The notes under the pieces: generated by a model
What the model was told of the DNA's origin: nothing
The model's input: only the letters and a program-made list of their open reading frames with translations
Databases searched by the model: none
Position numbers and translations under genes: made by a program
Shown here: positions 1 to 47,628 of the stretch, in pieces
Layout of the letters: each line of letters begins with the position of its first letter
Position numbering within the stretch: position 1 is the stretch's first letter
Source of the DNA: Verrucomicrobiota bacterium
GTDB lineage: Bacteria > Verrucomicrobiota > Verrucomicrobiia > Chthoniobacterales > Chthoniobacteraceae
DNA length: 47,628 nt
Direction: 5' to 3'
NCBI GenBank assembly: GCA_037130675.1
Contig: JBAXSN010000001.1
Span: 1-47,628 of the forward strand

Positions 1-167
1 TTCCTCCCTTGGCGGTCTTTGCGTCCTTGGCGCGGGTTCTTCTGCCGGATCTAGGTTCACTCAACTCATCGGATGCCACGGGCATCGCCCACCCCTCTGC
101 TGCTCCCTTCCTCGCTGGCTTTGCCAGAAGTTGCCAAACCGGCAACGGATCAGGAGTAATCTCGCAC

Positions 168-226
168 CAGAGGCGCAGAGATTCATTCCTTCTCAATTCT
201 CTTTGCGCCTCCGCGCCTCTGCGCGG
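168..226. repeat. Compound palindrome, CGCAGAG-core family (left arm CAGAGGCGCAGAGA 168-181, right arm TCTCTTTGCGCCTCCGCGCCTCTGCGCGG 198-226)
   Basis: Read directly. The arms are reverse-complementary with 8-bp periodic GCGCCTCn units. The same core recurs at 20761-21021 and, degenerate, at 26780-26842. Confidence 0.8.
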
Positions 227-272
227 GTTTATTTTCCGGGTTAGGCTCGAGCGGAAATGGCCAAATGCCTTT

Positions 273-314
273 AAAAAAAAGCGGCACCCCCGGTGGTTTC
301 CCACCGAGGGTGCC
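273..314 (-). terminator. Rho-independent terminator downstream of pheT
   Basis: Minus strand reads GGCACCC-T-CGGTGG-GAAA-CCACCG-GGGGTGCC followed by GC and T8 (plus-strand A8 at 273-280). Confidence 0.75.
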
Positions 315-503
315 ATTTTACCCCGCAAGTGCCGTTAAGTAGCTTTACCCGTTCCCTCAAGGAAACGGCGGAAACCGTGAACAGCGCTTTGACTTCCAGT
401 GAAGGCATGTCATTGCCACCGCCCACCAAGCCTCCTCTGACGATCATATCGGTCCGGGAGCAGCTCCTGAATCTCGAACACCGCAGGGTAAATCTTTAAA
501 AGA

Positions 504-2858
504 TCATTCGCGGAAGTTGACGGCCAGTTCCGCCTTGAGTCGCTCTTTCAGCCGGTTATGGACTGCGGCAACTTCATCTGCCGTCAGTGTCCTCTCTTGA
601 GAGCGATAAGTCAATGCGTACGCCACCGATTTTTTGTCCGCGGGGATTCGCTGACCGGTTTCATCAGTGAAAACATCGAACAACTCGACCCCAACTAAAA
701 GAGGCTCGCTGGCGCTTCTCAGAACGGCCTCGATCCGGGCGTGCGGAACCTCCACAGGCGCCAGCATGGCGATGTCGCGCGTGACCGCCGGGAACTTGGG
801 CAATTCCGTGAAACTGACCCGGGCCGAGGCCGCTTCGAACAGGTCGAGATTCAGCTCCGCCACCAGCACGGGGGCGGTTGCATCGAGTTCGCGGGCCCGT
901 GCAGGCATGAGTTGCCCCGCCAGACCGACCACGACCTCCCCGCGCCGGATTTCCACCGCGAGCGCCAGGGCCGGATGCGAAACGGCTTCATAAGTGAGCC
1001 CATCCAGGTTCAGAGCCGCAAACGCGCCCTTGAGATCGAAGAAATCAGCCAGGCGCGGCTTGGCATCCCGCCAGGAGGAAGGATGCGTGGCGCCGGTCAA
1101 GACCAGAGCCAACGAAGTCCGCTCCTCGGCGGGCTGAGTGCTGCCGCCAAAGGCCCGGCCCACTTCAAAGAGCCGGAGATCGCGCACCCCGCTGCGGACA
1201 TTGCGAGCGACCGCATTCAAAAGCCCCGGAATGAGGCTCGGACGCAGGACGACCTGGTCTTCGTTGAGCGGATTGCGGACGCGAAGCGCCCCTTCCACCG
1301 GGAAGGCCAGGAGGTCGCGTTCGGAGATGAGCGTGAGGCTTCGGGCTTCATGGAAGCCTTGCGCCGCAAGAACCCGCCTCAAGCGCATGGCCTGATCGTG
1401 GCGCTTGTCCGCCGGCGTGCTCTCGACGAAACAACTCCGCCCACGGGCTGGCACCGCATCGATGCCAATGACTCGCGCGATTTCCTCAATCAGATCGATC
1501 TCGCGGGTAAGGTCCTGCCGGAATGATGGAACGCTCCATCCCGCTTCGCTCTTCTTAAGCCCGAATCCGGTGAGGATTTGATCCACTTGTCCCGCCTCCA
1601 CTTCCGCTCCGAGCACGGCCCGGCAGCGTTCGAGTCGGAACGACACAGTAGTTTGAAAGCCTGACGCCGATCCTGCCGCCGAGGCGATCGGCTCGGCCGT
1701 GCCTCCGGCCACTTCGAGGATCAGTTCGATGGCGCGAGCGGAAGCGGGCAGCACCCCTTCCGGGTCGATGCCGCGTTCATACCGGTAGCTCGCGTCGCTG
1801 GAGAGCCCGAGTTCCCGCGAGGTGCGGCGAATGCCTGCAGGCGTGAAGTAAGCGCTCTCAAGCAGCACGTCCACCGTGGCTTCGGTCACGCCGGAATCCT
1901 CGCCGCCCATCACCCCCGCGATGGCCAGGGCGCGCTGCTGATCGGCGATCAGCAAATGGCGCGGGGCCAAGGTGTAAGTCTTGCCGTCGAGCGCCAGGAA
2001 CGCCTCGCCTTCCGCGGCCTTGCGAACCCGGATGCCGCCGCTAAGTTTGGCCAGGTCGAAGGCATGGAGCGGCTGCCCCATTTCCAGCATGACGTAGTTG
2101 GTGACATCGACAATGTTGTTGATCGAACGAATGCCGATCGCTTCAAGCTTCCCCCGAAGCCAGGCGGGACTCGGCCCGACTTTCACGCCGCGAACCCGGC
2201 GCGCACTGTACAACGGACAATCCGCCTCGGCTTCCAGCGTGATATCGCTGGCGGGCTGGGCTTTCGCCCCCTTGGCAACCAAAACGCCGGTCGGCAAACG
2301 GAGCGTTTTACCCAAGAGCGTGGCGATCTCGCGCGCCATTCCGACATGGCTGAGAAGGTCGGGGCGGTTCGGGGTCACTTCCACGTCCAGGATCGTGTCC
2401 GACGGGAACAGGGAGCTAATTGCCGTGCCGATCGGGGCGGCTTCGGGGAGGATCAGCAAGCCATCCGCATCCTCGGCCAGCCCGAGTTCTTTGGCGCTGC
2501 ACATCATCCCTTCGCTCTCGATGCCACGGAGTTTGCCCACCTTGATTTTGAAATCGCCGGGCATAACGGCTCCGGGCAACGCCAGCGGGACTTTATCGCC
2601 GACCTTGTAGTTCTTGGCCCCGCAAACGATCTGGCGCGGCTGGGCCGAGCCGTCGTTGACTTTACAGACGCTCAGGCGATCCGCGTTCGGGTGCTGGTTG
2701 GACTCAAGAATCTGCGCGACCACCACCTTGTCGATGGAGACCCCGCGTTGTTCGATGCCTTCGACTTCGACGCCCGCTTTGGTCAGCAAATCCGAGAGCG
2801 CGGCGGCATCGGGCGGAAGTTCGACCAGTTCCTTGAGCCAGTTGAGTGAAACTTTCAT
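504..2858 (-). CDS. pheT: Phenylalanine--tRNA ligase beta subunit
   Basis: 784-aa ORF. It has the typical PheT N-terminus (MKVSLNWLKELV...) and tRNA-binding, B3/4, B5 and anticodon-binding-like regions, and lies directly downstream of pheS. Confidence 0.95.
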   Translation of the reverse strand: MKVSLNWLKELVELPPDAAALSDLLTKAGVEVEGIEQRGVSIDKVVVAQILESNQHPNADRLSVCKVNDGSAQPRQIVCGAKNYKVGDKVPLALPGAVMPGDFKIKVGKLRGIESEGMMCSAKELGLAEDADGLLILPEAAPIGTAISSLFPSDTILDVEVTPNRPDLLSHVGMAREIATLLGKTLRLPTGVLVAKGAKAQPASDITLEAEADCPLYSARRVRGVKVGPSPAWLRGKLEAIGIRSINNIVDVTNYVMLEMGQPLHAFDLAKLSGGIRVRKAAEGEAFLALDGKTYTLAPRHLLIADQQRALAIAGVMGGEDSGVTEATVDVLLESAYFTPAGIRRTSRELGLSSDASYRYERGIDPEGVLPASARAIELILEVAGGTAEPIASAAGSASGFQTTVSFRLERCRAVLGAEVEAGQVDQILTGFGLKKSEAGWSVPSFRQDLTREIDLIEEIARVIGIDAVPARGRSCFVESTPADKRHDQAMRLRRVLAAQGFHEARSLTLISERDLLAFPVEGALRVRNPLNEDQVVLRPSLIPGLLNAVARNVRSGVRDLRLFEVGRAFGGSTQPAEERTSLALVLTGATHPSSWRDAKPRLADFFDLKGAFAALNLDGLTYEAVSHPALALAVEIRRGEVVVGLAGQLMPARARELDATAPVLVAELNLDLFEAASARVSFTELPKFPAVTRDIAMLAPVEVPHARIEAVLRSASEPLLVGVELFDVFTDETGQRIPADKKSVAYALTYRSQERTLTADEVAAVHNRLKERLKAELAVNFRE

Positions 2859-2879
2859 AGATTAGATAAGAGAGTTCGC

Positions 2880-3902
2880 CTAAGCGCCCCGGTATTGCGC
2901 CAGGAAGCGCAGATCGTTGTCGGTGAAAAGGCGGATATCGGAGACGCCGCTGAGAATCATGGCCAACCGGTCCAGACCGAAGCCGAACGCAAAGCCCGTG
3001 TATTTCTCCGGGTCGTAAGCGAGATCGCCGCGTTTGCGGTTCATCTCCTGGAACACGGCGGGATCGACCATGCCGCATCCGGCCAGTTCCAGCCAGCGGT
3101 CCCCGCGTCCGAGCGCGGCGGCCTTGATGTCGATCTCGAAGCTGGGCTCCGTGAACGGGAAGAAATGAGGGCGCATCCGGACCTGGACATCGTCGCCGAG
3201 CAGCTCGCGGAAGAAGAATTCGATGGTCCCCTTGAGATCGCCCAAGGTAACCCCTTCATCCACATAGAGGCCTTCGATCTGGGTGAACTGCGCGAGATGC
3301 GTAGCATCGACTTCGTCCCGCCGGTAAACCCCACCCGGTGCGATGATGCGGACCGGCGGCGCGATCTGCTCCATGGTGCGGATCTGGACGGTGGACGTCT
3401 GCGTGCGCAGCAACCGGCCGTCGGGCATGTAAAACGTGTCCTGCTCGTTGCGGGCCGGGTGATCGGGCGGAGTGTTCAACGCGTCGAAGCAGTGCCACTC
3501 GGTTTCGATATCCGGGCCGTCGGCCAGGACGAATCCCATCTTGCGGAAAATCTGGATGGCGCGATCGAGCAACTGCGTGATCGGGTGGATGGCCCCGATG
3601 GGAAGCGGCGTGCCGGGCAGCGAGACATCGACCCCGGAGAGCGCCTTGGAATCGCGCTCGGCTTCGAGGGCCGACTTGCGGGCGTCGAGCGCCGAAGTGA
3701 CGGCGGTGCGCACTTCGTTGAGCAGCTTGCCGATGCGCGGCTTGTCTTCTTTGGAAAGGGATTTCATCCCCTCGCTCACGACGGAAATGCCGCTGGAGCG
3801 CCCGAGAAATTTGACGCGCACGGCTTCGAGGTCCGCCTCGCCGGCGGCTGCGGCGATGGCCGCGAGCGCTTCGGTTCGAATTTGTTCAAGTTGCTGATCC
3901 AT
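2880..3902 (-). CDS. pheS: Phenylalanine--tRNA ligase alpha subunit
   Basis: 340-aa ORF with class II aaRS motifs (FRxE-like YRRDEVDATH, GxGxGxxR-like GFAFGFGLDRLAM), located upstream of pheT. Confidence 0.95.
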   Translation of the reverse strand: MDQQLEQIRTEALAAIAAAAGEADLEAVRVKFLGRSSGISVVSEGMKSLSKEDKPRIGKLLNEVRTAVTSALDARKSALEAERDSKALSGVDVSLPGTPLPIGAIHPITQLLDRAIQIFRKMGFVLADGPDIETEWHCFDALNTPPDHPARNEQDTFYMPDGRLLRTQTSTVQIRTMEQIAPPVRIIAPGGVYRRDEVDATHLAQFTQIEGLYVDEGVTLGDLKGTIEFFFRELLGDDVQVRMRPHFFPFTEPSFEIDIKAAALGRGDRWLELAGCGMVDPAVFQEMNRKRGDLAYDPEKYTGFAFGFGLDRLAMILSGVSDIRLFTDNDLRFLAQYRGA

Positions 3903-3941
3903 GGAAAGGAAGGGTAAAATTGAGAAGATTGGATTGAAACG

Positions 3942-3977
3942 AAAAACGGCCAGCGACTGCCTAAACAGCCGCTGGCC
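3942..3977 (-). terminator. Hairpin plus U-tract between rplT and pheS (terminator or attenuator)
   Basis: Minus strand reads GGCCAGCGGCTG-TTTAGG-CAGTCGCTGGCC followed by GTTTTTCGTTTC. It sits in the 94-bp rplT-pheS spacer. Confidence 0.6.
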
Positions 3978-3996
3978 GGAAAATGATCTGAGCTAT

Positions 3997-4368
3997 TTAG
4001 GCTGCTTTCTTCTTCGCAAGGGCCTCAACGGCCTTCTTGACGATCGCCAGAAATGCTGCCTCGTCGCTCACAGCCATCTCGGCCAGCACCTTGCGGTCCA
4101 GCGTGATACCGGCGGCAACGGTGCCTTCGATAAATCGGCTGTAGGTAAGGCCGTTGGCACGGCAGGCTGCATTGATGCGCTGAACCCAGAGGTTCCGGAA
4201 GGTGCGCTTGCGGTTTTTCCGGTCGCGGTACGACCAGTATTCCGCTTTCATTACCGCGTTTTTCGCGTAGCGGAACAGTTTGGAACGACGGCCGCGGAAT
4301 CCCTTGGCTTTGTCGAGCATCCGCTTGCGGCGTTCGCGGCTAGCGGGAGCATTAGTTGCTCTTGGCAT
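3997..4368 (-). CDS. rplT: 50S ribosomal protein L20
   Basis: 123-aa ORF, basic, with characteristic L20 sequence ([21 protein letters not shown]...). Confidence 0.95.
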
Positions 4369-4479
4369 TGTTTGTCCTTTCTTTCAGCGTGCAGTTTTTA
4401 GTGTTGAAACGTCTTCCCGACCTCGCTCGCTGATGGAACCCCGTTAGGGATCAGGCAGGCAGACGCGCCCCTCGCGTTT

Positions 4480-4689
4480 TTACGCGAACGGCATGTTCTC
4501 TTTAATCCGAGCCATGTCGGTTTTGTCCACGAGGGCGGACTTGGCAAGCTGACGCTTGCGCTTCGCGCTCTTGCTTTGCAGCAAATGCCGCTTACAGGCT
4601 TGAGAGCGAAGGATCTTTCCGGTCCCCGTGATTTTAAACCGCTTGGCCACGGCCTTCTTCGTCTTTCGACGTGCGATTGACTTTGGCAT
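4480..4689 (-). CDS. rpmI: 50S ribosomal protein L35
   Basis: The C-terminal 69 aa of the 162-aa ORF (MPKSIARRKTKKAVAKRFKITGTGKILR...) is L35. The ATG at 4687-4689 was checked in the sequence. The upstream part of the ORF merely reads through a repeat element. Confidence 0.9.
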   Translation of the reverse strand: MPKSIARRKTKKAVAKRFKITGTGKILRSQACKRHLLQSKSAKRKRQLAKSALVDKTDMARIKENMPFA

Positions 4690-4810
4690 GGGGTGCGCAA
4701 AATAGGCGGGCCCCCGGAAATGGCAAGAGTTTTTTCGCGTTTTGCACGCACTTTTGCGTCTGGGAAGGGAAAATAACACAGCGAGGGGGGCGTCGGCAGC
4801 TCGGTGCCGA

Positions 4811-4895
4811 ATGGGAGGTATGGGAATTATGGGAGTTATGGGACTAATCCCATACTTCCCATGCTTCCCATGCTTCCCATACTTCCCATACTTCC
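4811..4895. repeat. Compound palindrome, ATGGGA-core family (4 units, CTAA loop, 5 units)
   Basis: Left arm: ATGGGAGGT ATGGGAATT ATGGGAGTT ATGGGA. Loop CTAA. Right arm: TCCCATACT TCCCATGCT TCCCATGCT TCCCATACT TCCCATACT TCC. Period 9 bp. It lies in the divergent rpmI/adhesin spacer. Confidence 0.9.
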
Positions 4896-4966
4896 GATCC
4901 GCTCCTGATAATAATCTTGCGGCGAGAGCGGAAAACGAAGAAAATCGAGTGTCCTGTTTTCCGCCC

Positions 4967-7936
4967 ATGAATCTTCACTTGGCCTCGCTGTTTGTCTTTC
5001 TCACGACAGTCTGCCCACTGCTCGCAGGGCCCGCCGCACCCGTTCCGACTATTCTGACGGTGGACAATCAGGCGAACAAGGCGCTAATCACCGGCACTTA
5101 TCAAGGCGCTTCAAACCAGGCCGTGACCATTAATTTATATCGCTCGAGTTCCGGCCCGACCGGAGCCACATTGTTCAAGAGCGTCCCCATTACCACGGAT
5201 GGCGCGGGCGCCGGCTCATTCGACATGCCGCTTGGCGCCAATTTCGGTGGCTATACCCTTTATGCTTCAGCGACGGTTTCGGGGACCACCAGTGCGCTCT
5301 CGAATGGTCCGCTGGTGCCGATGCGCTTCCGATTTTCCAAGACAGCAACAACGGTTAGCGAAGCAGTCGGCCAACTGACGGTGGTCATTTATCGAGACGG
5401 AGTGCTCTCAAGCCCCGAGACGATTGAAATCGCCACCGAGAACGGCACCGCAAGGTCCGGAATCGACTTCCAGATCCCAGATTCGCCGATCATCTTCGCC
5501 CCATTGGCATCCTCGGGGACAGCGACGGTTCCAATTATCCAGAACTCGATTTTGGACACCGAGCGCTCCTTCGTCGTCGCGCTCGTCCCCTCTGCCAGCC
5601 AAACGGTCAGCCAGGGTCGCATGACCGTCACTATCGCCGATGACGAATCCATTCCCGCCCCGACGCTTCTGGCGGTTGATAATGTGGCCAACCAGGCCTG
5701 GATCACAGGCGCTTACCATGGAGAGCCAAACCAAACGCTCACCCTCAGCCTCTACCGGTCGGCTCCCGGGCTGAGCGGGACCACATCCTTCAAAACCATA
5801 TCACTCGCCACCGACAATGAAGGCAACACCGAAATCAACACGCCCGCCGGGGCGAATCTCGGCGGCTATACGATTTATGCTTCGGTGAAAGCTGCCTCGG
5901 GAGCCAGCAGCGCACTCTCCAACGGCCTGCAGATCCCGACAAGGTACCGACTCATCTCTTCGACCGCCACCGTCAGCGAAGCGGCGGGCCGACTCGAGGT
6001 GATAGTTCATCGCGATGGCAATGTCTCAAACTCTGCGTCGATCGGAGTCACGACCGAAAACGGAACCGCAAGAGCCGGGACCGATTTCCAGGTTCCAAAC
6101 CCACAGGTCGTCTTCTCCCCCCTTGCCACCACGGGAACCGCAACCATCCCGATCATCAACAACTCGATTTTGGACACGGTGCGCTCTTTTGCTGTCGCCC
6201 TCGTCCCCTCGCCCGGCGAGGTGGTCAGCCTGGGTCGCACGACCGTTACCATCACCGATGACGAATCGATTCCCGCGCCAACGCTTTTGACGGTGGACAA
6301 TCTAACCAACCAAGCCTTGATCTCAGGCACGTACCACGGCCCGGCGAACCAAACATTGGCTCTTGGATTATACCGCTCGCTTTCGGGGCCGACCGGGGCC
6401 ACTCCCTTCAAGCTTCTGTCTCTTACTACAAACAGTGCGGGCAACGCCGCTATCAACGCCCTCGCCGGGGCGAATCTCGGCGGCTATACGTTTTACGCTT
6501 CGGTAAAGGCCGCCTCGGGAGCCGCCAGCGTGCTCTCCAACGGTTTGGCGATTCCGACGAGATACCGGCTCGCCAAGCCGATCGCCATTGTCAGCGAAGC
6601 GGCGGGCCATCTCGCGTTGACGGTCCATCGCGATGGAAATGTTTCAACCTCGGGGACCATCGGGATCGTCACCGAAAACGGGACCGCTAAATCGGGGATC
6701 GATTACTTGCAACCGCTCGTCACCTCACTCGTGTTCGCGCCGGGAGTGACAACGGGAACCGCAACCATTCCGATCCTCAAAAACTCAACTATCGACGGAG
6801 AGCGTTCCTTTCTCGTTTCCCTGCGCCCAAAGGCGAACAGCGTGGCGAACCTATGCAGCACAATCGTCAACATCATAGACGACGTGATGGCCGGCGGATT
6901 GATCGGATTTGCGTCGGGGACGTTCCGCGCCAACGAAAGCGCCAGGAATGCCGTCTTTACAATCCAGCGCAGTGGCGGACTCGGAAACACCGCTTATGTG
7001 CGTTATATCCTGACGCCTGAAACAGCCAGGACGCCGACTGATTTTATAGTGCCAATATCAAACGTCATTAAGTTCGCAGCCTTCCAGACGTCCGCCACGG
7101 TCGTGGTGCCCACTGTTCCCCACACGAAATTCGACTCGCCAAAGACATTTACAATGACGCTGCTTTCCGGGACGAATGTTTCGGACGGGGCCGCGCTGGC
7201 CAATTCCCCTGCCCTCCCCAGGATCGCGAGGGCCACGATTTGTGATGATAGCAATCCAAAGGGGGCCGTGCAATTCACCGTCTCGAATCTCGGGGTCGTG
7301 AAGAACGCCGGCAGCGCCAAACTGACTCTCACCCGGCTCGGGGGAGCCAGCGGAACGGTATCTGTCCGGTATGCCACCAGCGATCTCACAGCTCGGGCCA
7401 ACACCGATTATACCCCCATGAACGGCTTGGTGACTTTCGCCCCGGACCAGCGCACCGCGACGGTGTCCATCCCGCTTGTGAATGACGCACTCTTCGAGAA
7501 ACCTGAAACTTTCCGGGTCACCCTCTCCTCCCCGGCCAATGGCGCGACCCTGGCCGCACAAGATCGTGTGGACGTGACGATCGTTGATGACGATAATCCC
7601 AATGGCGTGCTTCAGTTTGCGACGGCCGCCTTGTCCGTCAGCGAAAAGGCGGGTGCAGCAAAGATCGCGGTGAACCGGCTCGGGGGAGCGGCCAGCGTCG
7701 CCTCCGTGCACTACGCCACTTGGCGCGGAACGGCGACCTCAGGATTCGACTATATCTCCGAAGCCGGAACTCTCACCTTTTACGAGGGGCAACGCACCGC
7801 GATCATCACCGTCCCAATCATTATGGACACTTTGCTGGAACCGGCGGAAAACTTCACCGTGACGCTCTCAAACCCTACCAACGGAGCGGTTTTAGGTCCC
7901 CAGAAAACGGTCACTGTAACTTTACCCCAAAATTGA
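4967..7936 (+). CDS. Secreted repetitive protein: signal peptide, 3 x ~205-aa modules (beta-sandwich plus Calx-beta), then a 3 x Calx-beta C-terminal cassette
   Basis: Start set at MNLHLASLFVFLTTVCPLLAG (signal-peptide-like; ATG 4967 checked). Calx-beta signature recurs six times: VSExxG...V.RxGG...V.Y.T..GTA..G.DY...G.L.F..G....I.VPI..D...E..E.F.V.L. Confidence 0.85.
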   Translation: MNLHLASLFVFLTTVCPLLAGPAAPVPTILTVDNQANKALITGTYQGASNQAVTINLYRSSSGPTGATLFKSVPITTDGAGAGSFDMPLGANFGGYTLYASATVSGTTSALSNGPLVPMRFRFSKTATTVSEAVGQLTVVIYRDGVLSSPETIEIATENGTARSGIDFQIPDSPIIFAPLASSGTATVPIIQNSILDTERSFVVALVPSASQTVSQGRMTVTIADDESIPAPTLLAVDNVANQAWITGAYHGEPNQTLTLSLYRSAPGLSGTTSFKTISLATDNEGNTEINTPAGANLGGYTIYASVKAASGASSALSNGLQIPTRYRLISSTATVSEAAGRLEVIVHRDGNVSNSASIGVTTENGTARAGTDFQVPNPQVVFSPLATTGTATIPIINNSILDTVRSFAVALVPSPGEVVSLGRTTVTITDDESIPAPTLLTVDNLTNQALISGTYHGPANQTLALGLYRSLSGPTGATPFKLLSLTTNSAGNAAINALAGANLGGYTFYASVKAASGAASVLSNGLAIPTRYRLAKPIAIVSEAAGHLALTVHRDGNVSTSGTIGIVTENGTAKSGIDYLQPLVTSLVFAPGVTTGTATIPILKNSTIDGERSFLVSLRPKANSVANLCSTIVNIIDDVMAGGLIGFASGTFRANESARNAVFTIQRSGGLGNTAYVRYILTPETARTPTDFIVPISNVIKFAAFQTSATVVVPTVPHTKFDSPKTFTMTLLSGTNVSDGAALANSPALPRIARATICDDSNPKGAVQFTVSNLGVVKNAGSAKLTLTRLGGASGTVSVRYATSDLTARANTDYTPMNGLVTFAPDQRTATVSIPLVNDALFEKPETFRVTLSSPANGATLAAQDRVDVTIVDDDNPNGVLQFATAALSVSEKAGAAKIAVNRLGGAASVASVHYATWRGTATSGFDYISEAGTLTFYEGQRTAIITVPIIMDTLLEPAENFTVTLSNPTNGAVLGPQKTVTVTLPQN
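5045..6890 (+). repeat. Three tandem in-frame repeats of 615-618 bp inside the first adhesin gene
   Basis: Unit starts were anchored on the recurring IPAP-T-LL-(A/T)VDN junction (codons at 5045, 5660, 6278). Units are diverged, about 60% aa identity by eye. Confidence 0.8.
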
Positions 7937-7987
7937 TTTACCTCTTGCGATCGGAGGAAATCAGGGAACATTCAAGCTAATCCCCCT

Positions 7988-10900
7988 ATGAATAGATTAT
8001 TCGCCTCGATTCTTCTGATTTTCGCACTCGTCGCCCCGCTGCAAGCAGGCAACTTCATCGTTCGCACCACGTACGACGATGGCACGGCGCTGTTAACAGG
8101 AACCGAAGGTTCATTCAGGCAGGCGATCGCTTACGCCAATGCTCATCCTGGAACGACCATTATTTTTGGATTGTGGAATGGAGAGGGGCTGACCTTTTCG
8201 TTCGATTCGCCGCTGCCTGCGATTATTGCGCGATCGACAACTATTAACGGCAATAGCGTCACTTTTTACGATCCCGATGGCATTGTTGACCCCCAACAGA
8301 TCCGTCCGGACCCCAGCGATCCCCCGGACACGTCTCCAGTGATCACCCTGGATTTTTCCAGCGCGGGCGGCGACGGGCTGGTCTTCACCGGCGGCACCAG
8401 CACCCTCACAAATTTGATCATCCAACCGAGCAACGCATCGAACAATTATTCGTGCGTTCGATTGGATTCGAACAACAATAAAGTCTTTGGGTGCTATATC
8501 GGCACCGATGGGATGACCAATTACGGAAATACAGCTATCGGCATCACCATTACCGGAAAATCCAATCAGATCGGAAGCGCCACCCTGACGGAACGCAACC
8601 TCATCGGGGGCAATTCCACGAACATTTTGATCAGCGGCAGTCTGGCTACCTTAAACAATATATGGGGCAACTACATTGGGATCGGAGTGGATGGCGCCAC
8701 AGCCTTAAACGGCGACCCTTCAAGGGGAATCGTGGTCGATAGCGGATCATTAAACAATATCGGCACAACCGACGCAGGCAAAGGGAACGTGATCTCGGGC
8801 CACATGGATGCCGGGATAGAACTGACCAACGGAGCCACGAACAACACGGTGGCGAAAAACTTGATCGGCACGGATTCCGACCCTTCGGTTCCCATCTCGA
8901 TCAGTTCGGCGAGCGCGTCCGTCGCGAATCAGGATGGAATCAGGCTCACCAACGGGGCGACCAACAATAAGATCAATTGGAACGTGATTTCCGGCAACTT
9001 TGGCAACGGCATTTATTCGGTGGGCAGCGGCATCGGCAATTCGATCACATACAACTCTATAGGGACAACGGGCACCGGCGCAGATGCGTTCAGCATTCCA
9101 AACTCGGGAAACGGTATCGATCTTCATACCACGAACAGCACGATCATCTGGAACAACACCATTTCAGGCAACGCCACAGGGATTGCCCTCGACTCTTGTT
9201 ATGGGACGAGCGTCACCAAGAACAAGATCGGCACCGACCCGCTCGGTTCGACCGCCGACGGCTTCGGCAACTCGGGACCCGGCATCTACATTACCTCTGG
9301 AACGTCCAATGTAATCGGAGATACAAGCATCACTTCCACCGGCACGAATGCTTACGCCAACTCCAACATTATTTCGGGCAACAGTGTGGGGATTTTCATC
9401 GACAGCTCCTGGGGGGAGAAGATTGCGGGGAACGTCATCGGAACCGACATTACCGGAACCTTTTCGATTCCGAATTTCGGGACCGACAATGAACCTGGGT
9501 GCGGCATTTTCGCCCAGGATGCAAACAACCAGACCATTTCAGGAAATCTAATCAGTGGAAACGCACAAGACGGAATCTGGCTTAACGAATCCAGCGGAAT
9601 CACAGTAACGAAGAACAAGATCGGACTGGATTTCTCGCTCTCCAGCGCGATCGGCAATGGCAGAGCCGGTATTTACATCAGCGACGGCGGCTCCCATTTC
9701 ATCGGCGGGAGTGGATCGGGCAATTGGATATCGGGCAATGCAGGTTCCGGAATCGAACTTGAAAGCAGCGACAATCAAATTATAGGCAACAAAATCGGGA
9801 CGGACACGAGCGGCAAGTTCGCAATCGCCAATGGAACCGACAGCTTTAGCGATGCAGGCATTCTGGTGCTTTCCACCACTTGCGAAGCAACCAACAACGT
9901 CATCGGGAGCGGAAATCTCGTTTCAGGGAATATCGGGGACGGCATCCGGCTCGACGGCTCGGGGGTTCACGACAACACGGTAGCCGGCAACACCATTGGC
10001 CTCGCGCTGGACGGCACCTCACCGCTGACCAATAGCGGCAATGGAGTGGGCATTTACAATGGCGCCCACGACAACTTCATCGGCCAGGCATCGCTCGGGA
10101 TCAACAAGATCGCCTCTGATTACGATGGAATCCAGGTCAGCGGGAGTGACTCGGCCAACAACAGCCTTCATTCGTACTCGATTTTGCTGACCGCAGCCAG
10201 CACGGGGGTTCCTATCAATCTGATCGCCGATGTCAGCAATCCCAACGCATCGGCTCCGGCGCCCGTCCTGGTCACCGTGGACAATCTCCTGAATCTGGCG
10301 ATGGTGACCGGAACCTATCATGGCACACCGCTCCAAAGCGGCACGATCGACCTCTACAAGGCCCTCCCCGGGAAAGCGGTCACCTGGTTTAAAAGCCTGC
10401 CATTCGACACCGACGCCGCAGGCAACTGCACGTTTTCCACTCAACTTGGGTCTGGCTTTGGGGGGCAGACCCTCTACGCCATAGCCATCGACAGCACGGG
10501 AGCCACGAGTGAATTTTCGAACGGCTTGCTCATTCCGATGCGTTACCGACTCGCCGCCACGACGGCCACCGTCTCCGAGAACGTGGCAACCGGCAATCTG
10601 GCAGTCGTGGTCTATCGCGACGGCTACATCTCCACCTCGGGAACCCTCACTCTGACAACACAGAAAGGCGGCACGGCAAAACCGGGGATCGATTTCGGCA
10701 CCCTCAACAGCTTGCAAGACCTCGCCCTCCCCGTTGTGTTCAAAGCGGGCGCGACCTCGGGAACCGCCATCATCCCCATTATCAACAACTCCAAAGCCAA
10801 CGGGGAACGCTCGTTTGTGGCAACGCTCGCGCGGAAACCCGGCGCGGTGATGAATCCCCGCAGCATAACCGTCAACATCACCGATGCCCAGGCGCCTGCC

Positions 10901-11935
10901 GGGTTGATCGGTTTTGCCTCCCCCACAGTTCACGCCAATGAAAGCGCCAAAGCCGTAGTCTTCACCGTCGTGCGCAGCGGTGGCCTCGGGAAGACCGCAA
11001 CCGTCAAATACACCCTGACCCCCGGAAGCGCACAAACGCCAACTAATTTCACCGTTCCAAAAAGCAACGTGATTTCGTTTTCGGCATACCAGACTGCCGC
11101 AATCGTGGTGATCCCGGTGATCCCCCACGCTGGGTTCGACCAGCCAAAGGCGTTCACCATGACGCTTTCCAGCCCTTCTCTTTCTCCCCTAGCGACGCTG
11201 CCAAATTCCACAGCCCTCCCCAAGACCGCGACGGCGACCATCTACGATGACAGCAACTCCAAAGGCGCCCTGCAATTCTCTGCATCGAATCTTACGGTTC
11301 AGGAAAACGACGGCTACGCCAGGCTCACCATCACCCGGCTCGGCGGAAGTTCCGGATCGGCCTCTGTCCGCTACACCACCAGCAATCTCACGGCAATATC
11401 GGGAACCGATTACAAAGCGGCGAGCGGTACCGTCTCGTTCGCCGCCAAGCAGCTCACCGCATCCGTTTCGATTCCGATTCTCAACGACAACGTTTTTGAG
11501 CAACCCGAAACGTTCAGGGTCACTCTCTCCTCGCCCGTCAACGCGACCTTGGCCGCGCAAAACACAGTGGATGTGACGGTCGTCGATGACGATAATCCGG
11601 ATGGCGTGCTTGAGTTTGCCTCCAGCGGGTATTCCGCTACTGAAGCTTCCGGCACTGCTACGCTCACCGTAAAGCGGCTCGGGGGCGCCGACAGCGTGGT
11701 CTCCGTCCAATATTCCACAGCTAAAGGAAGCGCCGTTTCGGGGAGTGATTTCGGCAATACGATCGGCACCCTCACCTTCTACGCGGGCCAACGCACCGCG
11801 ACCATAAGGGTTCCGATCATAAGAGACGCCCTCATCGAACCTGCGGAAACCTTCACAGTAGCACTTTCAAATCCGACCAACGGAGCCATGCTTGGCCTGC
11901 GGAAGACGGCTACGGTTACTATTCTGGCGAATTGA
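7988..11935 (+). CDS. Secreted right-handed parallel beta-helix (PbH1/NosD-like) protein with one beta-sandwich/Calx-beta module and a 3 x Calx-beta C-terminal cassette
   Basis: Signal peptide MNRLFASILLIFALVAPLQAG. About 700 aa of N.I.GN / G.GI repeats typical of parallel beta-helices. The C-terminal ~345 aa is colinear with the C-terminus of the preceding protein. Confidence 0.85.
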   Translation: MNRLFASILLIFALVAPLQAGNFIVRTTYDDGTALLTGTEGSFRQAIAYANAHPGTTIIFGLWNGEGLTFSFDSPLPAIIARSTTINGNSVTFYDPDGIVDPQQIRPDPSDPPDTSPVITLDFSSAGGDGLVFTGGTSTLTNLIIQPSNASNNYSCVRLDSNNNKVFGCYIGTDGMTNYGNTAIGITITGKSNQIGSATLTERNLIGGNSTNILISGSLATLNNIWGNYIGIGVDGATALNGDPSRGIVVDSGSLNNIGTTDAGKGNVISGHMDAGIELTNGATNNTVAKNLIGTDSDPSVPISISSASASVANQDGIRLTNGATNNKINWNVISGNFGNGIYSVGSGIGNSITYNSIGTTGTGADAFSIPNSGNGIDLHTTNSTIIWNNTISGNATGIALDSCYGTSVTKNKIGTDPLGSTADGFGNSGPGIYITSGTSNVIGDTSITSTGTNAYANSNIISGNSVGIFIDSSWGEKIAGNVIGTDITGTFSIPNFGTDNEPGCGIFAQDANNQTISGNLISGNAQDGIWLNESSGITVTKNKIGLDFSLSSAIGNGRAGIYISDGGSHFIGGSGSGNWISGNAGSGIELESSDNQIIGNKIGTDTSGKFAIANGTDSFSDAGILVLSTTCEATNNVIGSGNLVSGNIGDGIRLDGSGVHDNTVAGNTIGLALDGTSPLTNSGNGVGIYNGAHDNFIGQASLGINKIASDYDGIQVSGSDSANNSLHSYSILLTAASTGVPINLIADVSNPNASAPAPVLVTVDNLLNLAMVTGTYHGTPLQSGTIDLYKALPGKAVTWFKSLPFDTDAAGNCTFSTQLGSGFGGQTLYAIAIDSTGATSEFSNGLLIPMRYRLAATTATVSENVATGNLAVVVYRDGYISTSGTLTLTTQKGGTAKPGIDFGTLNSLQDLALPVVFKAGATSGTAIIPIINNSKANGERSFVATLARKPGAVMNPRSITVNITDAQAPAGLIGFASPTVHANESAKAVVFTVVRSGGLGKTATVKYTLTPGSAQTPTNFTVPKSNVISFSAYQTAAIVVIPVIPHAGFDQPKAFTMTLSSPSLSPLATLPNSTALPKTATATIYDDSNSKGALQFSASNLTVQENDGYARLTITRLGGSSGSASVRYTTSNLTAISGTDYKAASGTVSFAAKQLTASVSIPILNDNVFEQPETFRVTLSSPVNATLAAQNTVDVTVVDDDNPDGVLEFASSGYSATEASGTATLTVKRLGGADSVVSVQYSTAKGSAVSGSDFGNTIGTLTFYAGQRTATIRVPIIRDALIEPAETFTVALSNPTNGAMLGLRKTATVTILAN

Positions 11936-12025
11936 GCGCCTGCGCACCAAGTTAAGAAATTCGCCACCCATCTTATCTTGACAGACCGCTGCGCGTGTCG
12001 CGTAGTGATCCCAATCACCAGCGCC

Positions 12026-12301
12026 ATGACTAAGGAAGAGTTTGCAACCATCATGAAGCAGTTCCGGGAACGGCGGAAGCTTACCCAGGAAGAAGCTGCC
12101 GCCGATCTTGGAGTTTCGGTGCGCACCCTGCAAAACTGGGAAATCGCCCGGAACATGCCGAACGGCTATGGCCTCCAGGCCATTCTGAGAACGCTGGAAG
12201 CTCCCGCCGAAAGCCGGAGGCCAAGGCTGCGCCCGGAAAAGAAAACCGAGGCCGCCGAGCCGGTTCATGTCACCGGCAGCCTCGAAACGCATTTGCTTTG
12301 A
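12026..12301 (+). CDS. XRE-family helix-turn-helix protein
   Basis: RKLTQEEAAADLGVSVRTLQNWE is a classic HTH_3/XRE motif. The start is uncertain: the ORF opens at 11978, and the ATG at 12026 gives MTKEEF. Confidence 0.65.
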   Translation: MTKEEFATIMKQFRERRKLTQEEAAADLGVSVRTLQNWEIARNMPNGYGLQAILRTLEAPAESRRPRLRPEKKTEAAEPVHVTGSLETHLL

Positions 12302-12315
12302 TAGGCCCAGCGGAA

Positions 12316-12431
12316 ATGGACTGACACGGACGAACACGGACTGGCACGGACCCCAGAAGAAGATGGGCCGCTCCTGGCGCCGCTTCGGATGTCCGTCCGT
12401 GTCCGTCCGTGTCCGTCCGTGTTCTGTCCAT
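12316..12431. repeat. Compound palindrome, ACGGAC-core family (10-bp period, ~37-nt spacer)
   Basis: Left arm: ATGGAC tgac ACGGAC gaac ACGGAC tggc ACGGAC. Right arm: GTCCGTCCGT x3 then GTTCTGTCCAT. The reverse complement of the right arm has the same hexamer phasing as the left arm. Confidence 0.9.
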
Positions 12432-12489
12432 ATCCTCTCGAAAAATTTCTGTTCAAGCGGCGCTTTCTGCCAAAGACTAGCCCCATATT

Positions 12490-13281
12490 ATGCAGAACCG
12501 GATCGATCAGACTTTTGAGCGGCTGCGCTCGCGCGGACAATCGGGATTTATCGCTTACATTGGAGCGGGAGACCCCAACTTGGCGGCAACCGAAGCGCTG
12601 GCGCTCGCGCTGGAATCCGCCGGGGTGGACATTCTGGAACTCGGGGTGCCCTTTTCCGATCCCCTGGCGGACGGCATCGTCAACCAGCAGGCGGCCTTGC
12701 GGGGACTCGCTTCGGGAACCACGCTCCATGGGGTGCTCGACTGCGTCAAGCGCATCCGGGAGAAATCGCAAATGGCGATCGTTCTCTACACTTACATGAA
12801 CCCAGTGTATCGGTTTGGGTTTGCGGAGTTCCTGCGCGAAGCCGAAGCGGCGGGCGTGGACGGCGTTCTTTTGCTCGATTTGCCGCCCGACGAAGATTGC
12901 GGCGAGTTCGAAGTGGCCAGCAACATCCGGCGCATCCGGTTGATCGCCCCCACCACGCCCCCGGCGCGCGTCGCGGAACTGACCAAGCGCGCAGAGGGCT
13001 TTGTTTATTACGTCTCGCGTGAAGGCGTCACCGGAGAGCAAACCACGATTTCCGACACGCTCGCCGCAGGCGTGGCAAGCATCCGGGAAACCACCGATCT
13101 GCCGATCGCTGTCGGCTTCGGAATTTCCAATCCCGAGCAAGCCCGCGAAGTGGCTCGCCAGGCGGATGCCGTGGTGGTCGGCAGCGCCATCGTCAAGCGG
13201 ATCGCGGAATTCGGCCACTCCCCGGATCTGGTCCAGCGGGTGGCGGATTTCGTGCGCCCGCTGGCTGCCGCGACGAAGTAA
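12490..13281 (+). CDS. trpA: Tryptophan synthase alpha chain
   Basis: 263 aa. Carries ELGVPFSDPLADG and the C-terminal GFGIS...VVGSA motifs typical of TrpA. Confidence 0.93.
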   Translation: MQNRIDQTFERLRSRGQSGFIAYIGAGDPNLAATEALALALESAGVDILELGVPFSDPLADGIVNQQAALRGLASGTTLHGVLDCVKRIREKSQMAIVLYTYMNPVYRFGFAEFLREAEAAGVDGVLLLDLPPDEDCGEFEVASNIRRIRLIAPTTPPARVAELTKRAEGFVYYVSREGVTGEQTTISDTLAAGVASIRETTDLPIAVGFGISNPEQAREVARQADAVVVGSAIVKRIAEFGHSPDLVQRVADFVRPLAAATK

Positions 13282-13306
13282 GCCGCCGATTAAGAGATTT
13301 CCGGAC

Positions 13307-13354
13307 TTCGCGCCTTCGCGTCTTCGCGTGACACAAAAAGAACTCACGCGAAGG
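13307..13354. repeat. Compound palindrome, CTTCGCG-core (3 units on the left, 1 on the right)
   Basis: CTTCGCGc CTTCGCGt CTTCGCGTGA, a 12-nt loop, then TCACGCGAAG. The innermost stem is a perfect 10 bp. It lies 26 nt after the trpA stop. Confidence 0.85.
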
Positions 13355-13686
13355 CGGTAGAGTAGAGAGTGGCAGAGGCACTGTTTGGCAGCGCGGTTCT
13401 GCCACTCCCCCTCATCGAACCGGACGTGCAGGTTTCCCGCATCCGGCTCTCCTGTGAACATTTCGTCATGGGCGAAGAAGCCCCGGTTGCTGGAGATACC
13501 GATAGTAAGTCATTTCCTTGGGCCGGTGGCATTTGCGCTGGCTGCGCCGGTTCAGGTGCGTGATCATCCGCGACCGGGCATAATGCCCACGGACTGTCAA
13601 AAAATGTCGCCTGCCCCCCTTCAGGAGATCGAGTTCGCATCTGCGTCGTGCTTGATTCCCAAGCCGGCGCTCTTTAGTTTGAGCCC

Positions 13687-14025
13687 ATGACTATCTTCGA
13701 GAAAATCGCCCGTCGCGAGATCCCCGCCAGCATTGTCTATGAAGAGGAGGATTTTTTCGCGTTCCAGGATGTCGCGCCAGTGGCACCCGTCCATGTGTTA
13801 ATCGTTCCCAAACGGGTGATCCCCCGGATCGGAGATGCGGAGCCCGAAGACGCGGCGCTGCTTGGCCGGATGCTGGTGGCCTCGAAGGAAATCGCTCGGA
13901 AACTGGGGGTTGGCGAATCCGGCTACCGCTTGGTGATCAATCACGGCCCGGATGCCGGGGAAAGCGTTCCGCATCTGCATATCCATCTGCTGGGGAAGCG
14001 CAAGCTCGCCTGGCCTCCGGGATAG
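13687..14025 (+). CDS. HIT-family (histidine triad) nucleotide hydrolase
   Basis: 112 aa with the HLHIHLLG histidine triad and the N-terminal IF.KI..E.P motif. Confidence 0.88.
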   Translation: MTIFEKIARREIPASIVYEEEDFFAFQDVAPVAPVHVLIVPKRVIPRIGDAEPEDAALLGRMLVASKEIARKLGVGESGYRLVINHGPDAGESVPHLHIHLLGKRKLAWPPG

Positions 14026-14064
14026 GGGATAGGACGGGAGAGTTCCACGGGGACATCGCCGCGG

Positions 14065-15528
14065 CTACAGGGTGGCCCGGAGCGCCGTATCCAGCCGCTG
14101 CCACAGCTCCTCGGGATCTTCCAACCCCACGGAGATGCGGATAAGATAACGCGACACGCCACATGCCTCAGCCCATTCAAGCTCGGAGTAGTGCGCCAGC
14201 AGCGTAAAGGGACAGGCGAGTGTGAAGACAGTCCCCAAGCTCGGGCCTTTGCACAAGGCCAGCGCGTCGTAAATGCGCGGCGCGGTCCTTTCGGCATTCT
14301 TTGGCAAAAAGGTGATCAGCGAACCCCACCCGCCCTCGGGCCGGCGCAGCGCCTCATAGACCTCGCTAAATTCCCACTTCGGATACCAAACCCGCTCCAC
14401 CGCCGGGTGCTCGCGCAACCTTTCGGCCAGCAACAACCCGCTTTCGTTGTGCCGCTTCATCCGCTCGGGAAACCCGTGCGCCTGCGCGTCCAGGACCGCC
14501 GCATCGCCCCCCCATAGGAGTTCCTCGTGCCGGGCGGAAACGAGCGCCTTCAATTCGCGATAATACGGCGATTTGGGATTGCAGATGACCGCGCCCCCCA
14601 TGACATCGCCGGTCCCTGCAATGTATTTGGTGAGACTGGTGGCAATCAGATCGGCGTGGTCGCCCAAGTCCACGTTGAAAGGCGTTCCGACAACGTCGTC
14701 AGCGATCAGCGGAACTCCGTGCGCGCGCAAAATCGGCGTAATTCCCCGGAGATCGGCTGACCCGAGCGTCGGATTCCCTGGGATCTCGCAAAAGCAGGCG
14801 GCCAACGACTGCTTGAGGAGCAAAATTTTCAAGTCTTTCGGGATCGTCTCAAGGTTGTGTAGCAACGTGGCGCCAACCCCGAGCTTCTGTTGGACTTTGA
14901 GGGTATCGACGTAGCAAAATCCGAGTTGGGCGGTCGGCTTGGAGGGGCTGCGGTCCATGGCCGCACGCAAGGCCGCGAATTGCGCCGCCATCCCGGTCGG
15001 CAGCAGAAAAACATCTTCCGACGAGCATTGATAGAAGCCGGCGATCTGCCTCCGCAGAGAGCGGCGCACCTCGGCGGCTCCGGTGTCGATCTGCCCGGTT
15101 AAGAAAGCCTCGGCTTGCCGACTGGAAACGATCAGGCCGGTGTGCTGCCAGAATTGCCGCAAGATGGAGTACCCCGCCTCGTTGGTCACCACGCCGTAAA
15201 TCCAGCCCTCGCCCGGAACCACCGTCGCCGGCGATGCGCCGTTTTTTCTCACAAAATCCGCAGCCAGCTTCGCCACGTAAGCCGACGGAAACGGCAGGCA
15301 CGGTTTCCCGCCGCCGATTCGCAAAGCCAGTTTTTGGACCAGCGGGTGAATGACGAACCGCGGATACCCGCACTCAAGGCGCGAGACGACTTCCGGCGAT
15401 TTCTCCTCATACCCAACCACATCTTCCCAGCGCGGCAAGGCAACCGAGATGGCATGGACGGATTCCGGAATGGCGCGGCCGAGCTCGTCGCCTTTCCAAA
15501 TCGGGTTCGAAAGCAGATCGCGTGTCAT
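14065..15528 (-). CDS. Cys/Met-metabolism PLP-dependent enzyme with an N-terminal extension of roughly 150 aa ahead of the PLP fold (cystathionine gamma-synthase-like)
   Basis: 487 aa. SLTKYIAG is a PLP-lysine motif. The N-terminal segment (IPESVHAISVALPRWEDVVGYEE) resembles the long fungal-type CGS-like proteins as I remember them. Confidence 0.75.
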   Translation of the reverse strand: MTRDLLSNPIWKGDELGRAIPESVHAISVALPRWEDVVGYEEKSPEVVSRLECGYPRFVIHPLVQKLALRIGGGKPCLPFPSAYVAKLAADFVRKNGASPATVVPGEGWIYGVVTNEAGYSILRQFWQHTGLIVSSRQAEAFLTGQIDTGAAEVRRSLRRQIAGFYQCSSEDVFLLPTGMAAQFAALRAAMDRSPSKPTAQLGFCYVDTLKVQQKLGVGATLLHNLETIPKDLKILLLKQSLAACFCEIPGNPTLGSADLRGITPILRAHGVPLIADDVVGTPFNVDLGDHADLIATSLTKYIAGTGDVMGGAVICNPKSPYYRELKALVSARHEELLWGGDAAVLDAQAHGFPERMKRHNESGLLLAERLREHPAVERVWYPKWEFSEVYEALRRPEGGWGSLITFLPKNAERTAPRIYDALALCKGPSLGTVFTLACPFTLLAHYSELEWAEACGVSRYLIRISVGLEDPEELWQRLDTALRATL

Positions 15529-15533
15529 TTTGG

Positions 15534-16676
15534 TTAAAGCGCCTCGTCGATGTCTCGGCGCAGATCCGCCACGTCTTCAATGCCGACCGAGAAACGGATC
15601 AGCCCGTCCCCGATTCCCACCTTCCGCCGGACCTCGGCCGGAACCGAAGCATGGGTCATCGTCGGCGGATGGCAAACCAGACTTTCCACCCCGCCCAAAC
15701 TTTCGGCGAGGGTGAAGAGCCGCAATCGCCGGCAGAAAGCCAGCGCCTCTTCCGCCGAGCGGTCGAGTTCGGCAATAATAATCCCGGAGCCGCCGGTCAT
15801 TTGGCGTTTGGCCAGTTCGTATTGGGGATGGCTCGGCAGAAAGGGATAGCGCACCAGGCGAACTCCCTTGCGGGTTTCCAGCCAGCGGGCCAGTTCCAGC
15901 GCGTTGGCGCAGTGCCGCTCCATGCGGAGCGCCAGCGTGCGCTGGCCGCGCGTGGTCAGCCAGGCATCGAACGGCGACGGCTGCAATCCCAGGGCTTTTT
16001 GGGCGAAGATCATCCGCTCCTGCCACTCCGGGTCGTTGGTGGCGACCACGCCGCCGAGGCAGTCGCTGTGGCCGTTCACATACTTGGTGGTGGAGGAAAG
16101 CGAGAGGGTCGCGCCGAGTTCGAGCGGTCGCTGCAGGTAAGGCGAGGCAAACGTGTTATCCACCAGCGTCACGGCTCCGACTTCCGCCGCGATCCGGCTG
16201 ATTCCCGCGATGTCCACGATTTTTAGCAGGGGATTGGTGGGGCTCTCCAGCCAGACCAGCGTCGGGCGGGAGCGGCGGATTTCTTCCCAGTTCGCCTCGC
16301 AACTCAGATCGACATAACGGACCTGCAATCCGAACTTGGCAAACACCCGATCAAAAAGCCGGTACGTGCAGCCATAGACATTCTCTTCAGCCAGCACCAG
16401 ATCGCCGCTCTTCAAGCTCGAAACCACCGCCGTGATTGCCGAGACGCCGCTTGCAAAACAGGTGGCATATTGCGCGCCTTCGAGCGAGGCCATGCTCTCG
16501 GCCAGCAGGCGGAAATTCGGATTTCCCGAGCGGGTGTAGTCGAAGCCATCCGCGTTGCCGCTTTCAAAGGTGGAGGTCATATAGACCGGCGGCATCACCG
16601 CCCCGGTGTTCCCGGAATAGCCGCGCCCTTCGTGAACCGACCTCGTGCCAAACCCAAGTTCCTGCTCTGGTTTCAT
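15534..16676 (-). CDS. Cystathionine gamma-synthase / beta-lyase family trans-sulfuration enzyme
   Basis: 380 aa. STTKYVNGHSD is a PLP-lysine motif, and length and N-terminus are canonical for the MetB/MetC/MccB family. Confidence 0.88.
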   Translation of the reverse strand: MKPEQELGFGTRSVHEGRGYSGNTGAVMPPVYMTSTFESGNADGFDYTRSGNPNFRLLAESMASLEGAQYATCFASGVSAITAVVSSLKSGDLVLAEENVYGCTYRLFDRVFAKFGLQVRYVDLSCEANWEEIRRSRPTLVWLESPTNPLLKIVDIAGISRIAAEVGAVTLVDNTFASPYLQRPLELGATLSLSSTTKYVNGHSDCLGGVVATNDPEWQERMIFAQKALGLQPSPFDAWLTTRGQRTLALRMERHCANALELARWLETRKGVRLVRYPFLPSHPQYELAKRQMTGGSGIIIAELDRSAEEALAFCRRLRLFTLAESLGGVESLVCHPPTMTHASVPAEVRRKVGIGDGLIRFSVGIEDVADLRRDIDEAL

Positions 16677-16681
16677 GGTCG

Positions 16682-17140
16682 TTAAATCACGTAATCCAAC
16701 CCAGCCGCTTCGTCCTTCAGTCGGCTCGCGCGCTCGCAGAGGTCGGCCAAGGTCACGTTTTCCAGCACCTTCAGCATGGCTTCCTGCACTTCTTTCATGA
16801 CGCTTCGAATCGCCAGTTGAATCTCGTCCGGGCGAACCCCCTTGCGGCCCGATTTATCCCCTTCGGTCGTCACCGGCGCCAAGGCCCCCTCCACATACCG
16901 GATCAATTCAGCCAGGCTGATTTCTTCCGGTGGACGCGCAAGCTGGTAACCCCCTGCGATTCCTCGACGGCTTTCGACAAATCCGCCGGACTTCACGTCG
17001 TTGAGGATCTGTTCCAGGAAGCGTTTGGGAATGTTTTGCTGCTCGGAGATCGCCTGAATACGGACAATTCCTTTGCCATAATGCTCCGCGAGCACGATCA
17101 GCGCGCAAAGAGCGTATTCCCCACGAAGCGAGAGTTTCAT
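16682..17140 (-). CDS. Rrf2-family transcriptional regulator (CymR/IscR-like)
   Basis: 152 aa. N-terminal winged HTH MKLSLRGEYALCALIVLA... is typical of Rrf2. It is the first gene of the minus-strand trans-sulfuration operon. Confidence 0.85.
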   Translation of the reverse strand: MKLSLRGEYALCALIVLAEHYGKGIVRIQAISEQQNIPKRFLEQILNDVKSGGFVESRRGIAGGYQLARPPEEISLAELIRYVEGALAPVTTEGDKSGRKGVRPDEIQLAIRSVMKEVQEAMLKVLENVTLADLCERASRLKDEAAGLDYVI

Positions 17141-17190
17141 GGATGCATCATCGTAATCTACATCGAGTAAGTCAAGAAAGAGATTTCGGA

Positions 17191-17260
17191 ATGGGAGATA
17201 TGGGAAGCATGGGAGGAATGGGATTCATATTTCCCATAATTCCCATAATTCCCATTTCCC
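17191..17260. repeat. Compound palindrome, ATGGGA-core family (second copy)
   Basis: Left arm: ATGGGAGAT ATGGGAAGC ATGGGAGGA ATGGGATTC. Centre ATAT. Right arm: TTCCCATAA TTCCCATAA TTCCCAT TTCCC. It lies in the divergent Rrf2/cysK spacer. Confidence 0.9.
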
Positions 17261-17302
17261 CTCTGAAAACATCTCCCTCAAAAAAATTCTACAGAAACTC
17301 GA

Positions 17303-17330
17303 TTGACAAGCTGTGGTATCAGCGTATTCT
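17303..17330 (+). promoter_or_regulatory. Candidate sigma-70-type promoter for the cysK operon
   Basis: TTGACA (17303-17308), 16-nt spacer, TATTCT (17325-17330), about 50 nt upstream of the cysK ATG. This is pattern matching only. Confidence 0.3.
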
Positions 17331-17379
17331 CGCCCCATCGACCGACTGAAACCGCCAAAAATTCAAAAAACCAAAAACC

Positions 17380-18354
17380 ATGCCACACATTTACAACGAC
17401 ATCAGTGAGACCATCGGGAACACGCCGCTGGTTCGCCTCAACCGCACCGCGAAGAAGCACGGAGCCGTCGCCGACGTGCTGCTCAAGCTCGAGTTTTTCA
17501 ACCCGCTTTCGAGCGTGAAGGATCGGATCGGCGTGGCGATGATCGACGACGCCGTGCGCAACGGGAAGATCAACGCCGACACGGTGCTGATCGAGCCGAC
17601 CAGCGGCAACACCGGGATTGCGCTCGCCTTCATCGCTGCAGCTCGCGGGTTGAAGCTCATCCTCACGATGCCCGACACGATGTCCACCGAACGGCGCAAG
17701 CTGTTGAAGATCCTCGGCGCCAAGCTGGTGCTGACTGAAGGTTCCAAGGGCATGAAAGGGGCGATCGCGAAAGCCGAGGAACTCAACGCCAGGATTCCCA
17801 ACAGCGTCATTCTCCAGCAGTTCTCTAACCCCGCGAACCCTGAAATCCACCGCCGCACCACCGCCGAGGAGATCTGGCGGGACACCGAGGGGAAGGTTGA
17901 TTTCGTCGTATCGGGCGTCGGCACAGGCGGCACCATCACGGGCGTTGCCGAAGTGATCAAAGCTCGCAAGCCGGGTTTCAAGGCGATTGCGGTGGAACCG
18001 ACCCGCTCGCCGGTTCTCTCCGGTGGCCAGCCCGCCCCGCACAAGATCCAGGGTATCGGCGCGGGATTCGTCCCTGCCGTTCTCAACACGCAAATCATCG
18101 ACGAAGTGATCCAGGTTAAAGAGGAAGACTCCGGCCCGATTTCCAAGGAAGTCAATCAGCTCGACGGCATCCCTGTGGGTATTTCCAGCGGGGCGGCAAT
18201 CTGGGCGGGCTTGGAACTGGCCAAACGCCCCGAGAATGCCGGCAAACAAATTGTTGTGATTGTGCCGTCATCGGCTGAGCGATATCTCTCGTCCTGGCTC
18301 TTCGCAGACATCGACCCGGAGAGCGACAACATCGACACTCTCATTCCCGCCTAA
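17380..18354 (+). CDS. cysK: Cysteine synthase A (O-acetylserine sulfhydrylase)
   Basis: 324 aa. SVKDRIG PLP-lysine motif and GTGGTITG loop. Confidence 0.93.
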
Positions 18355-18381
18355 TCCGCGGGGATTCACCTAAACGAACTT

Positions 18382-20064
18382 ATGACGCAACCGATCACTC
18401 CAGCCAAGCCGACCCACAACGAGGATCTCAAGACGGGCAGTCCGACGCTCGCCGGGACCATCGCTCAAACGTTGGCTGACCCCCAGTTGGACCGATTCTC
18501 CGAGGATGACAACCAATTCCTGAAGTTTCACGGAATTTACCAGCAGGACGATCGCGACCTGCGCAAAACGGGGAAGAAGTTCATGCTCATGATCCGGGTG
18601 CGGATACCAGGGGGCGTGCTGACCCCAGCGCAGTATCTCGATCTCGATCGGCTCTCGACCGAGTATGGGAATAACACCCTGCGCGTCACTTCCCGGCAGG
18701 CAATCCAGTTCCACGGCGTCATCAAGTCCGATCTGGCCCGGACGATCAAGGGGATCAATGAAAGTCTGCTGACCACCATTGCCGCTTGCGGCGATGTGGT
18801 TCGCAACGTGATGTCTCCGCCGTCGCCGGCCACCAACGGCATTGGCGAGCAACTCCTTGCCGATGCCGCCAAACTCTCCGATGCGCTCGCGCCGGTCACG
18901 CCCGCTTATCACGGGATCTGGATCGACGGCCAGGAGCTCAATCTGGAGGATGAAAAGGTCAAAAACTTCGTGGACCCGCTCTACGGGAAGACCTATCTGC
19001 CCCGGAAGTTCAAGATCGCCTTCGCCATCCCGCCGCTCAACGATGTGGATGTGTTGGCGAACGATGCCGGGCTGATCGCGATTGTCGAGGATGGCAAGCT
19101 CGTCGGCTACAATCTCGCCGTCGGCGGCGGCATGGGCCGCAGCCACGGAAACAGCGAAACCTTCCCGAGAGTGGCCGATGTCGTCGGCTTCATTACCCCG
19201 GACCAGGTGGAAGCAGCCGTGATGGCTATTGTGACGATTCATCGCGATTTCGGCAGCCGCGAAAACCGCAAGCACGCCCGCCTGAAATACATTCTGGCCG
19301 ATCGTGGCGTGGAATGGTTCCAAGCGGAATTGGAATCGCGGCTCGGATTCCAACTGCAACCGGTCCGCCCGTTCGAGTTCACCAAGCAGGGGGACGACTT
19401 CGGCTGGCATCAGCAGAGCGACGGGAGATGGTTCCTCGGGTTATTCGTGGAAACCGGTCGAATCAAAGACACCGAGGAGCGCCGGCTCAAGACGGCCTTG
19501 GTGAAAGTGGTGCGGCAATTCCAAACGGAAGTGCGCCTGACCCCAAGCAACAGCATCATTTTGGCGAACGTTAAAGCCGAAGATCGCGAAGCCATCACTG
19601 CGATCCTGGCCGAGCACGGCATTCCGGTCGTCAAGCAAGGGTCCGCGGTTCGTTGCGCCTCGATGGCCTGCGTCTCGCTGCCCACTTGCGGCCTGGGTCT
19701 GGCGGAAAGCGAACGTTACCTGCCAAGCTTGATCAGCCGGATCGAATCGCTCCTGGAAGAAGTCGGACTCGGCGACCAGGAAATCACGATCCGCATGACC
19801 GGATGTCCGAACGGGTGTGCGCGACCTTATCTGGCGGAAATCGGATTTGTCGGCAAAGCGCCCGGCAAATACCAGGTCTATTTCGGCGGCAATAAAGCCA
19901 GCACGCGGTTGAATCGCATCTGGAAAGAGACCGTAAAGGACGAGGAGATCATCAACGAACTCCGCCCCGTATTCGTCCGCTACGCACAAGAACGGACCGA
20001 GGACGAGCGGTTCGGCGACTGGGTGGAACGCGCAATCTGGACTGAAGAAACGACCGCCGTTTAA
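18382..20064 (+). CDS. cysI: Assimilatory sulfite reductase, siroheme/[4Fe-4S] hemoprotein
   Basis: 560 aa. Cys cluster CVSLPTCGLG ... TGCPNGCARP. No cysJ flavoprotein is adjacent, so it may be the ferredoxin-dependent (Sir) type. Confidence 0.88.
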   Translation: MTQPITPAKPTHNEDLKTGSPTLAGTIAQTLADPQLDRFSEDDNQFLKFHGIYQQDDRDLRKTGKKFMLMIRVRIPGGVLTPAQYLDLDRLSTEYGNNTLRVTSRQAIQFHGVIKSDLARTIKGINESLLTTIAACGDVVRNVMSPPSPATNGIGEQLLADAAKLSDALAPVTPAYHGIWIDGQELNLEDEKVKNFVDPLYGKTYLPRKFKIAFAIPPLNDVDVLANDAGLIAIVEDGKLVGYNLAVGGGMGRSHGNSETFPRVADVVGFITPDQVEAAVMAIVTIHRDFGSRENRKHARLKYILADRGVEWFQAELESRLGFQLQPVRPFEFTKQGDDFGWHQQSDGRWFLGLFVETGRIKDTEERRLKTALVKVVRQFQTEVRLTPSNSIILANVKAEDREAITAILAEHGIPVVKQGSAVRCASMACVSLPTCGLGLAESERYLPSLISRIESLLEEVGLGDQEITIRMTGCPNGCARPYLAEIGFVGKAPGKYQVYFGGNKASTRLNRIWKETVKDEEIINELRPVFVRYAQERTEDERFGDWVERAIWTEETTAV

Positions 20065-20071
20065 TCTCCCC

Positions 20072-20728
20072 ATGACCTCCGATCAAATCGCTCACTGGAA
20101 CGCCGAATTGCGTTCGAAATCGCCGCTCGAAATCACCCGCTGGGCCATCGAAATGGCCAATGGCCGCGCAATTGTCTCCACCAACTTCCGGCCCTACGAA
20201 GCCGTCGTGCTGCACCTCTGCACTCAGGTGCAGCGGGACATCCCGGTGCTCTGGGTGGATCACGGATACAATCGGCCGGCCACCTACAAGCACGCCGAGC
20301 AACTCCGCGGGCAGCTCGACCTGAATATCAAGGCTTACTTGCCGATCGTCACCGCGGCGCATCGGGACGCCATCTTCGGGCCGATCCCGGCCACCGACGA
20401 CGAGCCCGCATTGAAGCAATTCAGCGCCATGATGAAACTGGAGCCGTTCCAGCGGGGAATGCGCGAATTGGCGCCGACCGTCTGGATTACCGCGTTGAGG
20501 AAGGTGCAGAACCCGAATCGTGCGGAACTCGACGTTGTTTCCGCCGATCCGAACTTCGGCTCGATTAAAGTCAGCCCGGTTTTCCATCTCAGCGACGAGG
20601 AGATGGAAGCCTATCTCCAGGCAAATGGCCTCCCGAATGAATGGGACTATTTCGATCCCGCCAAGGCCGACGAAAAAAGGGAATGCGGCCTCCACGCCTC
20701 CTGGGGCGGGAAATCGCTGACCAAATAA
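20072..20728 (+). CDS. cysH: Phosphoadenylyl-sulfate (PAPS) reductase-type CysH
   Basis: 218 aa with a C-terminal KRECGLH motif. Only two Cys in total, so there is no CC...CxxC Fe-S signature of APS reductases. Confidence 0.85.
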   Translation: MTSDQIAHWNAELRSKSPLEITRWAIEMANGRAIVSTNFRPYEAVVLHLCTQVQRDIPVLWVDHGYNRPATYKHAEQLRGQLDLNIKAYLPIVTAAHRDAIFGPIPATDDEPALKQFSAMMKLEPFQRGMRELAPTVWITALRKVQNPNRAELDVVSADPNFGSIKVSPVFHLSDEEMEAYLQANGLPNEWDYFDPAKADEKRECGLHASWGGKSLTK

Positions 20729-20760
20729 CCGGCCTCAAATCGATGAGAGAACCAGACTCC

Positions 20761-21021
20761 CGCAGAGACGCAGAGGCGCAGAGAGTCATTCTTTTGCCCT
20801 CGTTCCAGAGCTCCAGCTTGGGAACGAGCGAGGCAAACCAGCACGGCATCGACGCCCCATCCCAAGGCGGCAGGGGACTGCCGCACTCCAAGGCGCTGGC
20901 GCGCTCCGTCCCATGCGCGAAGCGCCTTGGAGTGCGGTGGCCCTCCACCGCCTTCAGGGGAGACACCGCACCGCCTTCAGCCCATCCATTCCCACACCTC
21001 TGCGCCTCCGCGCCTCTGCGG
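20761..21021. repeat. MITE-like 261-bp element bounded by CGCAGAG-core inverted arms, with nested internal hairpins
   Basis: Left arm CGCAGAGA CGCAGAGG CGCAGAGA (20761-20784). Right arm CCTCTGCG CCTCCGCG CCTCTGCG (20997-21020). Inside are a perfect 17-bp inverted repeat (20881-20897 / 20921-20937), a CTCGTTCC...GGAACGAG hairpin (20799-20828) and a 12-bp direct repeat CACCGCCTTCAG (20946-20957, 20969-20980). Confidence 0.85.
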
Positions 21022-21047
21022 TGAAACGCAAAACAGACCAAATTTCA

Positions 21048-21950
21048 ATGAGCAGTTATCACATTGACCACCTCCAATATCTTGAAACCGAAGCCATCCA
21101 CATCATGCGGGAGGTGGCGGCGGAATTCGAACGCCCGGCCCTCCTGTTTTCCGGAGGCAAAGACTCCATCTGCCTGTTGCGCCTGGCCGAGAAAGCTTTC
21201 AGGCCCTCGGATATCCCGATGCCGTTCCTCAACATCGACACCGGCCACCATTTCCCTGAACTCAACGAATTCCGCGACCGGCGCGCAAAGGAACTCGGCG
21301 CCAAGTTGATCATCCGCAAGGTCGAGGACGCCATCGCCCAAGGGATCGCCATTCCCTCTCCGGGCGAGGTCAGCCGGAACCGGTTGCAGATCCCGACGTT
21401 GCTCGCGGCCATCGAGGAGTTCCGATTCGACTGCTGCATCGGCGGCGCCCGGCGCGACGAGGAAAAGGCGCGGGCAAAGGAGCGGTTCTTCAGCTTCCGC
21501 GACGGATTCGGCCAGTGGGACCCAAAGAATCAGCGCCCGGAAATCTGGAACCTCTACAACACCAAAGTAAATCCGGGTGAGAACATGCGTGCGTTCCCGC
21601 TCAGCAACTGGACCGAGATGGACGTTTGGGAATACATCCGCAAAGAAAATCTGGAAGTCCCGACAATCTATTTCAGTCATGATCGCGAATGTGTTCGCCG
21701 CCATGGCCAATGGCTCCCGGTGAACGATCTCGTTCCGCCAAAGGCCAACGAGCAGACGAAGAAGCTCGTCGTCCGCGTCCGCACCATTGGCGACATCATC
21801 AGCACCGGTTGTGTCGAATCCCCGGCAACGACCGTGGCGGATATCCTCGCCGAAATCGCCGCCGCCCGGGTCACCGAACGCGGCTCGCGAGCCGACGACA
21901 AATCCTCCGAAGCGGCGATGGAGGACCGCAAAAAGGCTGGGTACTTCTAA
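21048..21950 (+). CDS. cysD: Sulfate adenylyltransferase subunit 2
   Basis: Start set at MSSYHIDHLQYLETEAIHIMRE (ATG 21048 checked). PAPS-reductase-fold SGGKDS motif. The upstream part of the ORF runs through the repeat element. Confidence 0.92.
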   Translation: MSSYHIDHLQYLETEAIHIMREVAAEFERPALLFSGGKDSICLLRLAEKAFRPSDIPMPFLNIDTGHHFPELNEFRDRRAKELGAKLIIRKVEDAIAQGIAIPSPGEVSRNRLQIPTLLAAIEEFRFDCCIGGARRDEEKARAKERFFSFRDGFGQWDPKNQRPEIWNLYNTKVNPGENMRAFPLSNWTEMDVWEYIRKENLEVPTIYFSHDRECVRRHGQWLPVNDLVPPKANEQTKKLVVRVRTIGDIISTGCVESPATTVADILAEIAAARVTERGSRADDKSSEAAMEDRKKAGYF

Positions 21951-21969
21951 CGAGCGCGCCCCTGTTTTA

Positions 21970-22083
21970 GACAGGATTAACAGGATTGACATGATTTACA
22001 GGATTAGAAGCGATGACTACTAACCCGCCATCTCAGACCTTGGGCGAAATCCTGAGAATCCAATAAATCCTGTTAATCCTGTC
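21970..22083. repeat. Compound palindrome, ACAGGATT-core family (9-bp period, ~40-nt spacer)
   Basis: Left arm: GACAGGATT AACAGGATT GACATGATT TACAGGATT. Right arm: AAATCCTGAG AATCCAATA AATCCTGTT AATCCTGTC. The outer 18 bp are perfectly complementary (21970-21987 / 22066-22083). Confidence 0.9.
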
Positions 22084-22123
22084 AAAAAATTCAAACCGAA
22101 TATTTCTCAGAAACATTTTTCCA

Positions 22124-23443
22124 ATGACCGTTTCAGCACACCATCCCATCGATCTCCTTCGTTTCAACACCTGCGGCAGTGTCGATGACGGGAAATCCAC
22201 CCTTATCGGCCGCCTGCTCTATGACTCGAAGTCATTGATGGAGGACCAGATCGAAGCCCTCGAGCGCTCCGCCGACATCACCGGCGGCGGGCAGATCAAC
22301 CTGGCCAATCTCACCGACGGACTGCGGGCCGAGCGGGAGCAGGGGATCACCATCGACGTCGCTTACCGCTACTTCGCCACGCCACGCCGCAAGTTCATCA
22401 TCGCGGACACCCCTGGCCACGTTCAATACACCCGCAACATGGTCACCGGCGCTTCCAACGCCAACCTGTCGGTCGTGCTCGTCGATGCGCGCCTGGGCGT
22501 CATCGAACAAAGCCGCCGCCACACCTGCATCGCCTCGCTGCTGCGCATCCCGCATCTCGTGGTGGCGGTCAATAAGATGGATCTGGTGGGTTGGAGCGAA
22601 GAGCGGTTCATGGAGATCCGCGACGAATTCGAGGAATTCCTGCCGCGGCTCGACATGAAGGATGTGCAGTTCATCCCGATCAGCGCGATTCACGGCGACA
22701 ACGTGGTCGATCTGTCGAAGAATATGCCGTGGTACCCGGGGCCCACGCTGCTTGGTCACCTCGAATCGATCCACATCGGCAGCGATTGGAATCTCAACGG
22801 CTTCCGGTTGCCCGTCCAGTGGGTCAATCGCCCGAGCAATCCGACCAATCCCGAGCTGCACGACTTCCGCGGCTTCAGCGGCCAGATCGCCGGCGGCATT
22901 GTCCGGACCGGACAAAAGGTCATGGTCCTGCCGAGCGGGCTGGTGACCACGGTGAAAGAGATCCTGACGTATGACGGTCCGGTGGAAGAGGCGTTCTGCC
23001 CGCAATCGGTTACGCTGGTGCTGGCGCACGATATCGACATCAGCCGCGGCGACATCATCGTCGGCCTCGATAATCTCCCGGGAGCCGACACCGAACTGCG
23101 TGCCAAGATTTGCTGGATGCATTCGCGCCCGCTTCAGCCAGGCCGGAAATATCTCCTCAAGCACACCACGCAGACGGTCCAGGCGGTGGTCACGAGCATC
23201 GAGGACCGGCTGAACATCACCAACCTCGAACCCGTGCCCGCGCCCGGCGAGTTGACGCTCAACGACATCGGCGAAATCCGTTTGCGGACTTCCAAGCCGC
23301 TGCACTTCGATGGCTACAGCACCAACCGCCTCACCGGTTCCTTCATCCTGATCGAACAAGGCACCAACGCCACGGTTGCCGCCGGCATGCTCTTCCCGCC
23401 GACCAACGTCGTGAAACCCGAATACAATGATTTCGCGATCTAA
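22124..23443 (+). CDS. cysN: Sulfate adenylyltransferase subunit 1 (GTPase), no APS-kinase fusion
   Basis: 439 aa. G1 GSVDDGKST, G3 DTPGH, G4 NKMD. Confidence 0.92.
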   Translation: MTVSAHHPIDLLRFNTCGSVDDGKSTLIGRLLYDSKSLMEDQIEALERSADITGGGQINLANLTDGLRAEREQGITIDVAYRYFATPRRKFIIADTPGHVQYTRNMVTGASNANLSVVLVDARLGVIEQSRRHTCIASLLRIPHLVVAVNKMDLVGWSEERFMEIRDEFEEFLPRLDMKDVQFIPISAIHGDNVVDLSKNMPWYPGPTLLGHLESIHIGSDWNLNGFRLPVQWVNRPSNPTNPELHDFRGFSGQIAGGIVRTGQKVMVLPSGLVTTVKEILTYDGPVEEAFCPQSVTLVLAHDIDISRGDIIVGLDNLPGADTELRAKICWMHSRPLQPGRKYLLKHTTQTVQAVVTSIEDRLNITNLEPVPAPGELTLNDIGEIRLRTSKPLHFDGYSTNRLTGSFILIEQGTNATVAAGMLFPPTNVVKPEYNDFAI

Positions 23444-23660
23444 AGCCCAACAGGAGGTCCCCCGGGCTCTGCCGGAGTGGCTCCCAAAGTTTGAATTATC
23501 CTAGATCCGGCAGAAGAGCCTCGCGAAATCCAATTGCTTTCTAGGATTATAGTTCGGTCAATTTTCGAAGGCAGAGTGCCGGATTTTGACCGCCCGTGTC
23601 CGGACAAAATGGAATTTGCCGATGGCAACAAACCCGCCGTTTTGCTAGCGTCCTCGTCAA

Positions 23661-24548
23661 GTGAACCGAGATCTTCTACCCATCATCGCCATTACTGAGC
23701 CCTCGGCCGATTACGAACTGTTGGACAGCGGCGATGGTGAAAAACTGGAGCGCTACGGCAAGGTGCTGTTGCGCAGGCCGGACCCGCAAGCCTTGTGGCG
23801 CAAATCCGATGCTGCGCTCTGGAAGGAGGCTCACGGCTGCTTTGTGCGCGAGGGGCGCGATGGCCGCTGGAATTTCACCAAAGCGGTTCCCGAAAAATGG
23901 ACGATCCGCCTGGCTAATCTGACCTTCAATATTCGTCCGACCGCCTTCAAGCATACCGGCATTTTTCCGGAACAGGCCCCGAATTGGGACTGGATGCGGG
24001 AAGCAATCCGCACGGCGGGCCGGGAAATCTCGGTGTTGAACCTTTTTGGCTACACCGGGGGAGCGTCGCTGGTCTGTGCCCAAGCCGGCGCCAAAGTCTG
24101 CCACGTCGATGCCTCCAAAGCCTCCGTCGGTTGGGCGAGGGACAATGCCGAACTCTCCGGGCTGGCCGCAAAACCGATCCGATGGATTGTCGATGACGCG
24201 AAGGCGTTCGTGAAAAGGGAATTGCGGCGAGGAAATCGCTACGACGCAGTCATTATGGACCCGCCAGCGTTTGGCCGGGGGCCGGAAGGCGATGTGTGGC
24301 AGATCGAAGACGATTTCGTTCCCCTAATGGATTCCTGCCGGGAACTGCTGAGCGATACGCCACTCTTCTTTGCCGTCAACGGCTATGCCTCCGGTTATTC
24401 CCAGTTGGCCTACCGTTATAACCTGGCGGCTCTTGGCAAAAGATTCGGCGGAGAACTCGAATCCGGCGAGCTTACGATCCGGGAATCCAAAGGCGGCAGA
24501 CTGCTGCCTTGCGGGATTTTTGCGAGGTGGTTTGCCGGAAAGAAATGA
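23661..24548 (+). CDS. Class I SAM-dependent methyltransferase (RlmI/RlmK-like, no PUA domain)
   Basis: 295 aa, GTG start. NLFGYTGG (motif I) and IMDPPAFGRG (motif IV). Confidence 0.8.
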   Translation: MNRDLLPIIAITEPSADYELLDSGDGEKLERYGKVLLRRPDPQALWRKSDAALWKEAHGCFVREGRDGRWNFTKAVPEKWTIRLANLTFNIRPTAFKHTGIFPEQAPNWDWMREAIRTAGREISVLNLFGYTGGASLVCAQAGAKVCHVDASKASVGWARDNAELSGLAAKPIRWIVDDAKAFVKRELRRGNRYDAVIMDPPAFGRGPEGDVWQIEDDFVPLMDSCRELLSDTPLFFAVNGYASGYSQLAYRYNLAALGKRFGGELESGELTIRESKGGRLLPCGIFARWFAGKK

Positions 24549-24670
24549 CTCCGAAAGCAGGAAGCCGCTGACGCGGTGGGATGCTCCATAGTAGAAGCGG
24601 CTTCCAGCCGTTTTCCGCCGGGAGCAGCCCTTCTTCGTCATGCGTGGGGATGGGCCGCATCACAAACTCC

Positions 24671-24946
24671 TTACCACCCTCGTCCGTAAGGTCCGTAAGG
24701 CCAGGGGCGTTCCCAGTTCTTGTTCATGATGTCGTAGGAGCGATCCACCGGCCTGGTGAACACGATCGGGCTGAGGACATAGGTGCGTTCACCCACGGGA
24801 GCGACCCGGCTTGTGTGATAGACGTTGTATTCGCGAACAGGCGGCGCGGTTTCGCAGCCCGCGAGTAGCATAATGGCCAAGCTGGCCAGCGAAGCGATGG
24901 ATGCGGTCCGAAGCTGGTGGTTCGAATTTGCGATAATGGTTCTCAT
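24671..24946 (-). CDS. Small putative lipoprotein
   Basis: Internal start MRTIIAN... (ATG 24944-24946 checked) gives a 91-aa product with the lipobox LLAGC. The longer 178-aa ORF has no support. Confidence 0.5.
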   Translation of the reverse strand: MRTIIANSNHQLRTASIASLASLAIMLLAGCETAPPVREYNVYHTSRVAPVGERTYVLSPIVFTRPVDRSYDIMNKNWERPWPYGPYGRGW

Positions 24947-25111
24947 GGTTTCCTCAACATGGTTTCGGTCAAAGGTTGCCACCCGATTGCATGGGGTGTG
25001 CGACCGGGCAACGCGGAAGCCGAACTTCGCGTCTCCGTGAGTCGTTCCCGTTAAATTGGCGGGAAATTTCCCACCGCCGGGCCGGGCACCGTCGATTTCC
25101 TCACGAATCAA

Positions 25112-26767
25112 ATGCACCCCGACCTTGTGATGACCGCCCAAGCCTTCGCCCGGGTATTCGCCCGTTCTGGAGACTTGCGCCGGGCTGCCGCTCCTGAATT
25201 TCGACACGGCGGGCCGGTCTTGTGGGCCGGCTTCGCGGTTCTCTTGCTTGGGGCCCTCGCCCTGGAGATTTTGTGGGTGGTGCCTGCGCGCTACTATTTA
25301 TTGATCCAGACCGCGACCCGGCAGGAGGCGAGGCGTGCCGCCCAGCGGGGAGTGGATCGGGCGGTGGCAGAGCTTAATTTGGCCGGGGGCGATTTTTCCG
25401 CTTACGCATGGGATGCCGCCGGGTGGACCCAGCGAGAGAGTCCATCGAATGCCCCGGCTTCGGGCGCATCTTTGCGCCGGGTGCCAGACCCTGAGAATGC
25501 AACGGGCGATGCACCCGCAAGTGGCGTGAAGCCGCTATTGCTCGCGGGTTGCGAAATCACGCCCATTATCGGCCTGTCCGCTCAAGCGAACATTGAGCTT
25601 TCCGCCGTTTATCCCGATCCCGAACCCGACCACAACGGCAATGTTATTTTTCGAATCCGATCCGAGGGGGTGTCCGAAATTGCCGAGCCGCGCTGGGCTC
25701 GGGCGAATCGCCTGGAGTTAGCGCTTCGCCGGGTCATTGCTTTGAACTTGCGCCAAACCTTGGCGACGAATTTCCATGGTTTTGAAAACTGGACCATGCC
25801 ACTGGCGCAGGTTGCCGAAGCGTTGGTGAAACCTTCCAAGCTCAGCGCTTTAGCCTTGGTGGCTCAGGAGGAGGTGGTGCTAGGGAGCAGCCCAGGATGG
25901 AACATGGACAGTTACGATTCCCGGGACTCGGGGAAATCGGCTCCGAATCCCGCCATGCCCGGCGTCATCGGCTGCGGCACCTATCCCGGCGAAGGAAGCC
26001 CTGGAGTTCAGAGCCACTGCGCCATTGCAACGAATGGGCAGCAGGTGAAGGCAAATGGCGCGATCATCAAGGGAACCATCAGCACGCATGAAGGCGCGGT
26101 CACTGATTCTCAAAACGTCACCGGCTCGATCCGCAGCGATTTTAGCCGCGAACTGCCGCCGCCACTCCGGCCTTCGGTGAAGCAGTTTCAGATAAATCCG
26201 GACTATCGGAATGGCGCGCCCTTTCCCTCCGGTGGGAGCGCCCTCGATCCGTTTTATTATCGGATCGCGGGCGAGCTTGGGAGCTTCAGCGTTGCCCCGC
26301 CTTCTTCAGGTGCAAAACGGGGTTATGTGACCATTTTTGTGGATGGCGCGCTGAAACTGGGCGGAAGCGGCAAGGCATATTTGATCGTACCGCCGGGAGT
26401 GATCTGCAAGCTTTACGTTCGGGACGACATCGACTTCGGCGAGGGATTGGTCAACACCACGGAACCCAGCTCGCGGATGCCGGCTCAACTCATCGTGAAC
26501 GGAGAAAGAACGCTGGATCGGAATGGCTCAGTAATCCCGAAGAAATTGGTGGCGACGGGTTCGGCTGCCATCGCGGCGGTTCTTAACGCTCCCGATTACG
26601 AAGTTTGCGTCCCGGGTTTGGCGGAATGGTATGGGTCCATCATTGCCCGAAAATACACCGTCATCGGACGTGGCAACGGCGGGTTTCATTACGACGAAGC
26701 GTTGGATGCTTTTGGGAAAATCGAAGAGTTCCGGATCACCCAATATAAAGAAATCGAGCCGAAGTAG
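25112..26767 (+). CDS. Hypothetical N-terminally membrane-anchored protein (PilX/TadG-like flavour)
   Basis: 551 aa. One N-terminal hydrophobic helix (GPVLWAGFAVLLLGALALEILWVV), then a Gly/Pro-rich extracytoplasmic region ending GGFHYDEAL. The family assignment is from memory only and the start is uncertain. Confidence 0.55.
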   Translation: MHPDLVMTAQAFARVFARSGDLRRAAAPEFRHGGPVLWAGFAVLLLGALALEILWVVPARYYLLIQTATRQEARRAAQRGVDRAVAELNLAGGDFSAYAWDAAGWTQRESPSNAPASGASLRRVPDPENATGDAPASGVKPLLLAGCEITPIIGLSAQANIELSAVYPDPEPDHNGNVIFRIRSEGVSEIAEPRWARANRLELALRRVIALNLRQTLATNFHGFENWTMPLAQVAEALVKPSKLSALALVAQEEVVLGSSPGWNMDSYDSRDSGKSAPNPAMPGVIGCGTYPGEGSPGVQSHCAIATNGQQVKANGAIIKGTISTHEGAVTDSQNVTGSIRSDFSRELPPPLRPSVKQFQINPDYRNGAPFPSGGSALDPFYYRIAGELGSFSVAPPSSGAKRGYVTIFVDGALKLGGSGKAYLIVPPGVICKLYVRDDIDFGEGLVNTTEPSSRMPAQLIVNGERTLDRNGSVIPKKLVATGSAAIAAVLNAPDYEVCVPGLAEWYGSIIARKYTVIGRGNGGFHYDEALDAFGKIEEFRITQYKEIEPK

Positions 26768-26779
26768 CGTTCGATCATT

Positions 26780-26842
26780 CTCCCGCAGAGGCGCTGAGGG
26801 TTTCAGGCTCTATAAATCTCTGTGCCTCAGCGCCTGCGGGAG
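26780..26842. repeat. Long hairpin between convergent genes (degenerate CGCAGAGGCGC family)
   Basis: CTCCCGCAGAGGCGCTGAGG (26780-26799) pairs with CCTCAGCGCCTGCGGGAG (26825-26842), giving 18 bp with a 2-nt bulge. No U-tract on either side. Confidence 0.8.
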
Positions 26843-26856
26843 GCTCTTCTGCTCGA

Positions 26857-27354
26857 TCAATTCCACAATCTCTGCAAGTCGGGGTCGCGCTTGGCGTTCT
26901 TCTTGAACGAGGCGTTGATCTCGATCGCCCTTCGAATGCACTGCCGGGCGGTGCCGATGTCGCCCATCTGCGCCTCGTAGCAGGCGAGATTGTAATGGAG
27001 GATGCCCGTGGCCCGGATCCACTCCGGGGCATCCCGGATTACCTGCACGGCTTCCGTCGGCCTTTCCTGCTGCTTTAAGGCGAAGGCCCGCTGCACCATA
27101 AATTCATTTTCTTCGGGATAAAGGCCGTTCCCCTCGGTCGATAACTCCTCAGCCTGTTTCCAGCGCTTCAGATGAAGCAGGATTCGGATCCGTGCCCGCA
27201 GCACATCGGCGCTCCATTGATCATCCGGCGGAATGGCCTGCAACTCGCTCCAAGCCTCGTCGGGCAACCCCAGGAAAAGATAGCCGTCAGCGGCAACCAA
27301 GGCGCGCTCCACATCCGGCGATCCTTTTCCGGGTTTAGTGGTGAGGTACAACAT
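26857..27354 (-). CDS. TPR-repeat protein
   Basis: 165 aa, helical repeat pattern (W..A...L......P......YNLACYEAQMGDIGTARQCIRRAIEI). A GGAG sits 7 nt upstream of the ATG. Confidence 0.7.
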   Translation of the reverse strand: MLYLTTKPGKGSPDVERALVAADGYLFLGLPDEAWSELQAIPPDDQWSADVLRARIRILLHLKRWKQAEELSTEGNGLYPEENEFMVQRAFALKQQERPTEAVQVIRDAPEWIRATGILHYNLACYEAQMGDIGTARQCIRRAIEINASFKKNAKRDPDLQRLWN

Positions 27355-27633
27355 TAACCTTCTCCAAGAGCGGTCCGTCCCGGCAATTGCGGGGCTTAAA
27401 CTCGGTGAGCAGGTGATCCCAGTGCCATCGGGCGTTCCGCCCTTTGCTGAGTTTCACCGCAATGCATGCCAGGTGAAGGAAACATCGGTGGGCTTTTGTC
27501 ATGGTTCATCCCTCCATTTGAGAGGGCCTCTTACAATGATTACGTGCCGGACGAACCCATGGACGGCATTCTTCAGCAATCTGAGAGTTCGCCTGATGGC
27601 CGTTGGGAGGCTTCAGGAAATGAAAAGCATAAC

Positions 27634-27660
27634 TCCCATTCCTCCCATCAGTCCCATTCC
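27634..27660. repeat. Solo arm of the ATGGGA/TCCCAT family (3 units)
   Basis: TCCCATTCC TCCCATCAG TCCCATTCC, period 9, located 14 nt downstream of the nuoC stop. I saw no partner arm. Confidence 0.75.
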
Positions 27661-27673
27661 GGGACTCCTCTCA

Positions 27674-28234
27674 CTACACCTGCCGGGACCGCGGCTCGCG
27701 ATCGCGGGATGTGGCGGTGCTCGGGACCGTCACAAAAGGTCCGCCTTCAAGCGGTGCTGCCTTCGTGAAGGCCACCTCGGGCACTTCACTCGGCTTGCCG
27801 GCAAGCGGAAAGTCTTTGCGCAAAGGGTGATACGGATAGCCGTCCCACATCAGGATGCGGCGCATATCCGGGTGGCCGGCAAACCGGATGCCCATCATGT
27901 CGAAGGCCTCGCGTTCGTGCCAGTCGGCTCCGGCCCAAACGCCGGAAACGGTGGGAACCTGCAGGTCGTCTTCGGAAGCGGCCACCTTTAGCCGGAGATA
28001 ATGGTTGTCCGTGAATGAATAAAGTTCATAGACCACCTCGAACCGGGGTTCCTCGCCAAAATTGTCCACCGCGGAAAGGTCGATCAGACAATCGAAGCCG
28101 GTCTGCTTGGCATGCGAGCAAATCTCCGCGATTTTTTCGCGATCCACGACGAGCGTGGTTTCTCCCCGGAATTCGGTTTTTTTGAGGACCAAAAACTTTT
28201 CTTCAATGGCGGCTACGGCTTGAGCGAGTGTCAT
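27674..28234 (-). CDS. nuoC: NADH-quinone oxidoreductase subunit C
   Basis: 186 aa. HEREAFDMMGIRFAGHPDMRRIL is a 30-kDa-subunit signature. Confidence 0.9.
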   Translation of the reverse strand: MTLAQAVAAIEEKFLVLKKTEFRGETTLVVDREKIAEICSHAKQTGFDCLIDLSAVDNFGEEPRFEVVYELYSFTDNHYLRLKVAASEDDLQVPTVSGVWAGADWHEREAFDMMGIRFAGHPDMRRILMWDGYPYHPLRKDFPLAGKPSEVPEVAFTKAAPLEGGPFVTVPSTATSRDREPRSRQV

Positions 28235-28255
28235 GGCAGGTGGCTTGCGGAGAGC

Positions 28256-28816
28256 TTACGATTTGAAAGAGTTGATGAACTCGCGCTTTTGTTCAGCAAC
28301 GGAGTTAAAGAACTCGCGCTTTTGTTCGCCGAGCGACTTCTCGGTATCGATCTTTTTCTGGAGCGTCAGCAACCCCTCGATCAGCGCTTCGGGCCGGGGC
28401 GGGCAGCCTGAAATATAGACGTCCACCGGAATGATCTGATCCACTCCCTGGAGCGTGGCATAGCTCCGATACATGCCGCCGCTCGAAGCGCACGCCCCCA
28501 TGGCGATGACCCATTTCGGCTCGGGCATCTGCTCGTAAATCCGTTTTACCGCCATCGCCATTTTGTAAGTGACCGTTCCCGCCACGATCATCAAATCGCT
28601 CTGGCGGGGTGAAAAGCGCATCACCTCCGCGCCGAAACGCGAGATGTCGAAGCGCGAAGAGGCAGTCGCCATCAACTCAATGGCGCAGCACGCCAGGCCC
28701 ATGGGCATGGGCCAGAGCGAGTTCTTGCGCATCCAGTTAATCGCGGCGTCCGCCTGGGTGAAAATCACGTTGCCTTCGATTTTGGAATCGTATGCAACCG
28801 GTGTCAAAGTGGCCAT
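28256..28816 (-). CDS. nuoB: NADH-quinone oxidoreductase subunit B, with a C-terminal 11-aa tandem duplication
   Basis: 186 aa. N2-cluster cysteines are present ([21 protein letters not shown]). The tail is [22 protein letters not shown], encoded by an exact 18-bp repeat at 28277-28294 and 28310-28327. Confidence 0.9.
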
Positions 28817-29025
28817 TTGGTAACTTTAGGGACAGCCATTCCCCGGGCAAGCCGAATTTTCGAGAAATGGTGGGCGGCGAATCTCCGGAATGTGCGCTGC
28901 CGTTGCTCTGTAGCGTCGTGAATGGTTAACGCCAGCCAGCCAAACGCCCTGGGGCGGCTGCACGATACGGAAAAAAGATGGGGTCAAATGACCGCGATTG
29001 CGTTACTCTGCGCGTTTTCCATTCC

Positions 29026-30426
29026 ATGGCTATCCGGCTACTCAATACCTACTCCCGCGAACTTGAAGAATTCCGACCGCTCGATCCGGCAGGAAAATTG
29101 GTGAAGTTGTACACCTGCGGCCCGACGGTTTATAACTTCGCTCACATCGGGAATTTCCGGGCTTATATTTTCGAAGATCTCCTCCAACGGCATCTGGAAC
29201 TCCGGGGGTTTCAGGTCAATCGCGTCATGAATTTGACGGATGTGGACGACAAGACGATCCGCGGTTGCCGGGCGGCGGGGTTGCCGCTTCAGGAGTTCAC
29301 GCAACAATTCAAGTCGGCGTTTTTCGAAGATCTGCACACGCTCCGCATCAAGCCGGCGAACGCCTTCCCGGCAGCCACCGATCCGCTCTACATTGCGCGG
29401 ATGATCGAAATGATCGGCTGCCTCCTTGAGCAGGGTTACGCGTACCAGGCGGAGGATCGCTCGGTCTATTTCCGGCTCAGCAAGTTCCCGGATTACGGCA
29501 AACTCGCGCATCTGAACCTGGAGGAACTGCGCCCCAGCGGCCGGATTCGCAATGACGAGTATGAAAAAGAGAGCGTGGGCGATTTCGCTCTCTGGAAGGC
29601 GTGGGACGAAGCCGATGGAGATGTCGCGTGGGAAAGCCCCTGGGGATGCGGGCGACCGGGCTGGCATATCGAGTGCAGCGCGATGGCCACGGCGCTCCTC
29701 GGGCCTGAACTGGATATCCATTGCGGCGGCGTGGACAACATTTTCCCGCATCACGAGGCCGAGATCGCCCAATCGCAATGCTGCACCGGCCACCAGTTCG
29801 TGCGCTATTGGCTGCACTGCGCCCACCTGATGGTGGAAGGCCAGAAGATGTCCAAGTCGCTGGGAAACTTCTACAGCCTGCGCGATCTGATTTCCAAAGG
29901 CTGGAGCGGTCGCGAGATTCGTTACGCGCTGATCGGCGTCCACTACCGGCTGCCTTTGAATTTCACGTTTGAAGGGCTCGCTGGCGCCCGAAGCGCCCTT
30001 TCGCGCATCGACGAATGGGTGGCCCGGCTCACGGAAAAAGCGGGCAGCGAACAATCCGCCTCGGATTTCTCGCTGGCAAAACAGACGCGATTTGAGGAGG
30101 CGCTCGACGAGGACCTAAACATCTCCGGTGCGCTCGGCGTGCTGTTTGATGTAATCCGCGAATCCAACCGTGCGCTCGACCAGGAGGCGCTGAGCCCGGC
30201 GGATGCCCGCGCCCTGCTGCAATGGTGGGAGCGGATCGATGCCGTTTTGGCCTTTCATCGCGACGAAGAAGCCGTGCCGGAGGCTGTTCTCAGTCTCGCG
30301 GAGGAACGCGCCGCGGCCCGCAAGGCAAAGAACTGGGGTCTCAGCGATGAAATCCGCGCCCGGATTGAAGCGTCCGGATGGAATGTCAAAGACACCAAGG
30401 ACGGCCAAAAACTTACCTGTAAATGA
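29026..30426 (+). CDS. cysS: Cysteine--tRNA ligase
   Basis: Start set at MAIRLLNTYSRELEEF (ATG 29026 checked). HIGN and KMSKS motifs present. Confidence 0.93.
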   Translation: MAIRLLNTYSRELEEFRPLDPAGKLVKLYTCGPTVYNFAHIGNFRAYIFEDLLQRHLELRGFQVNRVMNLTDVDDKTIRGCRAAGLPLQEFTQQFKSAFFEDLHTLRIKPANAFPAATDPLYIARMIEMIGCLLEQGYAYQAEDRSVYFRLSKFPDYGKLAHLNLEELRPSGRIRNDEYEKESVGDFALWKAWDEADGDVAWESPWGCGRPGWHIECSAMATALLGPELDIHCGGVDNIFPHHEAEIAQSQCCTGHQFVRYWLHCAHLMVEGQKMSKSLGNFYSLRDLISKGWSGREIRYALIGVHYRLPLNFTFEGLAGARSALSRIDEWVARLTEKAGSEQSASDFSLAKQTRFEEALDEDLNISGALGVLFDVIRESNRALDQEALSPADARALLQWWERIDAVLAFHRDEEAVPEAVLSLAEERAAARKAKNWGLSDEIRARIEASGWNVKDTKDGQKLTCK

Positions 30427-31106
30427 ACATGCCGTTTTCGCCCGCCAATTACCTCGACCTGGAGCACACCGATCATCGGGCCCTCTTTGAGAACGTCCCC
30501 CACGCCTGGGCCCCCCTGAAACAGATCGCCAGCTATTTGCAGTTCCGGCTTAAACCGGCGATTCATGGGCGGCTGATCGGAAAGCCGTTTATCAGTGGCG
30601 CGGTATTCATCGGGCGCGGCACCGTCATCGAACAGGGGGCCATGATCAAAGGCCCCGCGTGGATCGGCGAAGACTGCGAGATTCGCAACGGGTGTTACAT
30701 CCGCGAAAACGTGATCATCGGCAACGGGGCCGTCCTGGGAAACTCGTGCGAGTTCAAGAATTCCATCATTTTCGACGAGGCGCAGATCCCGCACTTCAAC
30801 TATGTCGGGGACTCGATTCTGGGCTACAAGGCCCACCTCGGAGCTGGCGTCATTCTTTCCAATGTGAAGCTCGATCATAGCGAGATCACGGTAGAAGGTC
30901 CCAATGGCCTGGTGGCGACCGGCCTCAAAAAATTCGGGGCCATCGTGGGCGATCGCGCGGAGATCGGCTGCAATAGCGTGCTCAGCCCCGGCTCATTGAT
31001 CGGGCGCGATACTGTGCTCTATCCCGGCAGCCAATGGCGCGGAGTCGCGCCCGAGCTGAGCGTTGTGAAGCTCAAGCAGGCGTTTGAGATCGTGACTCGC
31101 AAATGA
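30423..31106 (+). CDS. Left-handed beta-helix (hexapeptide) transferase resembling the GlmU C-terminal acetyltransferase domain
   Basis: 227 aa. EFKNSIIFDEAQIPHFNYVGDSILG...LGAGVILSN...GAIVGDRAEIGCNSVLSPG. Its start overlaps the cysS stop (ATGA). Confidence 0.75.
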   Translation: MNMPFSPANYLDLEHTDHRALFENVPHAWAPLKQIASYLQFRLKPAIHGRLIGKPFISGAVFIGRGTVIEQGAMIKGPAWIGEDCEIRNGCYIRENVIIGNGAVLGNSCEFKNSIIFDEAQIPHFNYVGDSILGYKAHLGAGVILSNVKLDHSEITVEGPNGLVATGLKKFGAIVGDRAEIGCNSVLSPGSLIGRDTVLYPGSQWRGVAPELSVVKLKQAFEIVTRK

Positions 31107-31224
31107 TCGCCTCGTTATGGAGCTTGGCTCCGCAGCCTTCCCCCGACACCAACCAATCAACTAACATACCAACCAACCCAAGGACCGGCTTGCCGTCGAA
31201 GGGCAAAACGGCTACGTTCTCCAC

Positions 31225-31380
31225 ATGAGCATCACCGAAATCGAAGCCGCCTTGAGCGAGTTGCGCCCGGAGGAGCTTGAACACGTGGAGAAAATCCTTC
31301 TGAAACTGCGGCAGCAAGAGCTTGCCGACGACGAGGAACGGGCTTTGCCGCGATTCCCCGCCGTGCCGGTCCACTGGTGA
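31225..31380 (+). CDS. Putative antitoxin (addiction-module-component-like), 51 aa
   Basis: My own translation: MSITEIEAALSELRPEELEHVEKILLKLRQQELADDEERALPRFPAVPVHW. It is below the ORF-track cutoff and sits 48 nt upstream of the PIN gene. Confidence 0.45.
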   Translation: MSITEIEAALSELRPEELEHVEKILLKLRQQELADDEERALPRFPAVPVHW

Positions 31381-31428
31381 CGACGAACGATGTGCTGCGC
31401 ATCTGCGACGAGGAAGGCATTTAAACTC

Positions 31429-31859
31429 ATGCGTGCCCTTCTGGATGTCAGTGTCCTTGTTGCCCTGCTCGACCGCCAGCATGTTTCGCACCGGAAGGCC
31501 CTCGGCTGGATCGCGCAAAATCTATCGGACGGCTGGGCGTCGTGCCCTTTGACCGAGAACGGGTGTGTTCGCGTGCTCACGAATCCAAAATACCCGACGC
31601 CTGTGGGATTCGAAACAGCCTTGGAAAAGCTCGCCGCCGCCAAGGCCGGGGAACGGCACGAATTTTGGCCGATGACTTATCAATCACCGACGACAGCCAT
31701 TTCGAGAGAACAGCATTTCAAGGGCATCAGCAGATTACGGACGTTTATCTCCTCGCCCTTGCCGTTCGTCGAGGAGGGCGCTTCGTGACGTTCGATCAAA
31801 GAGTGAGCCTGGCTCCCGTGTGCGGAGCAGAGCCTCGCAATATTGTGGTGCTCCAGTAG
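31429..31859 (+). pseudogene. vapC: VapC-type PIN-domain toxin interrupted by a -1-nt frameshift
   Basis: N-terminal half (MRALLDVSVLVALLD...ERHEFWP) is in one frame. C-terminal half (DDLSITDD...GHQQITDVYLLALAVRRGGRFVTFDQR) is in the next frame. The junction is TGG CC|GAT GAC at 31666-31676, just after a T4 run. Confidence 0.65.
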
Positions 31860-31928
31860 GAAGCTTCCCCCATCTTCCCTCGATTGGGTCTTTTCGAGTG
31901 ACCCGGGAGGCGTTACGGTCTGGCATCC

Positions 31929-32960
31929 ATGATCGTTTTAGCCATCGAAACCTCCTGCGACGAAACCGCGGCGGCGGTCCTCTGCTCGGAGCGAGGCCTG
32001 CTGGCCAGCGAAGTCGCTTCGCAAATCGCGATTCACCAAGCCTTCGGAGGGGTGGTGCCAGAAGTGGCGTCGCGCAATCACCTCACACAACTCCGGCCGG
32101 TGATCGAAACGGCGTTGCGACAGGCGAAGATCGGCGTGGAAGAGCTCGACGCAGTAGCCGCAACCGCCGGTCCCGGGCTTGCCACCTCACTGATGATCGG
32201 GACCTCCTCGGCGAAGGGACTTGCGCTGGGATTGAACAAGCCGTTCCTGGCGATCAACCACATGGAGGGTCACCTCGTTTCGCCATTTTTCCCGCAAACT
32301 TCAGAAAGAGGAGAGCCGTCCGCGCAGGATGTGCCCATCGGCCCCGCCGTCGGACTCATCGTCAGCGGCGGGCACACGATGCTGGTCGATATCGAAGCCT
32401 TCGGCCGGTACAAACTTCTGGGACGCACGCATGACGATGCGGCAGGCGAAGCGTTCGACAAAGTGGGTAAACTGCTTGGACTACCCTATCCGGCCGGGCC
32501 GGTTATCGACCGGTTGGCCCGAAGCGGGAATCCGAAACAATTCGATTTTCCGCGCTCGATGATCGGTTCGGGCGACTTCCATTTCAGCTTTAGCGGCTTG
32601 AAAACTTCCGTGCGCTACCTGCTGCCAAAGCTGGCAGGCACCGCCGAGTACCGACTGGAAGACCTCTGCGCCTCTTTTCAAGAAGCCGTCGTGGATGTGC
32701 TGGTGTCGAAAACGATCGCGGCGACGAAATCCGCAGGGCGAACGATGGTGGCCCTGAGCGGCGGAGTGAGTTGCAACAGCCGGCTCCGGGAAAGAATGGC
32801 GCAGGCCTGTGTACGGAACGGGTTGAAACTGCTGGTTGCAGACCCGGCGCTTTGCACCGACAATGCGGCGATGATCGCATTTGTGGCATTGCAAAAGATG
32901 AAAAATAAATCGTATTCATTGCTATCCGCGGACATTGATCCCAATCTCCAGTTAGTGTAA
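31929..32960 (+). CDS. tsaD: tRNA N6-adenosine threonylcarbamoyltransferase
   Basis: 343 aa. ETSCDET N-terminus, HMEGH motif, C-terminal CTDNAAMIA. Confidence 0.93.
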   Translation: MIVLAIETSCDETAAAVLCSERGLLASEVASQIAIHQAFGGVVPEVASRNHLTQLRPVIETALRQAKIGVEELDAVAATAGPGLATSLMIGTSSAKGLALGLNKPFLAINHMEGHLVSPFFPQTSERGEPSAQDVPIGPAVGLIVSGGHTMLVDIEAFGRYKLLGRTHDDAAGEAFDKVGKLLGLPYPAGPVIDRLARSGNPKQFDFPRSMIGSGDFHFSFSGLKTSVRYLLPKLAGTAEYRLEDLCASFQEAVVDVLVSKTIAATKSAGRTMVALSGGVSCNSRLRERMAQACVRNGLKLLVADPALCTDNAAMIAFVALQKMKNKSYSLLSADIDPNLQLV

Positions 32961-32975
32961 GAGTTAGCCGTCCTC

Positions 32976-34793
32976 ATGGATTTCATCTTCAATCGTTTGC
33001 CTGCCGCAGTGAGCGACTTCACCTCAATGCTGAATGGTTCCCTCGTGGGAGTGGAAGCGGCAATCGCCATTTTGGGAGCATTCGCCCTGACCTGGGTTTA
33101 CTGCCGGAGAGCGGCGCAAGCGCAGCGCTTCGCCCGTGAAGCGGAGGCGGATGCGGCCCAAATGCATGCGCAAGCCGAATCGATTCAGTCGGACGCGGAA
33201 TTTGCGCAGGCCAATGCGGAGCAAGCCATGCATAGCGCGGAGCAAGCCCAGCAGTTTGCGGCCGCGTTGATCGAATCGGCAACGGTGATCATTATTGGGG
33301 TTGACGTAAGAGAGCGCCTCCGGCTCTTCAATCAGAGTGCTCAAAAGATCACCGGGTACACCCAGGAACAGTTGGCGAAGGAGGACTGGCTTCAAACGCT
33401 CTTCCCGGGTGAGGATTTCGCCCCGGCGCGTGAAGGCCTCATGGAGTTGATGAGGCAAGAGACCGGTCCATATATCGAAACGCTTCTGGTGGCTCAGTCC
33501 GGGGAAGAAAAACGCATCTCCTGGCAGTGTCGGCATGTGACCTATCACGACGAACCGATGGTTTTGCTCTTCGGTGTCGATCTTACCGAACGCGAATTGG
33601 CGGAGCAGGAGCGGCACGGGCTGGAACGCAAACTCCTGGACATGCAAAAGCTTGAGAGCCTGGGCGTGCTGGCCGGGGGAATCGCGCATGATTTCAATAA
33701 TCTCCTGACCGCAATCCTCGGCAACGCCCAGATGGCGAAAATACAGTTGATGCGGACCGGGGGAGCCAAACAACTCCAGCAATATATGGTGGAGATCGAG
33801 CGCACCTCGATGCAGGCGGCCGATCTCTGCAAGCAAATGCTCGCCTACTCAGGCCAGGGGAAGATCGAGGTTCGGATGCTCAACCTGAATCAGGTCATCC
33901 GGGACATGAGCCAGCTCCTGCGGATTTCCGTCTCAAAAAAAGTGCAGCTTTCGTTCAACCTCGCCCATGTGCTGCCGATGGTTCACGGAGACATCAGCCA
34001 AATGCGGCAGGTGTTCATGAACCTGATCATCAATGCCTCGGAAGCCATCTCCGACCGGGAAGGGTTCATTTGGGTGTCCACCGGCGTGGTGCATGGCGCG
34101 AAAAGGCTCTTCCGCGGCACGACCGTCACGGGGCAACCCGAGGAACGCGATTACGTTTTCGTCGAGATAGCCGACACGGGCTGCGGCATGAGCGACGAGA
34201 CGAAAGCCCGGATGTTCGATCCGTTTTTCACCACCAAGTTCACCGGCCGGGGATTGGGCCTGGCGGCCGTGCTCGGGATCATCAGGAGCCACGGCGGGAC
34301 CCTTGAGCTTGAAACGCGTGAAACGGAGGGGACGACATTCACTCTGCTCTTTCCGTGTGCCGACGCCGCTGCGGAACCCCACCGGGAAGACGAACCGCAA
34401 GTGATGTCCCACTGGAGCGGCGAAGGGCTCATCCTGGTGGTCGATGACGAGGAGAGTGTCCGAACCCTGACCACCCGAATGCTGGAGTCCTTCCAGTTTC
34501 ATGTGATCACCGCGTGCGATGGCCGGGATGGCGTGGACAAGTTTCATACCCACGCCGATGCGATCACCGCCGTGCTTTTGGACGTCACAATGCCCTCCAT
34601 GAGCGGGCTGGAAGTTTTGGAACGCATCCGGACCATTCGCCCCCATGTCCCTGTGATCTTCATGAGCGGCTACATGCGCGAAGGCGAACTGCGCACTCTG
34701 GATACAGCGACCGATTTCCTTCAGAAGCCGTTCAAGCTCGAGGATCTTCAAGGGAAGCTCCGGAAAATGATCGATACGCAGGTCGGATCGTAA
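32976..34793 (+). CDS. Hybrid sensor histidine kinase / response regulator
   Basis: 605 aa. N-terminal TM helix, Ala/Gln-rich coiled coil, PAS-like region, H-box GGIAHDFNNLL, the N box (MNLIINASEAI) plus G1/G2 boxes (DTGCGM, GRGLGL), and a C-terminal receiver (VLLDVTMPSMSG). Confidence 0.9.
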   Translation: MDFIFNRLPAAVSDFTSMLNGSLVGVEAAIAILGAFALTWVYCRRAAQAQRFAREAEADAAQMHAQAESIQSDAEFAQANAEQAMHSAEQAQQFAAALIESATVIIIGVDVRERLRLFNQSAQKITGYTQEQLAKEDWLQTLFPGEDFAPAREGLMELMRQETGPYIETLLVAQSGEEKRISWQCRHVTYHDEPMVLLFGVDLTERELAEQERHGLERKLLDMQKLESLGVLAGGIAHDFNNLLTAILGNAQMAKIQLMRTGGAKQLQQYMVEIERTSMQAADLCKQMLAYSGQGKIEVRMLNLNQVIRDMSQLLRISVSKKVQLSFNLAHVLPMVHGDISQMRQVFMNLIINASEAISDREGFIWVSTGVVHGAKRLFRGTTVTGQPEERDYVFVEIADTGCGMSDETKARMFDPFFTTKFTGRGLGLAAVLGIIRSHGGTLELETRETEGTTFTLLFPCADAAAEPHREDEPQVMSHWSGEGLILVVDDEESVRTLTTRMLESFQFHVITACDGRDGVDKFHTHADAITAVLLDVTMPSMSGLEVLERIRTIRPHVPVIFMSGYMREGELRTLDTATDFLQKPFKLEDLQGKLRKMIDTQVGS

Positions 34794-34862
34794 GCCCCCT
34801 TCCGGCTTCGGAGCGCTCTCAAAGGCGGCGAAGGGCTTTACCACTCAATTGGAGTTTTCAAG

Positions 34863-35267
34863 TTGAACCCTCATTCACCTCCTCCGGCCTCCGATTTCGC
34901 CGCACGCCTGGCGCGCCTTGGCATCGGGTTGGATGAAATCGAGGAGAGCTTTGCGCGTTCGTCCGGGCCAGGCGGCCAGCACGTCAACAAGGTTTCGACT
35001 GCGGTGACGCTTCGTCATACCCCCAGCGGAGTCTCGGTGACCGCTCAGGACTCGCGTTCGCAAGCAATGAACCGTCAACTCGCCCGGGAGCGCCTGGCGG
35101 AGGCGCTGGAACAGAAGCGCGCGACGGCAAGGGCGGAAATCCAGTCCCAGCGGGAGAAAAGCCGGCGACAGAATCGCCCCAAGCCGCGCGGACTGAAGCG
35201 CCGGATATTGGATTCCAAGAAGAAGCGCGGCTCGGTGAAGAAGCTGAGGGGCCGGGTGGAGGGTTAG
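34863..35267 (+). CDS. arfB: Alternative ribosome-rescue factor ArfB (GGQ peptidyl-tRNA hydrolase)
   Basis: 134 aa, TTG start. SSGPGGQHVNKVSTAV plus a basic C-terminal tail. Confidence 0.8.
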   Translation: MNPHSPPPASDFAARLARLGIGLDEIEESFARSSGPGGQHVNKVSTAVTLRHTPSGVSVTAQDSRSQAMNRQLARERLAEALEQKRATARAEIQSQREKSRRQNRPKPRGLKRRILDSKKKRGSVKKLRGRVEG

Positions 35268-35476
35268 ATTAAATTACCCTACCCCAAGCTCTCCATCAGC
35301 GCGGAGGCCTCAATCAGCCCCTTTGGATTCCCAATATCCTGCCGTCGCCCCCCCAATTGGGTTTTTTACCGTTTCTTAACAATTTAGCCGTTTCGAGCCT
35401 ACCAATCCTTAACAATGCCGGGGTCTAATCCAGTGCAGAACACAATATCCACCTGTAACCGACACTAAAACTGACT

Positions 35477-36079
35477 ATGAAAAGAACCGTAATCACCCTG
35501 GGCTTGGTCCTCTCCGTCTCAGCCCTCACCGCATTTGCCGCACCCGAATCGAGCACGGCGCCAACCCCGGCGGGAACTCCCGGCCAGGAAGGCCGCGGAG
35601 GAAAAGGACAACACCGGAAATTCCCCCTTGTGGAGGCGCTTGACGCGAATGGCGATCGAGTGATCGATGCCCAGGAGATCGCCAACGCTCCCGAAGCGCT
35701 CAAGAAGCTCGACAAGAACGGAGACGGCAAGCTGACCATCGATGAACTCCGTCCCCAGCGCCCCGGCCAGGCAGAACGCGCGATCAAGGACCCGGCCCGC
35801 GCGGAAAAGCGGGAAGAAAAACAAGGAAAACATGTTCACCCCCTCATCTCAGCTCTCGACACCAACGGGGACGGGGTGATCGACTCGACCGAGATCGCTG
35901 GCGCAGCAGAATCTCTCAAGAAACTGGACAAAAACGGCGATGGGAAACTCACCCGTGAGGAAATCTTTCCAGGCTTTGCCGCGAAAGAAGGGCATGGAAA
36001 GGGAGAGCGCAAGCACGGAGGTGCTCCGTCGCAGTTGACTGCTCCGGCCCAACCGACCGCTGCTACAGAAAAAAAGTAG
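35477..36079 (+). CDS. Secreted EF-hand calcium-binding protein (4 EF loops, internal duplication)
   Basis: Signal peptide MKRTVITLGLVLSVSALTAFA. Loops are DANGDRVIDAQE, DKNGDGKLTIDE, DTNGDGVIDSTE, DKNGDGKLTREE. Confidence 0.8.
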   Translation: MKRTVITLGLVLSVSALTAFAAPESSTAPTPAGTPGQEGRGGKGQHRKFPLVEALDANGDRVIDAQEIANAPEALKKLDKNGDGKLTIDELRPQRPGQAERAIKDPARAEKREEKQGKHVHPLISALDTNGDGVIDSTEIAGAAESLKKLDKNGDGKLTREEIFPGFAAKEGHGKGERKHGGAPSQLTAPAQPTAATEKK

Positions 36080-36115
36080 CGGGTCGTTTTCAGAGCGCCA
36101 AGGCGCTTCGCTTAA

Positions 36116-36146
36116 CCCAGGCTCCCGAAGGGTGGCCTGGGTTTTT
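36116..36146 (+). terminator. Rho-independent terminator after the EF-hand gene
   Basis: CCCAGGC-TCCCGAAGGGTG-GCCTGGG followed by TTTTTCATTTTT. It is preceded by a second small hairpin, AGCGCC-AA-GGCGCT. Confidence 0.7.
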
Positions 36147-36302
36147 CATTTTTGGAAGATGGACGAAATGAACACGGAACCCGATGCCACGCCCTCTCCG
36201 CGTCTCCCCTCTCCGCATCTTCCTATAAGGGTTTTCCCGATATTGACGATGTTTTCATTTTTCCCTTCATCCCGACCCGTTCCTTAGTCATGGTAAGGGA
36301 GC

Positions 36303-37958
36303 ATGGCCACTGGTTACCTCGCTTTAGTTCTCCACGCACACCTTCCCTTTGTGCGGCACCCGGAATATCCGGAATTTCTGGAAGAAGACTGGCTGTACGA
36401 AGCAATCACGGAAACCTACGTGCCGTTGCTCCAGATCCTGAACGGACTGGTGCGGGATCGCGTGCCGTTCCAACTCACGATGTCCCTGACCCCGCCGCTC
36501 TGCTCGATGCTGCGGGACCCCCTTCTCCAAGAGCGCTACGTGGCCTATCTGGACCGCGCCATCGCGCTGGCCAAACAGGAACTGGAGCGGACCCGGCACG
36601 ATTCACGCCTCCAGGAGCTCGCGAAGTTCTATTTCGACCGGTTTACGAACTGCCGCTGCGCGTTTGTCGATGAGTGGAAGTGCGATCTCGTTTCCGTTTT
36701 CGCACGACTCCAGGACGAGGGCGTTCTCGAAATCATCACTTGCGCGGCCACGCACGGGTTCCTCCCTCTGATGGAGAACTTCCCCGAAGCGGTGCGTGCG
36801 CAAATCCTGCTCGCCCGCGACAGCTACCGCGAATGCTTTGGGCGGGACCCCCAGGGAATCTGGCTGCCGGAATGCGGGTACGTCGCAGGGATCGAAAAGA
36901 TGCTGGCCGAGGCGAACATCCGCTGGTTTATCATCGACTCGCACGGGCTCATGTTTGGGCAACCGCGTCCGCGGTACGCCATTTACGCCCCGTGCTTCAC
37001 CCCGGCGGGGCCGGCGGCGTTTGCGCGGGATCGCGATTCTGCCCGCCAGGTATGGAGCCAGGAAGATGGGTATCCCGGCGACCCGGCTTACCGCGATTTC
37101 TACCGGGATATCGGGTTCGACCTGGAACCAAACGAGCTTGGGGAATTTGCACTGCGCGAAGGAGTCCGGAAGTTTTCCGGGATCAAATACCACCGCATCA
37201 CCGGAGCCACTCCGGAGAAGGATATTTACAATCGGGCCTGGGCCCTGGGCGCCGCCGACGCGCACGCCGGCCATTTCCTGGCGTCGCGCACCAGGCAAAT
37301 CGAGGAACTGGTTCAGAATACCAACATTGAGCCGATCGTTGTCAGCCCTTATGACGCCGAGCTTTTCGGCCATTGGTGGTTTGAAGGGCCGGAGTTCCTG
37401 AATTTATTCATTCGCAAGGCGGCCTACGACCAGCAGGTATTCAAGATGGTGACACCGAGCCGGTTTTTGTCCGAGCACCCGACCCAGCAACTTGTGGTGC
37501 CGTCGTCCTCAAGCTGGGGACACAAAGGTTACTGGGAGGTTTGGCTCGACGAGACGAATTCGTGGATTTATCCGCACCTCCACATGGCCGCCCGGCGAAT
37601 GACCGAACTGGCCACGGAATTTGCAGAGAAGGCCACACCGGACATTAACAGCACCGCCCCGGCTGAGCGGGGCGGCTACAGGGCCGAGAAACTCACGCCT
37701 ATCATTGAAAGGGCGCTGCGCCAACTCGCGCGCGAACTGCTGCTGGCCCAGTCGAGCGATTGGGCGTTCCTGATGAAAACCGGCACCGCGCGGAATTACG
37801 CGACCAAACGAACCAAAGATCACATTCTCCGGTTCACCCGGCTCTACGACCAGATTCGCGGACGCAATATTGACGAAAAGTTTCTCGCAAACTGCGAATG
37901 GCGCGACAATCTATTCCCCAATCTCGAGTGGCGTTACTTCGTTCGAAAACAATCGTGA
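36303..37958 (+). CDS. GH57-family 1,4-alpha-glucan branching enzyme
   Basis: 551 aa. LHAHLPFVRHPE N-terminus, WLPECGY (nucleophile region), YDAELFGHWWFEG. AAGGGAG Shine-Dalgarno upstream. Confidence 0.88.
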   Translation: MATGYLALVLHAHLPFVRHPEYPEFLEEDWLYEAITETYVPLLQILNGLVRDRVPFQLTMSLTPPLCSMLRDPLLQERYVAYLDRAIALAKQELERTRHDSRLQELAKFYFDRFTNCRCAFVDEWKCDLVSVFARLQDEGVLEIITCAATHGFLPLMENFPEAVRAQILLARDSYRECFGRDPQGIWLPECGYVAGIEKMLAEANIRWFIIDSHGLMFGQPRPRYAIYAPCFTPAGPAAFARDRDSARQVWSQEDGYPGDPAYRDFYRDIGFDLEPNELGEFALREGVRKFSGIKYHRITGATPEKDIYNRAWALGAADAHAGHFLASRTRQIEELVQNTNIEPIVVSPYDAELFGHWWFEGPEFLNLFIRKAAYDQQVFKMVTPSRFLSEHPTQQLVVPSSSSWGHKGYWEVWLDETNSWIYPHLHMAARRMTELATEFAEKATPDINSTAPAERGGYRAEKLTPIIERALRQLARELLLAQSSDWAFLMKTGTARNYATKRTKDHILRFTRLYDQIRGRNIDEKFLANCEWRDNLFPNLEWRYFVRKQS

Positions 37959-39283
37959 GAAATCCGGCGACACCCCGCCCGCGTTCACCGCGCGCCCGAA
38001 CGGCGTTGCTGGTCGCGTTTGCCCTTTTGCTGTCGGCAGCGGAAGGGATTGCGGCGGATATCCGCATCATGTTCCTGCCACCGCCAATGGAAGGAACGAT
38101 TTCGCTCGGGATCTATAATGCCGAAGGAAGACTTGTCCGCGTGCTGCACCGTGAGGCGGAAGTGAGCGCGTTCACCGCCGAACTTAACGGACTGGTCACC
38201 TATTGGGATGGCGCGGACGATCGGGGCGTTGCCTGTCCCACCGGCAAGTACCATGCCCACGGTTTTATGGTCGGGGAACTGGAGATCGAGGGCGTCGATT
38301 TCATCGGCAACGACTGGGTGAATGAGGAAGAAGATACGCTGAGGATAAGCCGGATCACCAACCTCGAGATGTCTCCTTCGGGAAACCTGGTTCTCAAAGC
38401 GATGGTTCCCGGCCAAGCGCAAGCGGAGGTCTTTGAAGTGTTATTCAAAGGACCCAATGCGGAAGGCGAAACCGAGCCCTGGTTGATCCGCAACCCAAGT
38501 CTTGAGTTCCCCAGACCAAGCCCGGCCGGTTGGTGGGGATTCGTTGAAGGCCCCTTCAAACCGAGAGCACATCGGTCGGTCGATACCGCTCCCGGAACCA
38601 ACGGAACGGTTTGGGTGATCGAAGAAAACACGATAAAACAATATTCCGCCAAAGGGGAAACCCTGCGGACGATTGCGACGAAACCCGAAGATCCGTCCCC
38701 GATTAAGCTCACGGCATCGCCCACCGAGGAAAAAGTGTTCGTTCTTGAGCAAAACTCCAAACAGCAGCGACTGTGCTGCCTGGATTTCACCGGAGTCGCC
38801 CCCAAAGAGGAGCCGAAAGTTGTCTTCGAACAAAGTATCCGATTCAGCGATCGGTTTGAACAGATTGCCGGAGAACTGACCTTCCCCGATGAGAAGCCGT
38901 TTACACCTTCACCAACCCTGAAGCTAACCCTCGTCCCGAATCCGCTTCTCCAGGACAAGCCCGGATCGGTCGAAGTCGCTGTAAAAACCGACAAAACGGG
39001 AAGCTTTTTTGCCGCGGTGGACGGATTGCCACTCGATCATATCAGCGAAACCCCAAATCTACGCTGGGCAATGATGGGAAGGGAGCCCGACAGCAATACC
39101 GCCACTGTATTTCAGAGCGATGGCGCAGTGGTCGAGCAGTTCACGGCGTCGCGCCTTGCCAACATGATGGCGTTTGATACGGGGGATTTCGAATGGTCGC
39201 CGGACGCAGCCACACCGACGGTTCCACCCCTCCCCTCACCCGCGCCGACCGGCACTCCGCTCGCGAACCAAACCGCCAGGTGA
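37955..39283 (+). CDS. Hypothetical secreted protein with an N-terminal FlgD-Ig-like beta-sandwich
   Basis: I prefer the GTG at 37955, which overlaps the GH57 stop (GTGA). This gives the signal-like RNPATPRPRSPRARTALLVAFALLLSAAEG. GIYNAEGRLVRVLH...TYWDGADDRGVACPTGKYHAHG matches the FlgD-Ig/FlgD-like pattern. The ORF track opens it at 37898. Confidence 0.55.
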   Translation: MRNPATPRPRSPRARTALLVAFALLLSAAEGIAADIRIMFLPPPMEGTISLGIYNAEGRLVRVLHREAEVSAFTAELNGLVTYWDGADDRGVACPTGKYHAHGFMVGELEIEGVDFIGNDWVNEEEDTLRISRITNLEMSPSGNLVLKAMVPGQAQAEVFEVLFKGPNAEGETEPWLIRNPSLEFPRPSPAGWWGFVEGPFKPRAHRSVDTAPGTNGTVWVIEENTIKQYSAKGETLRTIATKPEDPSPIKLTASPTEEKVFVLEQNSKQQRLCCLDFTGVAPKEEPKVVFEQSIRFSDRFEQIAGELTFPDEKPFTPSPTLKLTLVPNPLLQDKPGSVEVAVKTDKTGSFFAAVDGLPLDHISETPNLRWAMMGREPDSNTATVFQSDGAVVEQFTASRLANMMAFDTGDFEWSPDAATPTVPPLPSPAPTGTPLANQTAR

Positions 39284-39291
39284 CGTTCTTT

Positions 39292-39888
39292 TTACTTATT
39301 CTTGATCTGGCGGCGCGTAGCTGCCTTCCTCGTAGTGCGCTTCGCCTTTTTGCGCGAGGCGTCGGCTTTCGCCGCCACTTTCTTCCTTTCCGCCGGGGCT
39401 GCAGATGACTGCGTCTCCCCGGTTGCCCCCGTCGCGGGTTGCGCCCAAGGCGGAAAGAGTCCCCGCATCCAGGTCGCAGGACTCGCCAGGGCGCTGGTGA
39501 GTTGATGTGCTTCCCTCATCATCTCCTCAAACTTCTTCTGGGAAGCACAAAATGCCTCAAACGCCTGGCGGAAATAGAGATCCACAAAATCCTTCAGCAA
39601 CCGATCGTTGACGCGAATCGCGCGGCTGAGCAATTCGGTTGAGAAAAGGGCCAGTTTGATTGGTTCATAATCGAGCAAAATCTGGGTGAGAATTCTCGCC
39701 GTGATGTCCTCTTCGGTCTGGGAGTCGATCACCCTGATGTCGTAGCCCTCAATAATGAGTTTGTGAATCTGGGCAAGACCGACGTGCTGGCTGCGCGTCG
39801 TGTCGTAATAGCGACGGTTTTGGTATTTCCGGATCTCAAGGATTTCGGGGCGATCGCTATTTTTACGAGTCATGGGCTGTTGATTCAT
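39292..39888 (-). CDS. phaR: PHA synthesis repressor PhaR with a Lys/Arg-rich C-terminal tail
   Basis: IRKYQNRRYYDTTRSQHVGLAQIHKLIIEGYDIRVID...DITARILTQILLDYE is the PhaR N-terminal DNA-binding signature. Start set at MNQQPMTRKN (ATG 39886-39888 checked); an alternative ATG lies at 39871-39873. Confidence 0.82.
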   Translation of the reverse strand: MNQQPMTRKNSDRPEILEIRKYQNRRYYDTTRSQHVGLAQIHKLIIEGYDIRVIDSQTEEDITARILTQILLDYEPIKLALFSTELLSRAIRVNDRLLKDFVDLYFRQAFEAFCASQKKFEEMMREAHQLTSALASPATWMRGLFPPWAQPATGATGETQSSAAPAERKKVAAKADASRKKAKRTTRKAATRRQIKNK

Positions 39889-40020
39889 CACAAACACGGC
39901 CAGCGGCGGTTGATTCCGCGACCGCGTTTCAAGACAAGGCTGAAAGAGTTTGTTCGATTTGTCAAAAATAATATTCGCCACGAGGGAGAACCCTACAACG
40001 CAAACGCACAAAAGTTCCAG

Positions 40021-40049
40021 TTGACAGTGCTTTTCATGAGCAATAGATT
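40021..40049 (+). promoter_or_regulatory. Candidate promoter immediately upstream of the SDR gene (possible leaderless transcript)
   Basis: TTGACA (40021-40026), 17-nt spacer, TAGATT (40044-40049). The ATG is at 40056, only 6 nt after the -10 box. Pattern match only. Confidence 0.25.
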
Positions 40050-40055
40050 CCAACT

Positions 40056-40904
40056 ATGAACGATTACCTTGGAGCGCCGGCGGAGCTAAAGACGATTGAA
40101 GGACAGGTGGCGGTAATCACGGGAGCTGCCGGAGGAATCGGATATTCGCTGGCCATGGAGATGGCACGGCGCAATGCGGCAGGGCTTGCGCTGGTTGATT
40201 TCAGCGACCGCGTCAAAGAGGTTGTCCAAGAAGTTAACTCCCATGCGGGAAGGGAGTTAGCCCTTGCATTCAAAGGAGATACGACCGATGCGGCCTTTCG
40301 CCAGTGCGTCTATGCCGAGACTCAGGAAAAACTGGGCGTGCCTCGGATTTGCGTCCCCGCCGCAGCCATCACGAAAGATTCACTCGCGGTGCGCATCGAC
40401 AGAGATACTGGAAAAGTGATCATTTATCCGGTCGAAGATTTTCGAAGTGTCGTGGAAGTCAATATGATAGCCCCGGTCTATTGGGCTATTGAGATGGTGG
40501 CTTCGCTGGCCAAGGAGCGCAAATTGCGCGGGATGAAGCGCTGGCAACCCGAGGAGGGACTCCAAGGCGCCGTGGTTTTCCTCGGGTCCATCGCCTCCAT
40601 TGGCAATGTCGGCCAGATCTCCTACTCCTCGACCAAGGCCGGCTTGGAAGGAGCCGCTTCGACCCTCATGGCGGAAGCCATCTACTACGGCGTCCGATGC
40701 AGTATCATTCATCCAGGATTTACCGACACCCCCATGGTCCGGGCTCTTGGGGAGGAATACATCCGCACCAAGGTGCTTCCACAAACCCAGCTAAAGCGGC
40801 TGATCAAACCCGAGGAGATCGCCGATGCCATCTGCTTCATGATCACCAATGCCGCCGTGAGTGGAGAACTGTGGGCCGATGCCGGATGGCGGCCCGCTCC
40901 GTAG
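40056..40904 (+). CDS. Short-chain dehydrogenase/reductase
   Basis: 282 aa. TGAAGGIG cofactor motif and YSSTK catalytic Tyr/Lys. Divergent from phaR. Confidence 0.85.
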   Translation: MNDYLGAPAELKTIEGQVAVITGAAGGIGYSLAMEMARRNAAGLALVDFSDRVKEVVQEVNSHAGRELALAFKGDTTDAAFRQCVYAETQEKLGVPRICVPAAAITKDSLAVRIDRDTGKVIIYPVEDFRSVVEVNMIAPVYWAIEMVASLAKERKLRGMKRWQPEEGLQGAVVFLGSIASIGNVGQISYSSTKAGLEGAASTLMAEAIYYGVRCSIIHPGFTDTPMVRALGEEYIRTKVLPQTQLKRLIKPEEIADAICFMITNAAVSGELWADAGWRPAP

Positions 40905-41402
40905 CGTAAACAACGCTCCAACAAGAGCGGAAAGTTTTGCATCCGCTGCAGAAAATACACTCGGGGAATCCACGGATTCCCCGTCCAATATTAGCAACGC
41001 TAAATTGGTTTAAATTTCACCACCCAAAAAGGCGGTTTTGCTATTCGCGCAATGCTCCCGCCACGGTTGCCTCTGTCATTGCGAGTTGAGCCCGGACTGT
41101 GCGGTTCCTGAGCCGCGCACCAGAAGCAGGAGCGGAAACACTAGCGTTAGCTTCAGGCGGGTTTCAGGAGTTCCCCGATAAACGCCATGGGAACTACGCT
41201 TTGCGCGCCCTTCGGATTTGGCGCACGAGCAATTGTGAATATTCCGGGGGCGTGCTCGGGACTCAATGCGTTCCGCAGTCGTGCTAACCCCGATTGTGGG
41301 ATCTAGCGTGAGGAAATATAAAAGTTCCCATGCGGGGCGTCCGCATCAAACAACCAACATCTGCACGCCAAAAAAACACCAATTAAGAATTATCTGCGAA
41401 AT

Positions 41403-42155
41403 ATGAAAATCGATCTCAGCGGTAAAATTGCACTCGTAACGGGGGGAAGTCGGGGAATCGGGCGCGCCATCGCGCTCGCCTTGGGTGGCGCGGGATGTGA
41501 CACACTGATCAACTATCAAAGCTCCGACGAGGCGGCGCAGGAAGTGGTCTGCGAGCTTAAGCGATTGGGGGTGCGCTCGCGAGCCTACAAAGCGGACATC
41601 TCCGACGCCGCTCAGGCCGACGCGATGCTCAAGGCGATCAATGAGGAGTTTGGAACCGTTGATGTTCTGGTGAACAACGCCGCGATCAATCGCGATCGCT
41701 CCTTCCTCAAGATGACCAAACAAATGTGGGACGAAGTGCTCGGAGTCAATCTGAACGGCCCCTTCAATATCACTCATGCTTTGCTGCCGGGGATGGTGGA
41801 GAAGAATTGGGGGCGCATCGTCAATATCGCGTCCATGAACGGACAGACCGGCAACTTCGGGCAAGCCAACTACGCTGTCACCAAAGGCGGCCTGATCGCG
41901 TTCACCTACACCCTGGCCCGCGAGTTTGCCCGCAAAGGGATCACGGTGAATGCCGTCTCTCCAGGCTATACCCTGACCGACATGACCAAAGGAATGCCGG
42001 CCTCGGCTCTCGAGCAACTCCAGGGAACAATGATCCCGATGGGGCGCATGGGATCGCCCGAGGAAATCGCCGCAGCGGTCGTGTTCGCCGCAAGCCCGCA
42101 GGCTAGCTACATCACCGGCCAGGTGATCGGCGTGAACGGCGGAATGTACATGTAG
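41403..42155 (+). CDS. phaB: Acetoacetyl-CoA reductase / 3-oxoacyl reductase (FabG family)
   Basis: 250 aa. TGGSRGIG, NNAA, YAVTK. The phaB call rests on its position in the PHA locus. Confidence 0.8.
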   Translation: MKIDLSGKIALVTGGSRGIGRAIALALGGAGCDTLINYQSSDEAAQEVVCELKRLGVRSRAYKADISDAAQADAMLKAINEEFGTVDVLVNNAAINRDRSFLKMTKQMWDEVLGVNLNGPFNITHALLPGMVEKNWGRIVNIASMNGQTGNFGQANYAVTKGGLIAFTYTLAREFARKGITVNAVSPGYTLTDMTKGMPASALEQLQGTMIPMGRMGSPEEIAAAVVFAASPQASYITGQVIGVNGGMYM

Positions 42156-42218
42156 TATAGAGCCGAAACTCAAACCAGCATTTCACGGAACCGGCTAAAC
42201 CAAAAGAGAAGCACGAGC

Positions 42219-43217
42219 ATGAAGGATACAACGCCAAAGATCGGAACCTTTCCGGAAAGCACCCCGATAGTTGTCTCTCAGACTGGAAACGGTGACTTCA
42301 AATCGATCGCCAAAGCCGTGGAGCATGCAAAACCCGGTGCCACCATCAGGATCAAATCGGGTTTCTACGAGGAGGCGGTGGTGATTTCAAAGCCACTCGC
42401 CCTCCTCGGAGATCCCGAAGGCCTGGTGGTGCTCGCGCACTCGGATTTCGCCTCTTTCACGGTGAAATCCACCGAGTTGAAGATCGCCCACCTTGCCCTT
42501 GTATCCGGGCTGCAGTCGCCCTCGCTGGATATCCGCGCATCCAAAGTCGAGTTGAAGGACTCGGTCCTGTGGGCGCTCGACACGTCGTTGAAGAAATTCA
42601 ATCCCTCCCTGCTTCCGGCTCGCGGCATTGTCGAGAGTTCGTTTCTTGGGGCTTCCATGAAATATTCCATTCCAATCCGGCTAATCATCGCCAATCTTCT
42701 GGGCTCAAACAAATATGGGCTGGGCGGTTCGCGGTCATCCGGAACGGAGGAAGGTTCGACTCTGGAACCGTTCGGCTCGCCCGACGTCATTCTAACCAAG
42801 GAGTCGAGCTTTAGCGCGGCGAACTCGTTCATCGGGCTCGCGAGCCTGGTAGCCAGGGATCAATCGGTGATGTCTTTCGCCGACTGCCGTTTCGACTCCG
42901 TCTCACTCATGTCCTGGGCAGCAGAGGCCTTGAATTTCTTCGGGTGCGAGTTCTTCGGCAAAGCAGCCCAGCCGCACGTCCACATCACGCGGGAAGAAAT
43001 CATTGAGTCGGCCCGTGAGAATCGCCATCAACCTGACCGGTTCAAGCTGGAACGAGATGCCAGCCTGCGGCTTCGAGTTCAAGAGTGGGCTTCCCGCCCC
43101 AAGGCGGAATCGGCCTCCGCCGAGAACGAATACAAGTGTTCCGTCACATCGGAACAAACGGCCGCCCCCGAAAAATGTTGTGCACCCGCACAAAATTTTT
43201 GTAGCGCGGCAAGCTGA
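42219..43217 (+). CDS. Hypothetical cytoplasmic protein with a pectin-lyase-fold-like N-terminus and a Cys-rich C-terminal tail
   Basis: 332 aa, no signal peptide. VVSQTGNGDFKSIAKAVEHAKPGATIRIKSGFYEEAVVISKPLALLG resembles the opening rungs of right-handed beta-helix proteins. The tail is KCSVTSEQTAAPEKCCAPAQNFCSAAS. Confidence 0.55.
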   Translation: MKDTTPKIGTFPESTPIVVSQTGNGDFKSIAKAVEHAKPGATIRIKSGFYEEAVVISKPLALLGDPEGLVVLAHSDFASFTVKSTELKIAHLALVSGLQSPSLDIRASKVELKDSVLWALDTSLKKFNPSLLPARGIVESSFLGASMKYSIPIRLIIANLLGSNKYGLGGSRSSGTEEGSTLEPFGSPDVILTKESSFSAANSFIGLASLVARDQSVMSFADCRFDSVSLMSWAAEALNFFGCEFFGKAAQPHVHITREEIIESARENRHQPDRFKLERDASLRLRVQEWASRPKAESASAENEYKCSVTSEQTAAPEKCCAPAQNFCSAAS

Positions 43218-43290
43218 TTTGTGCGATATTGAAACGACAAACCCGGAAACGAATCCGGGCCTGTCGGAAAACCGTTAAGGAGAAACCATC

Positions 43291-43818
43291 GTGAGCACTA
43301 CTCAGGCAGCCACTAAAGAGGCCATCGCCTTCGAAGCGATCAACGACCTGCTTTACGAAGCCATGTTGAACTGTGAGAACGCCCTCAAGTCGGGAATTCG
43401 GATCCAAGAAGATTCCGTCAAGCTCTGGAGGGACCTGCTCGCCAAAGTCGATTCTTATAATCTTCTCAAATCCAAGCTGGATGCCCTTTCCACCGAACTT
43501 TTTCCCACGTTGCGAAAGCGTCTGGAGGAAATGGTGGAGAGTTCGTCCTTGAGCCTAATGCTCATCAACCGCACGGGGAGCCAGACGCTTGCTCTTTTAG
43601 AAAAATCCCTTGAGTTTTGCGAGTCCACGTCGATCCCCCAAGCCAGGGAAAAGCTTGACGATTTTTTTGAGAGCTACGTGGCGGCCATGCGCGAGAATAC
43701 CCCGATTGTGTTGAGCACAAATCACAAGCTCATTCATGCCTGGGGGAACCTGGCAAATTGGAACCCACTTCAACTACTTTGTGCGACGGCACAATGCCAT
43801 GCGACGCGCGTCGCCTGA
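43291..43818 (+). CDS. Phasin-like protein, paralog 1 (inferred)
   Basis: 175 aa, GTG start 7 nt after AAGGAG. Predicted helical. About 40% identical by eye to the next ORF. Located in the PHA locus. Confidence 0.55.
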   Translation: MSTTQAATKEAIAFEAINDLLYEAMLNCENALKSGIRIQEDSVKLWRDLLAKVDSYNLLKSKLDALSTELFPTLRKRLEEMVESSSLSLMLINRTGSQTLALLEKSLEFCESTSIPQAREKLDDFFESYVAAMRENTPIVLSTNHKLIHAWGNLANWNPLQLLCATAQCHATRVA

Positions 43819-43888
43819 TCGTCCGCGGGCCCATGGAGACATTTCCTGGGTCTTGAAAAAATAAAACCAAACAGAAAACAGAAAAACC

Positions 43889-44380
43889 ATGAGCGCAACG
43901 TCAACTGCTAGCAAAGAAAAGGAAAAGGTCACCAGCATGCCTATGCCTTCGCAATCCATCAACGAAGTCTTTCATGAGTCCATGCTCAGTTATGAGAAGG
44001 CCCTCAAGTCAGGCATCCAGCTTCAGGAAGAGTCGATCAATCTTTGGAAAGATCTGCTCACCAAGCTCGGTTCGCCCGAAGAATTCCAAGCCAAACTCGA
44101 GTCCCTGAATTCCGATGTCTTCCCCGCCGCGCGCAAGCGCCTGGAGGAATTTGTCGAGACCTTCAACCGCACGAGCAACCAGACTCTCGATCTGTTCCAG
44201 AAATCACTGAGCCTTTACCAGGCCACCTCGCTCACCGACGCGCAGCGCCGTGTTCAGGAACTGCTGGAGTGCTCGCTGACCACCCTGCGGGTCAATGTTC
44301 ATACCGCGCTCAATACGAACGCCAAAATCATGACGTCGTGGAAAGAGCTCGTGGACCGCTTCGGCCCGGCCACTCGCTAA
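43889..44380 (+). CDS. Phasin-like protein, paralog 2 (inferred)
   Basis: 163 aa, colinear with paralog 1 (ALKSGI.LQE.S..LWKDLL.K...FP..RKRLEE.VE). A/C-rich leader without a Shine-Dalgarno sequence. Confidence 0.55.
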   Translation: MSATSTASKEKEKVTSMPMPSQSINEVFHESMLSYEKALKSGIQLQEESINLWKDLLTKLGSPEEFQAKLESLNSDVFPAARKRLEEFVETFNRTSNQTLDLFQKSLSLYQATSLTDAQRRVQELLECSLTTLRVNVHTALNTNAKIMTSWKELVDRFGPATR

Positions 44381-44430
44381 CCGTCCGATCATCCAATCAT
44401 TAAATCATACTAACGTATCTACCAACCACC

Positions 44431-45612
44431 ATGCTCAAGGATATCTACCTAGCCGGCAGCGCCCGGACAGCCCTCGGCGCTTTTTGCGGAGCTTTTTCCG
44501 AGGTTTCGGCAGTTGAACTCGGCAAGACCGCAGTACGAGCGGCTATTACCCGATCTGGCGTGAAGCCCGAGGACGTCGATGAACTCTTCGTTGGGAACAT
44601 TCTCAGCGGTTCACTCCGTCCAAATGCGGCACGCCAGGTCGGGATCGGGGCCGGACTGCCCCTGAATGTTCCGGCCACAACCATCAACGTCCTTTGCGCC
44701 TCCGGCATGAAGGCGATCGCCACTGCGGCCCAGGTCATTCAGGCCGGCGATGCGGAGGTCGTGATCGCGGGCGGCATTGAAAACATGACGCGCTCCCCTT
44801 ACCTGCTCGACAAGGCCCGCACAGGCTTCCGGCTCGGCCACGGGGAGATCTACGATTCCATGCTGCGCGACGCGCTGCTGGACGCGTTTGACGGACAACA
44901 CATGGGCGTCTGCGCCGACAAGGCGGCCGCCCGATACAGCATCACTCGCGAAGAGTTGGACGATTTCGCAATCGAGAGCTACAAGCGCGCCATCCTGGCG
45001 GATAAAGACGGCACTTTCGCGCGGGAGATCGCTCCGGTCGAAGTCGCCGGACGCAAAGGCAAAGTCACCGTTATTGACCATGACGAGGAACCGGGCCGGT
45101 TCAACGAAGAAAAATTCCGCAGCCTTTCGCCGGCATTCGGAAAGAACGGCACGGCGACGGCAGGCAATTCCTCCAGTATCAACGACGGCGCGGCAGCGCT
45201 GGTCGTCGCCTCCGGGGATAAGGCCAGCAAGCTGGGCCTCAATGTCGAGGCGAGGATCGTCGGATACGCGATGCACGCCCAGGAGCCCGAATGGTTCACC
45301 CTGGCGCCGATCGGCGCCATGGGCAAGCTGCTCAAGAATGTCGGGTGGAGCGTCAAGGACGTCGATCTCTTTGAGATCAACGAGGCCTTCTCCGTGGTTC
45401 CGATGGCGGCGATGAAAGACCTCTGCATTCCGCACGAAAAACTCAACGTCCACGGCGGCGCAGTCTGCTTGGGCCACCCGATCGGGGCCAGCGGCGCGCG
45501 CGTCATTGTCACTTTGATCAACGCCCTCAAGACACGCGGCAAAAAGACCGGCGTCGCTTCCCTGTGTGTCGGCGGCGGCATGGGCATCGCGATGGCTATC
45601 GAGCTGGTGTAG
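44431..45612 (+). CDS. phaA: Acetyl-CoA acetyltransferase (thiolase II)
   Basis: 393 aa. Active-site regions NVLCASGMKA, NVHGGAVCLGHPIGASG, CVGGGMG. Confidence 0.93.
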   Translation: MLKDIYLAGSARTALGAFCGAFSEVSAVELGKTAVRAAITRSGVKPEDVDELFVGNILSGSLRPNAARQVGIGAGLPLNVPATTINVLCASGMKAIATAAQVIQAGDAEVVIAGGIENMTRSPYLLDKARTGFRLGHGEIYDSMLRDALLDAFDGQHMGVCADKAAARYSITREELDDFAIESYKRAILADKDGTFAREIAPVEVAGRKGKVTVIDHDEEPGRFNEEKFRSLSPAFGKNGTATAGNSSSINDGAAALVVASGDKASKLGLNVEARIVGYAMHAQEPEWFTLAPIGAMGKLLKNVGWSVKDVDLFEINEAFSVVPMAAMKDLCIPHEKLNVHGGAVCLGHPIGASGARVIVTLINALKTRGKKTGVASLCVGGGMGIAMAIELV

Positions 45613-45707
45613 TTAAGCTCGCCCTGGACTTTCCGGGCGGTGGGTTCCCCCGCCGCCGCCCGGAAGCCCGGGCAAAGAATGTTGGCAACCTTAGCAACCG
45701 ATTCGTT

Positions 45708-46307
45708 ATGCAAGATCCCATTAGCAAATCTTTGGAACAAGCGGCCCTCTTTCAGCGGCTCTGGATGGATTCAGCCACCAAAATGACCGGGGTGTTTTCC
45801 CAATTCTCTCCCATTTCCCCCCCGGTCGAGGAGGCCCGGAAGCTACGCGATGGCATGCTCAAAGTGCTCGGCGAATCGTGTGAAGAGTTCATGCGAACCC
45901 CTCAATTTATGGAAGTCGTGAAGACCTCGATCAATGCCGCGCTCGATCTCCAGCGCTTTTCACGCGAGGGAATGGATCGCATTCACGACCATTTACAAAC
46001 TCCGGACAAGGAGGACATCGACGGCGTGCTGCTGGCCATCCGGCATGTCGAGCGGCGCGTTCTCGACCGACTGGAGGCGATGGACGAGCGGGTCGGAGAT
46101 ATTGACGAGCAGGTGGGGCGCGTCAATGACCGCATCAAAAAATTCGAATCGGCTTCGAAACCGCATAACAGCGGCGGGGAAGAGGCCGCGCCACGGAAAC
46201 GGGCGACAGGTTCCAAGGCCAAAAGGACAACGGCCCCCAAAGACAAGCGCACAATCGCGGGAGCCTACCAACGCTCGGCTGTTCGGAAACCTAATACTTA
46301 TCGATGA
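45708..46307 (+). CDS. phaE: Short PHA synthase partner subunit (PhaE / class IV PhaR-like) with a basic C-terminal tail
   Basis: Start set at MQDPISKSLEQ (ATG 45708 checked). TPDKEDIDGVLLAIRHVERRVLDRLEAMDERV matches the conserved P-x-K/R-x-E/D-I ... coiled-coil block of PhaE/PhaR(IV). Its stop overlaps the phaC start (ATGA). Confidence 0.6.
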   Translation: MQDPISKSLEQAALFQRLWMDSATKMTGVFSQFSPISPPVEEARKLRDGMLKVLGESCEEFMRTPQFMEVVKTSINAALDLQRFSREGMDRIHDHLQTPDKEDIDGVLLAIRHVERRVLDRLEAMDERVGDIDEQVGRVNDRIKKFESASKPHNSGGEEAAPRKRATGSKAKRTTAPKDKRTIAGAYQRSAVRKPNTYR

Positions 46308-47425
46308 GCACTATTGCGGAAAAAAATGACAAGGGCCTCGGGATGTTCCCAAACTGGGGCGCGTGGCAGAAATCGTTGATCGACGAAACGATGGCGAATT
46401 ACCAGCGACTCGCGGCGATTCCGTCCATACCGAAACGAATCGAGCAGGTTCAAAAGGGGGTCACTCCCCGAGAACTCGTTTACGAGGAAGACCGGCTTAA
46501 ACTCTATCGCTATATCGGCTCGAAGCCGCCGAAATACAAGACGCCCATCTGCTTCGTGTTCGCCTTGGTGAACCGCCCCTACATTGTCGATCTTAAGGAA
46601 GACCGCAGCGTGATCGCTCATTTCGTGGAGGCCGGGTTTGACACCTACCTCATCGATTGGGGGAGCCCCACAAGAGCGGAGCGGTTCCTAACGCTCGATG
46701 ACTATATCAATGGTTATCTCCGCAATGTCGTCGATTATCTCCGGGAGCGTGCGGAGGTTGATAAGGTCAACCTGCTCGGCTACTGCATGGGCGGAACGCT
46801 GGCCACGATGTTTACGGCGATCCACCAGGAATTGATCGAAAACTTGATCCTGCTCACCACTGGAATCGATTTCACCAAACAAGAAAAAGCCGGGTTGATC
46901 AGCCTCTGGAGCGATCCCCGCTATTTCGATGTGGATAAGTTCGTGGACACAATCGGGAATGTGCCGGCTGCGTTCATGCAAGGCTCGTTCCTGTTGCTGA
47001 AGCCGATCCAGAACCTGATCCAAAAGCAGATTCATCTGATGGAGAACGTCCATAAAGAAGCCTTCCTGGATGATTTCCTCTACATGGAAACCTGGCTCAA
47101 CGACAACATCCCGGTGCCAGGGGAGGTCTATCGCGAGTTTGCCAAAAATCTGTTCCAGAAAAATCTGCTTATCCAAAACAAGATGACCGTCGGAAGGCAT
47201 ACGGTGGATCTGCGGAAGATCACCTGTCCGTTGCTCAACCTGATGGGCCGCAACGACGACCTCGTCCCGTGCTGCCAGAGCGAATCGCTCAACGACGTGG
47301 TAAGCTCCAAAGACAAGGAGAAGATCGTCTGGCCGGCTGGGCACATCGGCTTGGCTGTCGGCGGCAAAGCTCAAAAAGAGCTCTGGCCACGAGTGGTGGA
47401 CTGGCTCGGCAAGCGGACTGAGTAG
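46304..47425 (+). CDS. phaC: Class III/IV poly(R)-hydroxyalkanoate synthase catalytic subunit
   Basis: 373 aa. Lipase-box variant GYCMGGT with the catalytic Cys. Size is typical of PhaC from two-subunit synthases. Confidence 0.88.
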   Translation: MSTIAEKNDKGLGMFPNWGAWQKSLIDETMANYQRLAAIPSIPKRIEQVQKGVTPRELVYEEDRLKLYRYIGSKPPKYKTPICFVFALVNRPYIVDLKEDRSVIAHFVEAGFDTYLIDWGSPTRAERFLTLDDYINGYLRNVVDYLRERAEVDKVNLLGYCMGGTLATMFTAIHQELIENLILLTTGIDFTKQEKAGLISLWSDPRYFDVDKFVDTIGNVPAAFMQGSFLLLKPIQNLIQKQIHLMENVHKEAFLDDFLYMETWLNDNIPVPGEVYREFAKNLFQKNLLIQNKMTVGRHTVDLRKITCPLLNLMGRNDDLVPCCQSESLNDVVSSKDKEKIVWPAGHIGLAVGGKAQKELWPRVVDWLGKRTE

Positions 47426-47467
47426 TCCCGCCCCCGGCTGCGTGCCTTGCCAGATCATTCGTTGAGG
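47424..47467. repeat. 44-bp direct repeat, copy 1 (starts within the phaC stop codon)
   Basis: AGTCCCGCCCCCGGCTGCGTGCCTTGCCAGATCATTCGTTGAGG. It recurs 162 bp downstream. Confidence 0.85.
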
Positions 47468-47585
47468 AAACTCGGGTGCGGAAATTGCCTTCGTGCGGTT
47501 TGCGAATCGGAGATTCGCGGGGGCAAGTGCGTTCCCAATCGGGAGATTGGGAACGAGCGCGCGTTGGGGGAGGAAGTTTCAAGTC

Positions 47586-47628
47586 AGTCCCGCCCCCGGT
47601 AGCGTGCCTTGCCGGATCATTCGTCGGG
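47586..47628. repeat. 44-bp direct repeat, copy 2 (truncated by the window end)
   Basis: AGTCCCGCCCCCGGTAGCGTGCCTTGCCGGATCATTCGTCGGG. It differs from copy 1 at about 5 positions. Confidence 0.85.

Follow-up and report, generated by a model that had tools for sequence, protein, structure and literature searches.

Short tandemly repeated repetitive sequences (STRRs) of heterocystous cyanobacteria, such as those at hupS-hupL and upstream of hoxW, are built from 7-mers without a variable part. They are intergenic short-unit tandem arrays able to form hairpins, also inside operons, and at hupS-hupL the hairpins have been suggested to stabilize transcripts (PMC2670836). REP units of Proteobacteria are imperfect palindromes of 20-40 bp with a GTAG or CGTC tag and a partner RAYT gene (PMC3733652, PMC3116915). 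In foldback-type transposons, tandem repeats are gained or lost, so that arms differ in length from copy to copy and within a copy (PMC3573991). Bacterial MITEs (Correia, ERIC, Nezha) are short, non-coding intergenic elements that form long stem-loops and are dispersed in families; a 2011 review that covers them among other small repeats of bacteria mentions "tandem" twice, neither time about arms made of tandem arrays (PMC3184786).

Here we analyzed a window of 47.6 kb (the whole stretch of 47,628 nt) from a Verrucomicrobiota bacterium, whose intergenic DNA is dense in several small hairpin-forming repeat families with arms that are inverted arrays of a 7-10-nt unit. They are best read as STRR-like or foldback-like repeats, spreading between intergenic sites and turning over by slippage. 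As in STRRs, intergenic arrays of short units can form hairpins, also inside operons, and one genome contains several unrelated unit sequences; however, the units, of 8-10 nt (in some contigs 7), include 1-4 free positions, in contrast to the STRR 7-mers, the hosts are Verrucomicrobiota (also Prevotella) and not cyanobacteria, there is no sequence similarity, and this study documents their dispersal in families whose loops are conserved and may contain nested insertions. With REP/BIME/REPIN elements they share the dense occurrence of small extragenic palindromic repeats, several families per genome, mosaic clusters, location at rearrangement sites and, judging from the flanks, the lack of target-site duplications. 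Their 8-10-nt units are, in contrast to REP units, not self-complementary, the palindrome arising only from both arrays together; the nine elements described below lack any consistent terminal tag, be it GTAG or CGTC, and no RAYT (Y1 HUH transposase) gene was seen in the 47.6-kb window. Foldback/Galileo of Drosophila and plant foldback elements likewise have internally repetitive inverted arms and are associated with rearrangement breakpoints, but Foldback/Galileo belongs to eukaryotes, its arms span hundreds of bp, its units are larger, and its transposase and target-site duplications are known, whereas for the window's elements, 50-260 nt in size, neither a coding partner nor a duplication was seen. 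They resemble MITEs in being short, non-coding, intergenic, stem-loop-forming and dispersed in families, although two MITE features, unique terminal inverted repeats that correspond to a parent IS and flanking target-site duplications, were not found. In the literature searched, no account of them was found for either Verrucomicrobiota or Prevotella.

Results

The initial annotation had described at least ten sites sharing one design, inverted arms built from tandem short units, and this was confirmed in part. Nine of the ten are inverted arrays of 8-10-nt units, whereas 24669-24700 was ruled out as an element: it lies inside a minus-strand probable lipoprotein ORF, encodes ...PYGPYGRGW* and is a coding PYGPYG duplication. 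Seven main sites were independently recovered by Tandem Repeats Finder and an inverted-repeat finder. An excess over dinucleotide-shuffled controls, on which the annotation had made its reading depend, is present in the window: an exact-hexamer detector returned four inverted-array loci, compared with a mean of 0.055 and a maximum of 1 in 200 shuffles, and none in 50 kb of E. coli, which rules out chance and low complexity. RNA fold z-scores range from -4.4 to -7.8, the exception being 13306-13354 at -1.5. All nine elements lie in the non-coding 11.7% of the first 28 kb (P ~4e-9) and occupy 28% of it. Their intergenic placement was thus as claimed, but a location at gene 3' ends is not a general rule, since divergent genes border two of the copies and two others are located inside the cys operon. 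The neighborhood consists of housekeeping genes, and composition and skew in the window are without anomaly.

Three elements carry the core CGCAGAG, one of them with a second repeat in its loop:
163-226, no strand: CGCAGAG-family foldback, about 2 + 3 units, 25-nt loop, fold z = -4.4.
20760-21021, no strand: CGCAGAG+1 foldback, 3 + 3 units, 214-nt spacer, in the cysH-cysD spacer.
20795-20984, no strand: nested insert in the 20760-21021 loop, about 190 nt, delimited by breakpoints and comparison with contig L128.
26777-26845, no strand: degenerate CGCAGAG-family foldback between convergent DUF7305 (+) and TPR (-) genes, z = -4.7.

The first, located past the terminator of what is probably a 6S RNA gene, has a degenerate left arm (CGCACCAGAGG CGCAGAG), a loop that begins ATTCATTCC and the right arm GCGCCTCC GCGCCTCT GCGC. 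Its loop and right arm can be aligned with the L128 and 20761 copies, as can the loop of 26777-26845 with the L128 copy; a TCATTC... loop is common to the copies at 168, 20761 and 26780 and in L128, and two of the copies have the right arm CGCCTCCGCGCCTCTGCG in common, degenerate middle unit included. The long spacer of 20760-21021 reflects a nested insertion (BLAST breakpoints at 20794 and 20985), the loop of the L128 orthologue being 26 nt. The insert holds a long-hairpin repeat of about 90 nt (20864-20954) of a different, non-tandem kind, with matches in three other Verrucomicrobiota contigs (L007, L130, L056). Inspection of the flanks of the CGCAGAG copies revealed no target-site duplication.

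A second family has the core ATGGGA:
4811-4901, no strand: ATGGGA+3 foldback, 4 units, 4-nt loop and 5 units, z = -6.7.
17191-17260, no strand: ATGGGA+3 foldback, 4 + 3 units, z = -5.6.
27594-27660, no strand: decayed ATGGGA-family element just downstream of nuoC.

Both intact copies separate divergent genes: 4811-4901 lies between rpmI (-) and Calx-beta (+), with promoter-like sites flanking or overlapping it, and 17191-17260 between Rrf2 (-) and cysK (+), in between their promoter-like sites. At the place of the latter, L128 has a different ATGGGA subfamily and a non-homologous left flank. The three TCCCAT+3 units at 27634-27660 had been taken for a solo arm, but a degenerate left partner was found at about 27594-27615. 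Copies from unrelated metagenomes have the unit order GNT-AGC-GGN in common and are ATGGGA-first in 16 cases and TCCCAT-first in 2.

The remaining elements have other cores:
12312-12435, no strand: A(C/T)GGAC+4 foldback, period 10, about 4 + 4 units, 38-nt spacer, z = -7.8.
13306-13354, no strand: CTTCGCG+1 array, 3 units against a single inverted CGCGAAG, lopsided.
21965-22088, no strand: ACAGGATT+1 foldback, 4 + 4 units, about 42-nt spacer, z = -6.9.

Element 12312-12435 lies between an HTH gene and trpA, and its right arm consists of three perfect TGTCCGTCCG units, inside which metagenome contigs L003 and L004 have their first base. Element 21965-22088 occupies the cysD-cysN spacer and has the ends TTTTAGACAGG...CCTGTCAAAAA; ends are common to the ACAGGATT copies, of which further ones were found at L131:12-46 and in L101. 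The array at 13306-13354 adjoins a group II intron fragment and, with a fold that is not significant, is a weak or decayed member.

That several different cores follow one architecture is real and extends to other genomes, even to gut Prevotella (L018, the sole metagenome contig assigned to a phylum). The accompanying claim that only the grammar is shared proved wrong within a core, where copies have the loop, ends, degenerate unit (CGCAGAG) or unit order (ATGGGA) in common. Because copies of one family have loops, ends and unit order in common, they descend from a common element, and the sites belong to five or more dispersed families of small foldback repeats located between genes and are not ten independent constructions. 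The explanation as a whole, including the spread, slippage and grammar proposed below, is in our judgment about as likely as not. Nor are all cores unrelated: many are xxGGAy-like, there is a CRCARAG group, and identical cores recur across genera together with the same period (CACGGAT in L005 and L130; CGCAAAG in L029, L129 and L133). Unit length is 7 nt in some other contigs, compared with 8-10 nt in the window.

Conservation of cores across genera could equally be explained by sequence-specific protein recognition. The cores would then be binding sites, each family recognized by its own protein and arrayed since several protomers bind each arm; candidates would be a DNA-binding protein of the host or a transposase that uses several subterminal sites, like those of Foldback/Galileo, Ac or Tn7. 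[quoted passage not shown] However, common descent accounts for the fixed arm order as well, and at least five cores within 28 kb would need many cognate proteins. No such protein is encoded in the window, neither the 47.6 kb nor the intervals between long-range inverted-arm pairs contain a transposase or other candidate mobilizing gene, and none of 144 loci is an ORF-bearing "master" copy. Inspection of the flanks showed no direct repeat indicative of target-site duplication at the ends of any element, though with no clean empty site for comparison. Periods of 7-10 bp, depending on the family, also weaken the earlier suggestion that a spacing of one helical turn places the cores on one face of the duplex, since successive cores rotate differently around it in different families. 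Overall, we regard recognition by dedicated binding proteins as unlikely.

Several other identities were examined. Annotated plasmid and phage collections gave no match to the elements, and links to neighboring HTH or antitoxin genes were inconsistent. Iterons or a replication origin were rejected given periods of 7-10 bp, the housekeeping surroundings and the lack of a rep gene in the window. Neither CsrA-type GGA motifs nor G-quadruplexes (ATGGGAN3 x4 fits G3N6) can cover cores such as CGCAGAG, CTTCGCG and CCAATG.

Comparison with the nearest relative (about 87% nucleotide identity) shows inherited elements with whole units gained or lost in one arm, the nested insertion of about 190 nt in one loop, and breaks in gene order that coincide with elements. 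The L128 orthologue of 21965-22088 is 92% identical and carries an additional unit, confined to the left arm. Element 12312-12435 exceeds its L131 orthologue by one unit on the left and about 1.5 on the right, the loop being conserved, and each lineage has a different arm homogenized. In Prevotella, two left-arm units are missing in one of ten strains, and one site holds different elements in different strains. Contigs L001-L004, from the same strain, are identical, their only "indels" being a fold-back assembly artifact at a contig end. As these alignments show, an element once in place is inherited and changes mainly by whole units, one arm at a time, and by insertion of small hairpin repeats into the loop. 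In the window, the spacers of the cysH-cysD-cysN operon measure 319 and 173 nt, compared with a 4-nt overlap to 47 nt in L129 and L130, more distant relatives whose compact spacers are without elements; the elements at these spacers were thus probably gained in the window's lineage. No clean pair of filled and empty sites was obtained for the Verrucomicrobiota elements.

Whole-unit gain and loss would also be expected if a simple hairpin or short motif had multiplied at its own locus, without movement to others, through a mutational process acting across the genome, be it slippage or a fold-back repair synthesis in which an array serves as the template for its inverse. Perfectly homogeneous arms suggest such recent local expansion, and solo arrays without an inverted partner are common (L005, L029, L130, L132). 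We nevertheless consider a purely local origin very improbable, as loops, degenerate units and ends are common to copies at unrelated loci, the same cores occur in several genera, and the Prevotella site holds different elements in different strains. Since solo arrays are common, the basic unit of spread of the dispersed families could be the array and not the foldback.

The initial comparison with REP/BIME-like hairpins able to pair in several registers was apt, as folds outlast the removal of a unit, with -30 to -61 kcal/mol retained after one-unit deletion. Core positions are paired to 85-93% and variable positions to 53-83%. Differences between units fall within at most three adjacent columns in 34 of 41 cases, compared with 27.9 +/- 1.8 under the null (P ~0.001). 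We infer that transposition or recombination of some kind places new copies in intergenic DNA and that arrays turn over by replication slippage. The grammar of a core plus 1-4 variable bases would result because the foldback is retained, whether to propagate the element itself or to serve the host, while the register keeps shifting. Columns identical in all units would pair in any register and stay conserved; diverged columns would be located in small internal loops, where they cost little and may drift, and variable columns would cluster because widening an existing internal loop costs less than opening a new one.

Very stable RNA folds also raise the possibility that the elements act as RNA, their hairpins protecting upstream mRNA, setting 3' ends or processing sites, or coupling operon genes. 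The two copies inside the cysH-cysD-cysN operon and the one between the HTH gene and trpA would be suitably placed, and the proposal of transcript stabilization for the hupS-hupL STRRs (PMC2670836) points the same way; RNA-level roles of this kind have been suggested for REP elements too. However, promoter-like sites directed outward flank both ATGGGA copies between divergent genes, which are therefore probably not transcribed. The hairpins are not intrinsic terminators, as no T-tail follows them and only the sub-hairpin 210-227 was flagged, although genuine canonical terminators exist in the window at 315-282 and 3978-3947. Relative to gene direction, sense and antisense show no consistent bias in fold energy or G-U pairs; Rfam yields only sub-threshold generic matches to miRNA-precursor hairpins and thus no known RNA family, and relatives have the same operon without elements. 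On balance, the reading that the elements act as RNA appears quite unlikely.

Discussion

It is doubtful, though conceivable, that the elements constitute an undescribed foldback class that crosses phyla (Verrucomicrobiota, Bacteroidota and perhaps the cyanobacterial STRRs) and is "written" or propagated by dedicated machinery that handles tandem core units. Such machinery would explain both the unrelated cores under one grammar and the persistence of the same cores across genera. Slippage combined with selection for a register-tolerant foldback would be a simpler account that needs no dedicated machinery.

More than one quarter of the non-coding DNA in the first 28 kb consists of these elements. 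They are located inside operons and between divergent promoters, coincide with gene-order breaks among close relatives and are sites at which metagenome assemblies break, and many spurious small ORFs and contig ends of Verrucomicrobiota MAGs are attributable to the class. Should the class prove general, it would provide a comparative footing in three phyla for the 35-year-old STRR puzzle, with Prevotella supplying abundant population data. Questions of how the arrays originate and move, and of whether bacteria use them for transcript stability, for supercoil relief or as recombination hotspots, would then become testable.

Foldback arrays in the window

Nine of the ten sites listed by the initial annotation are real, as sequence reading, Tandem Repeats Finder and an inverted-repeat finder agree. 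In each, an array of 8-, 9- or 10-nt units is followed by a 4–214 nt gap and then by the reverse-complement array.

Foldback elements in the window, by core
163-226, 20760-21021 and 26777-26845: CGCAGAG
4811-4901, 17191-17260 and 27594-27660: ATGGGA+3
12312-12435: A(C/T)GGAC+4
13306-13354: CTTCGCG+1
21965-22088: ACAGGATT+1

The remaining site, 24669-24700 (-), is excluded as an element; it is a tandem 9-nt duplication in the gene of a putative small lipoprotein (MRTIIANS...LAGC...), where it encodes the C-terminal ...PYGPYGRGW*. The arm at 27634, described as solo, has a decayed partner. A strict detector (one hexamer at least twice at 7–12-nt spacing, its reverse complement repeated in the same way no more than 300 nt away) found four inverted-array loci in the window versus a mean of 0.055 and a maximum of 1 in 200 dinucleotide-preserving shuffles, and none in a 50 kb E. 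coli control. The elements fold far more stably than shuffles (z of -4.4 to -7.8, the lopsided 13307 site being the exception at -1.5), with about equal strength for both DNA strands. Non-coding DNA makes up 11.7% of the first 28.2 kb and contains all nine elements (P about 4e-9), which constitute 28% of it. Differences between units fell within at most three adjacent columns in 34 of 41 cases (null 27.9 +/- 1.8, P about 0.001), and the proposed grammar of a core plus variable bases is therefore a fair description. The foldback arrays are real and widespread, and their statistics are solid.

A suggested tie to gene 3' ends did not hold: two elements (4811 and 17191) separate divergent genes, one separates convergent genes, and four stand between co-directional genes, two of these four within the cys operon.

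An uncultivated Verrucomicrobiota bacterium is the source of the window, which is ordinary chromosomal DNA. CysI is 62-63% identical to its closest genome representatives, titled Verrucomicrobiae, and relatives by CysD and TrpA are labelled Chthoniobacteraceae or Verrucomicrobiota. Gene content is housekeeping (pheST, rplT-rpmI, two Calx-beta proteins, an HTH gene, trpA, a HIT gene, two Cys/Met PLP enzymes, Rrf2, cysK-cysI-cysH-cysD-cysN, a methyltransferase, nuoBC, cysS and others); genes for transposases, integrases or replication are absent. Two RNA features were also observed.

RNA features of the window
316-492 (-): probable ssrS, a full-length 6S RNA match (RF00013) directly downstream of pheT
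13357-13451 (-): in the 400 nt between trpA and HIT, an orphan group II intron domain V/VI (RF00029, 52 bits)

The 6S RNA match scores 44.3 bits, just under the gathering score of 46.4 bits (E = 5e-6), and a strong terminator hairpin comes after it at 315-282 (-). No intron ORF lies near the domain V/VI. Same-strain metagenome contigs end in this region, L001 at position 13584 and L002 in a fold-back artefact around 13393-13407, which suggests a multi-copy intron remnant.

Families related by descent

The sites had been regarded as unrelated and independently built; instead, same-core copies have loops, ends and degenerate units in common. At 163-226 and 20760-21021 the CGCAGAG copies have the same right arm, CGCCTCCGCGCCTCTGCG, down to a degenerate middle unit, and the same TCATTC... 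loop start; loop sequence is likewise common to the 26777-26845 copy and the copy in L128, a contig of the nearest relative. Copies of the ACAGGATT family share the ends GACAGGAT...ATCCTGTC. Among ATGGGA elements of unrelated metagenome contigs, the ATGGGA arm comes first in 16 and TCCCAT in 2, and the unit order GNT-AGC-GGN recurs. The sites thus represent a single structural class made up of several ordinary families of dispersed repeats. In contigs chosen solely for an ATGGGA array, foldbacks with a different core are very frequent, the highest density being four or five in 8 kb (L066), and compound and nested foldbacks occur in L029, L066 and L119.

Some arrays have further properties. ATGGGA+3 arrays of at least four units, at 4811-4846, at 17191-17226 and at many loci in metagenomes, fit the G-quadruplex pattern G3N6G3N6G3N6G3; their opposite arm is rich in C, and the other cores do not have this property. 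A solo array of 17 units of the 8-mer TCGTCGAG and variants occupies L029:1731-1869, with variation restricted to four of eight columns and no inverted partner nearby. At L006:11-173, inverted arrays (TCCGAAA x2 ... GAATTCG x4.7) flank and enter an apparent membrane-protein CDS (...WPFILLLLDYWPLNRIRNSEFGIRNF...), where an in-frame array may be tolerated inside the gene.

Comparison with the nearest relative

Two contigs from one sample, L128 and L131, stand for the nearest relative (CysD and TrpA 97% identical, genes 86-88% identical at the nucleotide level). The L128 orthologue of the ACAGGATT element is 92% identical and has an additional unit, which is confined to the left arm. For the A(C/T)GGAC element, the window and L131 have orthologues with a conserved loop; unit counts, window versus L131, differ by +1 on the left and by + about one and a half on the right. 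The perfect arm is the right one in the window (three perfect copies) and the left one in L131; each lineage has therefore recently expanded a single unit variant, and the arms concerned differ. L132 (TrpA 93%) does not have this element, its homology to the window beginning just past the element end. The loop of the CGCAGAG element between cysH and cysD measures 26 nt in L128, and about 190 nt are added in the window (20795-20984); in more distant relatives the cysH-cysD-cysN junctions are compact (4-nt overlap to 47 nt) and element-free. Upstream of cysK both genomes carry an ATGGGA element, of different subfamilies, and homology is lost to its left. Around trpA only the HTH-trpA pair is conserved in gene order between the window and L131.

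We also observed that synteny with this relative ends exactly at foldbacks, upstream of cysK (window 17140-17380 vs L128:181-549) and on both sides of HTH-trpA (window 11978-13700 vs L131:4187-5690).

The insert at 20795-20984 holds a long-hairpin repeat of another kind, GGCGCACTCCAAGGCGCT...AGCGCCTTGGAGTGCGG TGGCCCTCCACCGCC, nested in the CGCAGAG loop and conserved across Verrucomicrobiota genera. It constitutes a second class of dispersed palindromic repeat, which is non-tandem.

Copies of the long-hairpin repeat (roughly 90-100 nt)
Window 20864-20954
L007:13660-13760
L130:17990-18085
L056:240-320

Foldbacks in Prevotella

Contig L018 (46% G+C), one of those chosen for an ATGGGA array, comes from a gut Prevotella, as its HutU shows 98% identity with proteins that bear the name Prevotella or Prevotellaceae, and the foldback architecture therefore spans more than one phylum. 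In one of ten Prevotella strains with identical HutU, the hutU-hutH element is missing exactly two left-arm units. Upstream of the FTCD/hutU operon, foldback blocks differ by strain at one site. This locus (L135-L144, 2370-2900) is a hypervariable mosaic whose block combinations vary among strains with identical HutU, and two of the strains have an IS (DDE_Tnp_1) and a reverse transcriptase of a group II intron beside the blocks.

Known systems and a proposed origin of the grammar

Several readings of the elements found no support. Rfam families gave no match, only sub-threshold generic miRNA-hairpin scores. Canonical terminators are rejected, as the elements do not have T-tails, though unmistakable terminators lie at 315-282 and 3978-3947. 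The nine elements carry neither a GTAG nor a CGTC tag, no target-site duplication was seen at their flanks, no coding partner was found in the window or between distant inverted arrays, and the plasmid and phage collections contained no match. Fold energies and G-U counts revealed no consistent sense-strand preference. The ATGGGA copies at 4811 and 17191 sit between promoter-like sites firing away from them. An RNA role cannot account for all copies.

The closest known system is the cyanobacterial STRR, a 7-bp repeat in tandem copies that folds into hairpin loops between genes, e.g., hupS-hupL, and whose function is still unknown (PMC2670836). REP/BIME/REPIN sequences have a similar lifestyle but differ in anatomy and tag (PMC3733652, PMC3116915). 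The arms of Drosophila Foldback/Galileo elements are likewise repetitive inside and vary independently of each other (PMC3573991), but these elements are large transposons of eukaryotes. A review from 2011 on small repeats in bacteria mentions 'tandem' twice, neither time for arms of tandem units (PMC3184786), and our limited literature search gave no account of elements like these for Verrucomicrobiota or Prevotella, which is absence of evidence. The elements are STRR-like or foldback-like repeats, a variant not previously described in the Verrucomicrobiota or Prevotella literature searched.

These elements form dispersed families that are inherited in place. Their arms change by whole units, their loops take nested insertions, and rearrangements occur at them. 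Spread may proceed via a transposition or recombination route, and arrays would turn over by replication slippage. Identical cores with identical period occur in separate genera (CACGGAT+3 in L005 and L130); the CGCAAAG core is found in L029, L129 and L133, from different genera, and CGCAGAG-like arrays in L065, L132 and L056. Such conservation is equally expected under sequence-specific protein recognition of the cores, the main rival to the account that we propose, in which the grammar reflects tolerance of register shifts. Core positions are paired in 85-93% and variable positions in 53-83%, and hairpins are still strong with one unit deleted; together with the clustered differences, these observations are consistent with register tolerance. 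We propose that the shared grammar would need no special 'writer' if a foldback had to be kept while slippage shifted the register. Only columns identical in every unit would then pair reliably and be conserved as the core, while columns once diverged would form small internal loops and drift freely, the variable columns being contiguous because new mismatches would be cheapest beside existing loops.
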